Part shown: positions 1 through 64,000 of the stretch, one piece after another
How the letters are laid out: each line of letters starts with the position of its first letter
Position numbering within the stretch: the first letter of the stretch is position 1
DNA from: an uncultured Acidobacteriota bacterium
Lineage (GTDB): Bacteria > Acidobacteriota > Vicinamibacteria > Vicinamibacterales > Fen-181
Assembly: GCA_963744445.1 (NCBI GenBank)
Contig: CAVUTP010000015.1
Coordinates: forward strand, 17,744 to 81,743
Length of the DNA: 64,000 nucleotides
Direction of reading: 5' to 3'
Translations under genes and position numbers: made by a program
Notes under the pieces: model-generated
Told to the model about the DNA's origin: nothing
The model's database searches: none
What the model saw: the letters and a program-made list of their open reading frames with translations, nothing else

Positions 1-769
1 CGTAGTAGTACCGCGCGTCGCCCCGCCAGCGGTTGCTGCCGGTCTTGGTGACCATGTTGATGAACACGCCGGCCGATGCGATCTCCGCCGGCGCCGCCGA
101 CGTCTGGTAGGAGATCTCCTCGAACATCCCCTGGTCGTAGTAGAGCATCGTGGACCCGCCGCCCGGCCAGTTCACGGCCAGGCCGTCCATGGCGTACGTG
201 ATGCCGCGCGAGCCGTGGGCCGACATGGCGGTCTGCTGCATGCCCTGGGTGCCGCCCACGTCGTAGGTGCCGACCGTCACGCCCGGGATGATCTTCGCGA
301 GCGACCAGACGTCGCGGCCCGTCGGGACGCTCTCGAGAACGGCCTGGCTCATGACGGTCTGTTGCACGTTCGACTTGGTGTCCACGGTCGGGGATTCCCC
401 GGCGACCGTGATCGTCTCCTCCAGCCCGCCGACCTCGAGGATCGGGTCCACGACCGCGACGAACCCGGCGCTGACCGCGATTCCCTGCCGCGCCAGGATC
501 TTGAAGCCGGTGAGCTCGAACTTCAGGTCGTAGGTCCCGGGCGGCAGGCCCGCGAAGCGGTACTCGCCACGGGAGTTGGTCGACGCGGTGCGCGTCCCGC
601 CGATGAGCCGTTCTCCCGAAAGGCTGACCACGACACCGGGCATGATGGCCCGGCTGTTGTCCGTGACGGTGCCGGTGATGGTGCCGGTCGGCACCTGCGC
701 GCCGGCGCCGGCGCCGGCCAGGAACAGGACGATGACGACGACGCCGACGACGACGGAGCGCGTTCGCAT
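1..769 (-). CDS. TonB-dependent receptor with N-terminal carboxypeptidase-regulatory-like domain (5' part; runs off window start)
   Basis: Own translation from ATG 769 (GGAGG RBS): MRTRSVVVGVVVIVLFLAGAGAGAQVPTGTITGTVTDNSRAIMPGVVV...GEYRFAGLPPGTYDLKFELTGF...LEETITVAGESPTVD; signal peptide plus Oar-like N-terminus. Confidence 0.85.
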   Translation of the reverse strand, partial: MRTRSVVVGVVVIVLFLAGAGAGAQVPTGTITGTVTDNSRAIMPGVVVSLSGERLIGGTRTASTNSRGEYRFAGLPPGTYDLKFELTGFKILARQGIAVSAGFVAVVDPILEVGGLEETITVAGESPTVDTKSNVQQTVMSQAVLESVPTGRDVWSLAKIIPGVTVGTYDVGGTQGMQQTAMSAHGSRGITYAMDGLAVNWPGGGSTMLYYDQGMFEEISYQTSAAPAEIASAGVFINMVTKTGSNRWRGDARYYY

Positions 770-812
770 GGGAAACCTCCCGTGGAAGTCGTCAGCTGTT
801 GTCGACCGGGTC

Positions 813-2103
813 TCAGGCGCACGGCTGATCGATTGACGGGCTCGGCTGCGAGAAGAACTGTCGCCCCCTCCGGCGTGATGTACATGCAGTCCTCCAGTCG
901 GACGCCGAACTCCCCCGGGATCGCGATCATCGGCTCGTTCGAGAAGCACATCCCCGGCGCGAGCGGCGTGGTGTTGCCGCGCACGAGGTTGATCTGCTCG
1001 TGCCCGTCGAGGCCAATGCCGTGGCCGGTCCGGTGCGGCAGGCCGGGGACCTTGTAACCAGGCCCGAACCCCGCGTCGGTGATCACTTTTCGCGCGGCCG
1101 CATCCACGGCCTCGCAGGGGACGCCGGGTCTCGCCGCTGCGAAGGCGGCGGCCTGGGCGCGCTTCTCGAGGTCCCAGACGTCTTTCTGGCGCTGCGTGGG
1201 CTTGCCGAAGACGACGGTCCGGCTGATGTCGGAGCTGTAGCCGTCGATCTTGCAGCCGCCGTCCATCAGCACGATGTCGCCTTCGCGAAGGGTGCGAGGC
1301 TTGACGCTGCCGTGCGGCAACGCGGTGAGCTCGCCGAACCCGGCGCCGATGCTGCCCTCCGCGCCAAGCGCGCGGTGGGCGGCGGCCGCGTTGGCCGAGA
1401 ACTCCGCCCTCGTCATGCCCTCGTGGAAGGTGGCCACCGCCGCCCGGTAGGCGGCAATCGTGATGTCGGCGGCGCGCTGCATCAGCGCGATCTCCGCCGG
1501 CGACTTGATCACGCGGCAGCCGACGGTCACCGGGTCGGCAATCACGTACTGCAGGGCGGGCGCCGCCTTGCGGATCATGTCGTAGAGGAAGAACCGCGCG
1601 CGCTCTTCGATGCCGACGGTCCCCGTGGCGATCCCGCGGTCCTTGAGGATCTGCGCTACCACGCGGCCGGGGTCTTCGTCCTCCTCCCACGTGCGGATGT
1701 CGGAGCCAAACCGGATCAACTCGCGGGCCCGGTCCTCCTCGAACTTCGGGCACACCCACGCGAGGTCGCCGCGGGCGGGCAGCACCGCCGCGAACATGCG
1801 CTCGCTGGCGCCCCACCGCACGCCGGTGAAGTAGAACAGGCCGGTCCCCGACTCGAGGTAGACGGCGTCGATCTTGTGCTCGGCCATCAGCCGGCGGGCC
1901 TTCTCGATGCGCGCCTTCCGTTCCTCGTCCGTGATCGGGACGATACCGTCGGTCATCGGCTTGAGAGCCCGAATCACCTCGGGCACGCTGCCGGCGGCGG
2001 CGGGAGGGCCCTGGGATGGCTCGGCCGCTCGGGGACGACACACCGCCGTTGCCGCGGCCGCGGCGGCCGACAGCCGGAAGAACCCTCTCCTGTCGAGTCT
2101 CAT
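813..2103 (-). CDS. Tat-exported Xaa-Pro peptidase (M24 family); apparent frameshift near 860
   Basis: MRLDRRGFF Tat motif; DGGC..GYSSDISRT, HRTGHGIGLDGHE, EPMI, GVRLED motifs; natural C-terminus FFSQPSPSIDQPCA* lies in another frame. Confidence 0.88.
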
Positions 2104-2449
2104 ACCATCCTCCATGGATTGAGTGACGCGGACGCGTGGCGGCGGTCCGGCGGAATGGGTGCCGGCGCGGCGCGGGCGCAGGAGCCCGGGGGCGGGGGCA
2201 GGCGCGTGGAACAACCGGGGGCGCGACGGCGAACTAAGCGGGCGCGACGACGAGCCGGGAGTGGGCGCGGGGAACGGGAGCGGGCGCGGCGACGAACCGG
2301 GGGCGGGCGGGGCGCCAGCCGCAGGGGGGCATCGGCGCGATGACGCCCGGGTGTCAACCTCGCCTCGGTGCAGGGACACCCGCCAGCAGGACCCGCAGAC
2401 GCCGCCTGGGGGAGACGGACCAACGCGGGCCGACGAGAGAGCGATATGA

Positions 2450-2553
2450 CTAATCCCAGTACTCGCTTCGGTTGACGATTCGCCGCCGCGAAGGGCCGCG
2501 AAGGGCCGCCGCGCGACGAAACGATCGTCAACGCAACCGAGATCCGAGACTAG
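2450..2553. repeat. 104-bp imperfect hairpin (MITE/REP-like) upstream of the peptidase
   Basis: Left arm CTAATCCCAGTACTCGCTTCGGTTGACGAT matches the reverse complement of the right arm (CTAGTCTCGGATCTCGGTTGCGTTGACGAT) at 22/30 positions. Confidence 0.55.
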
Positions 2554-2668
2554 TTGGAATGGACGCCCAGGGTGTGGATATTGGCCAGCCGGGGAGTGAA
2601 AGTCAAGGGCTAAGTAGACGGAAGCCCGACGGTACGCCCGAGCGCGCCAACGATTGGGACTGATTCTT

Positions 2669-3746
2669 CTACGTCTCGAAGAAGTCGCCAATCACCTGGC
2701 GCAGCGCGGGGACGGACTCGGTCCGGTTGATCGTGTGGCGGAGGTGCGATCCGTTCTCGAGGCCGCGGGTGTACCAGGCGCACAGTGCGCGGAGCTTGTT
2801 CACCACGTGGCGATCACGACCGCGACGCGTCACCTGGCGATTGTCTACTTGGCAATTGTCTATTTGCCGTTCGTGCAGATGGTCAGTTGCCAAGTGGTCA
2901 GTTGCCAAGTGACCGCCGGTCGCGAGATGTCGAAACCCTTCGGTTTCTGCCGAGCGGTCCGCGAGCAACAGGTCGATGTAGTCGAGCAGGAAGCGGCCGC
3001 GGGCGGCCATCGAGACGAGGGGCAGCGGGCAGCCATCGGACAGGGCGGCGGCCTGCGCGAAGATCCACGGGTTGCGGAGCACGCCGCGGCCGACGAGGAT
3101 ACCCGCCACGCCCGTCTCGCGCATGCGGTCGAGCAGCTCCTGCGGCTCGTTGCAGTCGCCGTTGCCCCAGACCGGGATCGACACTGCCGCGGCCACCGAG
3201 GCAATCAGCTCCCAATCGGCCAGGCCCGCTGTAGGACTGCGCGGCCGTGCGCCCGTGAACGGCAAGGCCCGCGGCGCCGGCGTCCTGCATGCGGCGGGCG
3301 AGGTCCGGCGCATTCACCTCGCTGTCGTTCCACCCCGCACGCATCTTCACGGTCACGGGAATGCGCACCGCCTTCACCATGGCGGCGACGATCGCCGCCG
3401 CACGCCCGGGCTCGCGCATCAGGCTGCAGCCGGCGCTGCTCCTCGCGATCTTCGGGACGGGACAGCCCATGTTCACGTCCACGATGTCCGCGCCAATCGC
3501 CTCCACCACCTGCGCCGCGCGCGCCATCCGCTCGGGGTCCCCGCCGAAGATCTGAATCGCGACGGGCCGCTCCTCCTCGGTGAACTCCGCGTACTCGAGC
3601 GTCTTGTCCTGCCCCCGGACGAGGCCCTCGGAGCTGACCATCTCCGACACGACCAGGCTGCACCCGCCCAGCCGCTTCACGAGGCGGCGGAACGCGGTGT
3701 CGGTCATGCCTGCCATGGGGGCGATTCCGAAGGGGAGGACGGTCAT
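2669..3746 (-). CDS. dusB: tRNA-dihydrouridine synthase DusB; apparent frameshift near 3220
   Basis: [35 protein letters not shown] motifs; continues ADWELIA...GNGD...GRG in ORF 2669..3313. Confidence 0.9.
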
Positions 3747-3882
3747 GAGGCTCCAGGCTTCTGGCTCCTGGCTTCAGTAAGGCTCAAGGCTGAAGGCTCT
3801 GGGCTTGAGAAGGCCGGAAGACTGGAGCCTTTGGCCTCTCCGAAGCCTGACGTCTGAAGCCCGAAGCCCACACGCGCCAGCG

Positions 3883-4368
3883 TCAGTACGCCCTGACGTC
3901 CGCCGCGTCCACGGTGACGGCCACGGCGCGGCCGATGAGGTCCACCGACAGCACGAGGCGGGCATGCGCGCCCTTGCGAATGAGGCGGCCGATCACGCCG
4001 CGCAGCGGGCCGGAGACCACCTGCACCATGGCGCCTTCCTTGATGAGGGGGCAGGGATCGTACTGCAGGCCGCTGGTCACCAGCGTCCGGATGGCCTCGA
4101 CCTCCGCGTCGGGCACCGCCGCCGGCCGGCCGTCGAAGCACACCACCTGCGCCACGCCGTTGCAGGTCACCACCGGCAGGAGCTGCCGCGGGTCGAAGCG
4201 TGCAAAGCAGTAGCCGGGGAACAGCGGCCAATCCACCCGCTTCTTCCGGTCCTTCCAGCGGCTCCAGCGGGTGATGGTGGGGAGGAAGACCTCGATGTCC
4301 TTGGCGGCCAGCTGGTCGTGTACCGACTTCTCCGCTCGCGACCTGGTCCAAATGGCGAACCAGTCCAT
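3883..4368 (-). CDS. NusG-paralogue transcription antiterminator (UpxY/RfaH-like)
   Basis: WFAIWTRSRAEK, PLFPGYCF, KOW-like VQVVSGPLRGVIG. Confidence 0.85.
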   Translation of the reverse strand: MDWFAIWTRSRAEKSVHDQLAAKDIEVFLPTITRWSRWKDRKKRVDWPLFPGYCFARFDPRQLLPVVTCNGVAQVVCFDGRPAAVPDAEVEAIRTLVTSGLQYDPCPLIKEGAMVQVVSGPLRGVIGRLIRKGAHARLVLSVDLIGRAVAVTVDAADVRAY

Positions 4369-4396
4369 TTAGCAAATCAAATCAACAAATGACGAT

Positions 4397-5438
4397 TTAC
4401 CCATTGACCTGGGCCTGGATCGCCGCGTCGTACATCTTCTTCAGCTCGGCGTTCTTCCACTCGATCAGCGCCTGGGCGCGGAGCTTCGCAAGGTACTTCA
4501 AGAACTCGCCGCGCCGCTTCTCGTTGGCCACGCGGTTGCTGATCTGCTCGCGCGCCTCGTCGAACGCCAGCACCTTGGTCGGGGTCTGCGAGGCGATCGC
4601 GAAGAACTGCCAGCCCTGGGACGTGCGCGTGACCGGGCTCACCTCGCCGACCTTCAGGCCCTCGAAGACCTTGCGCAGCGCCGGGTCCAGCTCCTCCTTG
4701 CTCACCGGCCCGACCAGGCCGCCGTTGGCCTTGGAGGAGGAGTCCGACAGCTCGGTTGCCAGCTTCTCGAACGACTCGCCCTTCGCCACGCGCTCGCGAA
4801 ACGCCTCGGCCTTCTGCCTTGGCGTCCTCGTCCAGGCCGACGTTCAGCGTCTTGCCGTCGTTGGGAACGGCCACCAGGAACTCGCGGACCGTCAGAGACG
4901 AGGGGGTGGTCAGCTCGTTCTTGTGCACCTCGTAGTAGCGGCGGGCCTCCTCATCGGTCACCGAGATGCGCTGCATGACCTCCACCTGCTGCACGCGGTT
5001 GATGATCATGTTCTTCTCGATCGACCGCCGCAGCTCGGCCAGCGACAGGCCTTCCTGCTTCAGCGCCGCCTGGAACTGCTCGTCGGTCTCGATCTTGTTC
5101 TCTTTCTTGATGTTCCCGAGGATCTCCGTGAACTGCTCGTCGCTGAGCTTGTAGCCCAGGTCGCGCCCGCGCTGGAGGATCAGCACCTCGTCGATGGTCT
5201 CGACCAGGAGCTGCGGGGTCACGTCGAGCAGCGCCTTCTTGAGCTCCTCGTCCGTCTTCGGCTGCACACCCCGTTGCCGCAGCAGCGCAACCTGGCGCGC
5301 CTCGAGGTCCGTCTTCGTAATGATGTCGCCGTTCACCTTCACGAGGATCTGCTCGATGATCTGGTTCTGACCGGACGCTGCCGCCGGCAGGGCCAGGAGG
5401 GTGGACAGGACGATGACGACGGGGAGCTTGGTGGACAT
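4397..5438 (-). CDS. SurA/PrsA-like peptidyl-prolyl isomerase; apparent frameshift near 4815
   Basis: Signal peptide, ILVKVNGDIIT SurA N-domain, rotamase GESFEKLATELSD..KANGGLVG in the next frame. Confidence 0.85.
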
Positions 5439-5474
5439 AGAAACGCTGCCTAAAGCCAAGAACCGAAAGCCGAG

Positions 5475-5535
5475 ACGGGAGTTCACTTGTCTCGACCACG
5501 AAGAACGGAAGGCACGAAGGCCACAAACCCTTGTG
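5475..5535 (+). repeat. Truncated copy of CACGAAG-type palindromic repeat (full copy 27949-28035)
   Basis: acgggagttcacttgtctcgaccacgaagaacggaaggcacgaaggcc is nearly identical to the sequence from 27949. Confidence 0.8.
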
Positions 5536-5552
5536 TCAAGCAAACATCCATC

Positions 5553-8500
5553 TTACCCCGGCCCGAGAAGGTCGCTCAAGATCTCGGTCACTCGACCGAG
5601 AACGCCACCCTCGGCACGGGGGTCGTCCTTCACGGGCCGGACGATGGCCTCCTTGCGAAAGCCGGGTTTGACCTCGCCCTCGGTGGCCCGGGCCGTCCAC
5701 CACGACCGGGCGGCGCCCGCCGCCCCCCGAGTGAGGAGCTTGCCGCGGCCGGAACCAGCCGTTCCAGGAAAGGCTGGTCCGACGGTCCGTCCACTCTGCG
5801 ACCCTGGCGCGACGGCTCGCTCCCCTCGACCGGCCTCGCCGTGTGAAGGCCGGCCGGTGGGGCCCTGACCGGCCCCACGACCCGGCATGGCCAGGGGCCC
5901 TCGCTGCGACCGGGGCTTCAAGTCCAGCTTGATCGCCGAGGGCGGCGCCAGCGTGATCTCCGGCCGCTGCTGCACCAGCCGGATCACCCGGTTCGGGTCC
6001 GGTCCGCCCTGACCCTTGAATGTAAAGACGACGAGGGAGCCCTGGCGGTCTACTTTCTCGATCCCGAGGCGGTCGGCGAGGATGCGGATCCGGCCGTAGT
6101 CCACCAGGTTGAGGACCTCGGTGGGCATCGGGCCGTAGCGGTCCTCGATTTCCGCCACGATACGCTCGAGCTCCTCCGCCGTCCGCGACCCCGCCACCCG
6201 CCGGTAGAGCGAGAGGCGCTGGTTCTGCTCGGGCACGTAGTTCTCGTCGATCCGCAGGTCGATGCCGAGGTTCACGATCGCGCGGGTCTCGTCCTCGATC
6301 TCCTCGCCCTTCAGCTCGCGCACCGTCTCCTCGAGCAGCTTCATGTACATGTCGAAGCCGATGGCCTCGATGTGACCGCTCTGCTCGCCGCCGAGCAGGT
6401 TGCCCGCGCCGCGGATCTCGAGGTCCAGCGCCGCCACGCGGAAGCCGCTCCCCAAATCGCTGAACTCCCGGATCGCCGCCAGCCGCTTGCGCGCGACCGG
6501 GGACAACGTGTTGCCCGGAGGGATCAGCAGGTAGGCGTACGCGGGGCGATCGGACCGCCCGACGCGGCCGCGCAGCTGGTAAAGCTGCGAGAGGCCGTAG
6601 CGGTCCGCCCGGTTGATCACGATCGTGTTGACGTTCGGGATGTCCAGGCCGTTTTCGACGATGGTGGTCGCGAGCAGGACGTCGAACTTCTTCGCCACGA
6701 AGTCCACCATCGCCCGCTCGAGCGCCTCCTCCCCCATCTGCCCGTGCGCCACGACCACCTTCGCCTCTGGCACCAGCCGCTGCAGCAGGTCCCCGATCGC
6801 GTAGATCGACTGCACCCGGTTGTGGACGAAGTAGACCTGGCCGCCGCGCGCGATCTCGTTGCGGACGACGCGCGCAATGAGCTGCTGGTCGAAGCGCACG
6901 ACGTTGGTCTGGATGGCGAGGCGGTCCTTGGGCGGCGTCTCGATCACCGACATGTCCCTGATCCCCACCAGCGACATGTTCAGCGTCCTCGGGATCGGCG
7001 TCGCGGTCATCGTCAGCACGTCCACCTTGCGGCGCATCTGCTTGATGCGCTCCTTGTGGGCGACGCCGAACCGCTGCTCCTCGTCCACGACCAGGAGGCC
7101 GAGGTCCTTGAAGACGACGTCCTTGGAAAGCAGGCGGTGCGTGCCGACGATCACCTCCACCTTGCCGTCGGCCAGGTCCTGCAGCGACTGCTTGATCTCG
7201 GCCTTCGAGCGGAACCGGCTGACCATGTCGATCCGCACGGGGAAGCCGGCGAACCGCTCGCGCAGCGTCTTGAGGTGCTGGAACGCGAGGACGGTCGTCG
7301 GCGCGAGGACGGCCACCTGCTTGCCTTCCATCACCGCCTTGAAGGCGGCGCGCATGGCCACCTCGGTCTTCCCGTAGCCGACGTCGCCGCACAGCAGGCG
7401 GTCCATCGGCGTGGACGACTCCATGTCGGACTTGATGTCGGCGACGGCCGTCTGCTGGTCGGGCGTGAGGTCGTACTCGAAGGCGCCCTCGAACTCCTCC
7501 TGCCAGTGGGTGTCGGGGCTGAAGGCGTGGCCCGCGAGGGCCCTGCGCTGGGCGTAGAGCTTCAGCAGCTCCTCGGCCATGTCGCGCATGGCCTTCTTGA
7601 CGCGGGTCTTCGCGCGCTCCCACGTGGTCCCGCCCAGCCGGTCGAGCGGCGGCCGAGTGGCGCCGGTGTATTTCTGCAGCAGGTCGAGGCGTTCGACGGG
7701 GACGAACAGCTTGTCCTCGCCGGCGTAGCGCAGCTCGAGGAACTCCTGCGTGTCGGGGCCGTAGGGGTCGATTCTGATCTGCTTGAGGCCGACGAACACG
7801 CCGATGCCGTGGTCCACGTGGACGACGTGGTCGCCGACCTTGAGGTCGCGGAAGTCGGAGAGGAAGGTCTTGGCTGCGGAGCGGCGACGCTCGGAGGGCC
7901 GGCGCTCCTCCTCGAAGACGTCGGTCTCGGCGAAGATCTGCAGGGCGGCGGACGGCAGGTGGAAGCCGCGGGAGAGGGCGCCGGTGGCGACGAGCACGGA
8001 GGCGGCGTGCGCCATCTCCGTCCGGGCGGGCACGGCATCGCGCTGTCGGGGATCGACGAACACGGGGACCGCGATCAGCTCGTACTCGCGAAGGACCTCC
8101 ACCGTGCGCTCGGCGCGGCCGGGCGTGGCGGCGACGAACAGGACGGTCTCGCCCGCCTCACGAGCCCGCTTGATGTCGGCCACCCAGTCCGCGATGCGGC
8201 CGCGGAATTCCACGGCGGGGCGGCAGGACATCGTCACGGGAGTCGTGCTGGGGGTGCTGGAGGTGCTGGGGGTGCTAGTGCTAGAGGTGCTGGGGGTGCT
8301 AGTGCCAGAGGTGCTCGACTCACTAGCCACTGTCGGGTCCGTCCCGCCCTCCGCCCCCCGCCCCCCGCCTTCGACGATCTCCAGCTCGTCGAGTCTCGTT
8401 CCCAGCTCGACGAGCGACGCAATCTCTTCCAGCGGGGCGAAGAGCTGCTCCGGGGGCGGCGGGTTGCCGCCGCGGCCAATCATCTCGCGGTGGCTGGAGG

Positions 8501-9872
8501 CCAGCTGCGCGAGCGATTTCTCCGCGCGCGCCTCCACCTCTTCGGCCTCGCAGACGAAAATCACCGGCTGCTCGACGAAGTCCAAGAGCGAGGCGGACAA
8601 CTGCGCGCCTGGCTCCAGCAGCGCGGGGTAGTTGGGCGGAGGGGGCGGCGGCTCGGCTTCGAGCGGGAGGGAAAGGCCTCCGGGCTCGTCCTCATCATCG
8701 ACGTCGTCGTCTCCCTGCCAAGCCCAGGACAAATCCTGCTCGGACTCTTCGCTGCCCTCGCTCGTCGTGCCGGGGGTGCGGGAGGTGCCAGGGGTGCCGG
8801 AGGTGCTAGTGCCCGAGTCGCCCCTGCTATAGGTGCTGATGGTGCTCGTGCGGGAGGTGCCGGGCGTGCTGGTACTGTAGATGCCCGGTCCCGCTGCCCG
8901 TGCCCGTGACCCACTGTCCACTGTCCACTGTCCACCGGCCACTGGCTTCCCGCCCTCCGCCCGCCCCCCTCCCCCTTCGCTCGCGTGATCACCTGCGACC
9001 TTCGGCGGGACAAGCCCGCCCCCCGCCCTCCCCCCTCCGCCTTCTCCGGACTCACTGCCCGCTGGCCACTGCTCACTGGCCCTTGGCCGCCCGCCCTCCG
9101 CCCTCCGCCCTCCGCCTTCGTCTGTAAACACCTCCCGTAGCGGCACGATCTGGACGCGTTCGATCTCCCCCGTCGAGCGCTGGGAGGCGGGGTCGTAATG
9201 GCGGATGGACTCGACCGTGTCGCCGACGAAGTCCAGGCGGACCGGCTGCGCGCTGCCGGCGGGAAACACGTCAATCACGCCGCCGCGCACGCAGAACTCG
9301 CCGTGCTCGTCCACGGGGTCCTCGCGGCTGAAGCCCGCGTCGAACAGCAGGTCCGCAAGGGCGTAGGGATCGACGTCGGCGCCCGTGCGGATTTCGATGG
9401 AGGCGCGAAGCAGCCGATCGGGCGGGCTCAGGCGCGGCAGCAAAGCGGTCGCGGAGGCGACGATGACCCGCGCGACGCCCGTGGCCGCCGCGTGGAGCGC
9501 GCGGGTGCGCTGCGAGAGCACGCCAAGGTGTGGCGAGAGGCCGCGGTAGGGATCGACCTCGTGCGAGGGGAACGGCAGCACGGCCTGCTGCGCCGCGGCA
9601 TCGGACAGGCCCTCCATCGAGGCGAGGAAGAAGCGGATGTCGTCCGTGTACTGCTCGACGTCCGCGTCGGTCGGCACCACCACGACGAGCGTCTTCCCCC
9701 GGGTCCCCGGCCGAGGCGCCGGCGCGTGGCGCGTGGCGGCAGTCGCCAGGTAGAGCGCCTGGGCGGCGGCCGGCAGACCGGTAACGACGCCGCCCGGGGC
9801 CTGGTCGCCCAGGTGCGCCCGCGCGGTGGTGTTCTTGAGAAGCGCCTGGAGGGTCAGGGACGTTGTAGACAC
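5553..9872 (-). CDS. mfd: Transcription-repair coupling factor Mfd with long low-complexity insertions
   Basis: GEFCVRGGVIDVF, DHVVHVDHGIG (RID), GDVGYGKTEVA, VVDEEQRFGV, TATPIPRTL, QLRGRVGRS, DLEIRGAGNLLGGEQSGH, TRCF domain. Confidence 0.97.
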   Translation of the reverse strand: MSTTSLTLQALLKNTTARAHLGDQAPGGVVTGLPAAAQALYLATAATRHAPAPRPGTRGKTLVVVVPTDADVEQYTDDIRFFLASMEGLSDAAAQQAVLPFPSHEVDPYRGLSPHLGVLSQRTRALHAAATGVARVIVASATALLPRLSPPDRLLRASIEIRTGADVDPYALADLLFDAGFSREDPVDEHGEFCVRGGVIDVFPAGSAQPVRLDFVGDTVESIRHYDPASQRSTGEIERVQIVPLREVFTDEGGGRRAEGGRPRASEQWPAGSESGEGGGGRAGGGLVPPKVAGDHASEGGGGRAEGGKPVAGGQWTVDSGSRARAAGPGIYSTSTPGTSRTSTISTYSRGDSGTSTSGTPGTSRTPGTTSEGSEESEQDLSWAWQGDDDVDDEDEPGGLSLPLEAEPPPPPPNYPALLEPGAQLSASLLDFVEQPVIFVCEAEEVEARAEKSLAQLASSHREMIGRGGNPPPPEQLFAPLEEIASLVELGTRLDELEIVEGGGRGAEGGTDPTVASESSTSGTSTPSTSSTSTPSTSSTPSTTPVTMSCRPAVEFRGRIADWVADIKRAREAGETVLFVAATPGRAERTVEVLREYELIAVPVFVDPRQRDAVPARTEMAHAASVLVATGALSRGFHLPSAALQIFAETDVFEEERRPSERRRSAAKTFLSDFRDLKVGDHVVHVDHGIGVFVGLKQIRIDPYGPDTQEFLELRYAGEDKLFVPVERLDLLQKYTGATRPPLDRLGGTTWERAKTRVKKAMRDMAEELLKLYAQRRALAGHAFSPDTHWQEEFEGAFEYDLTPDQQTAVADIKSDMESSTPMDRLLCGDVGYGKTEVAMRAAFKAVMEGKQVAVLAPTTVLAFQHLKTLRERFAGFPVRIDMVSRFRSKAEIKQSLQDLADGKVEVIVGTHRLLSKDVVFKDLGLLVVDEEQRFGVAHKERIKQMRRKVDVLTMTATPIPRTLNMSLVGIRDMSVIETPPKDRLAIQTNVVRFDQQLIARVVRNEIARGGQVYFVHNRVQSIYAIGDLLQRLVPEAKVVVAHGQMGEEALERAMVDFVAKKFDVLLATTIVENGLDIPNVNTIVINRADRYGLSQLYQLRGRVGRSDRPAYAYLLIPPGNTLSPVARKRLAAIREFSDLGSGFRVAALDLEIRGAGNLLGGEQSGHIEAIGFDMYMKLLEETVRELKGEEIEDETRAIVNLGIDLRIDENYVPEQNQRLSLYRRVAGSRTAEELERIVAEIEDRYGPMPTEVLNLVDYGRIRILADRLGIEKVDRQGSLVVFTFKGQGGPDPNRVIRLVQQRPEITLAPPSAIKLDLKPRSQRGPLAMPGRGAGQGPTGRPSHGEAGRGERAVAPGSQSGRTVGPAFPGTAGSGRGKLLTRGAAGAARSWWTARATEGEVKPGFRKEAIVRPVKDDPRAEGGVLGRVTEILSDLLGPG

Positions 9873-10217
9873 GGGAGAGCTGTCACTTCACGAGGGAACA
9901 ACTTCAGGCTGCCTCGATTAGATATTGGCAACTGGTCAATTGCCAAGCAAGCCTTCACGCCACTTGGCGAGGGAGCAAGGGCAACTGGCCAATTGCGTCG
10001 CAACCGAATAGACAATTGCCACCTGGTCAATGGTCAAGTGTTCGTGTCTCTTCAATCATACCCGTCGTGGAGTAGTGGAGTATACGTGCGCACAAGCGAT
10101 GCAGATGACCTTGCCGGCGGGGGACGCCGGCCGCCAGCGGGTGTCAAGGCGGAGACGACAGCACGAGGGCACAACTGAATGAGGCTGAAGAGTTCCTTTC
10201 CCCTTGCACGCGGAAAT

Positions 10218-10570
10218 GGCGGAGCGGCCGCCGTAAGGGGCGGGTGGTTCTCGCCAAGCGAACCCGTTGTCGGCGACCCCCGGCAGGGTAGAAGAAACGG
10301 GGCGAGCGACCAACGTCCCCGCAACACCAGGGTCGGGAGACGTGGGAGGACCGCTAGTCGAGAGTCTCCCGACCCGGTCTTGCAGACCACCGACGGTAAG
10401 TCGCCGCCCCGTTTCTTTGGCAGGGCAGGGGGGAGCGGGCGAGCGCCACCCGCCCCAGGCGGCGTTGGCCAAGCGAACCCGTTGTCGGCGACCCCCGGCC
10501 CTTCGACTGCGCTCAGGGTCGCCCCCAGAATCGTCGAGGGGCGGCAGGGTAGAAGAAACGGGGCGAAATG
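10218..10570 (+). repeat. Structured ~250-bp repeat copy A (about 10218-10465) plus a partial second copy with a 46-bp nested insertion
   Basis: Same sequence as the reverse complement of 15650-15890 and 23656-24172; nested inverted repeats. Confidence 0.9.
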
Positions 10571-10582
10571 TCCCCTTCCGCC

Positions 10583-11668
10583 CTACTTCGTTCCTGAGGC
10601 TGCCGGCCCCAAGGCGGGCATCTTCCCCTGCGACTCGACGATGCGCTTGGCGATCAGGTTCTCCACGACGGCGCCGTTCCGGATCGTGCCGAGGAACGCC
10701 GCTCTCAAAAGCTGCTCGCGGCGGTCGCGCAGCGCCTGGCTGATCGCGGCCTTCACCTCGGGCATGCCCGGGTCCTTCTGGCCGGCCGCGTCTTTGCCCA
10801 AGACCGTGACCACGGTGTAGCCGCCGTTGAGGTTCACGACTCGCGCCGAACCGGGCGAGAGCTTGAGCACGGTGTCGCGCAGCGGCGGAGGGGCTTTCTG
10901 CAGGGCCGACAGCGGCACGAAGCCGAGGTCCCCGCCGCGCGCGGCCGTTTCGGGGTCCTCGGAGAACTCCGCGGCGACATTCTGGAACGACGCCCCGGTC
11001 TTGAGCCGCTCCATCACCATTTGCACCTTGGCCGCGGCCTCCTGGGGGGTCGTCGCGTCGTTGCGGCTGGCCGCCTGGGCGTCCCGGACGGGGGTGATGA
11101 CGATCTGCGCGATGCGGTACGCGTCCTCCGTGCGGTTGAACTGCGCGCGGTTCGCCTCGAAGAACGCCGTGATGTCCTGGTCGGTGACGGTGACCTTCGA
11201 CGAGATTTCGCGTTCGAACAGCTTCTGCACCAGCAGATCGCGCCGCAGCCCCTCCCGCATGTCGCCGGCCGTCAGGTTCCGCTGGGTCAGTTCCCGCTGG
11301 AAGGCCTCGTCGGGGATGTTCTTGCGGGCCTCGAGATACGCGGCGTCGAGCTCGCTGGCCTGCACCTCGATCTTCAGTTCGCCGGCCTTCGCGAGCAACA
11401 GCTCCTGGGCGATGATCTCGTCGAGCAGCGCAAGCTTCGCCGCGGCGGCCTCCTCCTCGGACGGGGCCTGAGGGGCCTGGGTATTGCGGCGGTACGCTTT
11501 CTCCACCGCCTCACGGGTGATCTCGCGGCCGTTCACCACCGCCCACGCGTCGGCCGACACGGGCGGGGCAGCCGGTTTCGATTGACACCCCAAACCAAGG
11601 GCGGCAAGCGCGAACGTGGAGAAGAAGGCCAGGCGGCAGCGCCGGACAGCAGGCAGCACGATGATCAT
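10583..11668 (-). CDS. SurA N-terminal/PpiC rotamase lipoprotein
   Basis: Lipobox-like LGLGC, WAVVNGREIT, YRIAQIVI, FQNVAAEFSED..ARGGDLG. Confidence 0.85.
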   Translation of the reverse strand: MIIVLPAVRRCRLAFFSTFALAALGLGCQSKPAAPPVSADAWAVVNGREITREAVEKAYRRNTQAPQAPSEEEAAAAKLALLDEIIAQELLLAKAGELKIEVQASELDAAYLEARKNIPDEAFQRELTQRNLTAGDMREGLRRDLLVQKLFEREISSKVTVTDQDITAFFEANRAQFNRTEDAYRIAQIVITPVRDAQAASRNDATTPQEAAAKVQMVMERLKTGASFQNVAAEFSEDPETAARGGDLGFVPLSALQKAPPPLRDTVLKLSPGSARVVNLNGGYTVVTVLGKDAAGQKDPGMPEVKAAISQALRDRREQLLRAAFLGTIRNGAVVENLIAKRIVESQGKMPALGPAASGTK

Positions 11669-11819
11669 CCGCCTATTCTACGCGCGGGGACAGCACTGTC
11701 ATTTGTTGATTTCTTGAGTTGTTGATCTGTTGATTTGATTGGGTGATTTAGTGATTGGTGTTGGGTGTTTGGATGTTCAGCGCAGGCGCGAGGGCAGGCT
11801 CAACTGGATAAGGCCAAAG

Positions 11820-12299
11820 TCATAGCCCTTTCATTCTCCGGATCATCCCGGTGGTGGAGTACCCCTCCGCGAAGCGGATCCGCACCACCTTCCCGCCCCG
11901 CGCCTCGACGATGTCGCGGCCAATGATGCGGTCCGCGGCCCAGTCGGCGCCCTTGACGAGCACGTCGGGCTGAACGGCCGAGATGATCGCGTGGGGATCG
12001 TCCTCGTCGAAGACGACCACCGCGTCCACGCAGGCCAGCGCGGCGAGGACCTCGGCGCGGTCGCGCTCGTTGTTGATGGGGCGCGACGGCCCCTTGATCG
12101 CGTGCACCGACCGGTCGGAATTGACAGCGACGATCAGCGCGTCGCCCTGCGCCCGCGCCTCCTGCAGGTAGCGCACGTGCCCCGGGTGGAGCAGATCGAA
12201 CACACCGTTGGTGAAGACGATGCGCTCGCCCCCGGCCCTTCGGGCTGCCGCCCACTCGGCCGCCGCTTCGCGATTCAGGACAGGGGCAAAGGGGGTCAT
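11820..12299 (-). CDS. rfaE2: D-glycero-beta-D-manno-heptose 1-phosphate adenylyltransferase
   Basis: [37 protein letters not shown]; start MTPFAPV at 12299. Confidence 0.92.
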
Positions 12300-12301
12300 C
12301 G

Positions 12302-13717
12302 TCACTTGTTGATCTTCTGACTTGTAGATTTGTTGATTGATTGGTTGATTAGCTGATTTGTTGATTGGCGATCTACAGATTTCAACCTTACATTCTCCGA
12401 GAACTCCCAGGTGTGGCGGGGCCGGTGGATGCCCACGTCCTTGATGCGCGACTTCACCCGGAACGTGTAGAGCGACCGGTGGTAGTCGTAGGGCGCGCCG
12501 TCGCGGCGGTGGGCGGCGACGTCCAGCTTGTAGGTGCCCTCCACCAGGTCGAGGCCGTCGATCCGGAAGGTCACGGTGCCCTCTCCCTCGATCGACACGG
12601 GCAGGAACTCCTCGATGTCGGTGTTCGTGCCGTAGACGCAGAGGCCCTCGGCATTGAAGAGGCCGACGCCGAAGACGAAGTCCTTGACCTCCCGCAGGGC
12701 GCGGACGCGCAGGCGCACGGCGGCGGGCTCGCCCGACTGGAACACGTGCCTCATTTCGCCGGCCGCGTCGAGCAGCGCGACGTCGATGATCTCCACGTCG
12801 CGCGTGCCCCACCGCCCGTCGGTCGGCTTGTTCGGATCGACGGCCGGCTCCTGGCCGCCCGCCTCCGACGCGGCCTGGGGCTCGGCGGCCGGCATCGGCG
12901 GCGCCTCGCCGCCCGACGTCTGCGCCGCCACGCGCGCCTTCGCGTCCGCCGCCGCGAGGTGCTTCTCCTCGGACTTCGCCACGTCGGAAATGTAGGCCGA
13001 CACGACGCGGCGCGGGTCGCCCTCGCCGCGGATGCGCCCGGCGTCGAGCCAGAGCACCTCGTCGCAGAACTTCTCCACGAGGTTCAGCGAGTGCGTGACG
13101 AGGAGGACGGTCTTGCCGCGCTTCCTGAACTCCGCGAACTTGTCGAGGCACTTGTGCGTGAACGACTCGTCGCCGACGGCCAGAACCTCGTCTATCAGGA
13201 GCACGTCGGGGTCCACGTTGATGGCCACGGCAAACCCGAGGCGCATGTACATGCCAGACGAGTAGGTCTTCACCGGCGCGTCGATGAAGTCCTGCAGCTC
13301 GGCGAACTCCACGATCTCGTCGAAGCGTTTGGCCACCTCGCGCTTCGACAGGCCGAGCATGATGCCGTTGATGAAGACGTTCTCGCGTCCGGAGATCTCG
13401 GGGTGGAAGCCGGCGCCCAGCTCGATGAGCGCGGAGATGCGGCCCTTCACGTCCACGGTGCCCTCGGTCGGCTTGGTGATGCCGGCCACGAGCTTGAGCA
13501 TGGTGCTCTTGCCCGACCCGTTGCGGCCGATGATCCCGTAGGTTGCGCCGGTCTTCACGCGGAAGGAGACGTTCTTGACGGCGGCAAAGGTCTCGTCGGG
13601 GCGCAGGTCGCGCAACACGGTGCCCGACAGCAGCGCGCTCTTCAGCGTGGCGAACTGCCGCCGGTTCCCGAACCGCCGGTAGACTTTCGTAACGCCTGTG
13701 GCTTCTATGGCGAACAT
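12302..13717 (-). CDS. wzt: Polysaccharide ABC exporter ATP-binding subunit with Wzt_C domain
   Basis: [42 protein letters not shown]; C-terminal Wzt_C-like domain. Confidence 0.9.
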
Positions 13718-13898
13718 GATGTCCTACGATTGGCGTCTGCCCCGGCGTTCGCTTGTGTTGACGGCGAGGCTGTTGTGTTCGCGGGTCCTGCCGCCGTTTT
13801 CCCCCACGGCACCCCAGCGCGGCTGCCGCGCCGGGGACCCCGCCCGGCTTCCCTCGAACAGCCTGATCCCCGATCCCTGACCCCCGATCCCTGTTCTG

Positions 13899-14696
13899 TC
13901 ACACTTCCTCAGCGAACGAGTCCCGGAGCCGGTCGAACAGGAAGTAGCCCAACAGGAAGAGAACGACGCTGCAGGCGCCGAGGACCAGCAGCCAGAACCA
14001 GTGCCCGACGGGCCCCGGGTAGAACAGGATCTCCTGGTACGTGATCGCGAGGTGCGTGAACGGGTTCAGGTTGAGCAGCGTCTTGCCCCACGGCTGCTTG
14101 TCGAACAACTTCATCTCGTAGATGATCGGCGTCGAGAAGAACCAGAAGGTCATCAGGTTGCCGAGGATGTCCTTGACGTCGCGGAAGTGCACGGTCAGCG
14201 CGGAGAGGATGAGCGCGAAGCCGAGGGTGAGGACGAACTGCACCAGCAGGGCGACGGGGAACCACACCAGGCCGGCCGGGTCGGGGATCTTGTTGTAGGC
14301 GACGAGAAAGATCGCGAGGATCGGCAGGCCCAGGAGGAAGTGCACGCCGTTGGCCAGCACCGTGACGATGGGCAGCACCTCCGCCGGGAAGAGGACCTTC
14401 TTGATCAGGTTCCCGCCGGAGATCAGCACGTTGGACGACTCGAGCAGCGACGAGGAGAACCAGGTCCAAGGCAGGATGCCGGAGAAGAGGAAGATCGCGT
14501 ACGGGTAGGTGTCGGGCGATCGATTGGGCAGTATCACCGAGAAGACGAACGAGTAGACCAGCAGCAGCAGCAGCGGGTTGATGAACGACCAGAAGAAGCC
14601 GAGCACGGACCCGCGGTAGCGCGCCTTCAGCTCGCGGGCGACGAGGCTCTGGATCAGCGGACGGTAACGGAGCAGGGATTTCAGGTTGTGGAACAC
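13899..14696 (-). CDS. wzm: Polysaccharide ABC-2 exporter permease
   Basis: RELKARYRGSVLGFFWSFINPLL, LIKKVLFP, FRDV, LNP; hydrophobic; adjacent to wzt. Confidence 0.9.
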   Translation of the reverse strand: MFHNLKSLLRYRPLIQSLVARELKARYRGSVLGFFWSFINPLLLLLVYSFVFSVILPNRSPDTYPYAIFLFSGILPWTWFSSSLLESSNVLISGGNLIKKVLFPAEVLPIVTVLANGVHFLLGLPILAIFLVAYNKIPDPAGLVWFPVALLVQFVLTLGFALILSALTVHFRDVKDILGNLMTFWFFSTPIIYEMKLFDKQPWGKTLLNLNPFTHLAITYQEILFYPGPVGHWFWLLVLGACSVVLFLLGYFLFDRLRDSFAEEV

Positions 14697-14840
14697 GCGG
14701 TGGAATCTCGAAAGGCTTCAGGCTTCTGGCTTCGGGCTCTAGAGCGGCCAAAGGTCTCGGGCTTCAGGCTGTTGGGCCTCGAGCCCGGCCTCGTGCTGGA
14801 GCCGAAGCCTCCGGCCTCTCCAGAGCCTGAAGCCTGGAGC

Positions 14841-17869
<3,029 letters not shown>

Positions 17870-17951
17870 TCACAAGTCCGAGTCTGAACTCGCAAGTCCG
17901 AGTCAGCGGGTCTTTGTCAGCGGTCCGCATCGTGCATTCTGCACTTTGCAC

Positions 17952-18825
17952 TTAGAGCGCCTGCGCCCCCGAGACCACCTCGATGATCTCCCGCGTGATG
18001 GCCGCCTGGCGGATCTTGTTCATCGTAGAGGGTCAGGCCATCGATGACCTCGCCCGAGTTCTTCGTGGCGTTGTCCATCGCCACCATCTGCGCGGCGTTC
18101 TGCGCGGCCACCGACTCGAGCAGCGCGTGGAACACCTGCACCTCGACGTGCCGCGGCAGCAGCGCGTCGAAGATCTCCTGCGCCGAGGGCAGGTAGAGGT
18201 AGTCGACGCGCGCCGTGGCCGGGTCCTCGCCTGCCAGGTCGGCCGCCGGGATCGGCAGCAGCTGCTCGATCACGATGCGCTGCTGCAGCACCGACTTGAA
18301 CTCGTTGTAGGCGAGGTAGACCGCGGTCACCTCCTCGCTCGTGAACGCGTCCATCGCCTCCTTGGCGATCTCCTGCGCGTGCGAGTAGTCCAGGCGCACC
18401 AGGAAGTTCACCATCTCGAAGCGGACCGGGAAGCCGCGGCGCGTGAAGAAGTCGCGCCCTTTGCGGCCCACCAGGCCCAGCGTGCACTCGCGGTCCGTCT
18501 GCTCGCCGATGAAGTTGCCGGCCGCGCGAATGATGTTCGCGTTGAAGCTGCCGCACATCCCCTTGTCGGAGGTCAGCACGATCACGAGGATGCGCGACCC
18601 GGGCGCCGGCTCGGGGTGCGCCAGCAGCGGGTGCCTGGAGGGGTCCACGCGGGAGGCCACGTGGCGCAGGACCTCGAGCGCGTGCCGCGCGAGCGGCCGC
18701 GCGTTGAGGATGCGCTCCTGCGACTTGCGCAGCTTCGACGCCGCGACCATCTTCATGGCCTTGGTGATCTGCTGCGTCGATTTCACCGCACGAATGCGGC
18801 GCCGGATGTCGATCAGAGACGGCAT
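17952..18825 (-). CDS. atpG: ATP synthase F1 gamma; apparent frameshift near 18025
   Basis: IRRRIRAVKSTQQITKAMKMVAA, TSDKGMCGSFN, AMDNATKN; RQAAITREIIEVVSGAQAL* in a shifted frame. Confidence 0.96.
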
Positions 18826-18904
18826 GTCAAAACGCTCACGGCTATCGGCTCACGGCTCAGGGCCTGTCACGCGTGCACTCTGCACTTTGCACTCTGCATT
18901 GCGG

Positions 18905-20434
<1,530 letters not shown>

Positions 20435-20564
20435 ATCGCTTCGCAATTCACCTGGTGGAGGTCACCTGTCACTTGGCAATTGACCACTTGGCCATTCTCT
20501 ATTTGAACTTGACCATATCCGACTCAAATAGACAGTCGCCAAGTAGACAATCGTCAAGTGGCGG

Positions 20565-21105
20565 CTACGCGGTCAACGTTTCCCTGATCCTCTCCAGCTG
20601 CCGGCGCACGCTGCCGTCGTACACCACGCTCCCGATTCGCGTCACGATGCCGCCGATGAGCCCGGGGTCCACGGCCGTCGTCATGGTCACGGTCCGGCCG
20701 GTCTTCTCGGCAATCGTCTTGCGCAGCGCCTCGGCCCGGTCGGCGGGCAGCGCGACGGCCGACGTCACATCGGCGCGGATCACCTGCTGGTAGTCCATCA
20801 GCCGCCGGCTGGTACTCGTCGAGCAGGTCGGGCAGCAGCACCAGCCGATCGCGCTGGGCGAGCAACGAGAGGATTCGCGCGACGGGCCCCGAGAGCTCCA
20901 TGCGGTCCAGCAACTGCGCGACCAGCGCGGACTTGCGCGTCACGGGCACGCCGGGGCTCGTCAACACGCGCGCGAGCGTCTCGTGGGACCCGACCAGCGA
21001 CACGAACGCCGTGAGGTCGCGTTCGGCGGCCTGAGGGTCGCCCTCGACGCGGCTCACGTCGAGAAGCGCGCGCGCGTACCGGGTGGCTGAACTGCGGTTG
21101 CTCAT
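20565..21105 (-). CDS. atpH: ATP synthase F1 delta; apparent frameshift near 20805
   Basis: ATRYARALL N-terminus; VDPGLIGGIVTRIGSVVYDGSV C-terminus. Confidence 0.93.
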
Positions 21106-21232
21106 TCTGCTCCAGCGATCACGGTTGACGGCTCAGGGTTGAGGGTGCGGCACGCGTGACAGCGTGGTCTGCTGTCCACCGACCACTGTCCACTGTCCAC
21201 CCACTGGCTACCAGCTAGTTCCCCGCGCCGAC

Positions 21233-22018
21233 TTACGGCCCCCCCACCTGCGCCAGGTACCGATCCACGAGCCGCACCTGGTCGGCGTCGGTGATCGTCC
21301 GGCGCACGCGCTCGGTGGCGACGTTCACGGCAAGCTCGCCGGCGCGCTTCAACAGCATCCGTTCGGCGGTGCGCACCTGCGATTCCACCTCGCGCCGCGC
21401 CTGGTCGATCAGCCGCTGGCGCTCGGCCTCGGTCGCTTCGCGCATCCGGGCCTGCTCGGCGGTGGCTTCCGCCGTCCCGCGCCGCTTCAGCGCGTCGATC
21501 TCCGATGGCAGCGCCTTCAGCCGCTCGTCGATCTTCGCCATCTGCGCGGAGGCCTCGTCGCGCATCTGCCGCGCGTTCGCGAGGTCCGACCGGATCCGCA
21601 CCGCGCGGTTCTTGAGGTAGTCCGCGAACGGGGACCGCAGCAGGTAGACGAGCCCGCCGGCGAGCACCGCGAAGTTGAAGATCTTGCCGATCAGGCCCCA
21701 GGGTGATGCGGCCTCGTGCTCGCCCTCGGCCTTGTGAGCTTCTCCTTGCGCGGCATGCGCACCCTCTTGCGGTGGGGTGTGCGCCGGCTGCTGCGCCACC
21801 GCCTGGGCGCCGCCTTCGGGCGCCGGCGTCTGCGCGGCCTGCGCGGCGGGGGCGTGCGCGGGTTCCGCCTGGAGTGCGGCGGCCTGCGGGGTCACGAGGA
21901 TCCACGCCGCGATGGCAAGCAGCGCGAGCACTGCCGCCCTTCGGCGCGGCTCGGCAAGGCCCGGGCGTCTCCGCAGGGCTGGACGTTGCAGCGAAGCCGG
22001 TGAGGGTGTGGCCGTCAA
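21233..22018 (-). CDS. atpF: ATP synthase F0 subunit b with extended N-terminus (start uncertain)
   Basis: KIFNFAVLAGGLVYLLRSPF..RAVRIRSDL coiled coil; position in the operon. Confidence 0.85.
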   Translation of the reverse strand: MTATPSPASLQRPALRRRPGLAEPRRRAAVLALLAIAAWILVTPQAAALQAEPAHAPAAQAAQTPAPEGGAQAVAQQPAHTPPQEGAHAAQGEAHKAEGEHEAASPWGLIGKIFNFAVLAGGLVYLLRSPFADYLKNRAVRIRSDLANARQMRDEASAQMAKIDERLKALPSEIDALKRRGTAEATAEQARMREATEAERQRLIDQARREVESQVRTAERMLLKRAGELAVNVATERVRRTITDADQVRLVDRYLAQVGGP

Positions 22019-22022
22019 GGGG

Positions 22023-22448
22023 TTACGACGCCTTTCGGCCGAGGACGCGTTCGACGATGGACTCGCCGAGCGCATCGGCCTCTCTCTCGAGGCGCGCGCG
22101 CGCCTCGTCGGCCTGGGCCTTCACGCGGGCGCCCGCCTCGGCAACGGTGGCGTCCACTTCCTCGCGGGTCCTGGCCATCAACTCGACGCGCTGCTCCGCC
22201 GCGCGCCGGCGGTTCTCGTCCATCTCGCGGTAGACCTCGGCCTGCGCCGCGCGTGTGGTCCGCTCGAACTCGGCGGCGGCCTCGCGGGCGCGTTCCGCAG
22301 CGGCCTGTGCCATCTGCTGCGCCGACTTGATGGCCGCCTCGCGCTCGGCCATCACGCGCCCGAGCGGCCGGAAGAGGCCGCGGTCGAGCACGACGATGAA
22401 CAGCAGCACGATGACGATGACGGCGAAGACGGCTAAGCCGGGCAGCAC
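22023..22448 (-). CDS. ATP synthase F0 subunit b'
   Basis: TM helix, LFRPLGRVMAERE, Ala/Glu/Arg coiled coil; first gene of the operon. Confidence 0.85.
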   Translation of the reverse strand: MLPGLAVFAVIVIVLLFIVVLDRGLFRPLGRVMAEREAAIKSAQQMAQAAAERAREAAAEFERTTRAAQAEVYREMDENRRRAAEQRVELMARTREEVDATVAEAGARVKAQADEARARLEREADALGESIVERVLGRKAS

Positions 22449-22819
22449 CTGCGAGATCCTCCACCCGGACGCGTCGCCCGCGGCGCGGCCGGCTCGATGG
22501 CGGACGAGGGCAAAGGTTGCAAAAACATGAATTTATACCATGCGAGGCTGAATGGTGGCTAGCTTGCAAAATCGACAGGGGGTGGGTCCGGCCTGGCGTG
22601 ACTCAAACAGAAGCGCCGGGGCAAGACGAACCCGAGGCGTGGCGTAAGGAGCGCGGCGCAGGGCCGCCGCCTGGGGCGCTCCGCGCCCGCCCCGTGCCGG
22701 ATTCTCCGGCCGCCTCCTGGGTGCGGGTGGCGCTCGCCCGCTCACCCGCTGTCCTGCCAAAGAAACGGGCCGGCGACTCACCGTCGGTGATCTGCAAGAC
22801 CGGGTCGGGAGACTCTCGA

Positions 22820-23479
22820 GTAAGCATCCCCCGGCAGAGCCGGGGGCATTACAAATGTGAGCCGCTCAAAGCGGCATGAGGGGGTCGCTAACGCGACCCC
22901 GCCGTTTGGGGCCACCTGACGGTGGCCATCATCTCCACAGCGCCAGTTGGTCCAAGCGGTTGTCCTCCGTCTCCTGCCGCTTGATGTACTCGCGGATGAC
23001 GGCCTCGTCACACCCGACCGTCGACACGAAGTATCCCCGCGCCCAGAAATGCTCGCCCACAAGTTGCGCTTTCGTTCTCCGTACACCCGGGCCAAGTGGA
23101 TGGCGCTCTTCCCCTTCATGAACCCGATCACCTGCGCCACCGCATACTTCGGCGGGATCGCGATCAGCATGTGCACGTGGTCGGCCAGCAGATGCCCTTC
23201 CTCAATGCGGCTCTCCTTCTGCTTGGCCAACGCCCGGAACACTTCCACCAGGTGTTTTCGCAGCTGCCCGTAGAGGACTTTGCGCCGACACTTCGGAATG
23301 AAGACGACGTGATACTTGCAGTCCCAAACCGAGTGGTTCAGACTCGCGAGTGTGTCCATCGTGAAGCTTCCTTTCGTGTGCTTGGCGGCTCACGGTCGGA
23401 AGTATCCACATGGACACACTCCCTTACACGTCAAACTTCTACTGCCTCCCCGGCAGAGCCGGGGGGCCTCCCTCTTTAG
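22820..23479 (-). mobile_element. IS200/IS605-family element (tnpA only), 660 bp
   Basis: Matching subterminal hairpins CCCCGGCAGAGCCGGGG at 22828-22846 and 23448-23464; empty site GACTCTCGA|CTAGCGG seen in sister repeats; no target duplication. Confidence 0.92.
22929..23359 (-). CDS. tnpA: Y1 (HUH) transposase TnpA; 1-nt frameshift near 23062
   Basis: CKYHVVFIPKCRRK, ADHVHML (HUH), KGKSA; FWARGYFVSTVG...YIKRQ in a shifted frame. Confidence 0.93.
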
Positions 23480-24234
23480 CTAGCGGTCCTCCCACGTCTC
23501 CCGACCCTCATGGTTGCGCGACGTGGGTCGCTCGCCCCGTTTCTTCTACCCTGCCGGGGGTCGCAGCCCACGGGTTCGCTTGGCGAGCACCACCCACCCT
23601 GACGGCGGCCGCTCCGCCGATGCGCCCCGCTCCGCCACGGCACGGATCTGCGGCGCCTGGGTGCGGGTGGCGCTCGCCCGCTCACCCGCTGTCCTGCCAA
23701 AGAAACGGGGCGGCGACTTACCGTCGGTGGTCTGCAAGACCGGGTCGGGAGACTCTCGACTAGCGGTCCTCCCACGTCTCCCGACCCTCGTGTTTGCGCG
23801 ATGTTGGTCGCTCGCCCCGTTTCTTCTACCCTGCCGGGGGTCGCAGTCAATGGGTTCGCTTGGCGAGCGCCACCCACCCCTAACGGCGGCCGCTCCGCCG
23901 ATGCGCCCCGCTCCGCCTACGGCACGGCCTGCGGCGCCTGGGGCGGGTGGCGCTCGCCCGCTCACCCACTGCCCTGCCAAAGAAACGGGGCGGCGACTCA
24001 CCGTCGGTGGTCTGCAAGACCGGGTCGGGAGACTCTCGACTAGCGGTCCTCGCACGTCTCCCGACCCTCGTGTTGCGCGACGTGGGTCGCTCGCCCCGTT
24101 TCTTCTACCCTGCCGGGGGTCGCAGTCCACGGGTTCGCTTGGCGAGCACCACCCACCCCTGACGGCGGCCGCAGGCCGTGCCGTAAGAGGAGCGGGCGAA
24201 TCAGCGCAGGGGCGGCGGGCGGCGGCGGGCAACT

Positions 24235-25269
24235 TCAGGCGACGATGACGGCGGCAGAACCGCGCGGGACCGCGACGCCCACGCGCGAGGCGACCAACCC
24301 CGCGGCGGCGAACGCGGTTTGGGCCGCATCCGCTTGCGACGGGTCCACGGCGGCCAGGAGGCCGCCCGAGGTCTGCGGGTCGAATAGCACCGCCGCAAGT
24401 TCCGGTGTCAGGCTCGGCGCGAGGTCGGCGGTCGCCGCAAAGTGCTCTTCATTCGTCTTCATCCCGCCGGACCGGTTGCCCCGGGCCAGGGCCAGCACGC
24501 CCGGAATCAGCGGGACCGAAGCCGCCCTGACGCTCAGAGTGACGCCACTACCCTGCGCCATCTCGGTCGCATGGCCGATGAAGCCAAAGCCCGTGATGTC
24601 CGTGCACGCGTGGACGCTGCCGGGCGGCAGCGTGCGCAGCGCGGCGGCGGCGGCGCGGTTCAGCGTCACCATCACCTCGACCGCGGCATCCTCGGTGTCC
24701 TTCGGCGCACGCCCGAACTTGACCGCCGTCGCGACAACGCCCGTTCCGAGCGGCTTCGTCAGGAACAGCACGTCGCCAGGCCGCGCCCCAGCATTCGTCC
24801 ACACGTCGCGCGGCGAGACGACGCCGGTGACCGCGTAGCCGAACTTGATCTCGGGGTCCTGCACGGTGTGCCCGCCGAGCAGCGCGACGCCCGCCTCGCG
24901 CAGCACGTGCAGGCCGCCGAGGAAGATCTCGCGAATGGTCTCGGGCTCGATGTCCTTGGGGAACCCCGCGACGGCGAGCGCGGTCAGCGGCGTGCCGCCC
25001 ATCGCGTAGACGTCGCTGAGCGCGTTGGCCGCGGCGATGGCACCGTAGGTCGCCGGGTCGTCCACGATCGGCGTGAAGAAATCGACCGTCTGCACCAGCG
25101 CCCGGTCCTCATCCCACTTGTACACACCCGCATCGTCCGCGGTCCGGTAATCGATGAGGACGCGGTCGTCGGAGGGTGCCGGCATGTCGCCCAGGACCTG
25201 GGCGAGCTCGCCCGCGGCGAGCTTGCTGGCTCAACCCGAGCAGGAAACCATCTCGGTCAGACGCTTCAT
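24235..25269 (-). CDS. selD: Selenide,water dikinase SelD (selenoprotein; Sec at codon 13)
   Basis: ATG 25269 reads MKRLTEMVSCSG-UGA(25231-25233)-ASKL in frame with DDAGVY, VQTVDFFTPIVDDP, ANALSDVYAMGG, DPQTSGGLL. Confidence 0.95.
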
Positions 25270-25412
25270 GGGTCCTTCGCTGTCACTTGGCAACCTGGCA
25301 ACTGTCCATTTGCCAAGTGGTCAATCGTCAACTGGCCAACTGACTTGTCGGTCCTGGCAACTTCGCAACTGTCCATTTGCCAAGTGGTCAATTGACACCT
25401 TGCCACCTGACG

Positions 25413-26279
25413 CTATTTCCCCGTCATTCTCTCGTAAAGCCGCTGCAGTTCGTCCTCGGACTTGAACTCGACCTCGATCTTGCCGCCCTTGCGCTTGCGC
25501 AGGATACGGACCGGCGTGCCCAGCGCCATGCGGAGATCCTGCTCGGCCGCGCGCGTGTGCACGTCTGAGGGCTTCGCGGTCTTCGGCTTCGGCGGGCCCG
25601 CGAGCAGGCGCTTCACGAGCGCCTCGGTGTCGCGCACCGACAGCCTCTTCGCCACGACTTCCGCCGCGGCGCGCGCGATCGCCGCCTCCTGCTCGAGCGC
25701 GAGCAGCGCGCGCGCGTGACCCATCGAGAGCACGTTGGCCGACACCTGGTCGCGCACCGACTGCGGCAGGCGCAGCAGCCGTACGATGTTCGCGATCGAC
25801 GAGCGGTCCTTCCCCACCGCCGTCGAGATCTGCTCCTGCGTCAGGTCGAACTCGTCGGCGAGGCGCCGGTACGCGAGCGCCTCTTCCATCGGGTTGAGGT
25901 CCTCGCGCTGGATGTTCTCGATCAGCGCCATCTCGAGCAGCCGCCCCTCCTGCCCCGGCTCGATGTCCTTGACGACGACGGGGACCTTGAGGAGGCCGGC
26001 GTGCTGGGCGGCGCGCCAGCGGCGCTCGCCCGCGATGATCTGGAAGCCGCCGTCGACACGCCGCACGATGATGGGCTGGATGATGCCGTTGGCGGCAATC
26101 GAGCGCGCCAGCTCCTCGATGCCCTCCGCGTCCACCTGCTGCCGCGGCTGGTAGCGGTTGGGCAGGATGCGATCGACGTCCACTTCGAGGGTCGCGCCGC
26201 GCGGCGGCTCGGGAACGTCGGGGATCAGCGCGCTCAGGCCTTTGCCGAGGGCGGGGCGTTTTTCGATCAGCCGTGTCAT
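25413..26279 (-). CDS. parB: Chromosome partitioning protein ParB
   Basis: ALGKGLSALI, PNRYQPR, IIAGERRWRA, ENIQREDL, HTH. Confidence 0.96.
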   Translation of the reverse strand: MTRLIEKRPALGKGLSALIPDVPEPPRGATLEVDVDRILPNRYQPRQQVDAEGIEELARSIAANGIIQPIIVRRVDGGFQIIAGERRWRAAQHAGLLKVPVVVKDIEPGQEGRLLEMALIENIQREDLNPMEEALAYRRLADEFDLTQEQISTAVGKDRSSIANIVRLLRLPQSVRDQVSANVLSMGHARALLALEQEAAIARAAAEVVAKRLSVRDTEALVKRLLAGPPKPKTAKPSDVHTRAAEQDLRMALGTPVRILRKRKGGKIEVEFKSEDELQRLYERMTGK

Positions 26280-26316
26280 TTCTCGATCTCTTGAGTTGTT
26301 GATCTTTCGATTGATT

Positions 26317-27138
26317 TCACGATTGCGCAGATTTCACGAATTGCGGCGCGGCGGTTGCGGCCGGCGCGTGGCGGTCGAGGAACTCGCGGGCGAGCGCGAG
26401 GTACGCCTCGGCGCCGCGGGACTTCGGGTCGTAAAGCGCGACGGGCATGCCGTGGCTCGGCGCCTCGCCAAGCCGCACGTTGCGCGGAATCACCGTCGAA
26501 TACGTCTTCTCCTTGAAGAACGCGCGCACGTCGCGGCCGACCTGCTGTCCCAGGTTCGTCCGCTCGTCGTACATCGTCAGCAGCACGCCCTCGATGTCGA
26601 GCGCCGGGTTCAACGCGGCGCGCACGCGGCGCATCGTCGAGATCAACTCGGCGAGCCCCTCGAGCGCGAAGTACTCGCAATGCAAGGGAATCAGGACGGA
26701 GTCCGCGGCAACGAGCGCGTTGAGCGTGAGCAGGCCGAGCGACGGAGGACAGTCGATGAAGACGTGGTTGTAACGGTCGGCAAGGGGACGGAGCAACCGG
26801 CGGAGGCGCTGCTCGCGCGCGAGAAGGCCGACCATCTCGATTTCCGCGCCGGTCAGGTGGCGGTCGGCGGGGACGATGTCCAGGCCTTGCACGGCCGTGT
26901 GGAGAACATAAGGCGAAAGGTCGCCGTCCACGTCGACCGACGTCAGCGCGGAGTAGATGGACCGGCCGTCTGGGACGCGATCCCGCATGCCGACACCGCT
27001 GGTGAGGTTGGCCTGGGGGTCGATGTCCACGACGAGGACCGAACGCTCCCCGAGCGCGAGCGACGCGGCCAGGTTGATGGCCGTCGTGGTCTTGCCCACG
27101 CCGCCCTTCTGGTTGGCAACAGCTGTTATCTTGCCCAT
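26317..27138 (-). CDS. parA: Chromosome partitioning ATPase ParA/Soj
   Basis: ANQKGGVGKTT, DIDPQAN, IDCPPSLG, IPRNVRLGEAPSHG. Confidence 0.96.
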   Translation of the reverse strand: MGKITAVANQKGGVGKTTTAINLAASLALGERSVLVVDIDPQANLTSGVGMRDRVPDGRSIYSALTSVDVDGDLSPYVLHTAVQGLDIVPADRHLTGAEIEMVGLLAREQRLRRLLRPLADRYNHVFIDCPPSLGLLTLNALVAADSVLIPLHCEYFALEGLAELISTMRRVRAALNPALDIEGVLLTMYDERTNLGQQVGRDVRAFFKEKTYSTVIPRNVRLGEAPSHGMPVALYDPKSRGAEAYLALAREFLDRHAPAATAAPQFVKSAQS

Positions 27139-27288
27139 TATCAATAACTTACAAGGAATTTGCCGAGACGGGCCGCACGAGCACGAGGGCAATCAGGATA
27201 GCAGATCCATTTGTTGATTTAACGATTTGTTGACTTCTTGATTTTCATTTTGGCTTATTGCAGAGATTACGAGTGCTAGAGTATTGCC

Positions 27289-27948
27289 GTGACGAGCCGT
27301 GAGTTTGCGGAGCGCGTAACCAGGTTGGGCAAGCGGGCCGGCGTGCCGCCGGCGGCGGCGCTGGTCGCGTCACTCGAGGCCTACTACCGGGTGCTCGAAG
27401 CCTGGAACGCGAAGATCAACCTTACCGCGCTCGACCTGGCCGGCGGCGGGGATGCCACCATCGACCGGCTGCTGATCGAGCCGCTGGTTGCGGCGAGGCA
27501 GATACCGCGCGATGCGGCGCAACTGATCGACATCGGCTCCGGCGGCGGCTCCCCCGCCATCCCGATGAAGCTGGCGCGGCCCGAGGTGTCCTTCACGCTG
27601 GTGGAGGCCAAGACGCGGAAGTCGGCGTTCCTTCGCGAGGCGGCGCGGCGGCTGGAGATCGAGCTGCGCGTCGAAACATCCCGCTACGAGGCGTTGCTCA
27701 CGAGGCCGGACCTGCACGAATCGTTCGACGTTGCCACCATGCGGGCGGTCCGCGTCGAGCGGCCGGTCCTGATGAACATCCAAGCCTTCCTCAAGCCAGG
27801 CGGCCTGTTCTTGCTCTTTCGGGGCCCCTCCGGCCCCGACCAGCCCACTGCCCCGACCCCCCCGCTATTCTGGGAGGGCACGCACCTGCTCGTGGACGCG
27901 CTGCAGAGTCGGCTCACGGTGCTCAGGAAGATGGGGGCCAGGGACTAA
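27289..27948 (+). CDS. rsmG: 16S rRNA m7G527 methyltransferase RsmG (GidB)
   Basis: WNAKINLTA, LIDIGSGGGSPAIP, LVEAKTRKSAFL, RAV. Confidence 0.9.
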   Translation: MTSREFAERVTRLGKRAGVPPAAALVASLEAYYRVLEAWNAKINLTALDLAGGGDATIDRLLIEPLVAARQIPRDAAQLIDIGSGGGSPAIPMKLARPEVSFTLVEAKTRKSAFLREAARRLEIELRVETSRYEALLTRPDLHESFDVATMRAVRVERPVLMNIQAFLKPGGLFLLFRGPSGPDQPTAPTPPLFWEGTHLLVDALQSRLTVLRKMGARD

Positions 27949-28035
27949 ACGGGAATTCACTTGTCTTGACCACGAAGAACGAAAGGCACGAAGGCCAAAG
28001 CCCTTGTGCCTTCGTGTTCTCTTGATCTCGTGGTC
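27949..28035 (+). repeat. CACGAAG-type palindromic repeat, full hairpin
   Basis: gaccacgaagaac..cacgaaggc pairs with gccttcgtgttct..tcgtggtc. Confidence 0.75.
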
Positions 28036-28059
28036 GTTCCTCGTCAAGCGAAGCGGTAC

Positions 28060-28115
28060 TGTTTCACGTGGAACAACTTCGTGCCGGGGTATGGGGTTGT
28101 GTTCCACGTGGAACC
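28060..28115. promoter_or_regulatory. Two parS sites
   Basis: TGTTTCACGTGGAACA (28060-28075) and TGTTCCACGTGGAACC (28100-28115) match the parS consensus TGTTNCACGTGAAACA; about 1 kb from parA. Confidence 0.9.
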
Positions 28116-28227
28116 TGCGGCAGGTGCGGCGTGGCGGCCCGACGACGCCCTTACCCCTAGACCCTTAACTCTCGACCTCTTCTTTGCCCTGGCCCCGAGC
28201 TAGCCCCTATCCCCTAACCCCGAGTCC

Positions 28228-30070
<1,843 letters not shown>

Positions 30071-30165
30071 TCTTTGATTGGTTGATTCCTTGATTGGTTG
30101 ATTTGATTTCTTGATTGCTGGATTTTTTGATTGTCTCTCGAGCCCTCCACCGGGACGGTCAAATT

Positions 30166-31713
30166 TCATTTTCCAACGCAGAACTTCGAGAAGATTTCCC
30201 CCAGCAGCTCATCCGTCGTCCGCCGCCCCGTGACTTCTTCGAGCGTGGCGCGGGCGCGCTGGAGATCCGCGAGGATCATCTCCTCAGGCACCGTCTCACC
30301 GGCGGCTGCGTTCGCCAACAGCTCGCCGGCTGCATCGAGCGCCTCCCGGACCCGGCCCAGGAGCTCGATGTGCCGCGGGTTGCTCAGTGCGGGGGGTTCC
30401 GCAACGCCAGACCACCCTAGTTCTCTGTTGATTGACCTAATTAGGTCGTTTACCCCACTTCCACTCAATCCAGAGACAGCCACGACGTCGAACCCGCTTG
30501 CCCGCCGATGTCCCGGAGGGGCATCGGGCGAAGGCGGGTCTTCCAAAGTCTCCCGACCGCCAAAGTCACCCGCTTGCCCGCCGAAGCCTGCGGGAGGCCT
30601 TGGGCGAAGGCGGGACCTCACCGGCAGGTCGGCCTTGTTGCAAACGACAACCCGAGGGCCGGCCGCCGTGTCCTCGAGCAGCCGCAGGTCCTCGTCCTCG
30701 AGCGGCGCCGAACCGTCCAGCACCAGGACCACCAGGTCCGCGGCCGCCCGCGCCCGGTCCGCGCGCGCCACCCCCTCCCGCTCCACGGGATCGGCACTTG
30801 CCCGCACGCCCGCCGTGTCTACCAGCGTCACCCGCAGCCCGTCGAGCGTCACCACCTCCGTCAGCAGGTCCCTCGTCGTCCCGGGCACCTCCGTCACGAT
30901 GGCACGATCGTGGCCGACCAGCCGGTTGAACAGCGTGGACTTCCCCACGTTCGTCCGCCCCACCAGTGCAACCGTCGCGCCTTCCCTGACCAGGCGGCCC
31001 TGCGTCCCTTCGTGGACGAGCGCCTCGACTCGCTCCCGGACACCCCGGAGGATCGCTTCGACCTCCCCCGGCCCCACGAACCGGTAGCCCTCGTCCGGGA
31101 AGTCGATGGACGCCTCGAGCCGAGCCGACAAGGCGAAGAGCTCGCGCTCGATCTCCGCGAGCCGGCCGCTCAGAGTCCCGGTCAACTGGTCGAACGCCAC
31201 CCTCGCCTGCAGGGGCGTCGTCGCTTCCACCAAATCCCGCACCGCCTCCGCCTGCGCAAGGTCCAATCGGCCGTTCAGGAACGCCCGCAGCGTGAACTCC
31301 CCCGGCCCCGCCGGGCGCGCCCCCGCCTCCACGGCCGCCTGGACGATTGCGCCTGCAATGACGATGCTCCCGTGCAAACTGATCTCGACGACGGCTTCGC
31401 CGGTATAGGACGCGGGGGAGGCGAAGGGAAGGACAATCACGTCGTCCCGGATCATTGGTTGATCTGGGGATTTGTTGAGTTGTCGATTTGATCTGTTGAG
31501 TTGTTGATTGCCGATTTGGGAGGGTGCGGCGAGGGAGCCGGGCGCCGGGACGGCGATGCGAGCGAGGACCGCGCGCCTGGGCGTGAAGGTGACGGGCCGC
31601 TCCAGCAGCGACAGGGCGATGGGGAAGGCCTGGGGACCGCTCAGCCTCACCACGGCCAGCCCACCCCGCCCTGGGGGGGTTGCCACAGCCACAATGGTAT
31701 CTGACGGCGTCAT
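30166..31713 (-). CDS. mnmE: tRNA modification GTPase MnmE (TrmE) with two repeat-derived insertions
   Basis: [60 protein letters not shown]. Confidence 0.97.
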
Positions 31714-31870
31714 TTGTTGATTTCTTGACCCTGGTGATTTCTGATTGACTGGTGGATTTGGTGATGTGCTGATTGAAGCCGCCCCCGCCGGGCCGGCACA
31801 TCAATCGATCAATCAACCAATCGATCAATCAATCAACAAATCAACAAGTCAGAAGATCAACAAATGACAT

Positions 31871-32341
31871 TTATCGACGTTTCGGCGAGATGATGACCGT
31901 CTTGACGGACGCGTCCCCGATGCTTTCCGTTTCCGCCAGCCCCTGCTCGGCGACCGCCATGTGGACGATGCGGCGCTCGTAGGCGTTGAGCGGCCCGAGC
32001 TGCTGGTCCACGCCCGTCCGCCGGGCCTTCTCGCCGAGGAACAGCGCCATCTGCTTCAGCTCGACGTCCTTGTCGCGCCGGAAGTCCATGCAGTCCACCA
32101 CCACGCGGCGGTGCTCGGGCAGCTCGTCGCGGAACACCGTGGCCGTGATGTGCTGCAGCGCGTTCAGCGCCTCGCCCTTGTGCCGTAGCATCATCGAGGC
32201 ATCGTCTCCCACGAGGTTGACCCGCGGGCCGTCCGGGGTGTCCTCCACCCGCGCCTCGAGCGCCAGGCCCATCGCCTCGGTCACGCTGTTCACGAAATCA
32301 AGCAGCCGGCTGTTCAGGTCGAGGTCGTCTACGGTGGACAT
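31871..32341 (-). CDS. jag: Jag/KhpB-like KH-R3H RNA-binding protein (short form)
   Basis: GEALNALQ, PLNAYERRIVH (R3H), ESIG; position between yidC and mnmE. Confidence 0.85.
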   Translation of the reverse strand: MSTVDDLDLNSRLLDFVNSVTEAMGLALEARVEDTPDGPRVNLVGDDASMMLRHKGEALNALQHITATVFRDELPEHRRVVVDCMDFRRDKDVELKQMALFLGEKARRTGVDQQLGPLNAYERRIVHMAVAEQGLAETESIGDASVKTVIISPKRR

Positions 32342-32477
32342 GGTGTCACTTTGCAATTGAGAGACTTGACGATTGTCTAATTCGCGTCTGGTCGGCTCGA
32401 ATCCGCCGCTTCGGTACGTCCTCGAGGCGGCGCTTCAGGCTCTCAAGGGTCAATTGCCAAGCAGACAATTGCCACCT

Positions 32478-34229
32478 TCACTTCGCTCCCCGCGCGACCT
32501 TCCCGACCTTCCTCACCGCCGGCGGCTGGGCGTGCACTTTCGCCGGGCCGACCAGGTGGTTGGTGAGGTACTGCTGCCCGATTGCGAGCAGGTTGCTGGC
32601 GAACCAGTAGATGACCAGGCCGCTCGGCGCCCACAGGAACATGAACATGAACACGAGCGGCATCATCAGCATCATCTTCTGCTGCATGGCCGCGTTCGGG
32701 TCCGGGCTCGCGGGCGTCATCCTCTGCTGCCAGAACTGGCTGGCCCCCATCAGGATCGGGGTGATGTAGAGCGGGTCGTGCACCGACAGGTCCTGGATCC
32801 AGAGCATGAACGGCGCGCCGCGAATCTCGATGGCCTGCGACAGGAGCGAGTAGAAGGCGAACAGCACGGGCAGCGTGAGCAGCATCGGGACGCAGCCGGC
32901 TGCCGGGTTCACGCCCCGTGTCTTGTAGAGGTTCATCACCTCCGCGTTCATCTTCTGCTTCTCGGGGTCGGTCGCCTTCAGCTTCCCGTACCGCTCCTGG
33001 ATCGCCTTCATCTCCGGCTGCAGTTCCTGCATCTTCCGCATCGACACCATGCTCTTGTGCCGCAGCGGGAACATCACGATGTTGATGAGGAGAGTCAGGA
33101 TGATGATGGACCAGCCGTAGTTGCCGATGTAGCCGTTGATCCACTTGAGGCCGCGGAGCAGCGGCACGGCCAGCCAGTCGAGCATCCCGTAGTTGATCGC
33201 GCGGACGAGCTTGCGGTCCACCGACGCCAGGACGTCGAAGTCCTTCGGGCCGAAGAAAAAGCGGAGACCCGACGCGGATTCGGCCTGGCGGAGGCCGAAG
33301 GCCATGTAATTGCGGGCCTTCTTCGGGTCGTTGGTCGGGTCCTGCACGACCACCGGCTCGTACGATACGCGGACCATCCGCTTCGGGAGGGCGATCGCGA
33401 TGAAGTAGTGGTCGTCCACGCCGGCCACGTTGAACTGGCCCTCGTGTACGGGCTGGGCGTTGATCTTCTTCGCGTCGAGCCGCTCCACCTTCTCGTCGCG
33501 GAAGATCATCCCCTGCGGCTTCTGCTCGTAGCTGCTCGCGGCGAGGTGAACGTCCCCGAGGCCGGGCCCCCACAGGATGGTGGGATTCCACGGGCGGCCG
33601 GTGCCTTCGACCTTTGCGTCGAAGCCAAACACGTAGGACTCCGGCTCGAAGGTGAACGTCTTGCTCGCCTTGACGCCGGAGCCGTCCTCGTAGTCGAACC
33701 GCAGCGTGCGCGCCGCGCCGGTGGCGTCCACCCGCGAGCCGGCCAGGTTTCCGCCCGGCAGGAACAGCGCCTCGCCCAGCCTCGCCGTCACCGCCGCATC
33801 GTCCACCCTCAGATCGAAGGGGCGCGCGGAGCCGGCGGGCACGTCGAGGGGCACCAACTCCTGTGGCTTGCCCTGCTTGTCGAAATAACGCTTCAGCTGC
33901 CAGCTCTTGATCCGGCCGCCCTTGTTCGTGAAGACGGCGCGAATGACGCGCGTCTCCACCACGATGTCCTGCTCGGATTCAGCCGCCACGCGCGGCTGGA
34001 CCGGGGGCGCGGTCGCGGCCGCCGCCGCCGACGACGCAGGAATGCCCGCCGGGGGAGGCAGGGCGGTCGCCGGCGACTCCTTGGGTGCGCCAGCCGACTG
34101 CTGCGGCCCGGTCGCCTGCGTGTCAGGGGTTCGCTGGGGCCCCGGAACCGGGGGCTTCAGGAAGAACGACTGGTACGCGTAAAGCACCAGGAACGACAGG
34201 AAGACAGCCAGGAGAACACGCTTTTCCAT
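32478..34229 (-). CDS. yidC: Membrane protein insertase YidC
   Basis: MEKRVLLA, GNYGWSIIILT, MQELQPEM, GVNPAAGC, WIQDLS, GLVIYW. Confidence 0.97.
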   Translation of the reverse strand: MEKRVLLAVFLSFLVLYAYQSFFLKPPVPGPQRTPDTQATGPQQSAGAPKESPATALPPPAGIPASSAAAAATAPPVQPRVAAESEQDIVVETRVIRAVFTNKGGRIKSWQLKRYFDKQGKPQELVPLDVPAGSARPFDLRVDDAAVTARLGEALFLPGGNLAGSRVDATGAARTLRFDYEDGSGVKASKTFTFEPESYVFGFDAKVEGTGRPWNPTILWGPGLGDVHLAASSYEQKPQGMIFRDEKVERLDAKKINAQPVHEGQFNVAGVDDHYFIAIALPKRMVRVSYEPVVVQDPTNDPKKARNYMAFGLRQAESASGLRFFFGPKDFDVLASVDRKLVRAINYGMLDWLAVPLLRGLKWINGYIGNYGWSIIILTLLINIVMFPLRHKSMVSMRKMQELQPEMKAIQERYGKLKATDPEKQKMNAEVMNLYKTRGVNPAAGCVPMLLTLPVLFAFYSLLSQAIEIRGAPFMLWIQDLSVHDPLYITPILMGASQFWQQRMTPASPDPNAAMQQKMMLMMPLVFMFMFLWAPSGLVIYWFASNLLAIGQQYLTNHLVGPAKVHAQPPAVRKVGKVARGAK

Positions 34230-34415
34230 GAACTAAAAGGCCTTTGCCCTGCGAAGATGCGGTCGCTGCGCCTAACGGTCGTTCACGGTTGACAGTTCAC
34301 CGTTAACGGTTCAGCCCCGGCTTGACGATGTACTCTCAACTCTCGTTCACGGCGTGGGGAACCCTCAACTCTCAACTCTCGACCGTAGATGCCGACCTGA
34401 CCCTTGACCGTGCCC

Positions 34416-34642
34416 CTACGGCACCGGGTCGTACCCGTGCGAGCCAAACGGTTGACAACGGCTGAGCCGTCGAAGCCCCAGCCAGCTGCCGCGTAGAACG
34501 CCGTACCGGCGCACGGCTTCGGCGGTGTAGTCCGAACAGGAAGGCAGGTACCGGCAGGACCCTGCAAACAGAGGCGAAACGAGGATCTTGTACGCTCGAA
34601 GGACCGCCAGCGCCCCACGGGCCCACAGCCCGGGCTCATCAT
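34416..34642 (-). CDS. yidD: Membrane protein insertion efficiency factor YidD; apparent frameshift just after the start
   Basis: SCRYLPSCSDY, RRLSRCQPFGSHGYDPVP. Confidence 0.9.
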
Positions 34643-35010
34643 GCCCCGGCGCTCGGCCGTCGCATTCGCCGCAGGGCGTATCGGAATTCGGCTTCAATGG
34701 TGGGGTACTCGACATCCAGCATGTCCCGCCGCGGGATGACGACGATATCCAGGCCGCCGGGGACGTCCGCCTTGCGAAACACCTCCCGCACCAGGCGCTT
34801 CGCCCGGTTACGGATGACGGCCCCGCCAAGTTTCCGGGTCGCCGCGATGCCCAGGCGGCTGCCGGGTCTCGCGTTGGGCAGCACCACCACCGTCATCAGC
34901 CGCAGGCGGAGCTTCTGGCCGCCCTCGTAGACACGCTTGAACTCCGGGCGCCGGCGGATGCGGCTGGCGTCCCTGAAGGTCTGACGTTTTGCGGGAGCAG
35001 CCTGTTCCAC
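34639..35010 (-). CDS. rnpA: Ribonuclease P protein component
   Basis: RLGIAATRKLGGAVIRNRAKRLVRE (RNR motif). Confidence 0.95.
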   Translation of the reverse strand: MEQAAPAKRQTFRDASRIRRRPEFKRVYEGGQKLRLRLMTVVVLPNARPGSRLGIAATRKLGGAVIRNRAKRLVREVFRKADVPGGLDIVVIPRRDMLDVEYPTIEAEFRYALRRMRRPSAGA

Positions 35011-35023
35011 CCGAGTCCCCCGG

Positions 35024-35158
35024 CTAGAGGGCCAGGCGCTTGCGACCCTTCGCGCGGCGACGCTTCAGCACCAGCCGGCCGCCCTTGGTGGCCATGCGGA
35101 CGAGGAAGCCGTGAGTCTTGTGACGACGACGATTATTGGGCTGAAACGTGCGCTTCAT
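35024..35158 (-). CDS. rpmH: 50S ribosomal protein L34
   Basis: [42 protein letters not shown]. Confidence 0.98.
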
Positions 35159-35195
35159 GGCTGTCTGGCTCCAGATCGAGAGTGCCGAACTTTCA

Positions 35196-35225
35196 ATGGT
35201 AGCGGAGCCGTACAACCACTGTCAA
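35196..35225 (-). promoter_or_regulatory. Putative sigma70 promoter of the rpmH operon
   Basis: TTGACA-18 nt-TACCAT on the minus strand, about 40 nt upstream of rpmH. Confidence 0.6.
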
Positions 35226-35302
35226 ATGCGCGCGGCTTTGTGGTACATTGTTCAGCCTTCCCCGCTCTTCCGGCCCCCTCGGAGGGACCGCCTGAGTTCG
35301 GT

Positions 35303-35346
35303 CTATCCCCAGAGTTTTCCACAACTGTGGAAAAATATGTGGAAAA
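35303..35346. promoter_or_regulatory. DnaA-box cluster upstream of dnaA
   Basis: TTTTCCACA 35315-35323; TGTGGAAAA 35326-35334 and 35338-35346; weaker CTATCCCCA at 35303. Confidence 0.75.
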
Positions 35347-35526
35347 ACAGCCTCCCGGCACGGTCGTACCCCAGCCGATGCCCGGAAAATCAAGGCCTGA
35401 CCGAAAGGCGAAAGGCGCGAGCCCTGTATGGACGGGCTTTGGCGGGGCACGGAAGCGACGGAAATGCCTGATTTTGGGGGCGAAAGTCGGGAGAACTGAC
35501 CGGGACATCCGGGGGTCGGGCTTTGG

Positions 35527-35625
35527 GGGTCACTTTCGGGGTCGGGTCACTTTCGAGGTCGGGTCACTTTCGGGGTCGGGTCACTTTCGAGGTCGGGTCA
35601 CTTTCGGGGGTCGGGTCACTTTCGG
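35527..35625 (+). repeat. 6 x 17-bp tandem repeat GGGTCACTTTCG(A/G)GGTC abutting the dnaA start
   Basis: Units start at 35527, 35544, 35561, 35578, 35595 and 35613 (last one truncated); ATG at 35628. Confidence 0.95.
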
Positions 35626-35627
35626 TT

Positions 35628-37070
35628 ATGGAAACGAACATCTGGGACCGGGTGCTCGCTCGCATCGAGACGAAGGTAAACCGGCACTCGTTCTACACGT
35701 GGTTCAAGCCGGCCGTTTTCCTGGACGACGACGGCCAGACCGTCGCCGTTCGCGTCCCGGACCCTCTCGTCCGCAACTGGCTGTTGAAGCACTACTCGGC
35801 GGTCCTCACCGAGGCCCTCGACGAGGTCGGCCGCAAGGGTTCCACGGTCATCTTCGTCGCCGAGCAGCCGGCCGAACGCGAACCGTCCGACCAGGGCGGC
35901 GATCCTTTCGCGGAGGCGGGGGCGCCGAAAGCGCCGGCCAACGCCTTCGCGGATATCGCCGGAGAGCCGGCCGACCCGGCGCCACCCGTCGAACATCCGC
36001 CGGCCGTGCCGACGCCGGTCACGTCCCGCATGGACCCCGTCCCGGCCACCTCGCTGGCCGGCCTCAACCCGCGCTACTCGTTCGACACGTTCGTGGTGGG
36101 TCCCTCCAACCAGTTCGCCGAGGCGGCGTGCCGGGCGGTGGCGGAAACGCCGTCGAGGTCCTACAACCCGCTGTTCATCTACGGTGGCGTGGGCCTGGGC
36201 AAAACGCACCTCATGCACGCCATCGGGCACTACGTCCTCAACCACCACCGCAACGCCCACCTGACCTATATCTCGAGCGAGCGGTTCATGAACGAGATGA
36301 TCAACGCGGTCAAGAACGACCGGATCTTCGAGTTCCGCGAACGCTACCGCTCGGTGGACGTGCTGCTGGTGGACGACATCCAGTTCCTGGCCGGGAAGGA
36401 AGGCACGCAGACCGAGTTCTTCCACACCTTCAACTCGCTGTTCGACGCGCAAAAGCAGTTGGTCATCAGCAGCGACTGCCCGCCCCGCGAGATCCCGTCG
36501 CTCGAGGAACGGCTGCGCTCGCGCTTCGAATGGGGCCTGATCGCCGACATTCAGCCACCGGACCTCGAAACGAAGGTCGCGATCCTCAAGAAGAAGGCCG
36601 AGGCCGAGTCGATCCCGCTGCCCGACAACGTCGCTCTCTACATCGCGGGCAAGATCAAGTCGAACATCCGCGAGCTGGAGGGGTCGCTGATCCGGTTGAT
36701 CGCCTACGCCTCGCTGAAGGGCCAGGAAATCTCGCTCGCGCTGGCGCAGGAGGTGCTCAAGCACGTCCTCGACCACGACGAGAAGGCGGTGACCATCGAG
36801 GTCATCCAGAAGTACGTCGCCGACTACTATCGGCTCCGGCCGAACGAGCTGAAGACGCGCAACAACGCAAAGTCCGTGGCGCGGCCCCGCCAGATCGCGA
36901 TGTACCTCTGCAAGAACCTCACGAACGCCTCGCTCCCGGAAATCGGGCGGAGCTTCGGCGGCAAGCACCATTCGACGGTGATCCACTCGATCAAGATGGT
37001 CGAGAAGCTGAAGGACAACGATCGCGATTTCAACAACCTTCTCAACAGCTTCATGGAGTCGCTGCGCTGA
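35628..37070 (+). CDS. dnaA: Chromosomal replication initiator DnaA
   Basis: FYTWF, YNPLFIYGGVGLGKTHL, LLVDDIQF, RLRSRFEWGL, RQIAMYL, GGKHHSTV. Confidence 0.98.
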   Translation: METNIWDRVLARIETKVNRHSFYTWFKPAVFLDDDGQTVAVRVPDPLVRNWLLKHYSAVLTEALDEVGRKGSTVIFVAEQPAEREPSDQGGDPFAEAGAPKAPANAFADIAGEPADPAPPVEHPPAVPTPVTSRMDPVPATSLAGLNPRYSFDTFVVGPSNQFAEAACRAVAETPSRSYNPLFIYGGVGLGKTHLMHAIGHYVLNHHRNAHLTYISSERFMNEMINAVKNDRIFEFRERYRSVDVLLVDDIQFLAGKEGTQTEFFHTFNSLFDAQKQLVISSDCPPREIPSLEERLRSRFEWGLIADIQPPDLETKVAILKKKAEAESIPLPDNVALYIAGKIKSNIRELEGSLIRLIAYASLKGQEISLALAQEVLKHVLDHDEKAVTIEVIQKYVADYYRLRPNELKTRNNAKSVARPRQIAMYLCKNLTNASLPEIGRSFGGKHHSTVIHSIKMVEKLKDNDRDFNNLLNSFMESLR

Positions 37071-37149
37071 ATTCGGTCACTTGGCAAATGACTACTTGGC
37101 GATTGTCTATTTCGGAGAATTTGCCAAGTGGTCAATTGCTCCCTTGCTA

Positions 37150-37375
37150 CCTGACGCCCCGTCCTTCCACAGCCCTCTTTCCGGGCACACCGGGTTGACT
37201 GTTGAGCCGACGGGCCGGCCGCCGGCCGGGGCGTTCCGGGCGCCTGGATCCGCAGATGGCATCCACAGCGCAAATTACTCATAGGCAAGGACTAAACCGG
37301 GCAAATAACCTTTTCCACACACCTCTCTTTCCGGTATAATTTCTTTCTGTACTTTTCCTCTATTTCAGACGTACA
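37150..37375. other. Probable oriC segment between dnaA and dnaN
   Basis: DnaA-box-like CCTTCCACA 37163, GCATCCACA 37259 and TTTTCCACA 37311, then an AT-rich pyrimidine tract (37333-37370); gene orientation diverges around dnaA. Confidence 0.7.
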
Positions 37376-37412
37376 GAATCTTCAACGCGTCCCTCACGAG
37401 GTCAGCACCGCC

Positions 37413-38522
37413 ATGGAACTTGTCGTCCGCAAGAGCGACCTGCTGCGCGAACTGCAACTCTTCCAGGGAATCGTCGAGCGCAACAACACGATCCCCGTGC
37501 TCGCCAATGTGCTCATGGAAGCCGATGGCGAGGAGATCCGGTTCCTGGCGACGGATCTCCAGGTCGCCCTCCGGAGCCGCTGCACCGCGTCTGTCGCGAA
37601 GGGCGGCCGGCTCACGCTGCCGGCGAAGAAGTTCTTCGAGATCATCCGCGTGCTGCCCGAGACCGAGGTCCGGATCGAGCAGGACAAGAGCGGCGTCAAG
37701 GTGGCGGCCGACCGCTTCGACTCGCGCATCCAGACGATGCCGGCCGACGACTTCCCGTCGCTGCCCAGGGCGACCGGCGAAGCCGGGCTGATGCTGAACG
37801 CCACGCTCCTCCGGCAGATGATCGCGCGCACGCACTTCGCGACCACCAGCGACGACACCCGGTATTTCCTGAACGGCGTGCTGATGGTGGCCGCCCCGAC
37901 GCAGCTGTCGCTCGTGGCCACCGACGGGCACCGCCTCGCGCTCGTGCAGGCGCCGGCGGAGTTCCCGCAGCTGAAGGAAGAGGTTCGCGTCATCCTGCCG
38001 AAGAAGACGGTGGGCGAGCTGGCACGCCTGCTCATGGAGGTCGAGGGCGACATCCGCTACGAGCGGCTCGACAACCACCTGTTCTTCGAGATCGCCGGCC
38101 GCGTGCTCGTATCGCGGATGATCGAGGCGCAGTTCCCCGCCTTCGAGCGGGTGGTGCCGAAGGGCAACGACAAGTTCGTGCAGTTCGAGCGGGAGCGGCT
38201 GACGAACGCGCTGAAGCGAGTGAACGTCCTGTCGCCGGAGCGCTCGCGCGCCGTCAAGTTCGCCATCGAGGAAGGCAAGGTCGAGGTCTCCACGAGCAGC
38301 CCCGAGCTGGGCGAGGCGAAGGAGACGCTCATGGTGGACGACTACAAGGGCCCGGCCATGCAGATTGGCTTCAACGGCTCGTACCTGCTGCAGTTCCTCG
38401 ACGCGGTCGAGACCGACGCCGTGGTGCTGGAGCTCAAGGACGAGGTCAGCCAGGCCGTGATGAAGCCGGTCGGCCAGGAAGGGTTCGCTTACACCTATGT
38501 GCTCATGCCCATGCGGTTCTGA
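37413..38522 (+). CDS. dnaN: DNA polymerase III beta clamp
   Basis: TIPVLANV, ATDL, RYFLNGV, VATDGHRL, YVLMPMR. Confidence 0.97.
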   Translation: MELVVRKSDLLRELQLFQGIVERNNTIPVLANVLMEADGEEIRFLATDLQVALRSRCTASVAKGGRLTLPAKKFFEIIRVLPETEVRIEQDKSGVKVAADRFDSRIQTMPADDFPSLPRATGEAGLMLNATLLRQMIARTHFATTSDDTRYFLNGVLMVAAPTQLSLVATDGHRLALVQAPAEFPQLKEEVRVILPKKTVGELARLLMEVEGDIRYERLDNHLFFEIAGRVLVSRMIEAQFPAFERVVPKGNDKFVQFERERLTNALKRVNVLSPERSRAVKFAIEEGKVEVSTSSPELGEAKETLMVDDYKGPAMQIGFNGSYLLQFLDAVETDAVVLELKDEVSQAVMKPVGQEGFAYTYVLMPMRF

Positions 38523-38669
38523 GCATGAGCATATAGGCGGGAAGGCGGCAGGCGGTAGGCGGGACGAAGAGCCCCTGGCCCCCCGCCCTCCAGCTGACAC
38601 GAAGCAAACAACCGGCGGCAGGCGACAGAAGGAACGGAACCGCCTTCCGCCCCCCCGCCCTCCGCCTAG

Positions 38670-41303
<2,634 letters not shown>

Positions 41304-41402
41304 CGCGGATCAGGGGTCAACGTGGCGACTGACCAGGGAGCCATTTGCGAAATGGTCAGTTGTTCCCTCGTTCCCTGACAGCTCCGTGCCCGAATCCCTG
41401 CC

Positions 41403-43870
41403 ATGGATGCACTGACCAAGCTTCCCGTAAATATCGAAGACGAGATGAAGCGCTCGTACATGGATTACGCGATGAGCGTAATCATCGGGCGGGCGCTTCC
41501 CGACGTGCGCGACGGCCTCAAGCCGGTCCACCGCCGCGTGCTGTACGGCATGCGCGGCATGGGCCTGGCCAGCAACCGCGCCTACCGCAAGTGCGCGAAG
41601 ATCGTCGGCGAGGTCATGGGGAACTTCCACCCCCACGGCGACGCGTCCATCTACGACACGCTCGTCCGCCTTGCGCAGGACTTCAACATGCGCCAGCCCC
41701 TGGTGGACGGCCAGGGGAACTTCGGTTCGATGGACGGCGACCCGCCCGCCGCCATGCGGTACACCGAGGCCCGGCTGATGCCGCTGGCCGAGGAGCTGAT
41801 GGCGGACCTCGACAAGGAGACGGTGGACTTCGTCCCCAACTACGACGAGACCACCGAGGAGCCGACCGTCCTGCCGGCGCCCTTCCCGAACCTCCTCGTC
41901 AACGGGTCGGTGGGCATTGCCGTCGGCATGGCCACCAACATCCCGCCGCACAATTTGCGCGAGGTGGTGGACGCCGCGATCTGGCTGATCGAGCAGCGCG
42001 AGGCGGGCGGCGCGCCCCCGTCGGCCGACGCCCTCTTCAAGGGCCTGCTGAAGATCGTCCCCGGCCCCGACTTCCCGACCGGCGGCCTGATCGTCGGCCG
42101 CTCGGGCATCGTGCAGGCGTACCACACCGGCCGCGGGTCGCTCACGATCCGCGCGCGCGCCACGGTCGAGGAGAGCGCCAAGGGCGACCGCTCTTCGATC
42201 GTCGTCACCGAGATCCCCTACCAGGTCAACAAGGCGAAGCTGCTCGAGAAGATCGCCGAGCTGGTGCGGGAGAAGACGCTCGAGGGCATCTCGGACCTGC
42301 GCGACGAGTCGGACCGCGAGGGCCTGCGGATCGTCATCGAGCTGAAGCGGGGCGAGGTCGCGGACGTCGTCCTCAACAACCTCTACAAGCACACGCCGCT
42401 GCAAACCTCGTTCGGCATCATCACGCTGGCCATCGTGGGCGGCCGGCCGGTGCGTGCTGCCGCTGGCCGACCTGCTCCGAGCACTTCGTGGAGTTCCGGC
42501 GCGACGTGGTGCGGCGGCGGACCGAGTTCGAGCTGCGGAAGGCGGAGGCGAGGGCCCACATCCTCGAGGGCCTGAAGATCGCGCTCGATCACCTCGACGA
42601 GGTGATCGCGCTGATCCGCGCCTCGAAGTCGCCGGGCGAGGCGCGCGACGGCCTCATGACGCGGTTCGGCCTGTCGCAGGTCCAGTCGCAGGCCATCCTC
42701 GACATGCAGCTCCAGCGCCTGACCGGCCTCGAGCGGCAGAAGATCCTCGACGAGCTGGCCGAGGTGCTGAAGCAGATCGAGCGGTACCGCGCCATCCTGG
42801 GCAGCGAGAAGCTGCTGATGGAAATCGTCGTGTCCGAGCTGCGCGCGGTCCGGGACAAGTACGGGGACGAGCGGCGGACGGAGATCGTCGAGGAGGAGGG
42901 CGAGTTCCGCATCGAGGACCTGATCGCCGAGGAAGACATGGCGATCACGGTCAGCAACACCGGGTACATCAAGCGGACGGCCCTCACCAACTACCGGATC
43001 CAGCGGCGCGGCGGCCTGGGGCGGAAGGGGATGAGCGTGCGCGAGGAGGACTTCGTCACGCGCCTCTTCATCGCCTCGACCCATGCCTACATCCTGATCT
43101 TCAGCGACAAGGGCCGGGTCTACTGGGTCAAGGTGTACGAGGTCCCGGACGTCGGGCCGGACGGGAAGGGCAAGGCGATCGCCAACATGGCCGCCATGCT
43201 CCCCGACGAGCGGATCGCCGCCCTGCTCGCGGTCAAGGAGTTCGAGGACGGCAGGTACGTGGTCATGGGCACCCGGAAGGGCGTGGTCAAGAAGACCGAG
43301 CTGACCGCCTTCCGCAACCCGCGGGTGGCGGGGATCATCGCCATGGGGGTGGAGGAGGGCGACGCCGTCATCGGCGTGCAGGTGACCGACGGCAAGGGCC
43401 ACGTGTTCATCGGGACGCGGGACGGCATGGCCATCCGGTTCCCCGAGGAGGACGTCCGGCCGACCGGCCGGGGGGCCTACGGCGTGCGGGGCATCACCCT
43501 CCGGGAGGGCGACGAGGCGGTGGCCATGGAGGTGGTCAGCGAGGGGGGGACCCTGCTGACCGTCTCGGAGAACGGGTTCGGCAAGCGAACGGACCTTGAC
43601 GAATATCGCGTGCAGTCAAGAGGCGGTTTGGGTATTATCAACATCCACACGACCGATCGGAACGGCCGAGTTGTCGGTATTGCCTACGTCAAGGACGAGG
43701 ATGAGCTGATGCTCATCACCCAGCAGGGGAAGGTCCTGCGCACCGTGACGAGGGATGTCCGTACCATCGGCCGGGCCACTCAGGGCGTGCGTCTGATCGG
43801 GGTGGAAGAAGACGACCGGGTCGTATCCATCGCCCGACTCGCCGAAAGAGAAGAAGATATCAACGAGTAA
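41403..43870 (+). CDS. gyrA: DNA gyrase subunit A; apparent frameshift(s) near 42450-42480
   Basis: [22 protein letters not shown] GyrA box, C-terminal pinwheel repeats. Confidence 0.97.
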
Positions 43871-43881
43871 AGGAGGCTGGC

Positions 43882-44601
43882 ATGCATCGGCCGCGTCATC
43901 TTTGGTTACTCTGCCCCGTCCTCATCGCCGTCGCCCTCACCGCCGCCTGCAGCAGCGCACCCGAGGAACAGATGGTGCGCAAGTTCTTCCAGTCGTCGCG
44001 GCTGGGGGACAACATGACGCTCGCAAGCATTGCGACCGTTTCCTTCGATCCCACCAGGGACGGCCAGGCCTCGAGCGTGTCGGTGGTCTCCGTGACCCCC
44101 GAGGAAGCCCGGCCCCTGCAGTTCAAGGAACTCGAGAAGGCGCGCAAGGACGCCGTCGCCGCCGAGACCGAGTTCTCGAAGAAGATGAAGGAGTACCAGG
44201 ACAGCAACTTCGAGGCGATCAACCGCATCCTGAAGGCGGAAGCCACCGCCGGGAAGCCCCGTGGCAAGGACGCCGAGATCCAGACCGCGTGGACCAAGTA
44301 CCGCGAGGAGCAGGCGGTGCTGTCGAAGAAGGTGTCCGAGGCTCGGCAGAAGCTGAACCACGAGCGCCGGGTGGCCGACCTCAGCGTGGCCGATCACGAC
44401 CCGACGACCTTCGACGCCACCGAGTACAAGAAGGAAGCGACCGTCACGGCCAACGTCCAGATGCCGAACGGCCAGACCGAGAAGAAGACCCTGGTGCTGA
44501 CCATGCAGCGCGTGGTCCTGAAGGACCCGGCGGGCGGCAAGGACATCGAGGGCCGCTGGATGATCACGCGCATCGCCGACGCGGCGGCGCCCAAGGGCTA
44601 G
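43882..44601 (+). CDS. Hypothetical lipoprotein
   Basis: AAAGGAGG RBS, lipobox LTAAC, coiled-coil middle region, GC3-rich codons. Confidence 0.8.
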   Translation: MHRPRHLWLLCPVLIAVALTAACSSAPEEQMVRKFFQSSRLGDNMTLASIATVSFDPTRDGQASSVSVVSVTPEEARPLQFKELEKARKDAVAAETEFSKKMKEYQDSNFEAINRILKAEATAGKPRGKDAEIQTAWTKYREEQAVLSKKVSEARQKLNHERRVADLSVADHDPTTFDATEYKKEATVTANVQMPNGQTEKKTLVLTMQRVVLKDPAGGKDIEGRWMITRIADAAAPKG

Positions 44602-44626
44602 GACGGGACAGCTCGATGCATGCCGG

Positions 44627-44659
44627 GGGCCCCGTGGGAAACCGTCGGGGCCCTTTTTT
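44627..44659 (+). terminator. Rho-independent terminator
   Basis: GGGCCCCG...CGGGGCCC stem followed by T6. Confidence 0.8.
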
Positions 44660-44807
44660 GTCTCGGCCGATCGGACGGCTCAAGGCTCATGGCTTCGAGC
44701 CTCAAGGCAGATCACACTTCTCTGGCCGTGTGACACGGCCCTGAGCCTTAAGCCCTGAGCCCTGAAGCCGGATGGGGCCTGCCGGCGCGCGACCGTCCTC
44801 GCGCCGG

Positions 44808-47061
44808 TCAGACGACTTCCAGCTTCGCGTATTTCCCCACCAGCCTCTTCACACCCACCCCGGCGAAGCGGACCGTCAGCTTGACGTCGCCGTCGATCGG
44901 CTCCAGGCCGACGACCGTGCCGACGCCGAACATGGCGTGGCGGACGCGCGAACCAAGCTCGACGTGGACGGGGCGGGACTGGTCCTCGTCCTCGTAGGAG
45001 TAGGCGGGCGTTTCCTCGCGGACCCGGCGGGGACCGCCCGCGCCGCCGCGCCCGGTACGGGCTCGGCTTGCGATCCCAGGAGCCGAGCGAGGCCTGGTAG
45101 TAGGACGAAGGAGCGCGGGCTCGCTGCGCTCGAGCAGTTCCGCGGGCACCTCGTCGATGAAGCGGGACGGGCTCGTGGCGCGGTACTCGCCGTACCAGCG
45201 CCGGCGGGCCGCGCTGGTGAGCAGGAGACGCCGGCGGGCGCGTGTCATCCCCACGTAGCAGAGGCGCCGCTCCTCCTCCAACTCCGCCTCGTCCTCCGCG
45301 GACCGTGAGTGGGGGAAGAGGTTCTCCTCGAGGCCCGCGATGACGACAACCGGGAACTCGAGGCCCTTGGCGGCGTGCAGCGTCATCATCCAGACGCGGG
45401 CGTCGGGCGCGCCCTCGGCCTCGTCCACGTCGGACAGCAGCGAGAGCCGATCCACGAAGCCGCCGAGCGTGGCGTTCTCCTCGCGGCTCTCGTACTCCTT
45501 CGCGGCCGAGACGAGTTCCGCCAGGTTCTCGATGCGGCCCTCGGCGTCCTCGGTGCGCTCGTCGCGCAGTGCCTGGAGGTAGCCGGTCCGGTCCAGCACC
45601 TTGCCGATCGTGATCGAGACCGGCTCGGCGCGGGAGATCTCGGCGAGGCGAATCACGAGGTCTCGAAACACGCGCAGAGACGAGGCGGCGCGCCCGGAGA
45701 AGGCGCCGCTGTCGAGGCCGCCCACCAGGCGCGACCAGAGCGAGTGGGCCGAGAGGCCGGCGTGACCCGAGACGGGCAGGGCGGGCGGCGCGGCCTCGAG
45801 CGAGTCCATCACGCCCTTGCCGATCCCGCGCGTGGGCACGTTGATCACCCGCCTCAAACTCACGTCATCGTCCGGATTGAGCAGGAGCTTGAGATAGGCG
45901 AGGGTGTCCTTCACCTCCTTGCGCTCGTAGAACCGGACGCTGCCGATGATGCGGTAGGAGATCCCCTCGCGCCGCAGCGCGTCTTCTATCACGCGCGACT
46001 GGGCGTTGGTCCGGTAGAGCACGGCCATCGGCGTCTGGCCGTCGGCCGCCACCGCCTGCCGCGCGGTCCGGGCGATGAAGTCGGCTTCCTCGAGTTCGTC
46101 GTTCGCCTGGTAGTACCGCAGCTTGTCGCCGCCCTTGCGCTCGGTCCAGAGCCGCTTCTCCTTGCGCTGCGCGGTTCTGGCTGATCACGGCGGACGCCGC
46201 GTCGAGGATGACCTGCGTGGAGCGGTAGTTCCGTTCGAGCTTGACCACCGTGGCTTCGGGGTAGTCGTGCTCGAAGTCCATGATGTTCTTGAGGTCCGCG
46301 CCCCGCCACTTGTAGATCGACTGGTCGGGGTCGCCCACCACGCAAATGTTGCGGTGCGCCTGGGCCATCAGGCGCAGCAGCAGGTACTGGGGGCGGTTGG
46401 TGTCCTGGTACTCGTCCACCAGGAGGAACCGGAAGCGGTTGGCGTAGCGGGCCCGGAGGCCGTCGTTCTCGAACAGCGCGACGGTCTTCAGCAGGAGGTC
46501 GTCGAAGTCGAGGGCGTTCGCGTCGGCGAGGGCGCGCTGGTACCGCTCGAAGATCTTGCCGGCCTCGGCGTCCTTCGGGTTGTAGCTGTTGACGAAGGCC
46601 TCGGGGCCCTTCATCTGGTTCTTGGCGTGGCTGATGCGCGAGAGCGCGACGCGCGGCTGGAGGATGCTGTCGTCGATGTGCAGGTCGCGCATCGCCTGCT
46701 TGACGGCCGACACCTGGTCGGAGGAGTCGTAGATGACGAAGTCGCGCGAGAGGCCGATCACCGGGGCCTCGCGGCGGAGGAGGCGGGCGCACATCGCGTG
46801 GAAGGTCATGATCCACGCGCCGGCGCAGGCGTCGCCGAGCAGCTGCTCGACGCGTCCCCGCATCTCCTCGGCAGCCTTGTTCGTGAAGGTGACGGCAACG
46901 ACCTCGTTCGGCTCCGCGTAGCCGGACCCGATGAGGTAGGCAACCCGGTAGGCGATGACGCGAGTCTTGCCCGACCCCGCGCCGGCGAGAATGAGCAGCG
47001 GGCCATCAACCTTCAGCACGGCCTCGCGCTGCTCGGGGTTCAATTCGTCAAGGAAGTCCAT
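44808..47061 (-). CDS. uvrD: ATP-dependent DNA helicase UvrD/PcrA; apparent frameshift near 46170
   Basis: LAGAGSGKT, LVDEYQDTN, VGDPDQSIY, NYRST | YRTNAQS, TLHAAKGLEF, EERRLCYVGMTRA, Tudor-like C-terminus. Confidence 0.95.
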
Positions 47062-47219
47062 GAACTGTCAGTAGGCGGTAGGGGGTAGGCGGTAGGCTGC
47101 GAGCCAGCGGGCTGCGCGCAACAACCGGTCCATTGTACGCGCTCACGGCCCCTCAGGGCGACCGTTAACTCTACTCAGCGTGACTCTAGTGATCTCAACT
47201 GCCTACTGCCTACTGCCTA

Positions 47220-49074
47220 CTATTCCACCGTCACGCTCTTCGCCAGGTTCCTCGGCTGGTCCACGTCGCAGCCCCGGCGCACCGAGATGTGATAGGCGAG
47301 CAGCTGAAGCGGCACGACCGCGATGACGGGCGTGAGCAGCGGAGACGATTCGGGCAGGCTGATGATCGAGTCCGTCGTGTCGAGCAGCCCTTCGACGAGC
47401 TCGTCGCGGCCGGTGGTGAGCGCGATGACCGAGCCGCCCCTGGCCTTGACCTCCTGGATGTTGCTCAGCATCTTCTCGAACACGTGATCGCGCGTGGCGA
47501 TGGCCACCACGGGCATCTGCTCGTCGATGAGGGCGATCGGCCCGTGCTTCATCTCGCCGGCGGGGTAGCCCTCGGCATGGATGTAGGAGATTTCCTTCAG
47601 CTTGAGGGCGCCCTCGAGGGCAATGGGGTAGTTGATGCCGCGACCCAGGTAGAGGAAGTCCTTGCGGTTGTAGAAGCGCCGGGCGATCTCGTCCACCAGC
47701 GCCGACACGCGGAGAGTCTGGTCGATGAGCGTCGGCAGCTGCAGCAGGTTCTCGATGTGCCCGCGCGCTTCTTCCTCGCCGATCGTGCCGCGAATGCGGG
47801 CCAGGTGCAGCGCGAGCAGGTAGAGCGCGACCAGCTGCGAGGTGAACGCCTTGGTCGAGGCGACGCCGATTTCCGGCCCCGCGTGCGTGTAGACGGTGCC
47901 GTCGCTCTCGCGGGTGGCCATGCTGCCCACGACGTTGCAGATCGCCACGCAGCGCGCGCCCTTGTGGCGCGCCTCGCGCAAGGCGGCCAGCGTGTCCGCG
48001 GTCTCGCCCGACTGCGTGATCACCACCGCGAGCGTCCGGGGCCCGACGATCGGGTTGCGGTAGCGGTACTCCGAGCCGTAGTCCGTCTCCACGGGCAGGC
48101 GCGCCAGCGACTCGATCAGGTACTTGCCCACCAGCCCCGCGTGCCACGACGTGCCGCACGCGATGATCGACACGTTCTCGACGGCGGCCAGCTCCGTCTC
48201 CGACAGCGTCATCTCCTCGAGGAAGACGCGCGCCGTGTCGAGCGACACGCGGCCGAGCACCGTGTCGCGCACGGCCTGCGGCTGCTCGAAGATCTCCTTC
48301 AGCATGAAGTGCTTGTAGCCGGCCTTCTCCGCCTGGATCGGGTCCCACGACACGCGCTGGGTGGGGCGGTCGAGCGTGGTCCCGGCGAAGTTCGTGAAGA
48401 CGACCCCGTCCTTGGTGAGGACCGCCATCTCCTCGTCCGCGAGGAACACCACGTCGCGCGTGTGCGCCAGGATGGCCGGGATGTCCGAGGCCACGAAGTA
48501 CTCGCCGTCGCCGATGCCCACCACGAGGGGGGGCCCGTTGCGGACGGCCACGATCTTCCGGGGTTCGTCGGCCGACAGCAGGACGAGCGCGAACATCCCG
48601 CGCAGCCGGGCGAGCGCCCGGCGCGTGGCGCACTCGAGGCCGCCGCCCGCCGGCACCTCCTTCAGCTCCTGCTCGACGAGGTGCGCGACGATCTCCGTGT
48701 CCGTCTCGGTGACGAACTTGTGGCCCTTCGCCTGCAGCTCCTGCTTCAGCTCCAGGTAGTTCTCGATGATCCCGTTGTGGACCACGACGATGCGGCCCGA
48801 ACAGTCGCGGTGCGGGTGGGCGTTCTCCTCGGTGGGGCGGCCGTGCGTGGCCCAGCGGGTATGGCCGACGCCGAACTCGCCGTCGATCGGGTCCGTACCG
48901 AATGGCCTCCTCGAGGCGAGAGAGCTTGCCGGCGCTGCGCCGCAGGCCGATGGCGCCGTTGCGCACGAGCGCGATGCCTGCCGAGTCGTAGCCGCGGTAC
49001 TCGAGCCGGCGCAGACCCTCAATCAGGACCGGGACGACCGGTTTGGGCCCGATGTAGCCAATGATGCCGCACAT
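47220..49074 (-). CDS. glmS: Glutamine--fructose-6-phosphate aminotransferase; apparent frameshift near 48900
   Basis: [52 protein letters not shown]. Confidence 0.97.
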
Positions 49075-49246
49075 GAGGATGATCCTCGTCAGGTTCCAAG
49101 GGAGCGACGCTGTGCCAGATCAGGGAACAAGGGAACAACTGACCACTTGGCAAATTGCCCCACGTGGCCGCATTCGAAACCCCAGATAGCCAGTGGCCAA
49201 ATAGACAATTGCCAAATAGAGAATTGCGAAGTGATCCCCGTCCTCC

Positions 49247-50635
49247 CTACGTACGCGATTTCTTCCTCGTGACCCACCCCTCGATGTTGCTCTGTCTGCC
49301 TCGCGCGATGCCGAGCGCGTCGGCCGGGACGTCCTTGGTGATCGACGACCCCGCCGCGACGTAGGCCCCCCGGCCCACGTGCACCGGCGCAATCAGCTGG
49401 GTGTCGCTGCCGATGAAGGCGCCGTCCTCGATGACCGTCGGGCTCTTCTTCACGCCGTCGTAATTGCAGGTAATCGTGCCCGCGCCGACGTTCACGCGCT
49501 CGCCGATCGTCGCGTCGCCCAGGTAGGCCAGGTGCATCGCCTTGCTGCCCGCGCCGAACCGCGTCTTCTTCAGCTCCACGAAGTTGCCGATCCGCGCGTC
49601 GCGCCCGATGTCGGGTCTCGGGGCGGATGCGCGCGAAGGGACCGACCTGCGCTCCCTCTGCAATATGCGCGCCCAGGACGAGGCAGTGGTCGAAAACCGT
49701 CACCCGATCGTCCAGCACGCAGTCCACGATGCGGACGCCCGAGTGGATGACGCAGCCGGCGCCGATGCTCGTTCGGCCCTGCCAGCGTGACGCCGGGCTT
49801 GATCGTCGGTGTCGGGGCCGACCGTGACCGCTGCGTCCACGTACGTCGTGGCAGGGTCCTCGATGCGTGACCCCGGCCGCCATCAACGCCTCGTTGCGGG
49901 CCTGCCACACGCGCCTGCTCATGGCGGCCAGCTCCACGCGGCTGTTGATCCCGAGGATCTCGTCCGGGTGGTCCGCGACCAGGGCCGCGACCCGACGGCC
50001 GTCGCGCGCGGTAGATCGCCGATGAGATCGGGCAGGTAGGACTCCCGCTGGGCGTTGTCCGCCGAGATCCGGCGCAGGGCCCCGAAGAGCGGGTCGAGGT
50101 CGAACGCGTAGATGCTGGCGTTGATCTCCCGGATCGCGCGCTCGGCCGGAGTGGCGTCGCGGTGTTCGACGATGCGCGCGACCTGGTCGCCGTCCCAGAC
50201 GACCCGCCCGTAGCCGGCGGGGTCGGGGACGATGGCGGAGAGCAGCGTGGCGGACGCCTTCGAGCGCTCGTGGGTGTCGAGCAGCGCGCGCAGCGTAGCC
50301 GGCGTCAGCAGCGGGACGTCGCCGGAAAGCAGGAGCAGCGTGCCGGAGACGCCCTCGAAGAGCGGCGCCGCCTGCATCAGCGCGTGGCCCGTACCCAGCT
50401 GCGGCTCCTGGAGCAGGAACCGCACGTCCGCATGACCGGACGAGCGCCGCCTTCACCGCCTCCGCGCCGTGTCCGACGACCACCGTGCGCGTGGCGGGCG
50501 CCAAGAGCGGCGGCCGCCTCGAGGACGTAGTCGATCATCGGCGTGCCCGCCACCGGGTGGAGGACCTTCGGGCGTGGCCGATTTCATCCGCGTGCCCTTG
50601 CCCGCGGCGAGGATCAGGACGTGGAGGGTGGACAT
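49247..50635 (-). CDS. glmU: Bifunctional GlmU; several apparent frameshifts
   Basis: [58 protein letters not shown]. Confidence 0.93.
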
Positions 50636-50756
50636 TACGGTAGTGTAGATCGTTGACGGGTCACGGTTGACGGTTCACGGTTCTCCCACGCTGTCAGGCG
50701 CGGTCTGACCGTGTAAACCGTGAACTGTTGACCGTCAACCTTCTTTACCGAAGTGC

Positions 50757-51517
50757 TTATCGTCCCGTCCGCTGGCGGCCCGCGGTCAGCCGGGCGGGGT
50801 CGAGCAGCGCGTTGAAAGCCGGGTTGTCGTGAAGCGGCTCGAGATCGGTGTCCGTGCCCGCCTGGAGGCGGAGCGAAGGGCGGAGGTCGATGGCCTTCTG
50901 GAGGTGGGCCAGGCGGCCTCGGCTTCGCCGCGTTGCGAGCGGACGACGGCCAGCAGGTATTGAATGTGATCGTGCTCGGGCTGGTCGCGCTCGAGGGACG
51001 TCAACAGGGAGAGGCCTTCGTCGTAGGCGCCGCGGTTGACCGAGAGGGTGGCGGCGTAGAGGCGTTCGTCGAAGGTCTTCGGTGTCGCGTCCGGCGGCGT
51101 CGCGTGCCGGGCGCACACCGCAAGGTAGACCCTGGTGCGCTCGAGGAGTTCCTTCTCGTCGGGGTACTGCGCGACGACGGTCTTGAAGAGCTGGGCGGCT
51201 TCCTGGAAGCGGCGCTGCTGCAGCGAGCGGAACCCCTTCTCGAACAGCTCGACCGCGAGGTTACGGTCTGTCAGGTCGCGGGCCGGCGAGACGGCCGGCT
51301 TTCGCATCGAGGCTCCGGTCCTCGGTGCCGGCACGATCTTCCTCTTCGCGGCAGGCGACGGGGTCTTCTTCGCCGCGGGCGCGGCGGCAGCCTTGCGCGC
51401 CGGGGTCTTGGACGGGTGAGCGGCCTTGGCGGCCTTCGGGGCCGGCTTGGCGCTCTTGGCCGGGCGCCTCGAGGGCTTCTTCGGCGCGACGTGGGAACTC
51501 GGGCGCTGCTTGGCCAT
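50757..51517 (-). CDS. TPR-like protein with Lys/Ala/Pro-rich N-terminal tail; apparent frameshift near 50910
   Basis: KKPSRRPAKSAKPAPKAAK N-terminus; helical repeats; HLQKAIDLRP..DTDLEPL C-terminus in a shifted frame. Confidence 0.7.
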
Positions 51518-51624
51518 CGGGAGGACCTCCGCAGTCACTTGGCCAGTTGTCGAGGTTCCGACTGTATGTGACCAGCCGATTGGTCAATTGCCCAATTGCC
51601 AAGTGAGTTCGGACTGATGCGGCG

Positions 51625-52509
51625 CTACGTTAACAAAAGGGCCGAGCGCCGGTCAAGAAGGCGGTCACCTCGCTCCCGCCCCCGCTCCACGGCCGAGTAG
51701 ACCGTCCGCGACGGCACGCCGTAGCGCTCCGGCCAACCGCGAAATGGCCTCGCGCCGCGCCCAGCCCGTCGCTTTTCGGTCAAATCACAGAACTCAGCGG
51801 TACAGTGCGGGGTTGTCCGGGAGAGGCGCTTGTCCGCAGCCGGGTCGGCCGGGCCAGGACGATGGTGAATTCGCCGCGAGTTTCTGTCAGTTGCCCAACT
51901 ATTTCGGTCAACCGACCCCGGATCAATTCTTCGTGCAGCTTGGTCAGCTCGCGCCCGACCATGGCCGGCCGGTCGCCGAGAATTCTCGCCGCCGCCTCGA
52001 GCGTTTCCCGAACCCGGTGCGGGGCCTCGAAGAAGATCACGGTCTCCTGCCGGGTTGCCAGCGAGGCCAGCCAGCGCTCGCGAGCCTGTGCCCGGGGCGG
52101 CGCGAAGCCGAGAAATGCAAAGGCGTCGTGGGGAGGCCCGACGGCGACCAACGCCGTGAGGACCGCGCTGGCGCCCGGGACCGCCTCGACCCGCACGCCG
52201 GCCTCGATCGCGGCGCGGACCAGCCGATAGCCCGGGTCGGAGATGCCCGGCGTCCCGCGTCCGACACGAGCGCGACGGACTCGCCCGCCGCCAGCCGTGC
52301 GACCAGGCGCGGGACGCGCTCCCGCTCGTTCTGCTCGTAGAAACTCGTGGTGGGCGTGTGGATGCCGAGGTGGGCGAGCAGCTTCGCCGGTGTGCCGCGT
52401 GTCTTCGGCCGCGATGACCGCCGACCTCGCGCAGCACGCGGATCGCCCGGAGCGTGATGTCCTCCAGGTTGCCGATGGGCGTGGCGACGAGGTAGAGGGT
52501 GCCCGGCAC
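51625..52509 (-). CDS. rsmI: 16S rRNA C1402 2'-O-methyltransferase RsmI; several apparent frameshifts
   Basis: GTLYLVATPIGNLEDIT, IAAEDTR, GTPGISDPG, FFEAPHRV, RELTKLHEE. Confidence 0.92.
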   Translation of the reverse strand: MPGTLYLVATPIGNLEDITLRAIRVLREVGGHRGRRHAAHRRSCSPTSASTRPPRVSTSRTSGSASRAWSHGWRRASPSRSCRTRDAGHLRPGLSAGPRRDRGRRAGRGGPGRQRGPHGVGRRRASPRRLCISRLRAAPGTGSRALAGLAGNPAGDRDLLRGPAPGSGNARGGGENSRRPAGHGRARADQAARRIDPGSVDRNSWATDRNSRRIHHRPGPADPAADKRLSRTTPHCTAEFCDLTEKRRAGRGARPFRGWPERYGVPSRTVYSAVERGRERGDRLLDRRSALLLT

Positions 52510-52616
52510 GGTCCGTTCAGATATTGTACCATGGTAAGAAGTGCCGTCCGCCGACGAGCAGGCTGTGGAGCGACAGGCCGCCCGGACCGCGATCCGGGCG
52601 AGGCGAGGTCGCACGC

Positions 52617-54278
52617 GTGTATTCATCCGAACCGCTGCATCATTTCGTCGACGACTACCTCCAGTACCTCTACGAGACCCACCCGACTTCCGCGGCGCTG
52701 GACGGCGTGCATACGCACGACGACCTGCTCGAGGACATGAGCCGCGCGCGGCCTGGAGGGCCAGGCCCGAGCGCTTTCGGGCTTCGCCAGGCGGCTGGAC
52801 GAAATCCCCCTGGAGGGCCTGACCGAGAGCGAGCGCGTGGAGCACCCGGTCATCGCGTCCACGATCCGCTCGCGCATCTTCGAGATCGAGGAGAGCCGCT
52901 CCTGGGAGCGGAACCCTCAGATGTACGCCGACGTCCTGGCCACGAGCCTCGCGACGCAGGCCATCTTCCCGTACGCCCCGGAAGAGGAGCGCGCCCGCCG
53001 CGTGTTCTCCAAGCTCCGCCAGGCGCCCCGCCTGCTCCAGGCGGCCCGCGACAACGTGAAGGAGCCGCCGGGGATCTACGCGAAGGTGGGGCTGGAGGCG
53101 CTGCGCGGCGTCCTCAAGTTCATCGAGCAGGACCTGCCCCGGGCCTTTTCCGGCGTGGACGACCTGCACCTGCTCGGGGACCTGGCCGACGCCTCGGTGG
53201 AGGCAACCGACGCGCTGAAGGGCTACATCACCTACCTGGAGACGGATCTGGCGCCGCGCGCCCGCGCCTCGTTCCGCCTGGGCCGCGAGCGCTTCGAGAA
53301 GAAGCTCAAGCTGGACGAGGGCCTCGGCGTCGGGGTGGACAAGCTGCTTGCGATCGCCACCCGCGAGCTGTGGGCGGTGCAGGAGGAATTCCGCCGGGCG
53401 GCGTCCCGCGCGGACAGCGGCGACCCGCTGGATGCCTGGCGGCGCATCAAGGCCGACCACCCGGCGCCCGGGCGAGCTGGTCGGCGTGGCGCAGCGGCAG
53501 ATCGAGAAGCTGCTGACCTTCATCGAACGCCACGACCTCGTCACGCTCCCGCCGGGCGAACCGCTGATCGTCGCGCCGACGCCGGAGTTCTACCGCTGGA
53601 GCTTCGCGAGCCTGTGGACGCCGGGCCCGTTCGAGACGAAGCCGACCCGGTCCTACTACTACGTCACCGACGCCGACCCTTCCTGGCCGGCCGAGCGCCA
53701 GGACGAGCACCTGCGCGACTTCAACCACGCGACGATGTGGTCGATCTCGATGCACGAGGCCTACCCGGGGCATTTCGTGCACGCGCGGCACCTGCGGCAG
53801 GTGGAGTCGAAGCTGCGGAAGTCGCAACCTCTTCTCGCCGGCCTCCGCCGTGGAAGGGTGGGCGCACTACTGCGAGCAGATGATGATCGAGGCGGGCTTC
53901 GAGAAGGGCAACCACCTCGTCAAGCTCGGGCAGCTGGCCGAGGCCCTCGTCCGCCTGGCGCGCTTCATCGTGGGGATCCGCCTGCACGCCGAGGACATGT
54001 CGGTGGAGGCGGGGATGCGGTTCTTCCGCGACGAGGCCTTCATGGAGGAGGGGAGCGCGCGCCGCGAGGCGGAGCGCGGGACCTTCGACCCGACCTACCT
54101 GGTCTATTCAGCCGGCAAACTGATGATCCTGAAGCTTCGGGCCGACTACAAGGCGCAGCAGGGCGCCAAGTACTCGCTCAAGGGCTTCCACGACACGCTG
54201 CTCGGCAATGGCGCGCTGCCGATCTGGGCCCAGCGCAGGCTGATGCTGCCGGGCGATCGGGGGGAAGTCATCGAGTAG
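52617..54278 (+). CDS. DUF885 family protein; about three apparent frameshifts
   Basis: HPTSAALDGVH, HEAYPGH, EGWAHYCEQMM motifs across frames. Confidence 0.85.
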
Positions 54279-54351
54279 TGCAAAGTGCAAAGTGCAAATG
54301 CACAGGATGCGTCACCGTGTGACCCCCTGATTCCTGAAGCCTGAGTGAGAG

Positions 54352-54681
54352 ATGCCGCTTTACGAATACGAGTGCGAGAGTTGCGGGGTGAGGTTCGAGT
54401 TGATCCACCGGTTCACCGACGCCCCGCCGGAAACGTGCCGCACCTGCGGCGGCGGGCCCGTGCGGCGCCTGCTGTCCGCGCCCGCCATCCAGTTCAAGGG
54501 ATCGGGCTGGTACATCACCGACTACGCGCGGAAGGGCAAGAGCGATCCTGCGGCCAGTTCGTCGCCCGCCGCGGACTCGAAGAGCGGCTCCACCTCGGAG
54601 GGCTCGTCGTCCGACACCTCGAAGCCCGCCGCGGCGACCAAGACGGAGAGCAAGGGAAGCACCACCGAAAAGCAGGGCTGA
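54352..54681 (+). CDS. FmdB-family zinc-ribbon protein
   Basis: MPLYEYECESC..CRTCGG..FKGSGWYITDY plus Ser-rich tail. Confidence 0.92.
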   Translation: MPLYEYECESCGVRFELIHRFTDAPPETCRTCGGGPVRRLLSAPAIQFKGSGWYITDYARKGKSDPAASSSPAADSKSGSTSEGSSSDTSKPAAATKTESKGSTTEKQG

Positions 54682-54790
54682 AGCCCTGCTCCGACCGTAG
54701 ATTCAAGGCAGCGGCGATTCTGCAGCGTGCCGTTTTGCAGCGTGCATTCTGCAGCGTGCACTTTGCATTCTGCATTCTACATTCTGCATT

Positions 54791-56692
54791 CTACGGAGCC
54801 TCCCAGCTTTCCACGCGTTCCTGCACGCGCGACCACCAGCGGAGACGGCGCATCATCGAGCGCTTCTTGTGCTGGTGAGCGGCCATCCGGCGGAGGATCC
54901 GATCCAGGAGATCCACCGCGTCGAGGATGTGAGGCCCCTTGTTCAGCATCACGCACTCGGCGCGCACCGACATCGCCGCGTCGGTGATTTCCGCGCGCGA
55001 CGGCTGCCCCAGCTTCGCCAGGTTCTCGAGGACCTGGGTCGCCCACACCACCGGCACGTGGGCCGCCTCGCAGATCCACAGGATCTCTTCCTGCACCTCG
55101 GCCAGGCGCTCGTAGCCGCACTCCACCGCGAGGTCGCCGCGCGCGATCATGATTCCGATCGCGGGGCTCGACATGGCGGCCAGGATCAGCTCCGGCAGCA
55201 GCTCGAAGGCCCGCCGCGTCTCCACCTTCAGCAGGATCCCTCGGCAGCGGCCGCCGCCGACTGCCGCCAAGCGTGCCTGCAGGCGGCGGACATCTTCCAC
55301 GGACCTCACGAACGACAGCCCGACGATATCCGCGTGCCGCGCGACGATGGCGAGATCGAGGATGTCGCGCCGCGTCATCGCCCCCACGTCCATGCGCGTC
55401 TCGGGCAGGTTGATGCCCCGGCCCGCGCGCAGGCGATCGCCGCCGGTCTTCGCGTGGGTGATCCTCACGAGGACGTGGTCGTCCTTCACCGACTCGACGA
55501 CCCCTCCGATCCGCCCGTCGTCGAACCAGACCGACTCGCCCCGCCGAGCCGGCGCGAAGGCCCGCGGCAGCGTGCAGGAGATGGCGGCAGGAGTGGAGAT
55601 GGAGCCGCTGTCGTCGAGTTGCGCCTCGCGGCCGGGAATCGGCGCCCGCGTCACCATCAACGCGTCCCCGCGCTGGAGCAGGAGACCTTGCTCCTGCCGG
55701 GGGATGCCGGCCAGCGAGGCCGTCAGCGACTTCTTCTTGCCCTTGCGGCGCACCCGGAAGCGGGTGCCGTTGGTAACGTAGGCGGTCGAGCGGCCTTGGG
55801 CGAGGCAGAACGTGCCGCCCTGCCCGGTCACGACGAGCGACCGGCTGGCCTGCCGGGTATCCCGGAACCGGATTGTGTCCCCGACGTTCAACGCGGCGAT
55901 GAACCGACGGGGCAGCGTCAGCGTGGCCACGGGGGTCACGTCGAGGCTGACGGCTGGGAGCCGGCCCCGGGCGCGGAGCACGACGGTAGCCGGGGTGACG
56001 ACGCGCCCCAGGCGATCGCGGACGGGGCGCCACTTGATGACGGCCGGCCCCGGCTCGATCCGGCCGGTGCGGACCTTCGGGCCGCCGAGGTCCATGACGA
56101 TCTTGCACGGCAGGCCGAGCTGCTTCGACGCCCGCCGCACGTGGCCCGCCATCTTCACCCAGTCCGCGGCCGTGTCGTGCGCGCAGTTGATGCGGGCGCA
56201 GTTCATGCCCCGGCGGATCAGCTCCGTCACGAGGTCGGGATCCGTGGCCGCCTCCGTCGGCAGCGTCACCATGATTCGAGCGGTCCGCTTGCGCGGTTCG
56301 TCGCCGAGCAGCGCGCGCGCGTGTTGCGCGATGATGTCGCGGCCCTCGTCCAGCGCCACGGGTGGCGTGGGGTCGCCGTTGTCGGCGGGACGCCCGGCGA
56401 CCGGCCGCAGCAGGCCGATGACCGCGTTGAGGTTCGCGAGCACCGCGGACTCGCTGTGGCCCAGGGAAGAGGCGCCGGCGGCGGAAAGGCGGCGCTGGAC
56501 ACGGCGGACGTCGTGGCGGCGGAGCGCCACGTAGTGGACCAGGTTGCGCGCACTGGCCCGATAGGAGGGGTGGATCCGGTCGAGGGGTTTGACGAAGCTG
56601 CTTTCGAGCTTTTCCAGCTGCGCGCGGAGCTTCATGAGCTTCGACACGAGCGCGCGATAGGCGGACCGGTGGGGGGGCGGCTTCCTCGGCAC
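54791..56692 (-). CDS. pyk: Pyruvate kinase, long atypical form
   Basis: [64 protein letters not shown]. Confidence 0.88.
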
Positions 56693-56885
56693 AGCTCGAC
56701 CTTTTGGAGCAAGGGTAGCACAACCCCTTGGAAGGGGTCGGGGCTCCCTTCCCTCGGCCGGTTCGGCGTCAACCGGGAGTGAGTGCCAACCGGAGTGGGT
56801 GCCGGTTGAGTGCCGGCGAGTACCGGACCGGTGTAGAGTAAAACACGCTTGCCCAGCTCATGGGGCGACACCTGGAGGCACGAGC

Positions 56886-57790
56886 GTGAAGCTTCAAAAC
56901 ATCATCAGGGCCGCACGCGAGCTTTCCGAGCCGTACGCGATCACCAACGGCCGCCGCTTCCGCGTGAAGGACGTTGACCCGCGCGACACGGGTCCGCTCA
57001 AGGCCGAGGACAAGCCGCGAGCCGCCGACGCGCTGCGCGAGGGCATCGAGGCGATGGCGGCGCTCCAGGACAAGCTGTACGCGCAGGACCACTGGGCCGT
57101 CCTCCTCATCTTCCAGGCCATGGACGCGGCGGGGAAGGACGGCGCCATCAAGCACGTGATGTCCGGCCTCAACCCGCAGGGCTGCCAGGTGGCGAGCTTC
57201 AAGGCGCCGTCCGCCGAGGAGCTGGACCACGACTACCTGTGGCGGTGCCAGCGGCACCTGCCCGAGCGCGGGCGCATCGGGATCTTCAACCGGTCGTACT
57301 ACGAGGAGGTCCTGGTGGTGCGGGTGCACCCGGAGATCCTCGAGCGGCAGAAGCTCCCCGCGGCGCTCGTGGACGGGAAGATCTGGAAGCGCCGCTACGA
57401 GGACATCGCGGCCTTCGAGCGCTACCTGGCCACAACGGCACCATCGTCCGGAAGTTCTTCCTCCACGTGTCGCGGAAGGAGCAGAAGCGCCGATTCCTCG
57501 AGCGGCTCGACACGCCGGAGAAGAACTGGAAGTTCTCCGCCGCCGACGTGAAGGAGCGGGGCTACTGGAAGGACTACATGGCGGCCTACGAGGAGATGAT
57601 CCGGAGGACGGCCACGAAGTCGGCGCCCTGGTACGTGGTGCCGGCCGACAACAAGTGGTTCACGCGCGCGGTGGTGGCCGCGGCGGTGGTGGACGCGCTC
57701 GGGTCGCTGAACCTGCGCTACCCGGAGGTCGGGCCCGCGCAGCAGAAGGAACTGGCGGCGGCGAAGCGGCTGCTGCTGGCGGAGAAGTAA
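56886..57790 (+). CDS. ppk2: Polyphosphate kinase 2 family; apparent frameshift near 57430
   Basis: [54 protein letters not shown]. Confidence 0.92.
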
Positions 57791-57922
57791 CGCGCGGAGT
57801 CCTGAGCGAGCTCTCGAGGACGCGCGAGTCGAAGGGCGAAGCGGCTCCTGCTGGCGGAGCTCCACTACAATACGCGCGTGGATATCAGCCGGTGCGGCGG
57901 GCGGGCCCGAGCGGGGAGCGTG

Positions 57923-58979
57923 ATGAGACCGATCCGACGCACCTGCGGCCTCGTGGCCGCCTGCCTTGCGGTCGCCCTGATCGAGGCCGCGGCCCCGGCT
58001 GCCCCGCTGCCGCCGGACATCGCGGGGTTCCTCACGAAGACGGCCGGGTTCAGGGAAGCGGACCTCTCCGCGCTCGAGGCCGGGCGAGTAATCAGCAGGG
58101 CCCAGCCCAGCACGGCCGCGACGGAGATCTTCGTGCTGGCCGCGGTCAAGATCCGGGCGAACCGGGAGCGGGTCGCGAGCTACTTCGGGCAGATGGTGAA
58201 GTACGTGGACGGCGAGATCACGCTCGGGTTTGGCCGGTTCTCCACGCCGCCCCAGCTGTCCGACGTCGCGACGCTCACACTCGACCGCGACGAGATCGAC
58301 GCCCTGCGGTCCTGCAAGCCCGGGGACTGCGACCTGAGGATCGGCGGCGCAGGGATCGAGACCATCCGCCGCGCCGTCAACTGGAACGCCTTGAATTCGC
58401 CGGAGCAGGCGCAGCGGGCCGTGCGCAAGGCGCTGGTCGATTACGTCACCGCCTACCAGGCGCGCGGCGACCAGGTGCTGGTCACCTACAACGACCAGTC
58501 GAGGCCGGTGAGCCTTGCCGAGCAGTGGCGCGGGATTGTCGCCGGGTCGAAGTGACTTCCTCCAGTACCAGCCGGTGCTGCGCGACTACATCACCCTGTA
58601 CCCGGATGCCACGCTGCCTGGCGGGCAGGACATCATGTACTGGGTGAAGGAGAAGTTCGCCCCTCTCAAGCCCATCATCAGCATCGTCCACGGCGTCGTG
58701 TACGACGCGCCCGGTGGCGCGAATCGCACGACGATCGTTCAGAAGCAGATCTACGCGAGCCACTACTACGATGCCTCGGTCGCGCACACCACCCTCGCGG
58801 AAGCAACGGAGGCGGGCAAGCCCGTGACCTACCTGGTCTACGCGACGCGGGCGCGCGGCGACTTGCTGAAGGGAGGCTTCGGGGGCATGAAGGGTGGCGT
58901 GGCGCGCAGCCAGGCGCGCAAGGGAGCCGAGGGGACGCTCGCGACGATCCAGGAAGTGCTCGAGAAGTCCGGGCGATAG
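57923..58979 (+). CDS. Hypothetical secreted protein; apparent frameshift near 58553
   Basis: Signal peptide; two abutting GC3-rich ORFs (…KQIYASHYYD…). Confidence 0.65.
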
Positions 58980-59025
58980 CCCGCGAGCCGGGCACTGGCA
59001 CCTCCGGCACCTGTAGCACCTTCTG

Positions 59026-59901
59026 TTACGACTTTCCGTCCAGCGACCGCAGGTATTCCTTGAACGGTCCCGCGAGGTCGGGGCGCCGGAGCGCGAAGTA
59101 GACGACCGCCTTCAGGAAGCCCAGCTTGTTGCCGGTGTCGTGCCGGACCCCCTTCACCTCGTAGCCATAGATCGGCCGGTCCTGCAGCAGGCGGCGGAGG
59201 CCGTTGGTCAGCTGGATCTCGCCGGTGCGATCGACGACGGTGGTCTGGAGGGCGCCGAAGATGTCGGGGGTGAGGATGTAGCGGCCGATGATGGCAAGGT
59301 TGGAGGGTGCCTCCTCGCGGCGTGGCTTCTCGACCAGGTCGCGAATCCGGTACACGCCGTCGCCGAGCGACTCCGCGATGTCCACGACACCGTAGGACGA
59401 GACGTCGGCTTCCGGTACGCGCTCGACGGCCAGCACCGGCCCGCCCACGCGCGCGAACACCTCCGCCATCTGCGCGAGGGCCGGTGGGTCTGCGTCAATC
59501 ACGTCGTCGCCGAGCACCACGGCAAACGGCTCGTTCCCGACCAGGTCCCTGGTGACCAGCACCGCGTGCCCGAGGCCAAGCGGCTCGCCCTGCCGGACGT
59601 AGGCGAAGTTGATCAAGTTGGAGACCTTGCGGATCTCGGCCAGCTGGTCGGTCTTTCCCCTGGCTTCCAGGAAGGTCTCCAGCTCGACCGAGACGTCGAA
59701 GTGATCCTCGATCGCGTTCTTCCCGCGGCCCGTGACGAGGATGATGTTCTCGATGCCCGAGGCGACCGCTTCCTCGACGCCGTACTGGATGATTGGCTTG
59801 TCCACCAGCACCAGCATCTCCTTGGGCTGGGCCTTCGTGGCGGGCAGGAAGCGCGTGCCAAGTCCGGCGGCGGGGAAGACGGCCTTGCGAATCGTCGTCA
59901 T
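59026..59901 (-). CDS. galU: UTP--glucose-1-phosphate uridylyltransferase
   Basis: [44 protein letters not shown]. Confidence 0.96.
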
Positions 59902-60052
59902 CGGGCGGATCTCCTGCACACATAGTATTCTAAGTAGGCGGCCACGATTTCAGATCGGGCGAGAGGAGCGCGTGTGCCCGGCGAGGGAGCCGATGCGGCC
60001 GCTCCCGCCACGATGCCGTCTTCCACCAGAGCCGCTCCGCAACCTTAGCGCC

Positions 60053-61342
60053 ATGCTCGATCCCAACTTCGTCCGCGACAATCCCGAACTGGTTCGAACC
60101 GGCCTGCGCAATCGGGGCCTCGACCCCGACGGCGATCTCGAGAAGCTCGCCGCGATCGAGGCGCGCCGCCGCGCCATCATCCCGGAGGCCGAGGGCCTCA
60201 AGCAGCAGCAGAACCGGTCGGGGGAGGAGATCGCGCGGGCCAAGAAGGAAGGGCGCGACCCGAGCGCGGTGTTCGCGGCCAACCGCGAACGCGGCCAGCG
60301 GATCAAGGAACTGGAGACGGAAGTCGAGGCGATCGAGCAGGCGCGCCGCGCGCTGCTGCTGACCATCCCCAACCTGCCGTCGCCGAAGGTGCCGGTCGGC
60401 GCCAGCGCGGCGGACAACGTCGAGGTGCGCCGGGTGGGCGAGCCCAGGCCGTTCGACTTCGAGGCCCAGGCGCACTGGGACCTCGGGCCGGCCCTCGGCA
60501 TCATCGATTTCGAGCGCGCGGTGAAGACGTCCGGTGCGCGGTTCGCGTTCCTGGTGGGCGCGGGCGCCCGGATGTCGCGGGCGCTGATCAACTTCATGCT
60601 CGCGCTGCACGCGCGCGAGCACGGCTACACCGAGGTGGAGCCGCCTTTCCTGGTGAATGCCGCCGCGTTGACGGGCACGGGCAACCTGCCGAAGTTCGAG
60701 GCGGATCTCTTCAAGATTGCGGGGGAGTGGGACCTGTACCTGGTGCCGACCGCAGAGGTGCCGCTGACGAACCTCCATCGGGACGAGATCCTCGACGGCC
60801 GGCTGTTGCCCTTGAAGTACCGCGCCTACACGCCGTGCTTCCGCAGCGAGGCGGGCTCCTACGGCGCGGACGTGCGCGGCCTGATTCGCCAGCACCAGTT
60901 CGACAAGGTGGAACTGGTGAAGTTCTCGGCGCCGGACCGGTCGTACGACGAGCTGGAAGCCCTCACGCGCGATGCGGAGCAGGTGCTCGTGCGCCTCGGC
61001 CTGCCGTACCGGACGGTGGCGCTGTGCACGGGCGACATGGGCTTCGCGTCGGCGATGACCTACGACATCGAGGTGTGGCTGCCGAGCCAGAAGACGTATC
61101 GCGAGATTTCCTCGTGCAGCAACACCGAGGCATTCCAGGCGCGCCGCGCGAACATCAAGTTCCGGCCGGACGGGAAGGGCAAGGCCGAGCACGTGCACAC
61201 GCTGAACGGCTCGGGCCTCGCGGTGGGCCGCACGCTGATCGCGGTCATCGAGAACTACCAGCAGGAGGACGGGTCGATCATCGTGCCCGAGGCCCTGCGG
61301 CCGTACATGGACGGGCAGGAGATCATCGAGCCGCGCAGGTAG
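60053..61342 (+). CDS. serS: Serine--tRNA ligase
   Basis: [44 protein letters not shown]. Confidence 0.97.
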
Positions 61343-61495
61343 GAACTGACGCACCCGGCGCACGGCCGCACCACGTTGGCGCGGGTGTTGATGAAATAGG
61401 AGCTCGCGCGGCGGGACCGTTCAACTACGAGGCGGAAGACAAAGCCCTCGCTGCCGCTGCCGACTGACGGTGAAACCACCGGCCAAGGAGCCTGC

Positions 61496-62152
61496 ATGTC
61501 TCCTGCGATCATCTGGGTGTCCGCGATTGCCGGCCTCCTGTTGGTCGTCCTCTTCCTCGTGGCCTTCGTCCGGCGAAGGGAGCGGGAGCGAACCGAATCG
61601 CTGCGCCACCTTGCCGAAACGACCGGCCTCGCGTTCCAGCCGACGCCCGACGTGAGTGCCGTGCGCGCGCTCGGCGACGTGCAGCTGTTCGGTCGAGGCC
61701 ACTCGAAGCAGGTGAGGAACTTGATGACGGGGCGGCTGGACGACCAGCAGGTTGCCCTCTTCGACTACCGTTACACGACGGGATCGGGAAAGCACCAGCA
61801 CACGCACTCGCAGACGGTCGTCCTCCTGCCGCGGGCGAAGATGTCGCTTCCCGACCTGCAGCTGGCGCCGGAGAACGCGCTGGTGAGGATCGCGGAAGTG
61901 TTCGGGTACCAGGACATCGACCTGGAGTCGAGCCCGGAGTTCTCCAGGCGCTACATTGTCAGGGGCGCGGACGAAGCGGCCATTCGGGCCGCGCTCTACC
62001 CGGGCGCGGCCTCGCACTTCGCGCAGCACGAAGGGTGGACGGTGGAACTGAAGTCGGGCAGCGTGGCCATCTACCGGGCCAACAGGCGCCCGAAACCCGA
62101 GGACATACGGATGTTCATCGAGGACGCCCTGGCGGCGGCCCGCAGCCTTTGA
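61496..62152 (+). CDS. Hypothetical membrane-anchored protein
   Basis: AAGGAG RBS, N-terminal TM helix, FDYRYTTGSGK, DIDLESSPEFSRRY. Confidence 0.75.
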   Translation: MSPAIIWVSAIAGLLLVVLFLVAFVRRRERERTESLRHLAETTGLAFQPTPDVSAVRALGDVQLFGRGHSKQVRNLMTGRLDDQQVALFDYRYTTGSGKHQHTHSQTVVLLPRAKMSLPDLQLAPENALVRIAEVFGYQDIDLESSPEFSRRYIVRGADEAAIRAALYPGAASHFAQHEGWTVELKSGSVAIYRANRRPKPEDIRMFIEDALAAARSL

Positions 62153-62252
62153 AGGTTCCCCGCCCCGCAGGGGTCGGCGGCCACGCGTCGCCCGCGACCG
62201 GCCCGCGGATGGCGTATGATCTCCCTCGGCGCTCCAATACACAGGAGGTTCC

Positions 62253-62852
62253 ATGGCAGGACGCAGGATCCTGATGCTGGCGGGGGATTTCGTCGAGGAC
62301 TACGAGATCATGGTGCCCTTCCAGGCCCTTCTCGCGGTTGGTCATCGCGTGGAGGCGGTTTGCCCGGGCAAGAGGGCGGGTGACAAGGTCCGGACCGCCA
62401 TTCACGACTTCGAGGGCGACCAGACCTACAGCGAGAAGCCGGGCCACAACTTCACGCTCAACGCCACGTTCGACGAGGTGCAGGAACAGGACTACGACGC
62501 GCTCGTCATCCCCGGCGGCCGGGCGCCGGAGTACATCCGCCTCAACCCGCGCGTCCTCGAGATCGTCCGGCACTTCGCGCAGGCCGGCAAGCCGATCGCC
62601 GCCATCTGCCACGGCGCGCAGGTGCTCGCGGCGGCCGGTGTGCTGGAGGGGAAGCAGTGTTCCGCCTACCCCGCGTGCGGCCCGGACGTGACGAGGGCCG
62701 GCGGCCGCTACGCGGATATCGCCGTTGACGATGCGGTGGTGGACGGAGTGCTGGTGACGGCGCCGGCCTGGCCGGCCCACCCGAAGTGGATCGCGGCGTT
62801 CCTCCAGGTGCTCGGGACGAAGATCGAGCACGCGGAAGTGGCGCGCGCGTAA
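62253..62852 (+). CDS. DJ-1/PfpI family protein
   Basis: [27 protein letters not shown]. Confidence 0.93.
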
Positions 62853-62978
62853 CGGAAGGCGCGCGCGGCCCCGGATGTAGAATGCTGGTGTGTCCCGCCC
62901 GCCCGCTCTCCCGCTGGGGGCGCGGGCGCCTCGCGAGCCGACGTGCAACCGCGTGGTTCGCGTAGCCTGGACGACGTC

Positions 62979-63270
<292 letters not shown>

Positions 63271-63304
63271 CCGCCATGAGTTCTCGAGCTTCGCCGCCAG
63301 ACCC

Positions 63305-63584
63305 TCACGCCCCCGCGGCGCGGGTGAGCGACGGCATCGCGATACCTTCCTTGTTGACCGACTCGAAGTACGTGTTGCGCGCCATGCCCGCGGTGGCCGG
63401 ATTCGAGGAAGTTGCGCACGGCGTCCACCGAATCGGCCTCCCACACGCACACCGCCTTGCGGCCGTCTGGCGACGGCAACGTGTGAATGACCTTCAGGCC
63501 TTCCGTCAGGCCTGACGTCGCGGACTGTGCGGTTGCCCAGAACCTCGAGGTGTCGCTGATCTCGTGGTTGACGACGATGTACAT
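63305..63584 (-). CDS. Small hypothetical protein; apparent frameshift near 63400
   Basis: AAGGAGG RBS; MYIVVNHEISD..KAVCVWEADSVDAVRNFL | PATAGMARNTYFESVNKEG..*. Confidence 0.65.
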
Positions 63585-63812
63585 GCGGTCCTCCTTGCGC
63601 AGATGGGGCCTGCGCGCCCATGTTGAGGGACTTCGAGCGTTTCGTCGTTGTGGTCGGAACCCGCCCTCCATCCTACAGCGACTCGCCGCGCGCCCTGGGG
63701 ACAATCACGTTCACTCCTGACGAGGTGGCTCCGCCCAGGGTCCCGGGACAGCCGTCGACCCACCCCTTCTGGCAAAAAGCGGAGGCAGGGCTTCACAACC
63801 AGCGAGGCATCC

Positions 63813-64000
63813 ATGAAGCGAATGGCGGTCCCTGGCACGACGCGCTCGTCTGCAAGACCGTGATCGACACCACCCACCCGATCGCCGATCCCCCGCCCGT
63901 CAATGGGCGTGCTCCGCTTCTTCACTTCGCTCGACGAGTCGTTGATGGAGCGGCTGCAGCGGCGCGTGCTGGGCGCGCACTTCGTGAAAGCGTTCTCCTC
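63813..64000 (+). pseudogene. Fragment of an NADPH-dependent F420 reductase-like dinucleotide-binding protein
   Basis: KTVIDTTHPIADPPPVNG | VLRFFTSLDESLMERLQ..HFVKAFS; the N-terminal Rossmann part is absent. Confidence 0.55.

Follow-up and report, generated by a model that had tools for sequence, protein, structure and literature searches.

Degenerate tandem arrays at gene junctions of an uncultured Acidobacteriota bacterium are probably a lineage-restricted class of palindromic elements

Most gene junctions in a 64,000-nt stretch of DNA from an uncultured soil Acidobacteriota bacterium (the window) hold degenerate arrays of short tandem units. These junction arrays probably form a class of non-coding palindromic elements that is restricted to one lineage. 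We think it somewhat probable that they are REP/MITE-like, passenger-like elements, namely the gene-less relatives and in part the decay products of an IVS-built cassette.

Census of the arrays in the window

Direct reading and Tandem Repeats Finder (TRF) establish that the degenerate 7/8/15-mer arrays reported at gene junctions by the first-pass annotation are real. Its GGCTTCA-type (3745-3870, 14710-14850, 44675-44770), TTGATT-type (4370, 11700, 12305, 26280, 27205, 30070, 31712-31870), CCACTGT (8905, 21170), CCGCCCT/GGCGG (8950, 38535-38670), three of four TGCATTC-type (18870, 54278, 54715) and ACGGTT (21120, 34275, 50650-50745) arrays are present, together with those at 13860, 17845, 28148-28230, 34330-34385, 47070-47220 and 58990. 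The TTGCCAA 15-mer is present too; its motif TTGRCRAYTGNCYA gives 11 matches at 8 places in the window.

Curation against a gene list made by hand for the window places arrays in 24 of 42 junctions, and in 24 of the 35 that measure at least 30 nt, in keeping with the statement that most junctions hold one. TRF rows of period 7, 8 or 14-17 fall in 27 of the 42 and 27 of the 35; seven of these rows were discounted as two-copy and G+C-rich, and the count missed visible arrays at 26280, 27211 and 58980 and the 15-mer arms at 2835-2911. A contig from one sequencing run, which may derive from the source sample, matches 11677-11922 with zero differences and spans the array at 11701-11772. The elements are listed below; a strand is assigned only where marked, and energies and z scores refer to RNA folds.

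2835..2911: two inverted 15-mer arms, 2.1 copies each (TGGCAATTGTCTACT / TGGTCAGTTGCCAAG), 3' end of dus
3748..3869: GGCTTCA/TGAAGCC heptamer-array hairpin, dus / nusG-like gene; -66.5 kcal/mol, z -4.79
4369..4396: short AATCAA-type array; its last part, AATCAACAAATGAC, is the family terminus
8245..9116, minus strand: 7-/9-mer arrays (CCACTGT, CCGCCCT, GTGCTGGGG), in frame within the mfd ORF and giving low-complexity inserts
11698..11772: single TTGATT 8-mer arm starting GTCATTTGTTGATT; MFE 0; G-free and without structure as minus-strand RNA
12305..12370: TTGATT array, wzt / cytidylyltransferase junction; the wzt ORF tail reads through
13862..13893: TGATCCC heptamer array between two ABC transporter genes
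14713..14848: GGCTTCA/AGAGCCT heptamer-array hairpin; -90.7 kcal/mol, z -6.70
17846..17904: CAAGTCT/GACTTGN array at atpD-atpG; unit type also at the orthologous junction of relatives G001 and G006
18834..18898: hetero-arm element, atpG-atpA: GCTCACG x4.3, core TCACGCGTG (18867), TGCACTC x3.6; no hairpin (z 0.05)
20525..20559: 15-mer x2.3 (CAAGTAGACAATCGC) directly 5' of atpA
21120..21200: hetero-arm element, atpH-atpF: ACGGTT arm, core CACGCGTGACAGCGTG (21151), CCACTGT arm; z 0.60
26279..26318: TTGATT-type array, first part GTCATTTCTCGAT, parB / parA
27207..27250: TTGATT-type array, parA / rsmG junction
28148..28221: CCCCTA/CTAACCC arrays, 3' of mnmG
30069..30133: TTGATT 8-mer array x7.9, mnmE / mnmG; RNA without structure
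31711..31866: complete gene-less palindromic TTGATT element (GTCATTTGTTGAT...ATCAACAAATGAC), jag / mnmE; z -3.78
34281..34380: ACGGTT and CTCAACT arrays, 3' of yidC
38535..38666: AGGCGG / CCGCCCT inverted arms, dnaN / gyrB; z -2.36
44677..44765: GGCTCAA / GCCCTGA hairpin, 3' of uvrD; z -6.05; a canonical terminator lies between uvrD and the hairpin, at ~44630-44660
47071..47221: GTAGGCG x3.9 and ACTGCCT x3.4 arms, ~100 nt between; z -1.83
49196..49227: 15-mer x2.1 (GCCAAATAGACAATT)
50652..50745: ACGGTT / AACCGT hairpin; z -5.07
54277..54302: AGTGCAA x3.9 array
54708..54792: TGCATTC x7 array with a 14-mer superperiod
58988..59020: short array, GGCACC type

Genome-wide excess and a small vocabulary

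Checked against a composition-matched model, period-7 arrays exceed dinucleotide shuffles by far. The whole genome was shuffled in 100-nt blocks, twice for scores of at least 30 and once for higher cut-offs. At a score of at least 30, the genome yields 1700 period-7 TRF rows compared with 390 and 381 in the shuffles, and the counts at cut-offs of 40, 50 and 60 are 865 vs 5, 351 vs 1 and 122 vs 0. Period-8 rows at the cut-off of 40 number 72 vs 7. Most period-7 rows (1457/1700, 86%) lie outside codon-periodic DNA, in the remaining 26% of the genome. Ten unit families account for 86% of 1143 arrays. The view that the arrays follow one design and are not due to chance is upheld.

Same-family neighbours less than 100 nt apart are inverted in 139 cases and direct in 16. 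By alignment, 28% of the 1143 arrays have an inverted partner and 4.6% a direct one (reversed control, 0.7%), and for ~70% no partner arm is detectable, so that the description "often inverted" applies to only about a quarter to a third of them. Paired arms do not generally enclose genes: same-family pairs 300-600 nt apart are 9 inverted vs 7 direct, and, by inspection of their translations, the ORFs lying between arms at 250-1000 nt resemble ordinary genes (gene map from our own crude caller, 71% of the genome covered).

These data also bear on whether the arrays are plain SSRs, made in situ by slippage of a replicase that favours 7 nt, with inverted arms from template switching and with mobility, function and gene tie all absent. 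In many bacteria, heptamers are described as the most frequent of the long SSRs, and a polymerase-footprint explanation has been put forward for them (Mrazek et al. 2007, summarised in PMC4679880; see also PMC4692102). Variants spread inside arms (for example, GGAGTC amid GGATTC units in relative G014), orthologous sites that differ in copy number and unit, and the majority of single arms all suit slippage. However, more than 1000 unit classes would be possible, and ten families dominate. The apex palindrome common to many arm families, the conserved TTGATT ends, the new DNA at junctions that are short in relatives, the near absence of arrays from the sampled atp regions of sister families of like G+C and the bracketing of TIGR02436 genes, all described below, likewise make slippage alone unlikely.

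A palindromic core and conserved ends

The palindrome TCACGCGTGA is conserved at hairpin tips, and only two genera have it. GCGTGA occurs in 59 of 94 loops (expected, 2.9). Of the genome's 78 TCACGCGTGA sites, 55 have an array no more than 60 nt away; the zone so defined makes up 2.7% of the genome. This one core is flanked by arms from at least six families. The strict core pattern has 21 copies here; of 150 further genomes in the class, 3 have one copy each. Inside the family, one sister genus carries it in 10 of its 15 genomes, and six genomes from four other genera lack it. Within one genus, the core pattern ranges from 0 to 26 copies.

Complete TTGATT elements number six, compared with none in a reversed-order control. 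One of them, 682 nt long, contains a TIGR02436 gene. Judged by sequence alignment, the gene-less window element at 31711-31866 has its ends in common with this gene-carrying copy: 46 of 72 positions match at the left end (shuffled mean 39, maximum 45) and 51 of 70 aligned positions at the right. At 19 cargo loci, the inner borders carry the expected core half twice on the left and five times on the right (controls, 0 and 1 of 19), with both halves together at none of the 19. These counts hint that the apex palindrome might represent the fused inner borders of the cargo copy.

Turnover at orthologous junctions

In relatives, both the presence of an array and the identity of its unit switch at orthologous junctions. 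The atpA-atpG junction is occupied in 5 of 11 family genomes, by four different units, and in none of 10 genomes from other families. At one tight operon junction, two genomes have 13-26 nt and four others carry three different elements. The extra DNA, 60-160 nt, directly follows stop codons at junctions that measure 2-48 nt in relatives. Moreover, the arm unit differs among orthologous copies, and both arms change jointly. In the atp-region and core surveys, only one family of the order shows the trait; sister families with like G+C, represented by ten atp-region samples, gave one array altogether.

At one orthologous locus, relatives range from the gene with its arms, through arms alone and a single arm, to no element at all. 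Arms surround a gene-sized insert in 10 genomes, with a TIGR02436 match listed in 8; G173 lay outside that search, and the G003 copy may have decayed. G002, G011 and G018 have arms without the gene, G001 has a single arm, and G006 and G015 lack arms altogether. In G002 and G001, visual inspection shows apparent remnants of the gene's 3' end. The units are mostly of the GGATTC type, with AAGGCGG, GAGGAAC, AGGGACG or the 8-mer AGGCGGAA in four genomes.

Association with TIGR02436 genes

A link to four-helix-bundle genes, which the annotation had mentioned for other genomes, is confirmed. TIGR02436 (23S-IVS/Avd-like) genes lie between inverted arrays in 21 of 23 cases examined overall: all three found here and, from relatives in eight families of the order, 18 of the 20 sampled. 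The array unit differs from one copy to the next. As had been noted, the window itself contains no such gene. A parallel link to GxxExxY genes finds no support here, as the sole copy in the genome is broken and has no adjacent arrays. Among solved structures, the TIGR02436 protein of this genome has its closest relative in XCC0516 (PF05635; PDB 2GSC; E 4.9e-22). PF05635 is described as resembling Avd (PMC10053308). In an IVS of 23S rRNA, the S23p ORF sits in the loop, and the terminal inverted repeats make up a 28-bp stem that RNase III cuts (PMC4990558).

Only three TIGR02436 genes accompany ~1100 arrays in this genome, and no gene remnants were found elsewhere in it at E <= 0.001; descent from cargo copies is therefore extrapolated for most loci. 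Sister families with array-free atp regions likewise have TIGR02436 genes, and G001 has arrays and no TIGR02436 gene, so the gene alone does not predict array load. The cargo protein is not known to have transposition activity. Taken together, the small vocabulary, the shared apex palindrome, the TTGATT ends, the family restriction and the TIGR02436 link argue for a common origin or mechanism. To that extent the proposal of a shared generating or mobilising mechanism has partial support.

Placement and RNA folding

Single arrays lie a median of 20 nt from the upstream stop codon and 64 nt from the next start, mostly without orientation bias. In gaps of 100-200 nt, 41% of convergent, 26% of co-directional and 14% of divergent ones are occupied. 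Stems reach a median of -56 kcal/mol at 87 nt. Of seven arm pairs folded from the window, five have z scores between -3.8 and -6.7, and the other two are weaker, at -2.36 and -1.83; two hetero-arm sites and two single TTGATT arms in the window gave no fold.

Position close after stop codons, the occupancy gradient and high stem stability would suit hairpins selected as RNA devices (3' stabilisers, attenuators or RNase III sites), as for E. coli REP, the tandem build being merely how stems grow. We regard this as improbable. G-U pairs give no strand asymmetry: among 70 co-directional pairs, the sense strand has the greater stability in 40 (Wilcoxon p 0.31). A T-run comes after 7 of 214 stem sides vs 22 of 2000 random non-coding positions, so the hairpins are not canonical terminators. 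The unfolded hetero-arm and single-arm sites and the patchy occupancy of atpA-atpG also speak against RNA devices. In addition, arms within one element are less complementary than arms from different elements, which simple stem selection fails to predict.

A REPIN-like identity, with copying by a REP-associated tyrosine transposase (RAYT), is very unlikely. Its support comes from the REP-like distribution, the palindromic doublets, the variable core copy number inside one genus and Y1-transposase homologues in 17 of 22 family genomes. The RAYT model's top match in the genome reaches 57.5 bits, below the cut-off of 80. Neither of two RAYT-like loci has an adjoining core; arrays are absent from the surroundings of one, and three ordinary ones lie within ~200 nt of the other. 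Across genomes, Y1 matches do not follow core counts. The Y1 gene in the window is a genuine IS200/IS605 TnpA, at 101.7 bits vs 28.2 for the RAYT model.

Most doubtful of all are multi-site DNA operators of one or a few global DNA-binding proteins, as the Geobacter authors propose for their sites (PMC2700814): a small vocabulary common to several genera and a palindromic core would fit, but arrays sit at gene ends rather than promoters, divergent gaps are least occupied, units drift freely at orthologous sites, and arrays occur in frame within mfd.

Comparison with known systems

Cyanobacterial STRR had been named as the nearest analogue; as described, Xanthomonas (PMC4692102) and Geobacter (PMC2700814) have paired heptamer arrays that come closer. 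The GGGAATC repeats of Xanthomonas campestris and X. axonopodis (Rehm et al. 2015, PMC4692102) are likewise tandem heptamers (~90% intergenic), lie nearer the upstream ORF (28 vs 160 nt), form stem-loop-capable inverted pairs (70-75) and vary in length and sequence among related genomes; repeat no. 15 adjoins XCC0516, the relative of the TIGR02436 protein mentioned above. In that description, one unit dominates and is read as a G-quadruplex former, whereas at least ten major families occur here, most without G-tract units. The passages on the GGGAATC repeats mention neither a conserved apex palindrome nor a tie to the four-helix-bundle gene. The Geobacter metallireducens sites (Aklujkar et al. 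2009, PMC2700814) also consist of 3-5 tandem 7-9-nt units, mostly in opposite-strand pairs of variable spacing, with several classes per genome, between and within genes. They have tens of copies, compared with about a thousand here, and are interpreted as global-regulator binding sites; the passages describing them mention no cargo gene or core. STRR of heterocystous cyanobacteria and the Beggiatoaceae TAACTGA repeats share intergenic tandem heptamers of several unit types (PMC4679880). The latter are direct repeats just 5' of start codons in fixed orientation (1/170 inverted), unlike the common inverted pairs and mostly unbiased orientation here.

The 23S rRNA IVS with an S23p/PF05635 ORF shares a small four-helix-bundle ORF in a loop, stem-forming terminal inverted repeats (~28 bp in the IVS) and sporadic occurrence, and is viewed as selfish (PMC4990558). 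The present cassettes differ in lying between protein-coding genes (no IVS-type insert is present in this genome's 23S gene), in having tandem-heptamer arms and only putative RNase III cutting, and in being outnumbered hundreds to one by gene-less forms. As in REP/BIME/REPIN and MITEs, the elements are abundant extragenic imperfect palindromes, scarce between divergent genes and mosaic in core and arms; short gene-less copies have the ends of a longer gene-carrying copy, and copy number varies widely among congeners. They differ in that we found no linked RAYT or other transposase and saw no target-site duplication, and in that copies lack a conserved arm sequence.

A model for the elements

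In our model, the spread of these REP/MITE-like elements and their role as RNA are inferred. An element comprises two facing arms around a short core, which in this genus and one sister genus is usually the palindrome. Within an arm, a unit of 7 or 8 nt (in one family, a 15-mer) is repeated 3-10 times in tandem. The parent cassette would resemble the 23S-rRNA IVS, with an Avd-like four-helix-bundle gene (TIGR02436/PF05635) in the inter-arm loop. Comparison of genomes shows that the gene can go first, then one arm, then all; the arm changes would come from replication slippage and homogenisation. As RNA, paired arms would form a long stem that, by analogy with rRNA IVSs, may be cut by RNase III. 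Such cutting would make insertion into operons tolerable, and the elements may thereby be chiefly passengers, selfish or neutral, in the manner of REP/BIME or MITEs, rather than dedicated regulators.

Genomic setting and gene maps

The window (G000:C15:17744-81743) belongs to a 6.38-Mb draft genome of 26 contigs with a G+C content of 69%. Its nearest relatives by GyrB are uncultured Acidobacteriota, with 71 to 76% amino-acid identity. The window covers the neighborhood of the replication origin, including rnpA-yidC-jag-mnmE-mnmG, rsmG, parAB, and dnaA-dnaN-gyrB-gyrA, and further carries the atp operon, mfd, and other genes. Two gene maps were used: a gene list from a crude codon-score caller, which covers 71% of the genome, and a map of codon periodicity, which defines non-coding-like DNA; counts that depend on either map are approximate. 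Five essential genes are each split over two frames, namely, dus (2669-3746), mnmG (28228-30169), gyrA (41345-43870), uvrD (44808-47061), and atpD (15086-17860). Because contigs from other sequencing runs carry 1-nt deletions relative to the window at 15126, 15259, 16640, and 18024, these breaks are read as probable assembly indels and not as pseudogenes. In the sequencing-run search, the best run shared 0.23 of words and every other run at most 0.15, and the four runs examined consist of short contigs only.

Heptamer arrays exceed chance and draw on many unit families

The first-pass annotation placed degenerate repeat arrays at most gene junctions of the window. Direct reading and TRF bear out the arrays at the claimed places, with site 17930 lying outside this check. 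The word "most" holds best for the longer junctions: after curation, a convincing array is present in 24 of the 42 window junctions and in 24 of the 35 that measure at least 30 nt. The automatic TRF count was 27 of 42, from which curation removed seven two-copy G+C-rich rows and to which it added three visible arrays and the 15-mer arms at 2835-2911.

Across the whole genome, period 7 stands out among the periods that are not multiples of three, with 1,700 rows compared to 390 and 381 in two local dinucleotide shuffles. A composition-matched chance model fails to account for them (865 rows versus 5, 351 versus 1, and 122 versus 0 at scores of at least 40, 50, and 60, respectively); period 8 is weaker, with 72 rows versus 7 in the shuffle at a score of at least 40. 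By the approximate periodicity map, 1,457 of the 1,700 rows (86%) are without codon periodicity, in DNA that makes up 26% of the genome. Arrays with periods of 7, 8, and 14 to 16 together occupy 51.8 kb, or 0.81% of the genome.

Merging gives 1,143 period-7 arrays in 38 clusters, the top ten of which hold 86% of the arrays and the top twenty 97%. The leading unit families are ACCACTG, AATGCAG, and AGCTGCC. Chromosomal neighbors do not belong to one family more often than by chance (68 of 704 adjacent loci, compared to 60 ± 7 in permutations). The origin region also holds a 17-mer, GGGTCACTTTCGGGGTC, in 5.8 copies of 92% identity (35527-35625). It lies a short way upstream of where dnaA probably starts and is unlike the heptamer families.

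Arrays also lengthen ORFs and add low-complexity peptides, as in mfd and the wzt tail, and such extended ORFs and inserts mislead gene callers. Two cases lie inside genes of the window:

8245-9116, minus strand, within mfd (5553-9872): in-frame arrays, about 870 nt of 7- and 9-mers read through by the ORF
31459-31518, 5' part of the mnmE ORF: TTGAT-type repeat of period 21/29

The mfd inserts are Gly/Arg/Glu-rich and Ser/Thr/Pro-rich and fall between the UvrB-homology and RID domains. At 31459-31518, the TrmE_N match exceeds the profile by about 27 residues, and the mnmE repeat may be an in-frame array insert.

Paired arrays are predicted to fold around a conserved apex

Neighboring arrays of the same family are mostly inverted at short range, with 139 inverted versus 16 direct pairs below 100 nt, 12 versus 7 at 100 to 300 nt, and 9 versus 7 at 300 to 600 nt; beyond 600 nt, direct neighbors are at least as common. 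The description of the arrays as "often" inverted is thus right for a minority: by alignment, 28% have an inverted partner (4.6% direct, 0.7% in a reversed control), and therefore most arrays are single arms. The further idea that distant inverted arms enclose particular genes found no support, since no enrichment is seen beyond 300 nt, and the ORFs enclosed at 250 to 1,000 nt resemble ordinary genes (translations judged by eye).

TRF defines 107 pairs, whose median length is 87 nt and whose median folding energy is -56 kcal/mol. Among seven arm pairs folded from the window, five gave z scores of -3.8 to -6.7, and the other two were weaker, at -2.36 and -1.83. No hairpin formed at two hetero-arm sites of the window or from two of its single TTGATT arms, the latter being G-free and unstructured. 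Read as mRNA, the TTGATT arms at 11698-11775 and 30068-30135 (minus strand) place 68 to 78 nt of G-free, unstructured A/C/U before start codons, which is the composition expected of Rho-loading or S1-binding leaders.

A shared core recurs in the loops across arm families: of 94 loops of paired elements, 59 contain GCGTGA, compared to an expected 2.9. The palindrome TCACGCGTGA has 78 sites genome-wide; 72 lie in non-coding-like DNA (approximate map), and 55 have a period-7 array within 60 nt (such flanks amount to 2.7% of the genome). Aligned elements read array, CAGnnnR, TCACGCGTGA, YnnnCTG, inverted array, with arms of the types CAGTGGN, CAGCTGG, GGATTCA, ACGGTTG, GGCTCTN, TAGTGGC, and GGGCGG. 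A few elements, including 18834-18898 and 21120-21200 in the window, combine arms from two families. Only the 10-nt apex and the CAG/CTG linker are conserved, and the arms vary; in a REP family, all copies share 20 to 40 nt of sequence.

The strict pattern CAG-N4-core-N4-CTG has 21 copies in this genome. Within the family, one sister genus has it in 10 of its 15 genomes (1 to 26 copies), and six genomes from four other genera lack it; elsewhere in the class, 3 of 150 other genomes have one copy each. Its backwards-read control is absent from every genome searched. Derivation of the apex from the fused inner borders of a gene-carrying (cargo) copy is weakly supported: 7 of 38 borders versus 1 of 38 controls matched, never both at one locus.

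The two arms of an element are less complementary to each other than to same-family arms elsewhere. In the ACCACTG family (n = 22), own arms score 15.3 and cross pairs 17.6, a value as low being reached in 0 of 5,000 permutations, and two smaller groups deviate likewise (P of about 0.09 and 0.12). This deficit is seen genome-wide, for example, at C1:4106-4170 and C14:67366-67448 on other contigs. It is the opposite of what concerted evolution of the two arms would give, and it speaks against correction between arms as well as against a simple selection of stems. It may reflect avoidance or removal of near-perfect palindromes.

Elements turn over at orthologous junctions

Period-7 arrays surround atpA in 9 of 10 genomes of the family (1 to 8 each) versus 1 of 10 genomes from other families of the order, in samples of 8.9 to 20 kb (most of them 20 kb) and with a similar G+C content in the other-family genomes. 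The switching of array identity that the first-pass annotation proposed to look for is visible at the orthologous atpA-atpG junction, where 5 of 11 family genomes carry arrays with four different unit sets. In the six array-free genomes, 43 to 71 nt separate atpG from the last aligned residue of atpA, and the gap in 10 genomes of other families is 2 to 48 nt, with an unrelated 200-nt insert in one case. In a sister-family genome without heptamer arrays (G022, L095), the atpA-atpG and atpG-atpD junctions each carry some 200 nt of other inserted DNA ending ...CGTCAGTTCCGCGCGGGGGTGGGGCCCCGCGC, which resembles a further type of intergenic repeat.

One tight operon junction of the sister genus measures 13 to 26 nt in two genomes and is filled in four: two with CAGTGGT arms and the core, one with AGCTGNC arms and another core, and one with TAGTGGC. 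In every filled case, the stop codon of the upstream ORF now lies within the first unit of the arm. No target-site duplication is visible when filled and empty sites are compared. From these junctions, the elements are therefore 60 to 160 nt of extra DNA that comes, changes, and goes.

TIGR02436 genes mostly lie between inverted arms

The first-pass annotation pointed to similar arms around two kinds of genes in other genomes. For TIGR02436, a small four-helix-bundle gene, this is confirmed: all three copies in this genome, one of them at C5:387469-387855, lie between inverted arrays, of the types AAGGCGG/CCGCCCT, TTGATT/AATCAA, and AGTGGGC/CCACTGG. Among 20 TIGR02436 genes sampled from relatives (10 within the family and 10 from seven other families), 18 are bracketed, each by its own 7- or 8-nt unit; one of the remaining two has a single arm and the other has none. 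For GxxExxY, the link found no support, as the single gene of this genome is broken and has no arrays beside it. That sole match (TIGR04256), interrupted by TGA, lies in an A+T-rich island (C25:23286-23990) of the otherwise 69% G+C genome, which is probably foreign DNA.

The nearest structure to the TIGR02436 protein is PDB 2GSC, XCC0516 of Xanthomonas campestris (E value of 4.9e-22). Rehm et al. (PMC4692102) list, in a supplementary table, a heptamer repeat (no. 15, 622956-622983) that overlaps the start of XCC0516. The link between arrays and the IVS protein therefore reaches another phylum, on which the accessible passages of that paper make no remark. PF05635 has been described as Avd-like (PMC10053308). 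A reverse transcriptase partner is not found beside the TIGR02436 genes, the one such gene of the genome being on another contig.

The TTGATT family connects gene-carrying and gene-less copies. Its ends, GTCATTTGTTGAT...ATCAACAAATGAC, define six complete elements and none in a reversed-order control. Five are gene-less and 113 to 164 nt long, including 31711-31866 in the window, and one measures 682 nt and carries a TIGR02436 gene. This cargo copy matches the window copy at 46 of 72 positions of the left end (shuffled control, run for this end only: mean of 39, maximum of 45) and at 51 of 70 of the right end.

The first TIGR02436 gene occupies a locus that is orthologous throughout the family. 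In ten genomes, arms flank a gene-sized insert, which has a TIGR02436 match in eight; of the other two, G173 was outside that search and the copy of G003 may be decayed. Both arms are kept, 100 to 140 nt apart, in G002, G011, and G018; G001 has one arm, and G006 and G015 have neither. Apparent remnants of the 3' end of the gene are seen by eye in G002 and G001. The arms at this locus are mostly of the GGATTC type, and in four copies both have changed together, to AAGGCGG, GAGGAAC, AGGGACG, or the 8-mer AGGCGGAA; in G014, a variant unit, GGAGTC, is spreading through one arm. For this one locus, the aligned sequences offer direct comparative evidence of what would be unit drift by homogenization and a path from cassette to hairpin to single arm to nothing.

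No further TIGR02436 remnants were detected in this genome at E values of ≤0.001, and about 1,100 arrays stand against three genes. Either the gene-less copies multiply alone, to which their conserved apex and ends point, or the turnover is very rapid. The gene does not track the arrays: TIGR02436 occurs in sister families with array-free atp samples, and G001 has arrays without TIGR02436.

Placement, RNA-level roles, and mobilization

On the crude gene map, gaps of 100 to 200 nt are occupied in 41% of convergent, 26% of co-directional, and 14% of divergent gene pairs. For single arrays, the median distance is 20 nt back to the upstream stop and 64 nt on to the next start; 228 of them are closer to the stop and 129 closer to the start, and their orientation is unbiased in most families. 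A role as intrinsic terminators would predict T-runs, which follow 7 of 214 stem sides versus 22 of 2,000 random non-coding positions. G-U asymmetry between strands gives no signal among co-directional pairs (sense more stable in 40 of 70, 40 versus 30; P = 0.31). Together with the unbiased orientation, these results speak against canonical terminators and show no trace of RNA selection specific to one strand. A start-codon leader role for TTGATT arrays is likewise rejected: 24 motif matches end in AAATG, 6 of them before a coding-like ORF, and the ATG is part of the terminus of the element.

Mobilization by a RAYT is not supported, the best model score being 57.5 bits against a cut-off of 80. 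Neither RAYT-like locus has a core beside it; one has three ordinary arrays within about 200 nt. No transposase link to the elements was found, the cargo being TIGR02436, which is not a known transposase. The window does contain, in the region 22680-24172, a true IS200/IS605 TnpA gene (22778-23359, minus strand; NF033573, 101.7 bits), flanked on either side by CCCCGGCAGAGCCGGGG hairpins. The 280-nt tandem repeat around it (2.5 copies, 93% alike) matches no Rfam or protein family.

Comparison with known repeat systems

Paired heptamer arrays near the upstream ORF have been published for Xanthomonas (PMC4692102) and paired tandem-repeat sites for Geobacter (PMC2700814), and heptamer repeats are known in cyanobacteria and Beggiatoaceae (PMC4679880). 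The published IVS has an S23p ORF in its loop, terminal inverted repeats, and an RNase III cut (PMC4990558).

The Xanthomonas repeats resemble those described here in having 7-nt units in at least three copies above chance, a mostly intergenic position nearer the upstream ORF, and close convergent pairs. They differ in their unit, GGGAATC, whose G-tracts are quadruplex-capable; here, the AATCCTG and AATCCCG families have related units, but the top families are ACCACTG, AATGCAG, and AGCTGCC. Units STRR1 to STRR3 belong to heterocystous cyanobacteria. They too are heptanucleotide tandem repeats in intergenic DNA, whereas the host here, by its nearest GyrB relatives, is an acidobacterium. Like REP/REPIN sequences, the elements are abundant extragenic imperfect palindromes that are rare between divergent genes, but no cognate RAYT is flanked by them. 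As in MITEs, terminal inverted repeats are common to a longer gene-carrying copy (TTGATT family, matching ends); unlike in MITEs, no target-site duplication is visible and the full copy holds no transposase. The cargo copies, and only these, share with the 23S IVS a PF05635/TIGR02436 ORF in the loop between terminal inverted repeats. The IVS sits in helix 25 or 45 of 23S rRNA, whereas the cassettes here lie elsewhere, and the 23S gene of this genome (C14:387653-390640) contains no array.

A literature search, with most subscription journals outside its reach, found nothing on such arrays in Acidobacteria and no paper joining TIGR02436 genes to flanking heptamer arrays. With the Geobacter supplement also excluded, it found none on a many-family vocabulary, an apex common to families, general TIGR02436 bracketing outside rRNA, or a decay series.

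Implications

The arrays are real and represent a richer form of a repeat class that is known yet unexplained. We tentatively propose, as a possibility that we hold to be less likely than not, that the hairpins of heptamer arrays and the TIGR02436 cassettes belong to a single kind of element, widespread and undescribed, with the rRNA IVS as a special case. In such an element, self-complementary microsatellite arms would enclose a small Avd-like gene for nucleic acid binding. By analogy with the IVS, the long arm stem would let the cassette be cut from any host transcript, so that operons, rRNA, and even proteins, the last in frame, could host it. Copying might be done by its protein or by a host enzyme recruited by that protein, with the conserved apex palindrome as the site where this machinery would act. 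If so, a large share of the intergenic DNA in several phyla would consist of its gene-less copies and relics.

Records of intergenic heptamer repeats in cyanobacteria, Xanthomonas, Geobacter, and sulfur bacteria go back decades, but no explanation has come with them. The "23S IVS protein" family has many members, and we know of no role for it outside diversity-generating retroelements. Tying the repeats to this protein gives a testable account of their origin, from cassette to hairpin to single arm, with two handles: the apex palindrome, a defined sequence, and the TIGR02436 protein. If the stems are RNase III sites, about 1,000 of them would shape the processing of operon mRNAs in these soil bacteria.

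Follow-up and report, generated by a model that had tools for sequence, protein, structure and literature searches.

A probable family of MITE-like foldback elements with a conserved inner core in uncultured Acidobacteriota

A structured repeat that recurs in the window, the 64 kb stretch of DNA that was analysed, is read here, with moderate confidence, as a non-autonomous foldback transposable element, MITE-like in character, of uncultured Acidobacteriota, probably of the order Vicinamibacterales. The two halves of the unit are inverted copies of each other, so that either single strand could snap into one long hairpin; a transposase encoded elsewhere would cut at the inverted ends and paste the unit into intergenic DNA, with most insertions falling just downstream of genes. 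The family is new, but its kind is ordinary. Two things are unusual: a conserved, covarying core that is carried in varying terminal shells, and the role of the element as a target of two families of insertion sequence (IS).

The repeat family in the window and the source genome

Five full copies (A to E) and one partial copy lie in the window. They and the parts associated with them are listed below, where R1 denotes our first covariance model, built from the 21 copies of the source assembly (G000).

10210..10475, + strand (the GTAG-reading strand): copy A, family fam1, full length; R1 275 bits over model positions 1-266; 93% identity to copy E by BLAST; equals C15:27953-28218 of G000
10458..10575, + strand: partial copy beside A, 5' part only; from inverted repeats I12-I14 and reading against the alignment
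15641..15905, - strand: copy B, full length; R1 279.6 bits
22664..22715, no strand assigned: outer left arm of the C-D-E block, homologous to and pairing with the right arm; from direct reading
22700..22819, - strand: copy C as far as the apical loop, its 3' half on the GTAG strand; repeat family D2 (22711-22822); BLAST 94% to query 58-163
22820..23479, - strand: IS200-like insertion sequence, 660 bp long, in the apical loop of copy C; from Pfam Y1_Tnp, ORFs and boundaries given by intact copies
23480..23626, - strand: copy C, 5' half on the GTAG strand; repeat family D3 (23480-23599); BLAST 96% to query 161-293
23640..23907, - strand: copy D, full length, tandem unit; R1 273.7 bits; Tandem Repeats Finder period 280
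23921..24186, - strand: copy E, full length, tandem unit with extended outer arms; R1 285 bits; folds
24163..24203, no strand assigned: outer right arm of the C-D-E block; from inverted repeat I15 and direct reading

The copies recorded in a first-pass annotation of this DNA were thereby all recovered, with C, D and E within 22700-24186 on the minus strand, and a repeat finder also linked 10218-10432, 15651-15878 and three units in 22711-24158. On direct reading, the partial copy beside A is split at ~10499-10544 by a small palindromic module of ~46 nt. Just beyond the arms of the C-D-E block lies an 8-nt direct repeat (22656-22663 and 24204-24211), a length of at least 8 nt being reached also in 15% of mismatched flank pairs.

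The first-pass annotation had allowed that the copies might be restricted to the window, and they are not. BLAST with copy E against the whole source assembly (6.38 Mb in 26 contigs, 78.5% complete) identified 21 near-full fam1 copies on 7 contigs at 71-100% identity to copy E, the lowest value belonging to a single divergent copy, as well as fragments on 2 more contigs. All 21 score 174-285 bits with R1, the model built from these same copies. Given 21 copies across 7 contigs, the family is neither a local duplication nor a misassembly. Outside the source genome, a BLAST search of 40 relatives for close homologues gave merely two matches of 27-33 nt, and an exact-pattern scan of 185,579 species genomes gave none; among metagenome contigs the exact pattern matched one, L047.

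Called unrecognised at first pass, the repeat also matches no known Rfam family. At gathering score, Rfam 15 found nothing in the whole window except a tRNA. With E up to 10, the region 22600-24300 gave only five chance-level hairpin matches and a sixth, to the uxuA RNA (25.9 bits against a cut-off of 66.8, E 0.03), which falls within the IS200 insert. Seven loci with ancestral-type copies gave nothing with E up to 1.

Genes were called from codon-position GC bias, a crude guide to both overlap and context. By these calls none of 22 copies overlaps a predicted gene, save for 26 nt shared with a weak 82-aa ORF at one locus. The earlier description of the repeats as intergenic and without a credible ORF thus holds for the copies themselves, which lie essentially outside predicted genes, but not for the interval 22716-24200 as a whole, which contains the frameshifted Y1_Tnp gene of the IS in copy C. 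When 18 loci were sorted by context, 16 proved to have a gene 3' end on at least one side. The flanking genes run one way at 11 of the 18 loci, with the GTAG strand sense at 8 and antisense at 3; they are convergent at 5 loci and divergent at 1, and the context of the last is unresolved. The lean of 8 against 3 is not significant, and repeats that are tolerated between genes usually favour gene ends.

Every copy is predicted to form one long imperfect hairpin with small side branches (z about -10). The minus strand of copy E folds at -176 kcal/mol, whereas its shuffles average -120.7 (z -11.0, with 0 of 200 as good), and its plus strand at -167.3 kcal/mol, against a shuffle mean near -121 (z -9.4). 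The outer stems and arms of fam1 are inverted repeats; in copy E the arms (23907-23950 and 24153-24196), first noted as ~35 bp long, extend over ~35-44 nt and are 80% complementary. Inverted-repeat search, folding and alignment likewise confirmed the features that had been described before: stems nested in one another, side hairpins, and a GTAG directly ahead of the middle stem. Almost every copy in the 21-copy alignment has this GTAG, ~80 nt inside the ~260-nt unit.

Standard pairs make up 97.1% of the 1505 pair cells in this alignment, compared with 36-48% paired when the partner is slid by 1-3 columns. Double changes are found at six pairs (11 cells), where the shuffle mean is 1.7 and 0 of 500 shuffles reach 6; because the copies are related, this is only modest support for covariation within the genome. 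The first-pass annotation had also held that several outer-stem variants can pair, as G-U, on the GTAG-reading strand only, and strand asymmetry is partly supported. Non-Watson-Crick pairs carried by at least 3 of the 21 copies occur at six positions, all of them G-U on the GTAG strand, while A-C cells never exceed 2 copies per paired position; across lineages, the GTAG strand has the more stable predicted fold in 36 of 37 copies, the difference averaging 10.4 kcal/mol. Against this, changes seen in a single copy are about equally G-U (11) and A-C (10), and isolated cores of 90-129 nt have no consistent strand asymmetry.

At 23480-24172, Tandem Repeats Finder detects 2.5 copies at a period of 280 bp, with 93% matches. 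This is the period that had been described for a tandem array spanning 22716-24200, but it begins only at 23480, because the IS200 insert interrupts copy C. A second 280-bp array, at C5:409238-409816, has by BLAST the same unit as C-D-E, including the ~40-nt joint, at 97-99% identity. The arrays may have formed by local duplication of a unit or by movement of a multimer, the data fitting either. A promoter scan of the array returned 0 sites. A deletion derivative is also present in the source genome, as a cluster of fragments at C5:209048-209275 found by BLAST. In this genome, then, copies have built up, some have been homogenised or replaced and some have shed internal parts, and 280-bp head-to-tail arrays have formed at two loci.

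Insertion sequences in the hairpin apex

The insert in copy C carries a minus-strand Y1 tnpA gene that one frameshift divides into 22778-23359 and 22929-23060, with Y1_Tnp Pfam matches of 87.3 bits (1.1e-24, profile 1-93) and 26.7 bits (6.6e-06, profile 93-121). By comparison with intact copies, the insertion into the apical loop is exact, with no target duplication or deletion. A similar short hairpin lies close to each end of the insert, as is expected of the IS200 family. The IS is single-copy in the source assembly and its ends have no likeness to those of the repeat, and it is therefore a guest and not the parent. Contigs from 4 metagenome DNA runs yielded short pieces only, none of them bridging a joint; one contig, of 636 nt, begins at 22819.

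A second guest is found in G020, a genome of the sister genus g4. There, two pairs of ends have a spacing of 1846 bp, each pair bracketing a 1.58-kb element of the IS110 family (Pfam DEDD_Tnp_IS110, 108.7 bits; Transposase_20, 47.7 bits). The IS is 100% identical in two copies whose host arms differ at about 13 positions, and in both hosts it occupies the identical apex position, with a 2-nt repeat at the junction. An autonomous copy with a RAYT/Y1 or IS110 gene between the same arms had been envisaged at first pass. Y1 and IS110 genes do occur between arms, but they are secondary insertions into the hairpin apex and not autonomous parents. Since the IS110 element sits at one apex position in two diverged copies, and an IS200 element in the loop of copy C, hairpin tips are landing pads for other ISs: the exposed apical loop is a preferred landing site, of an IS200/IS605-type element here and of an IS110-type element in the sister genus. 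The hairpin tip thus offers a safe place to land to two unrelated ISs that are site- or structure-specific.

Insertion of IS110 elements into repeated extragenic palindromes (REP) is treated in the excerpts of PMC12288879 and of a preprint (10.64898/2026.03.19.712850) drawn on here, and the bridge RNA mechanism of IS110 in those of PMC11208160. The G020 element, which takes one fixed position in the hairpin apex of two different copies and has a 2-nt junction repeat, agrees with reports of IS110 elements in repeated palindromes, such as ISPpu9, ISPpu10 and IS621. Unlike theirs, its target is not a short REP but a probable foldback transposon of ~270 bp, of which it is a guest and not the mover, and the known REP-targeting habit of IS110 is thereby extended to a larger class of target.

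Neither guest accounts for the repeat. That the repeat is a derivative of an IS110 end or bridge RNA is contradicted by the IS110 boundaries, which lie inside the apex, by the presence of an identical IS in differing arms, and by the duplications of 9-12 bp at sister repeats. PATEs derived from IS200/IS605, and Nezha, resemble the repeat in being rich in hairpins and devoid of ORFs, and a Y1 transposase gene is associated with the repeat in the window; in contrast to PATEs, however, the sole IS200 is nested in a loop and differs from the repeat in its ends, and the sister family carries terminal inverted repeats together with flanking duplications. The IS200/IS605 mechanism produces neither of these. 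With the single IS200 sharing no ends with the repeat, and with such termini and duplications in the sister family, a PATE of IS200/IS605 origin is also not supported.

Evidence for mobility

In genus g4 (G020, G021 and G012), elements of ~268 bp end in inverted repeats of at least 16 nt. The 16-nt terminal motif used for searching, CCCACNCCCAGTTTCG, occurs 33, 21 and 4 times in G020, G021 and G012, respectively, and 0 times and once in two other g4 genomes; a control pattern gives 0-1. Direct repeats of 9-12 nt flank 6 of 16 g4 copies at a distance of 2-6 nt from the conserved ends; one further copy has a direct repeat of 12-13 nt with one indel. Of 240 mismatched left/right flank pairs used as a control, none has a repeat as long as 9 nt and a single one has 7 nt. 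Duplications of 9-12 bp at 6 of 16 copies, compared with 0 of 240, show that the g4 sister family transposes like a MITE, and they are the mark of genuine transposition with staggered target cuts. The outermost 2-4 bases vary among the g4 copies, and G020 also has an internally deleted form of 91 bp.

The picture in the source genome is less sharp, with flanking direct repeats of at least 9 nt at 3 of 19 loci, compared with 6% of 342 mismatched pairs. Its best two cases, a 10-nt repeat 41/41 nt from the anchors and a 9-nt repeat at 44/44 nt, hint at a full unit that includes outer arms of ~40 nt; the unit measures ~240-265 bp without the arms and roughly 320 bp with them. The metagenome contig L047 is syntenic with window positions 9169-17501 at 83-92% identity and lacks the region of copy A, in a complex 1.7-kb difference that includes a SurA-like gene and is not a clean filled/empty site; a difference at fam3 is likewise not a clean one. 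The first-pass suggestion of a non-autonomous mobile element is nonetheless supported by the dispersal of the repeat, by its lack of an ORF, and by the g4 homologues with terminal inverted repeats and 9-12-bp duplications.

Searches of G000, G020 and G021, assemblies that are 70-89% complete, turned up no autonomous element whose ends match. Several candidates were set aside. A fragment pair at C5:517346-518918, considered as an autonomous copy, encloses a host HD-domain-like gene and no transposase. As possible partners, an IS110-like gene of G000 is unrelated and adjoins the tmRNA gene, DDE_Tnp_1 elements of G020 and G000 have other ends, and rve matches are situated away from the repeat ends.

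In the excerpts of a MITE census drawn on here (PMC11602168), MITEs are defined as 50-800 bp long, with inverted repeats of at least 10-15 bp and flanking duplications, for which a range of 2-10 bp is given. The sister-family duplications, at 9-12 bp, lie at or above the range in those excerpts. Like the MITEs Correia, ERIC/IRU and MITEAba12, the repeat is small, lacks an ORF, is present in many dispersed intergenic copies, has terminal inverted repeats and can form hairpins, and target-site duplications are seen in the g4 sister family. Unlike them, it is without a known parent IS and is self-complementary along its whole length, not at its ends alone.

REP, BIME and REPIN sequences are, like the repeat, extragenic palindromes that are often 3' of genes, sometimes clustered or in tandem, and targets of IS insertion, whereas the repeat is 5-10 times longer. 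The first-pass annotation had taken GTAG at the foot of a stem as a mark of handling by RAYT enzymes, and an oversized REP or REPIN copied as single-stranded DNA by a RAYT (an HUH Y1 enzyme) that recognises this GTAG would fit its presence before the middle stem in nearly all copies. One RAYT-like protein is encoded in G000 (Y1_Tnp, 25-27 bits), and the source genome, where the 3 of 19 loci stand against 6% of controls, has no clear target duplications. The gene concerned (C15:1455-2279, outside the window) is, however, not flanked by the repeat, BLAST finding none in the first 4.2 kb of C15, and no cognate RAYT adjoins the repeat. Nor do the two occur together over the 21 genomes of the same taxonomic family, of which 10 have RAYT-like matches and 5 have homologous elements in an R1 search: RAYT relatives are strong in G002, G003, G007 and G014, where R1 found no element, and weak or absent in the element-rich G021, G012 and G008. 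Moreover, GTAG is not terminal but ~80 nt inside the element, and HUH enzymes leave no long duplications of the kind seen, at 9-12 bp, in the sister family. We consider RAYT handling very unlikely.

A SINE-like, retro-mobile structured RNA, which would move by an RNA intermediate and a reverse transcriptase and leave variable duplications and head-to-tail multimers, appears more improbable still. The duplication length that varies from 9 to 12 nt, the variable outermost bases, the strand asymmetry, and the tandem units with an identical junction at two loci are all consistent with it. Yet the perfect terminal inverted repeats, of at least 16 nt, are of the kind that cut-and-paste transposases require, no ribozyme or other RNA family was matched, and some DDE transposases, too, leave duplications that vary over 9-12 bp.

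The inner core across lineages

Besides R1, which found elements in five genomes of the same taxonomic family, a second model, built from the sister family and with 12 candidates scored per genome, found elements in at least 5 of 150 genomes sampled from the order, including two further families. The genomes whose sister families share a core of ~110 nt belong to the Acidobacteriota, probably to the order Vicinamibacterales, and at least four taxonomic families of this order have elements with the core. The single copies of G003 and G007 are not syntenic, which rules out a conserved gene locus for them.

All members have the same core layout, with a lower stem of 9-13 bp, a short second stem, an asymmetric, purine-rich internal loop and an apical hairpin, and two motifs are conserved, a GACGG-type motif on the 3' side of the internal loop and a G-rich motif that opens the apical loop. 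In the lower middle stem, 3 of 8 pairs have double changes in several lineages (for example AU:6 with CG:5, and CG:8 with GC:5). Cross-lineage consensus folding from MAFFT was usable for this stem only; because helices were shifted in the MAFFT alignment, covariation in the upper stems was taken from single folds alone. The outer stems are entirely different in sequence among lineages and retain their pairing. With a core common to at least four families and with covarying stems, the structure itself appears to be maintained. Conservation of the inner core across families, with terminal repeats that vary from lineage to lineage, is atypical for a MITE.

The apex has a different history. The counterpart of copy B at the corresponding site of contig L047 has arms that are about 90% identical (counted from the alignment) within flanks of ~88% identity, and its outer stem has one compensatory double change; its apex, of ~60-75 nt, is unrelated to that of copy B. 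The L047 type of apex recurs in one copy of the source genome (C14:153540) and in fam2, a second family of that genome with 3 copies (C14:618914-619210, C5:506443-506741 and C6:159475-159707), so that the apex of 20 of the 21 G000 copies is a lineage-specific replacement. Copy B is 96% identical to its paralogues and thus closer to them than to its L047 orthologue, a pattern indicative of either gene conversion or a renewed insertion at this site.

The core could itself be a functional structured RNA, such as a stabiliser or terminator at the 3' end of messages or a protein binder, that was spread by transposition and is a transposon only secondarily. In favour of this are the layout and the short unpaired motifs, conserved over at least four families with covarying stems, the steadier GTAG strand (36 of 37 copies, mean 10.4 kcal/mol), the six high-frequency non-Watson-Crick pairs that are all G-U on that strand, and the loci that adjoin gene 3' ends (16 of 18, with the GTAG strand sense at 8 and antisense at 3). 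But the 8-to-3 split is not significant, isolated cores lack the strand asymmetry, there are no promoter-like sites in the array, and there is no Rfam match, ancestral-type copies included. Furthermore, the conserved apex was swapped for an unrelated one in 20 of 21 G000 copies, and these multiplied nonetheless, while the conservation could stem from horizontal spread of a transposon without function. We therefore think this alternative unlikely, and continue to favour a MITE-like foldback element.

Whichever holds, the conserved, covarying core is a concrete candidate for an RNA or DNA function. A bolder and unlikely proposal is that the ~110-nt core is a functional RNA or single-stranded DNA module packaged in different inverted-repeat shells in each lineage, with the payload, and not the ends, under selection. 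If true, this would be a mobile non-coding element selected for its payload, whose role could be that of an RNA element at 3' ends or of a module by which some trans-acting enzyme recognises the repeat.

A full-text search found no foldback family of this kind in print for the Acidobacteriota; the supplements of the MITE census (PMC11602168) may list it. As a foldback element, the repeat would add to this phylum a documented foldback transposon superfamily that is spread through an order. For annotation, it would account for the long structured blocks that these genomes have between genes, and for their tandem arrays, with no need for a new mechanism. As to the source of the DNA, the ParB protein encoded in the window is closest to those of MAGs labelled Acidobacteriota / Vicinamibacterales, at 60-66% identity.

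Insertions into hairpin repeats

In another of the genomes examined (G020), hairpin repeats carry a 1.58-kb IS110-family element in the apex at two loci:

L170, G020 C2:558700-560960, IS110-family element in hairpin repeat apex
L171, G020 C10:49900-52150, IS110-family element in hairpin repeat apex

The two elements are identical and occupy the same apex position in host repeats that have diverged, and the insertions show a 2-nt repeat at the junction. Upstream of the recombinase gene lies a non-coding stretch of about 330 nt, a candidate bridge RNA.

Two further insertions are found in the window, in copy C of the hairpin-forming family fam1 and in the partial copy beside copy A, respectively:

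22820-23479, IS200/IS605-type element, tnpA frameshifted, a similar hairpin close to each end
about 10499-10544, small palindromic module of ~45 nt within a side hairpin

The IS200/IS605-type element is present as a single copy in the whole assembly. A 636-nt contig from one sediment metagenome run begins at its boundary, which suggests that the element occurs in other contexts there. A 3-nt repeat apparently accompanies the insertion of the palindromic module. This module recurs elsewhere: one copy in G012 (L196) carries it as an insert, one in G085 (L193) has it as its outer stem, and several copies in the source genome (G000) are flanked by it.

The copy A region and neighboring repeat families

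A short stretch at window 10050-10120 repeats the beginning (11834-11900) of the gene that spans 11800-12255. The 1.7 kb between the duplicated stretches (10119-11834) holds both copy A and the partial copy beside it, together with a SurA-like gene (10583-11668), and is missing from the syntenic metagenome contig L047.

Two more long-hairpin families, fam2 and fam3, adjoin or sit between fam1 copies:

fam2, G000 C14:618914-619210, C5:506443-506741, C6:159475-159707
fam3, L047 5063-5279

Fam2 has the superfamily's ancestral apex motif. At the window site corresponding to fam3 (about 12231-12396), short TTGATT-type repeats stand in its place.

Other loci and short repeats

Two loci lie elsewhere in the source genome:

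C15:1455-2279, outside the window, RAYT-like Y1 gene flanked by ~30-nt direct repeats
C3:273420-275344, tmRNA gene followed, where the contig ends, by an IS110-like recombinase gene

The Y1 gene is unrelated to the hairpin family; it is adjoined by a short ORF (L045 1998-2456), which from its sequence we took to be a putative PIN/VapC-like gene. The C3 locus is possibly an island integrated at ssrA.

The window also holds two types of short repeat, the second with units of about 15 nt:

11691-12366, 26268-26312, 27199-27243, 30059-30132, 31444-31868, degenerate TTGATT-like octamer arrays, intergenic
2842-2921, 9913-10043, 20524-20563, 25288-25419, 41323-41379, 49120-49236, GGTCA/TTGCCAAG-like repeats
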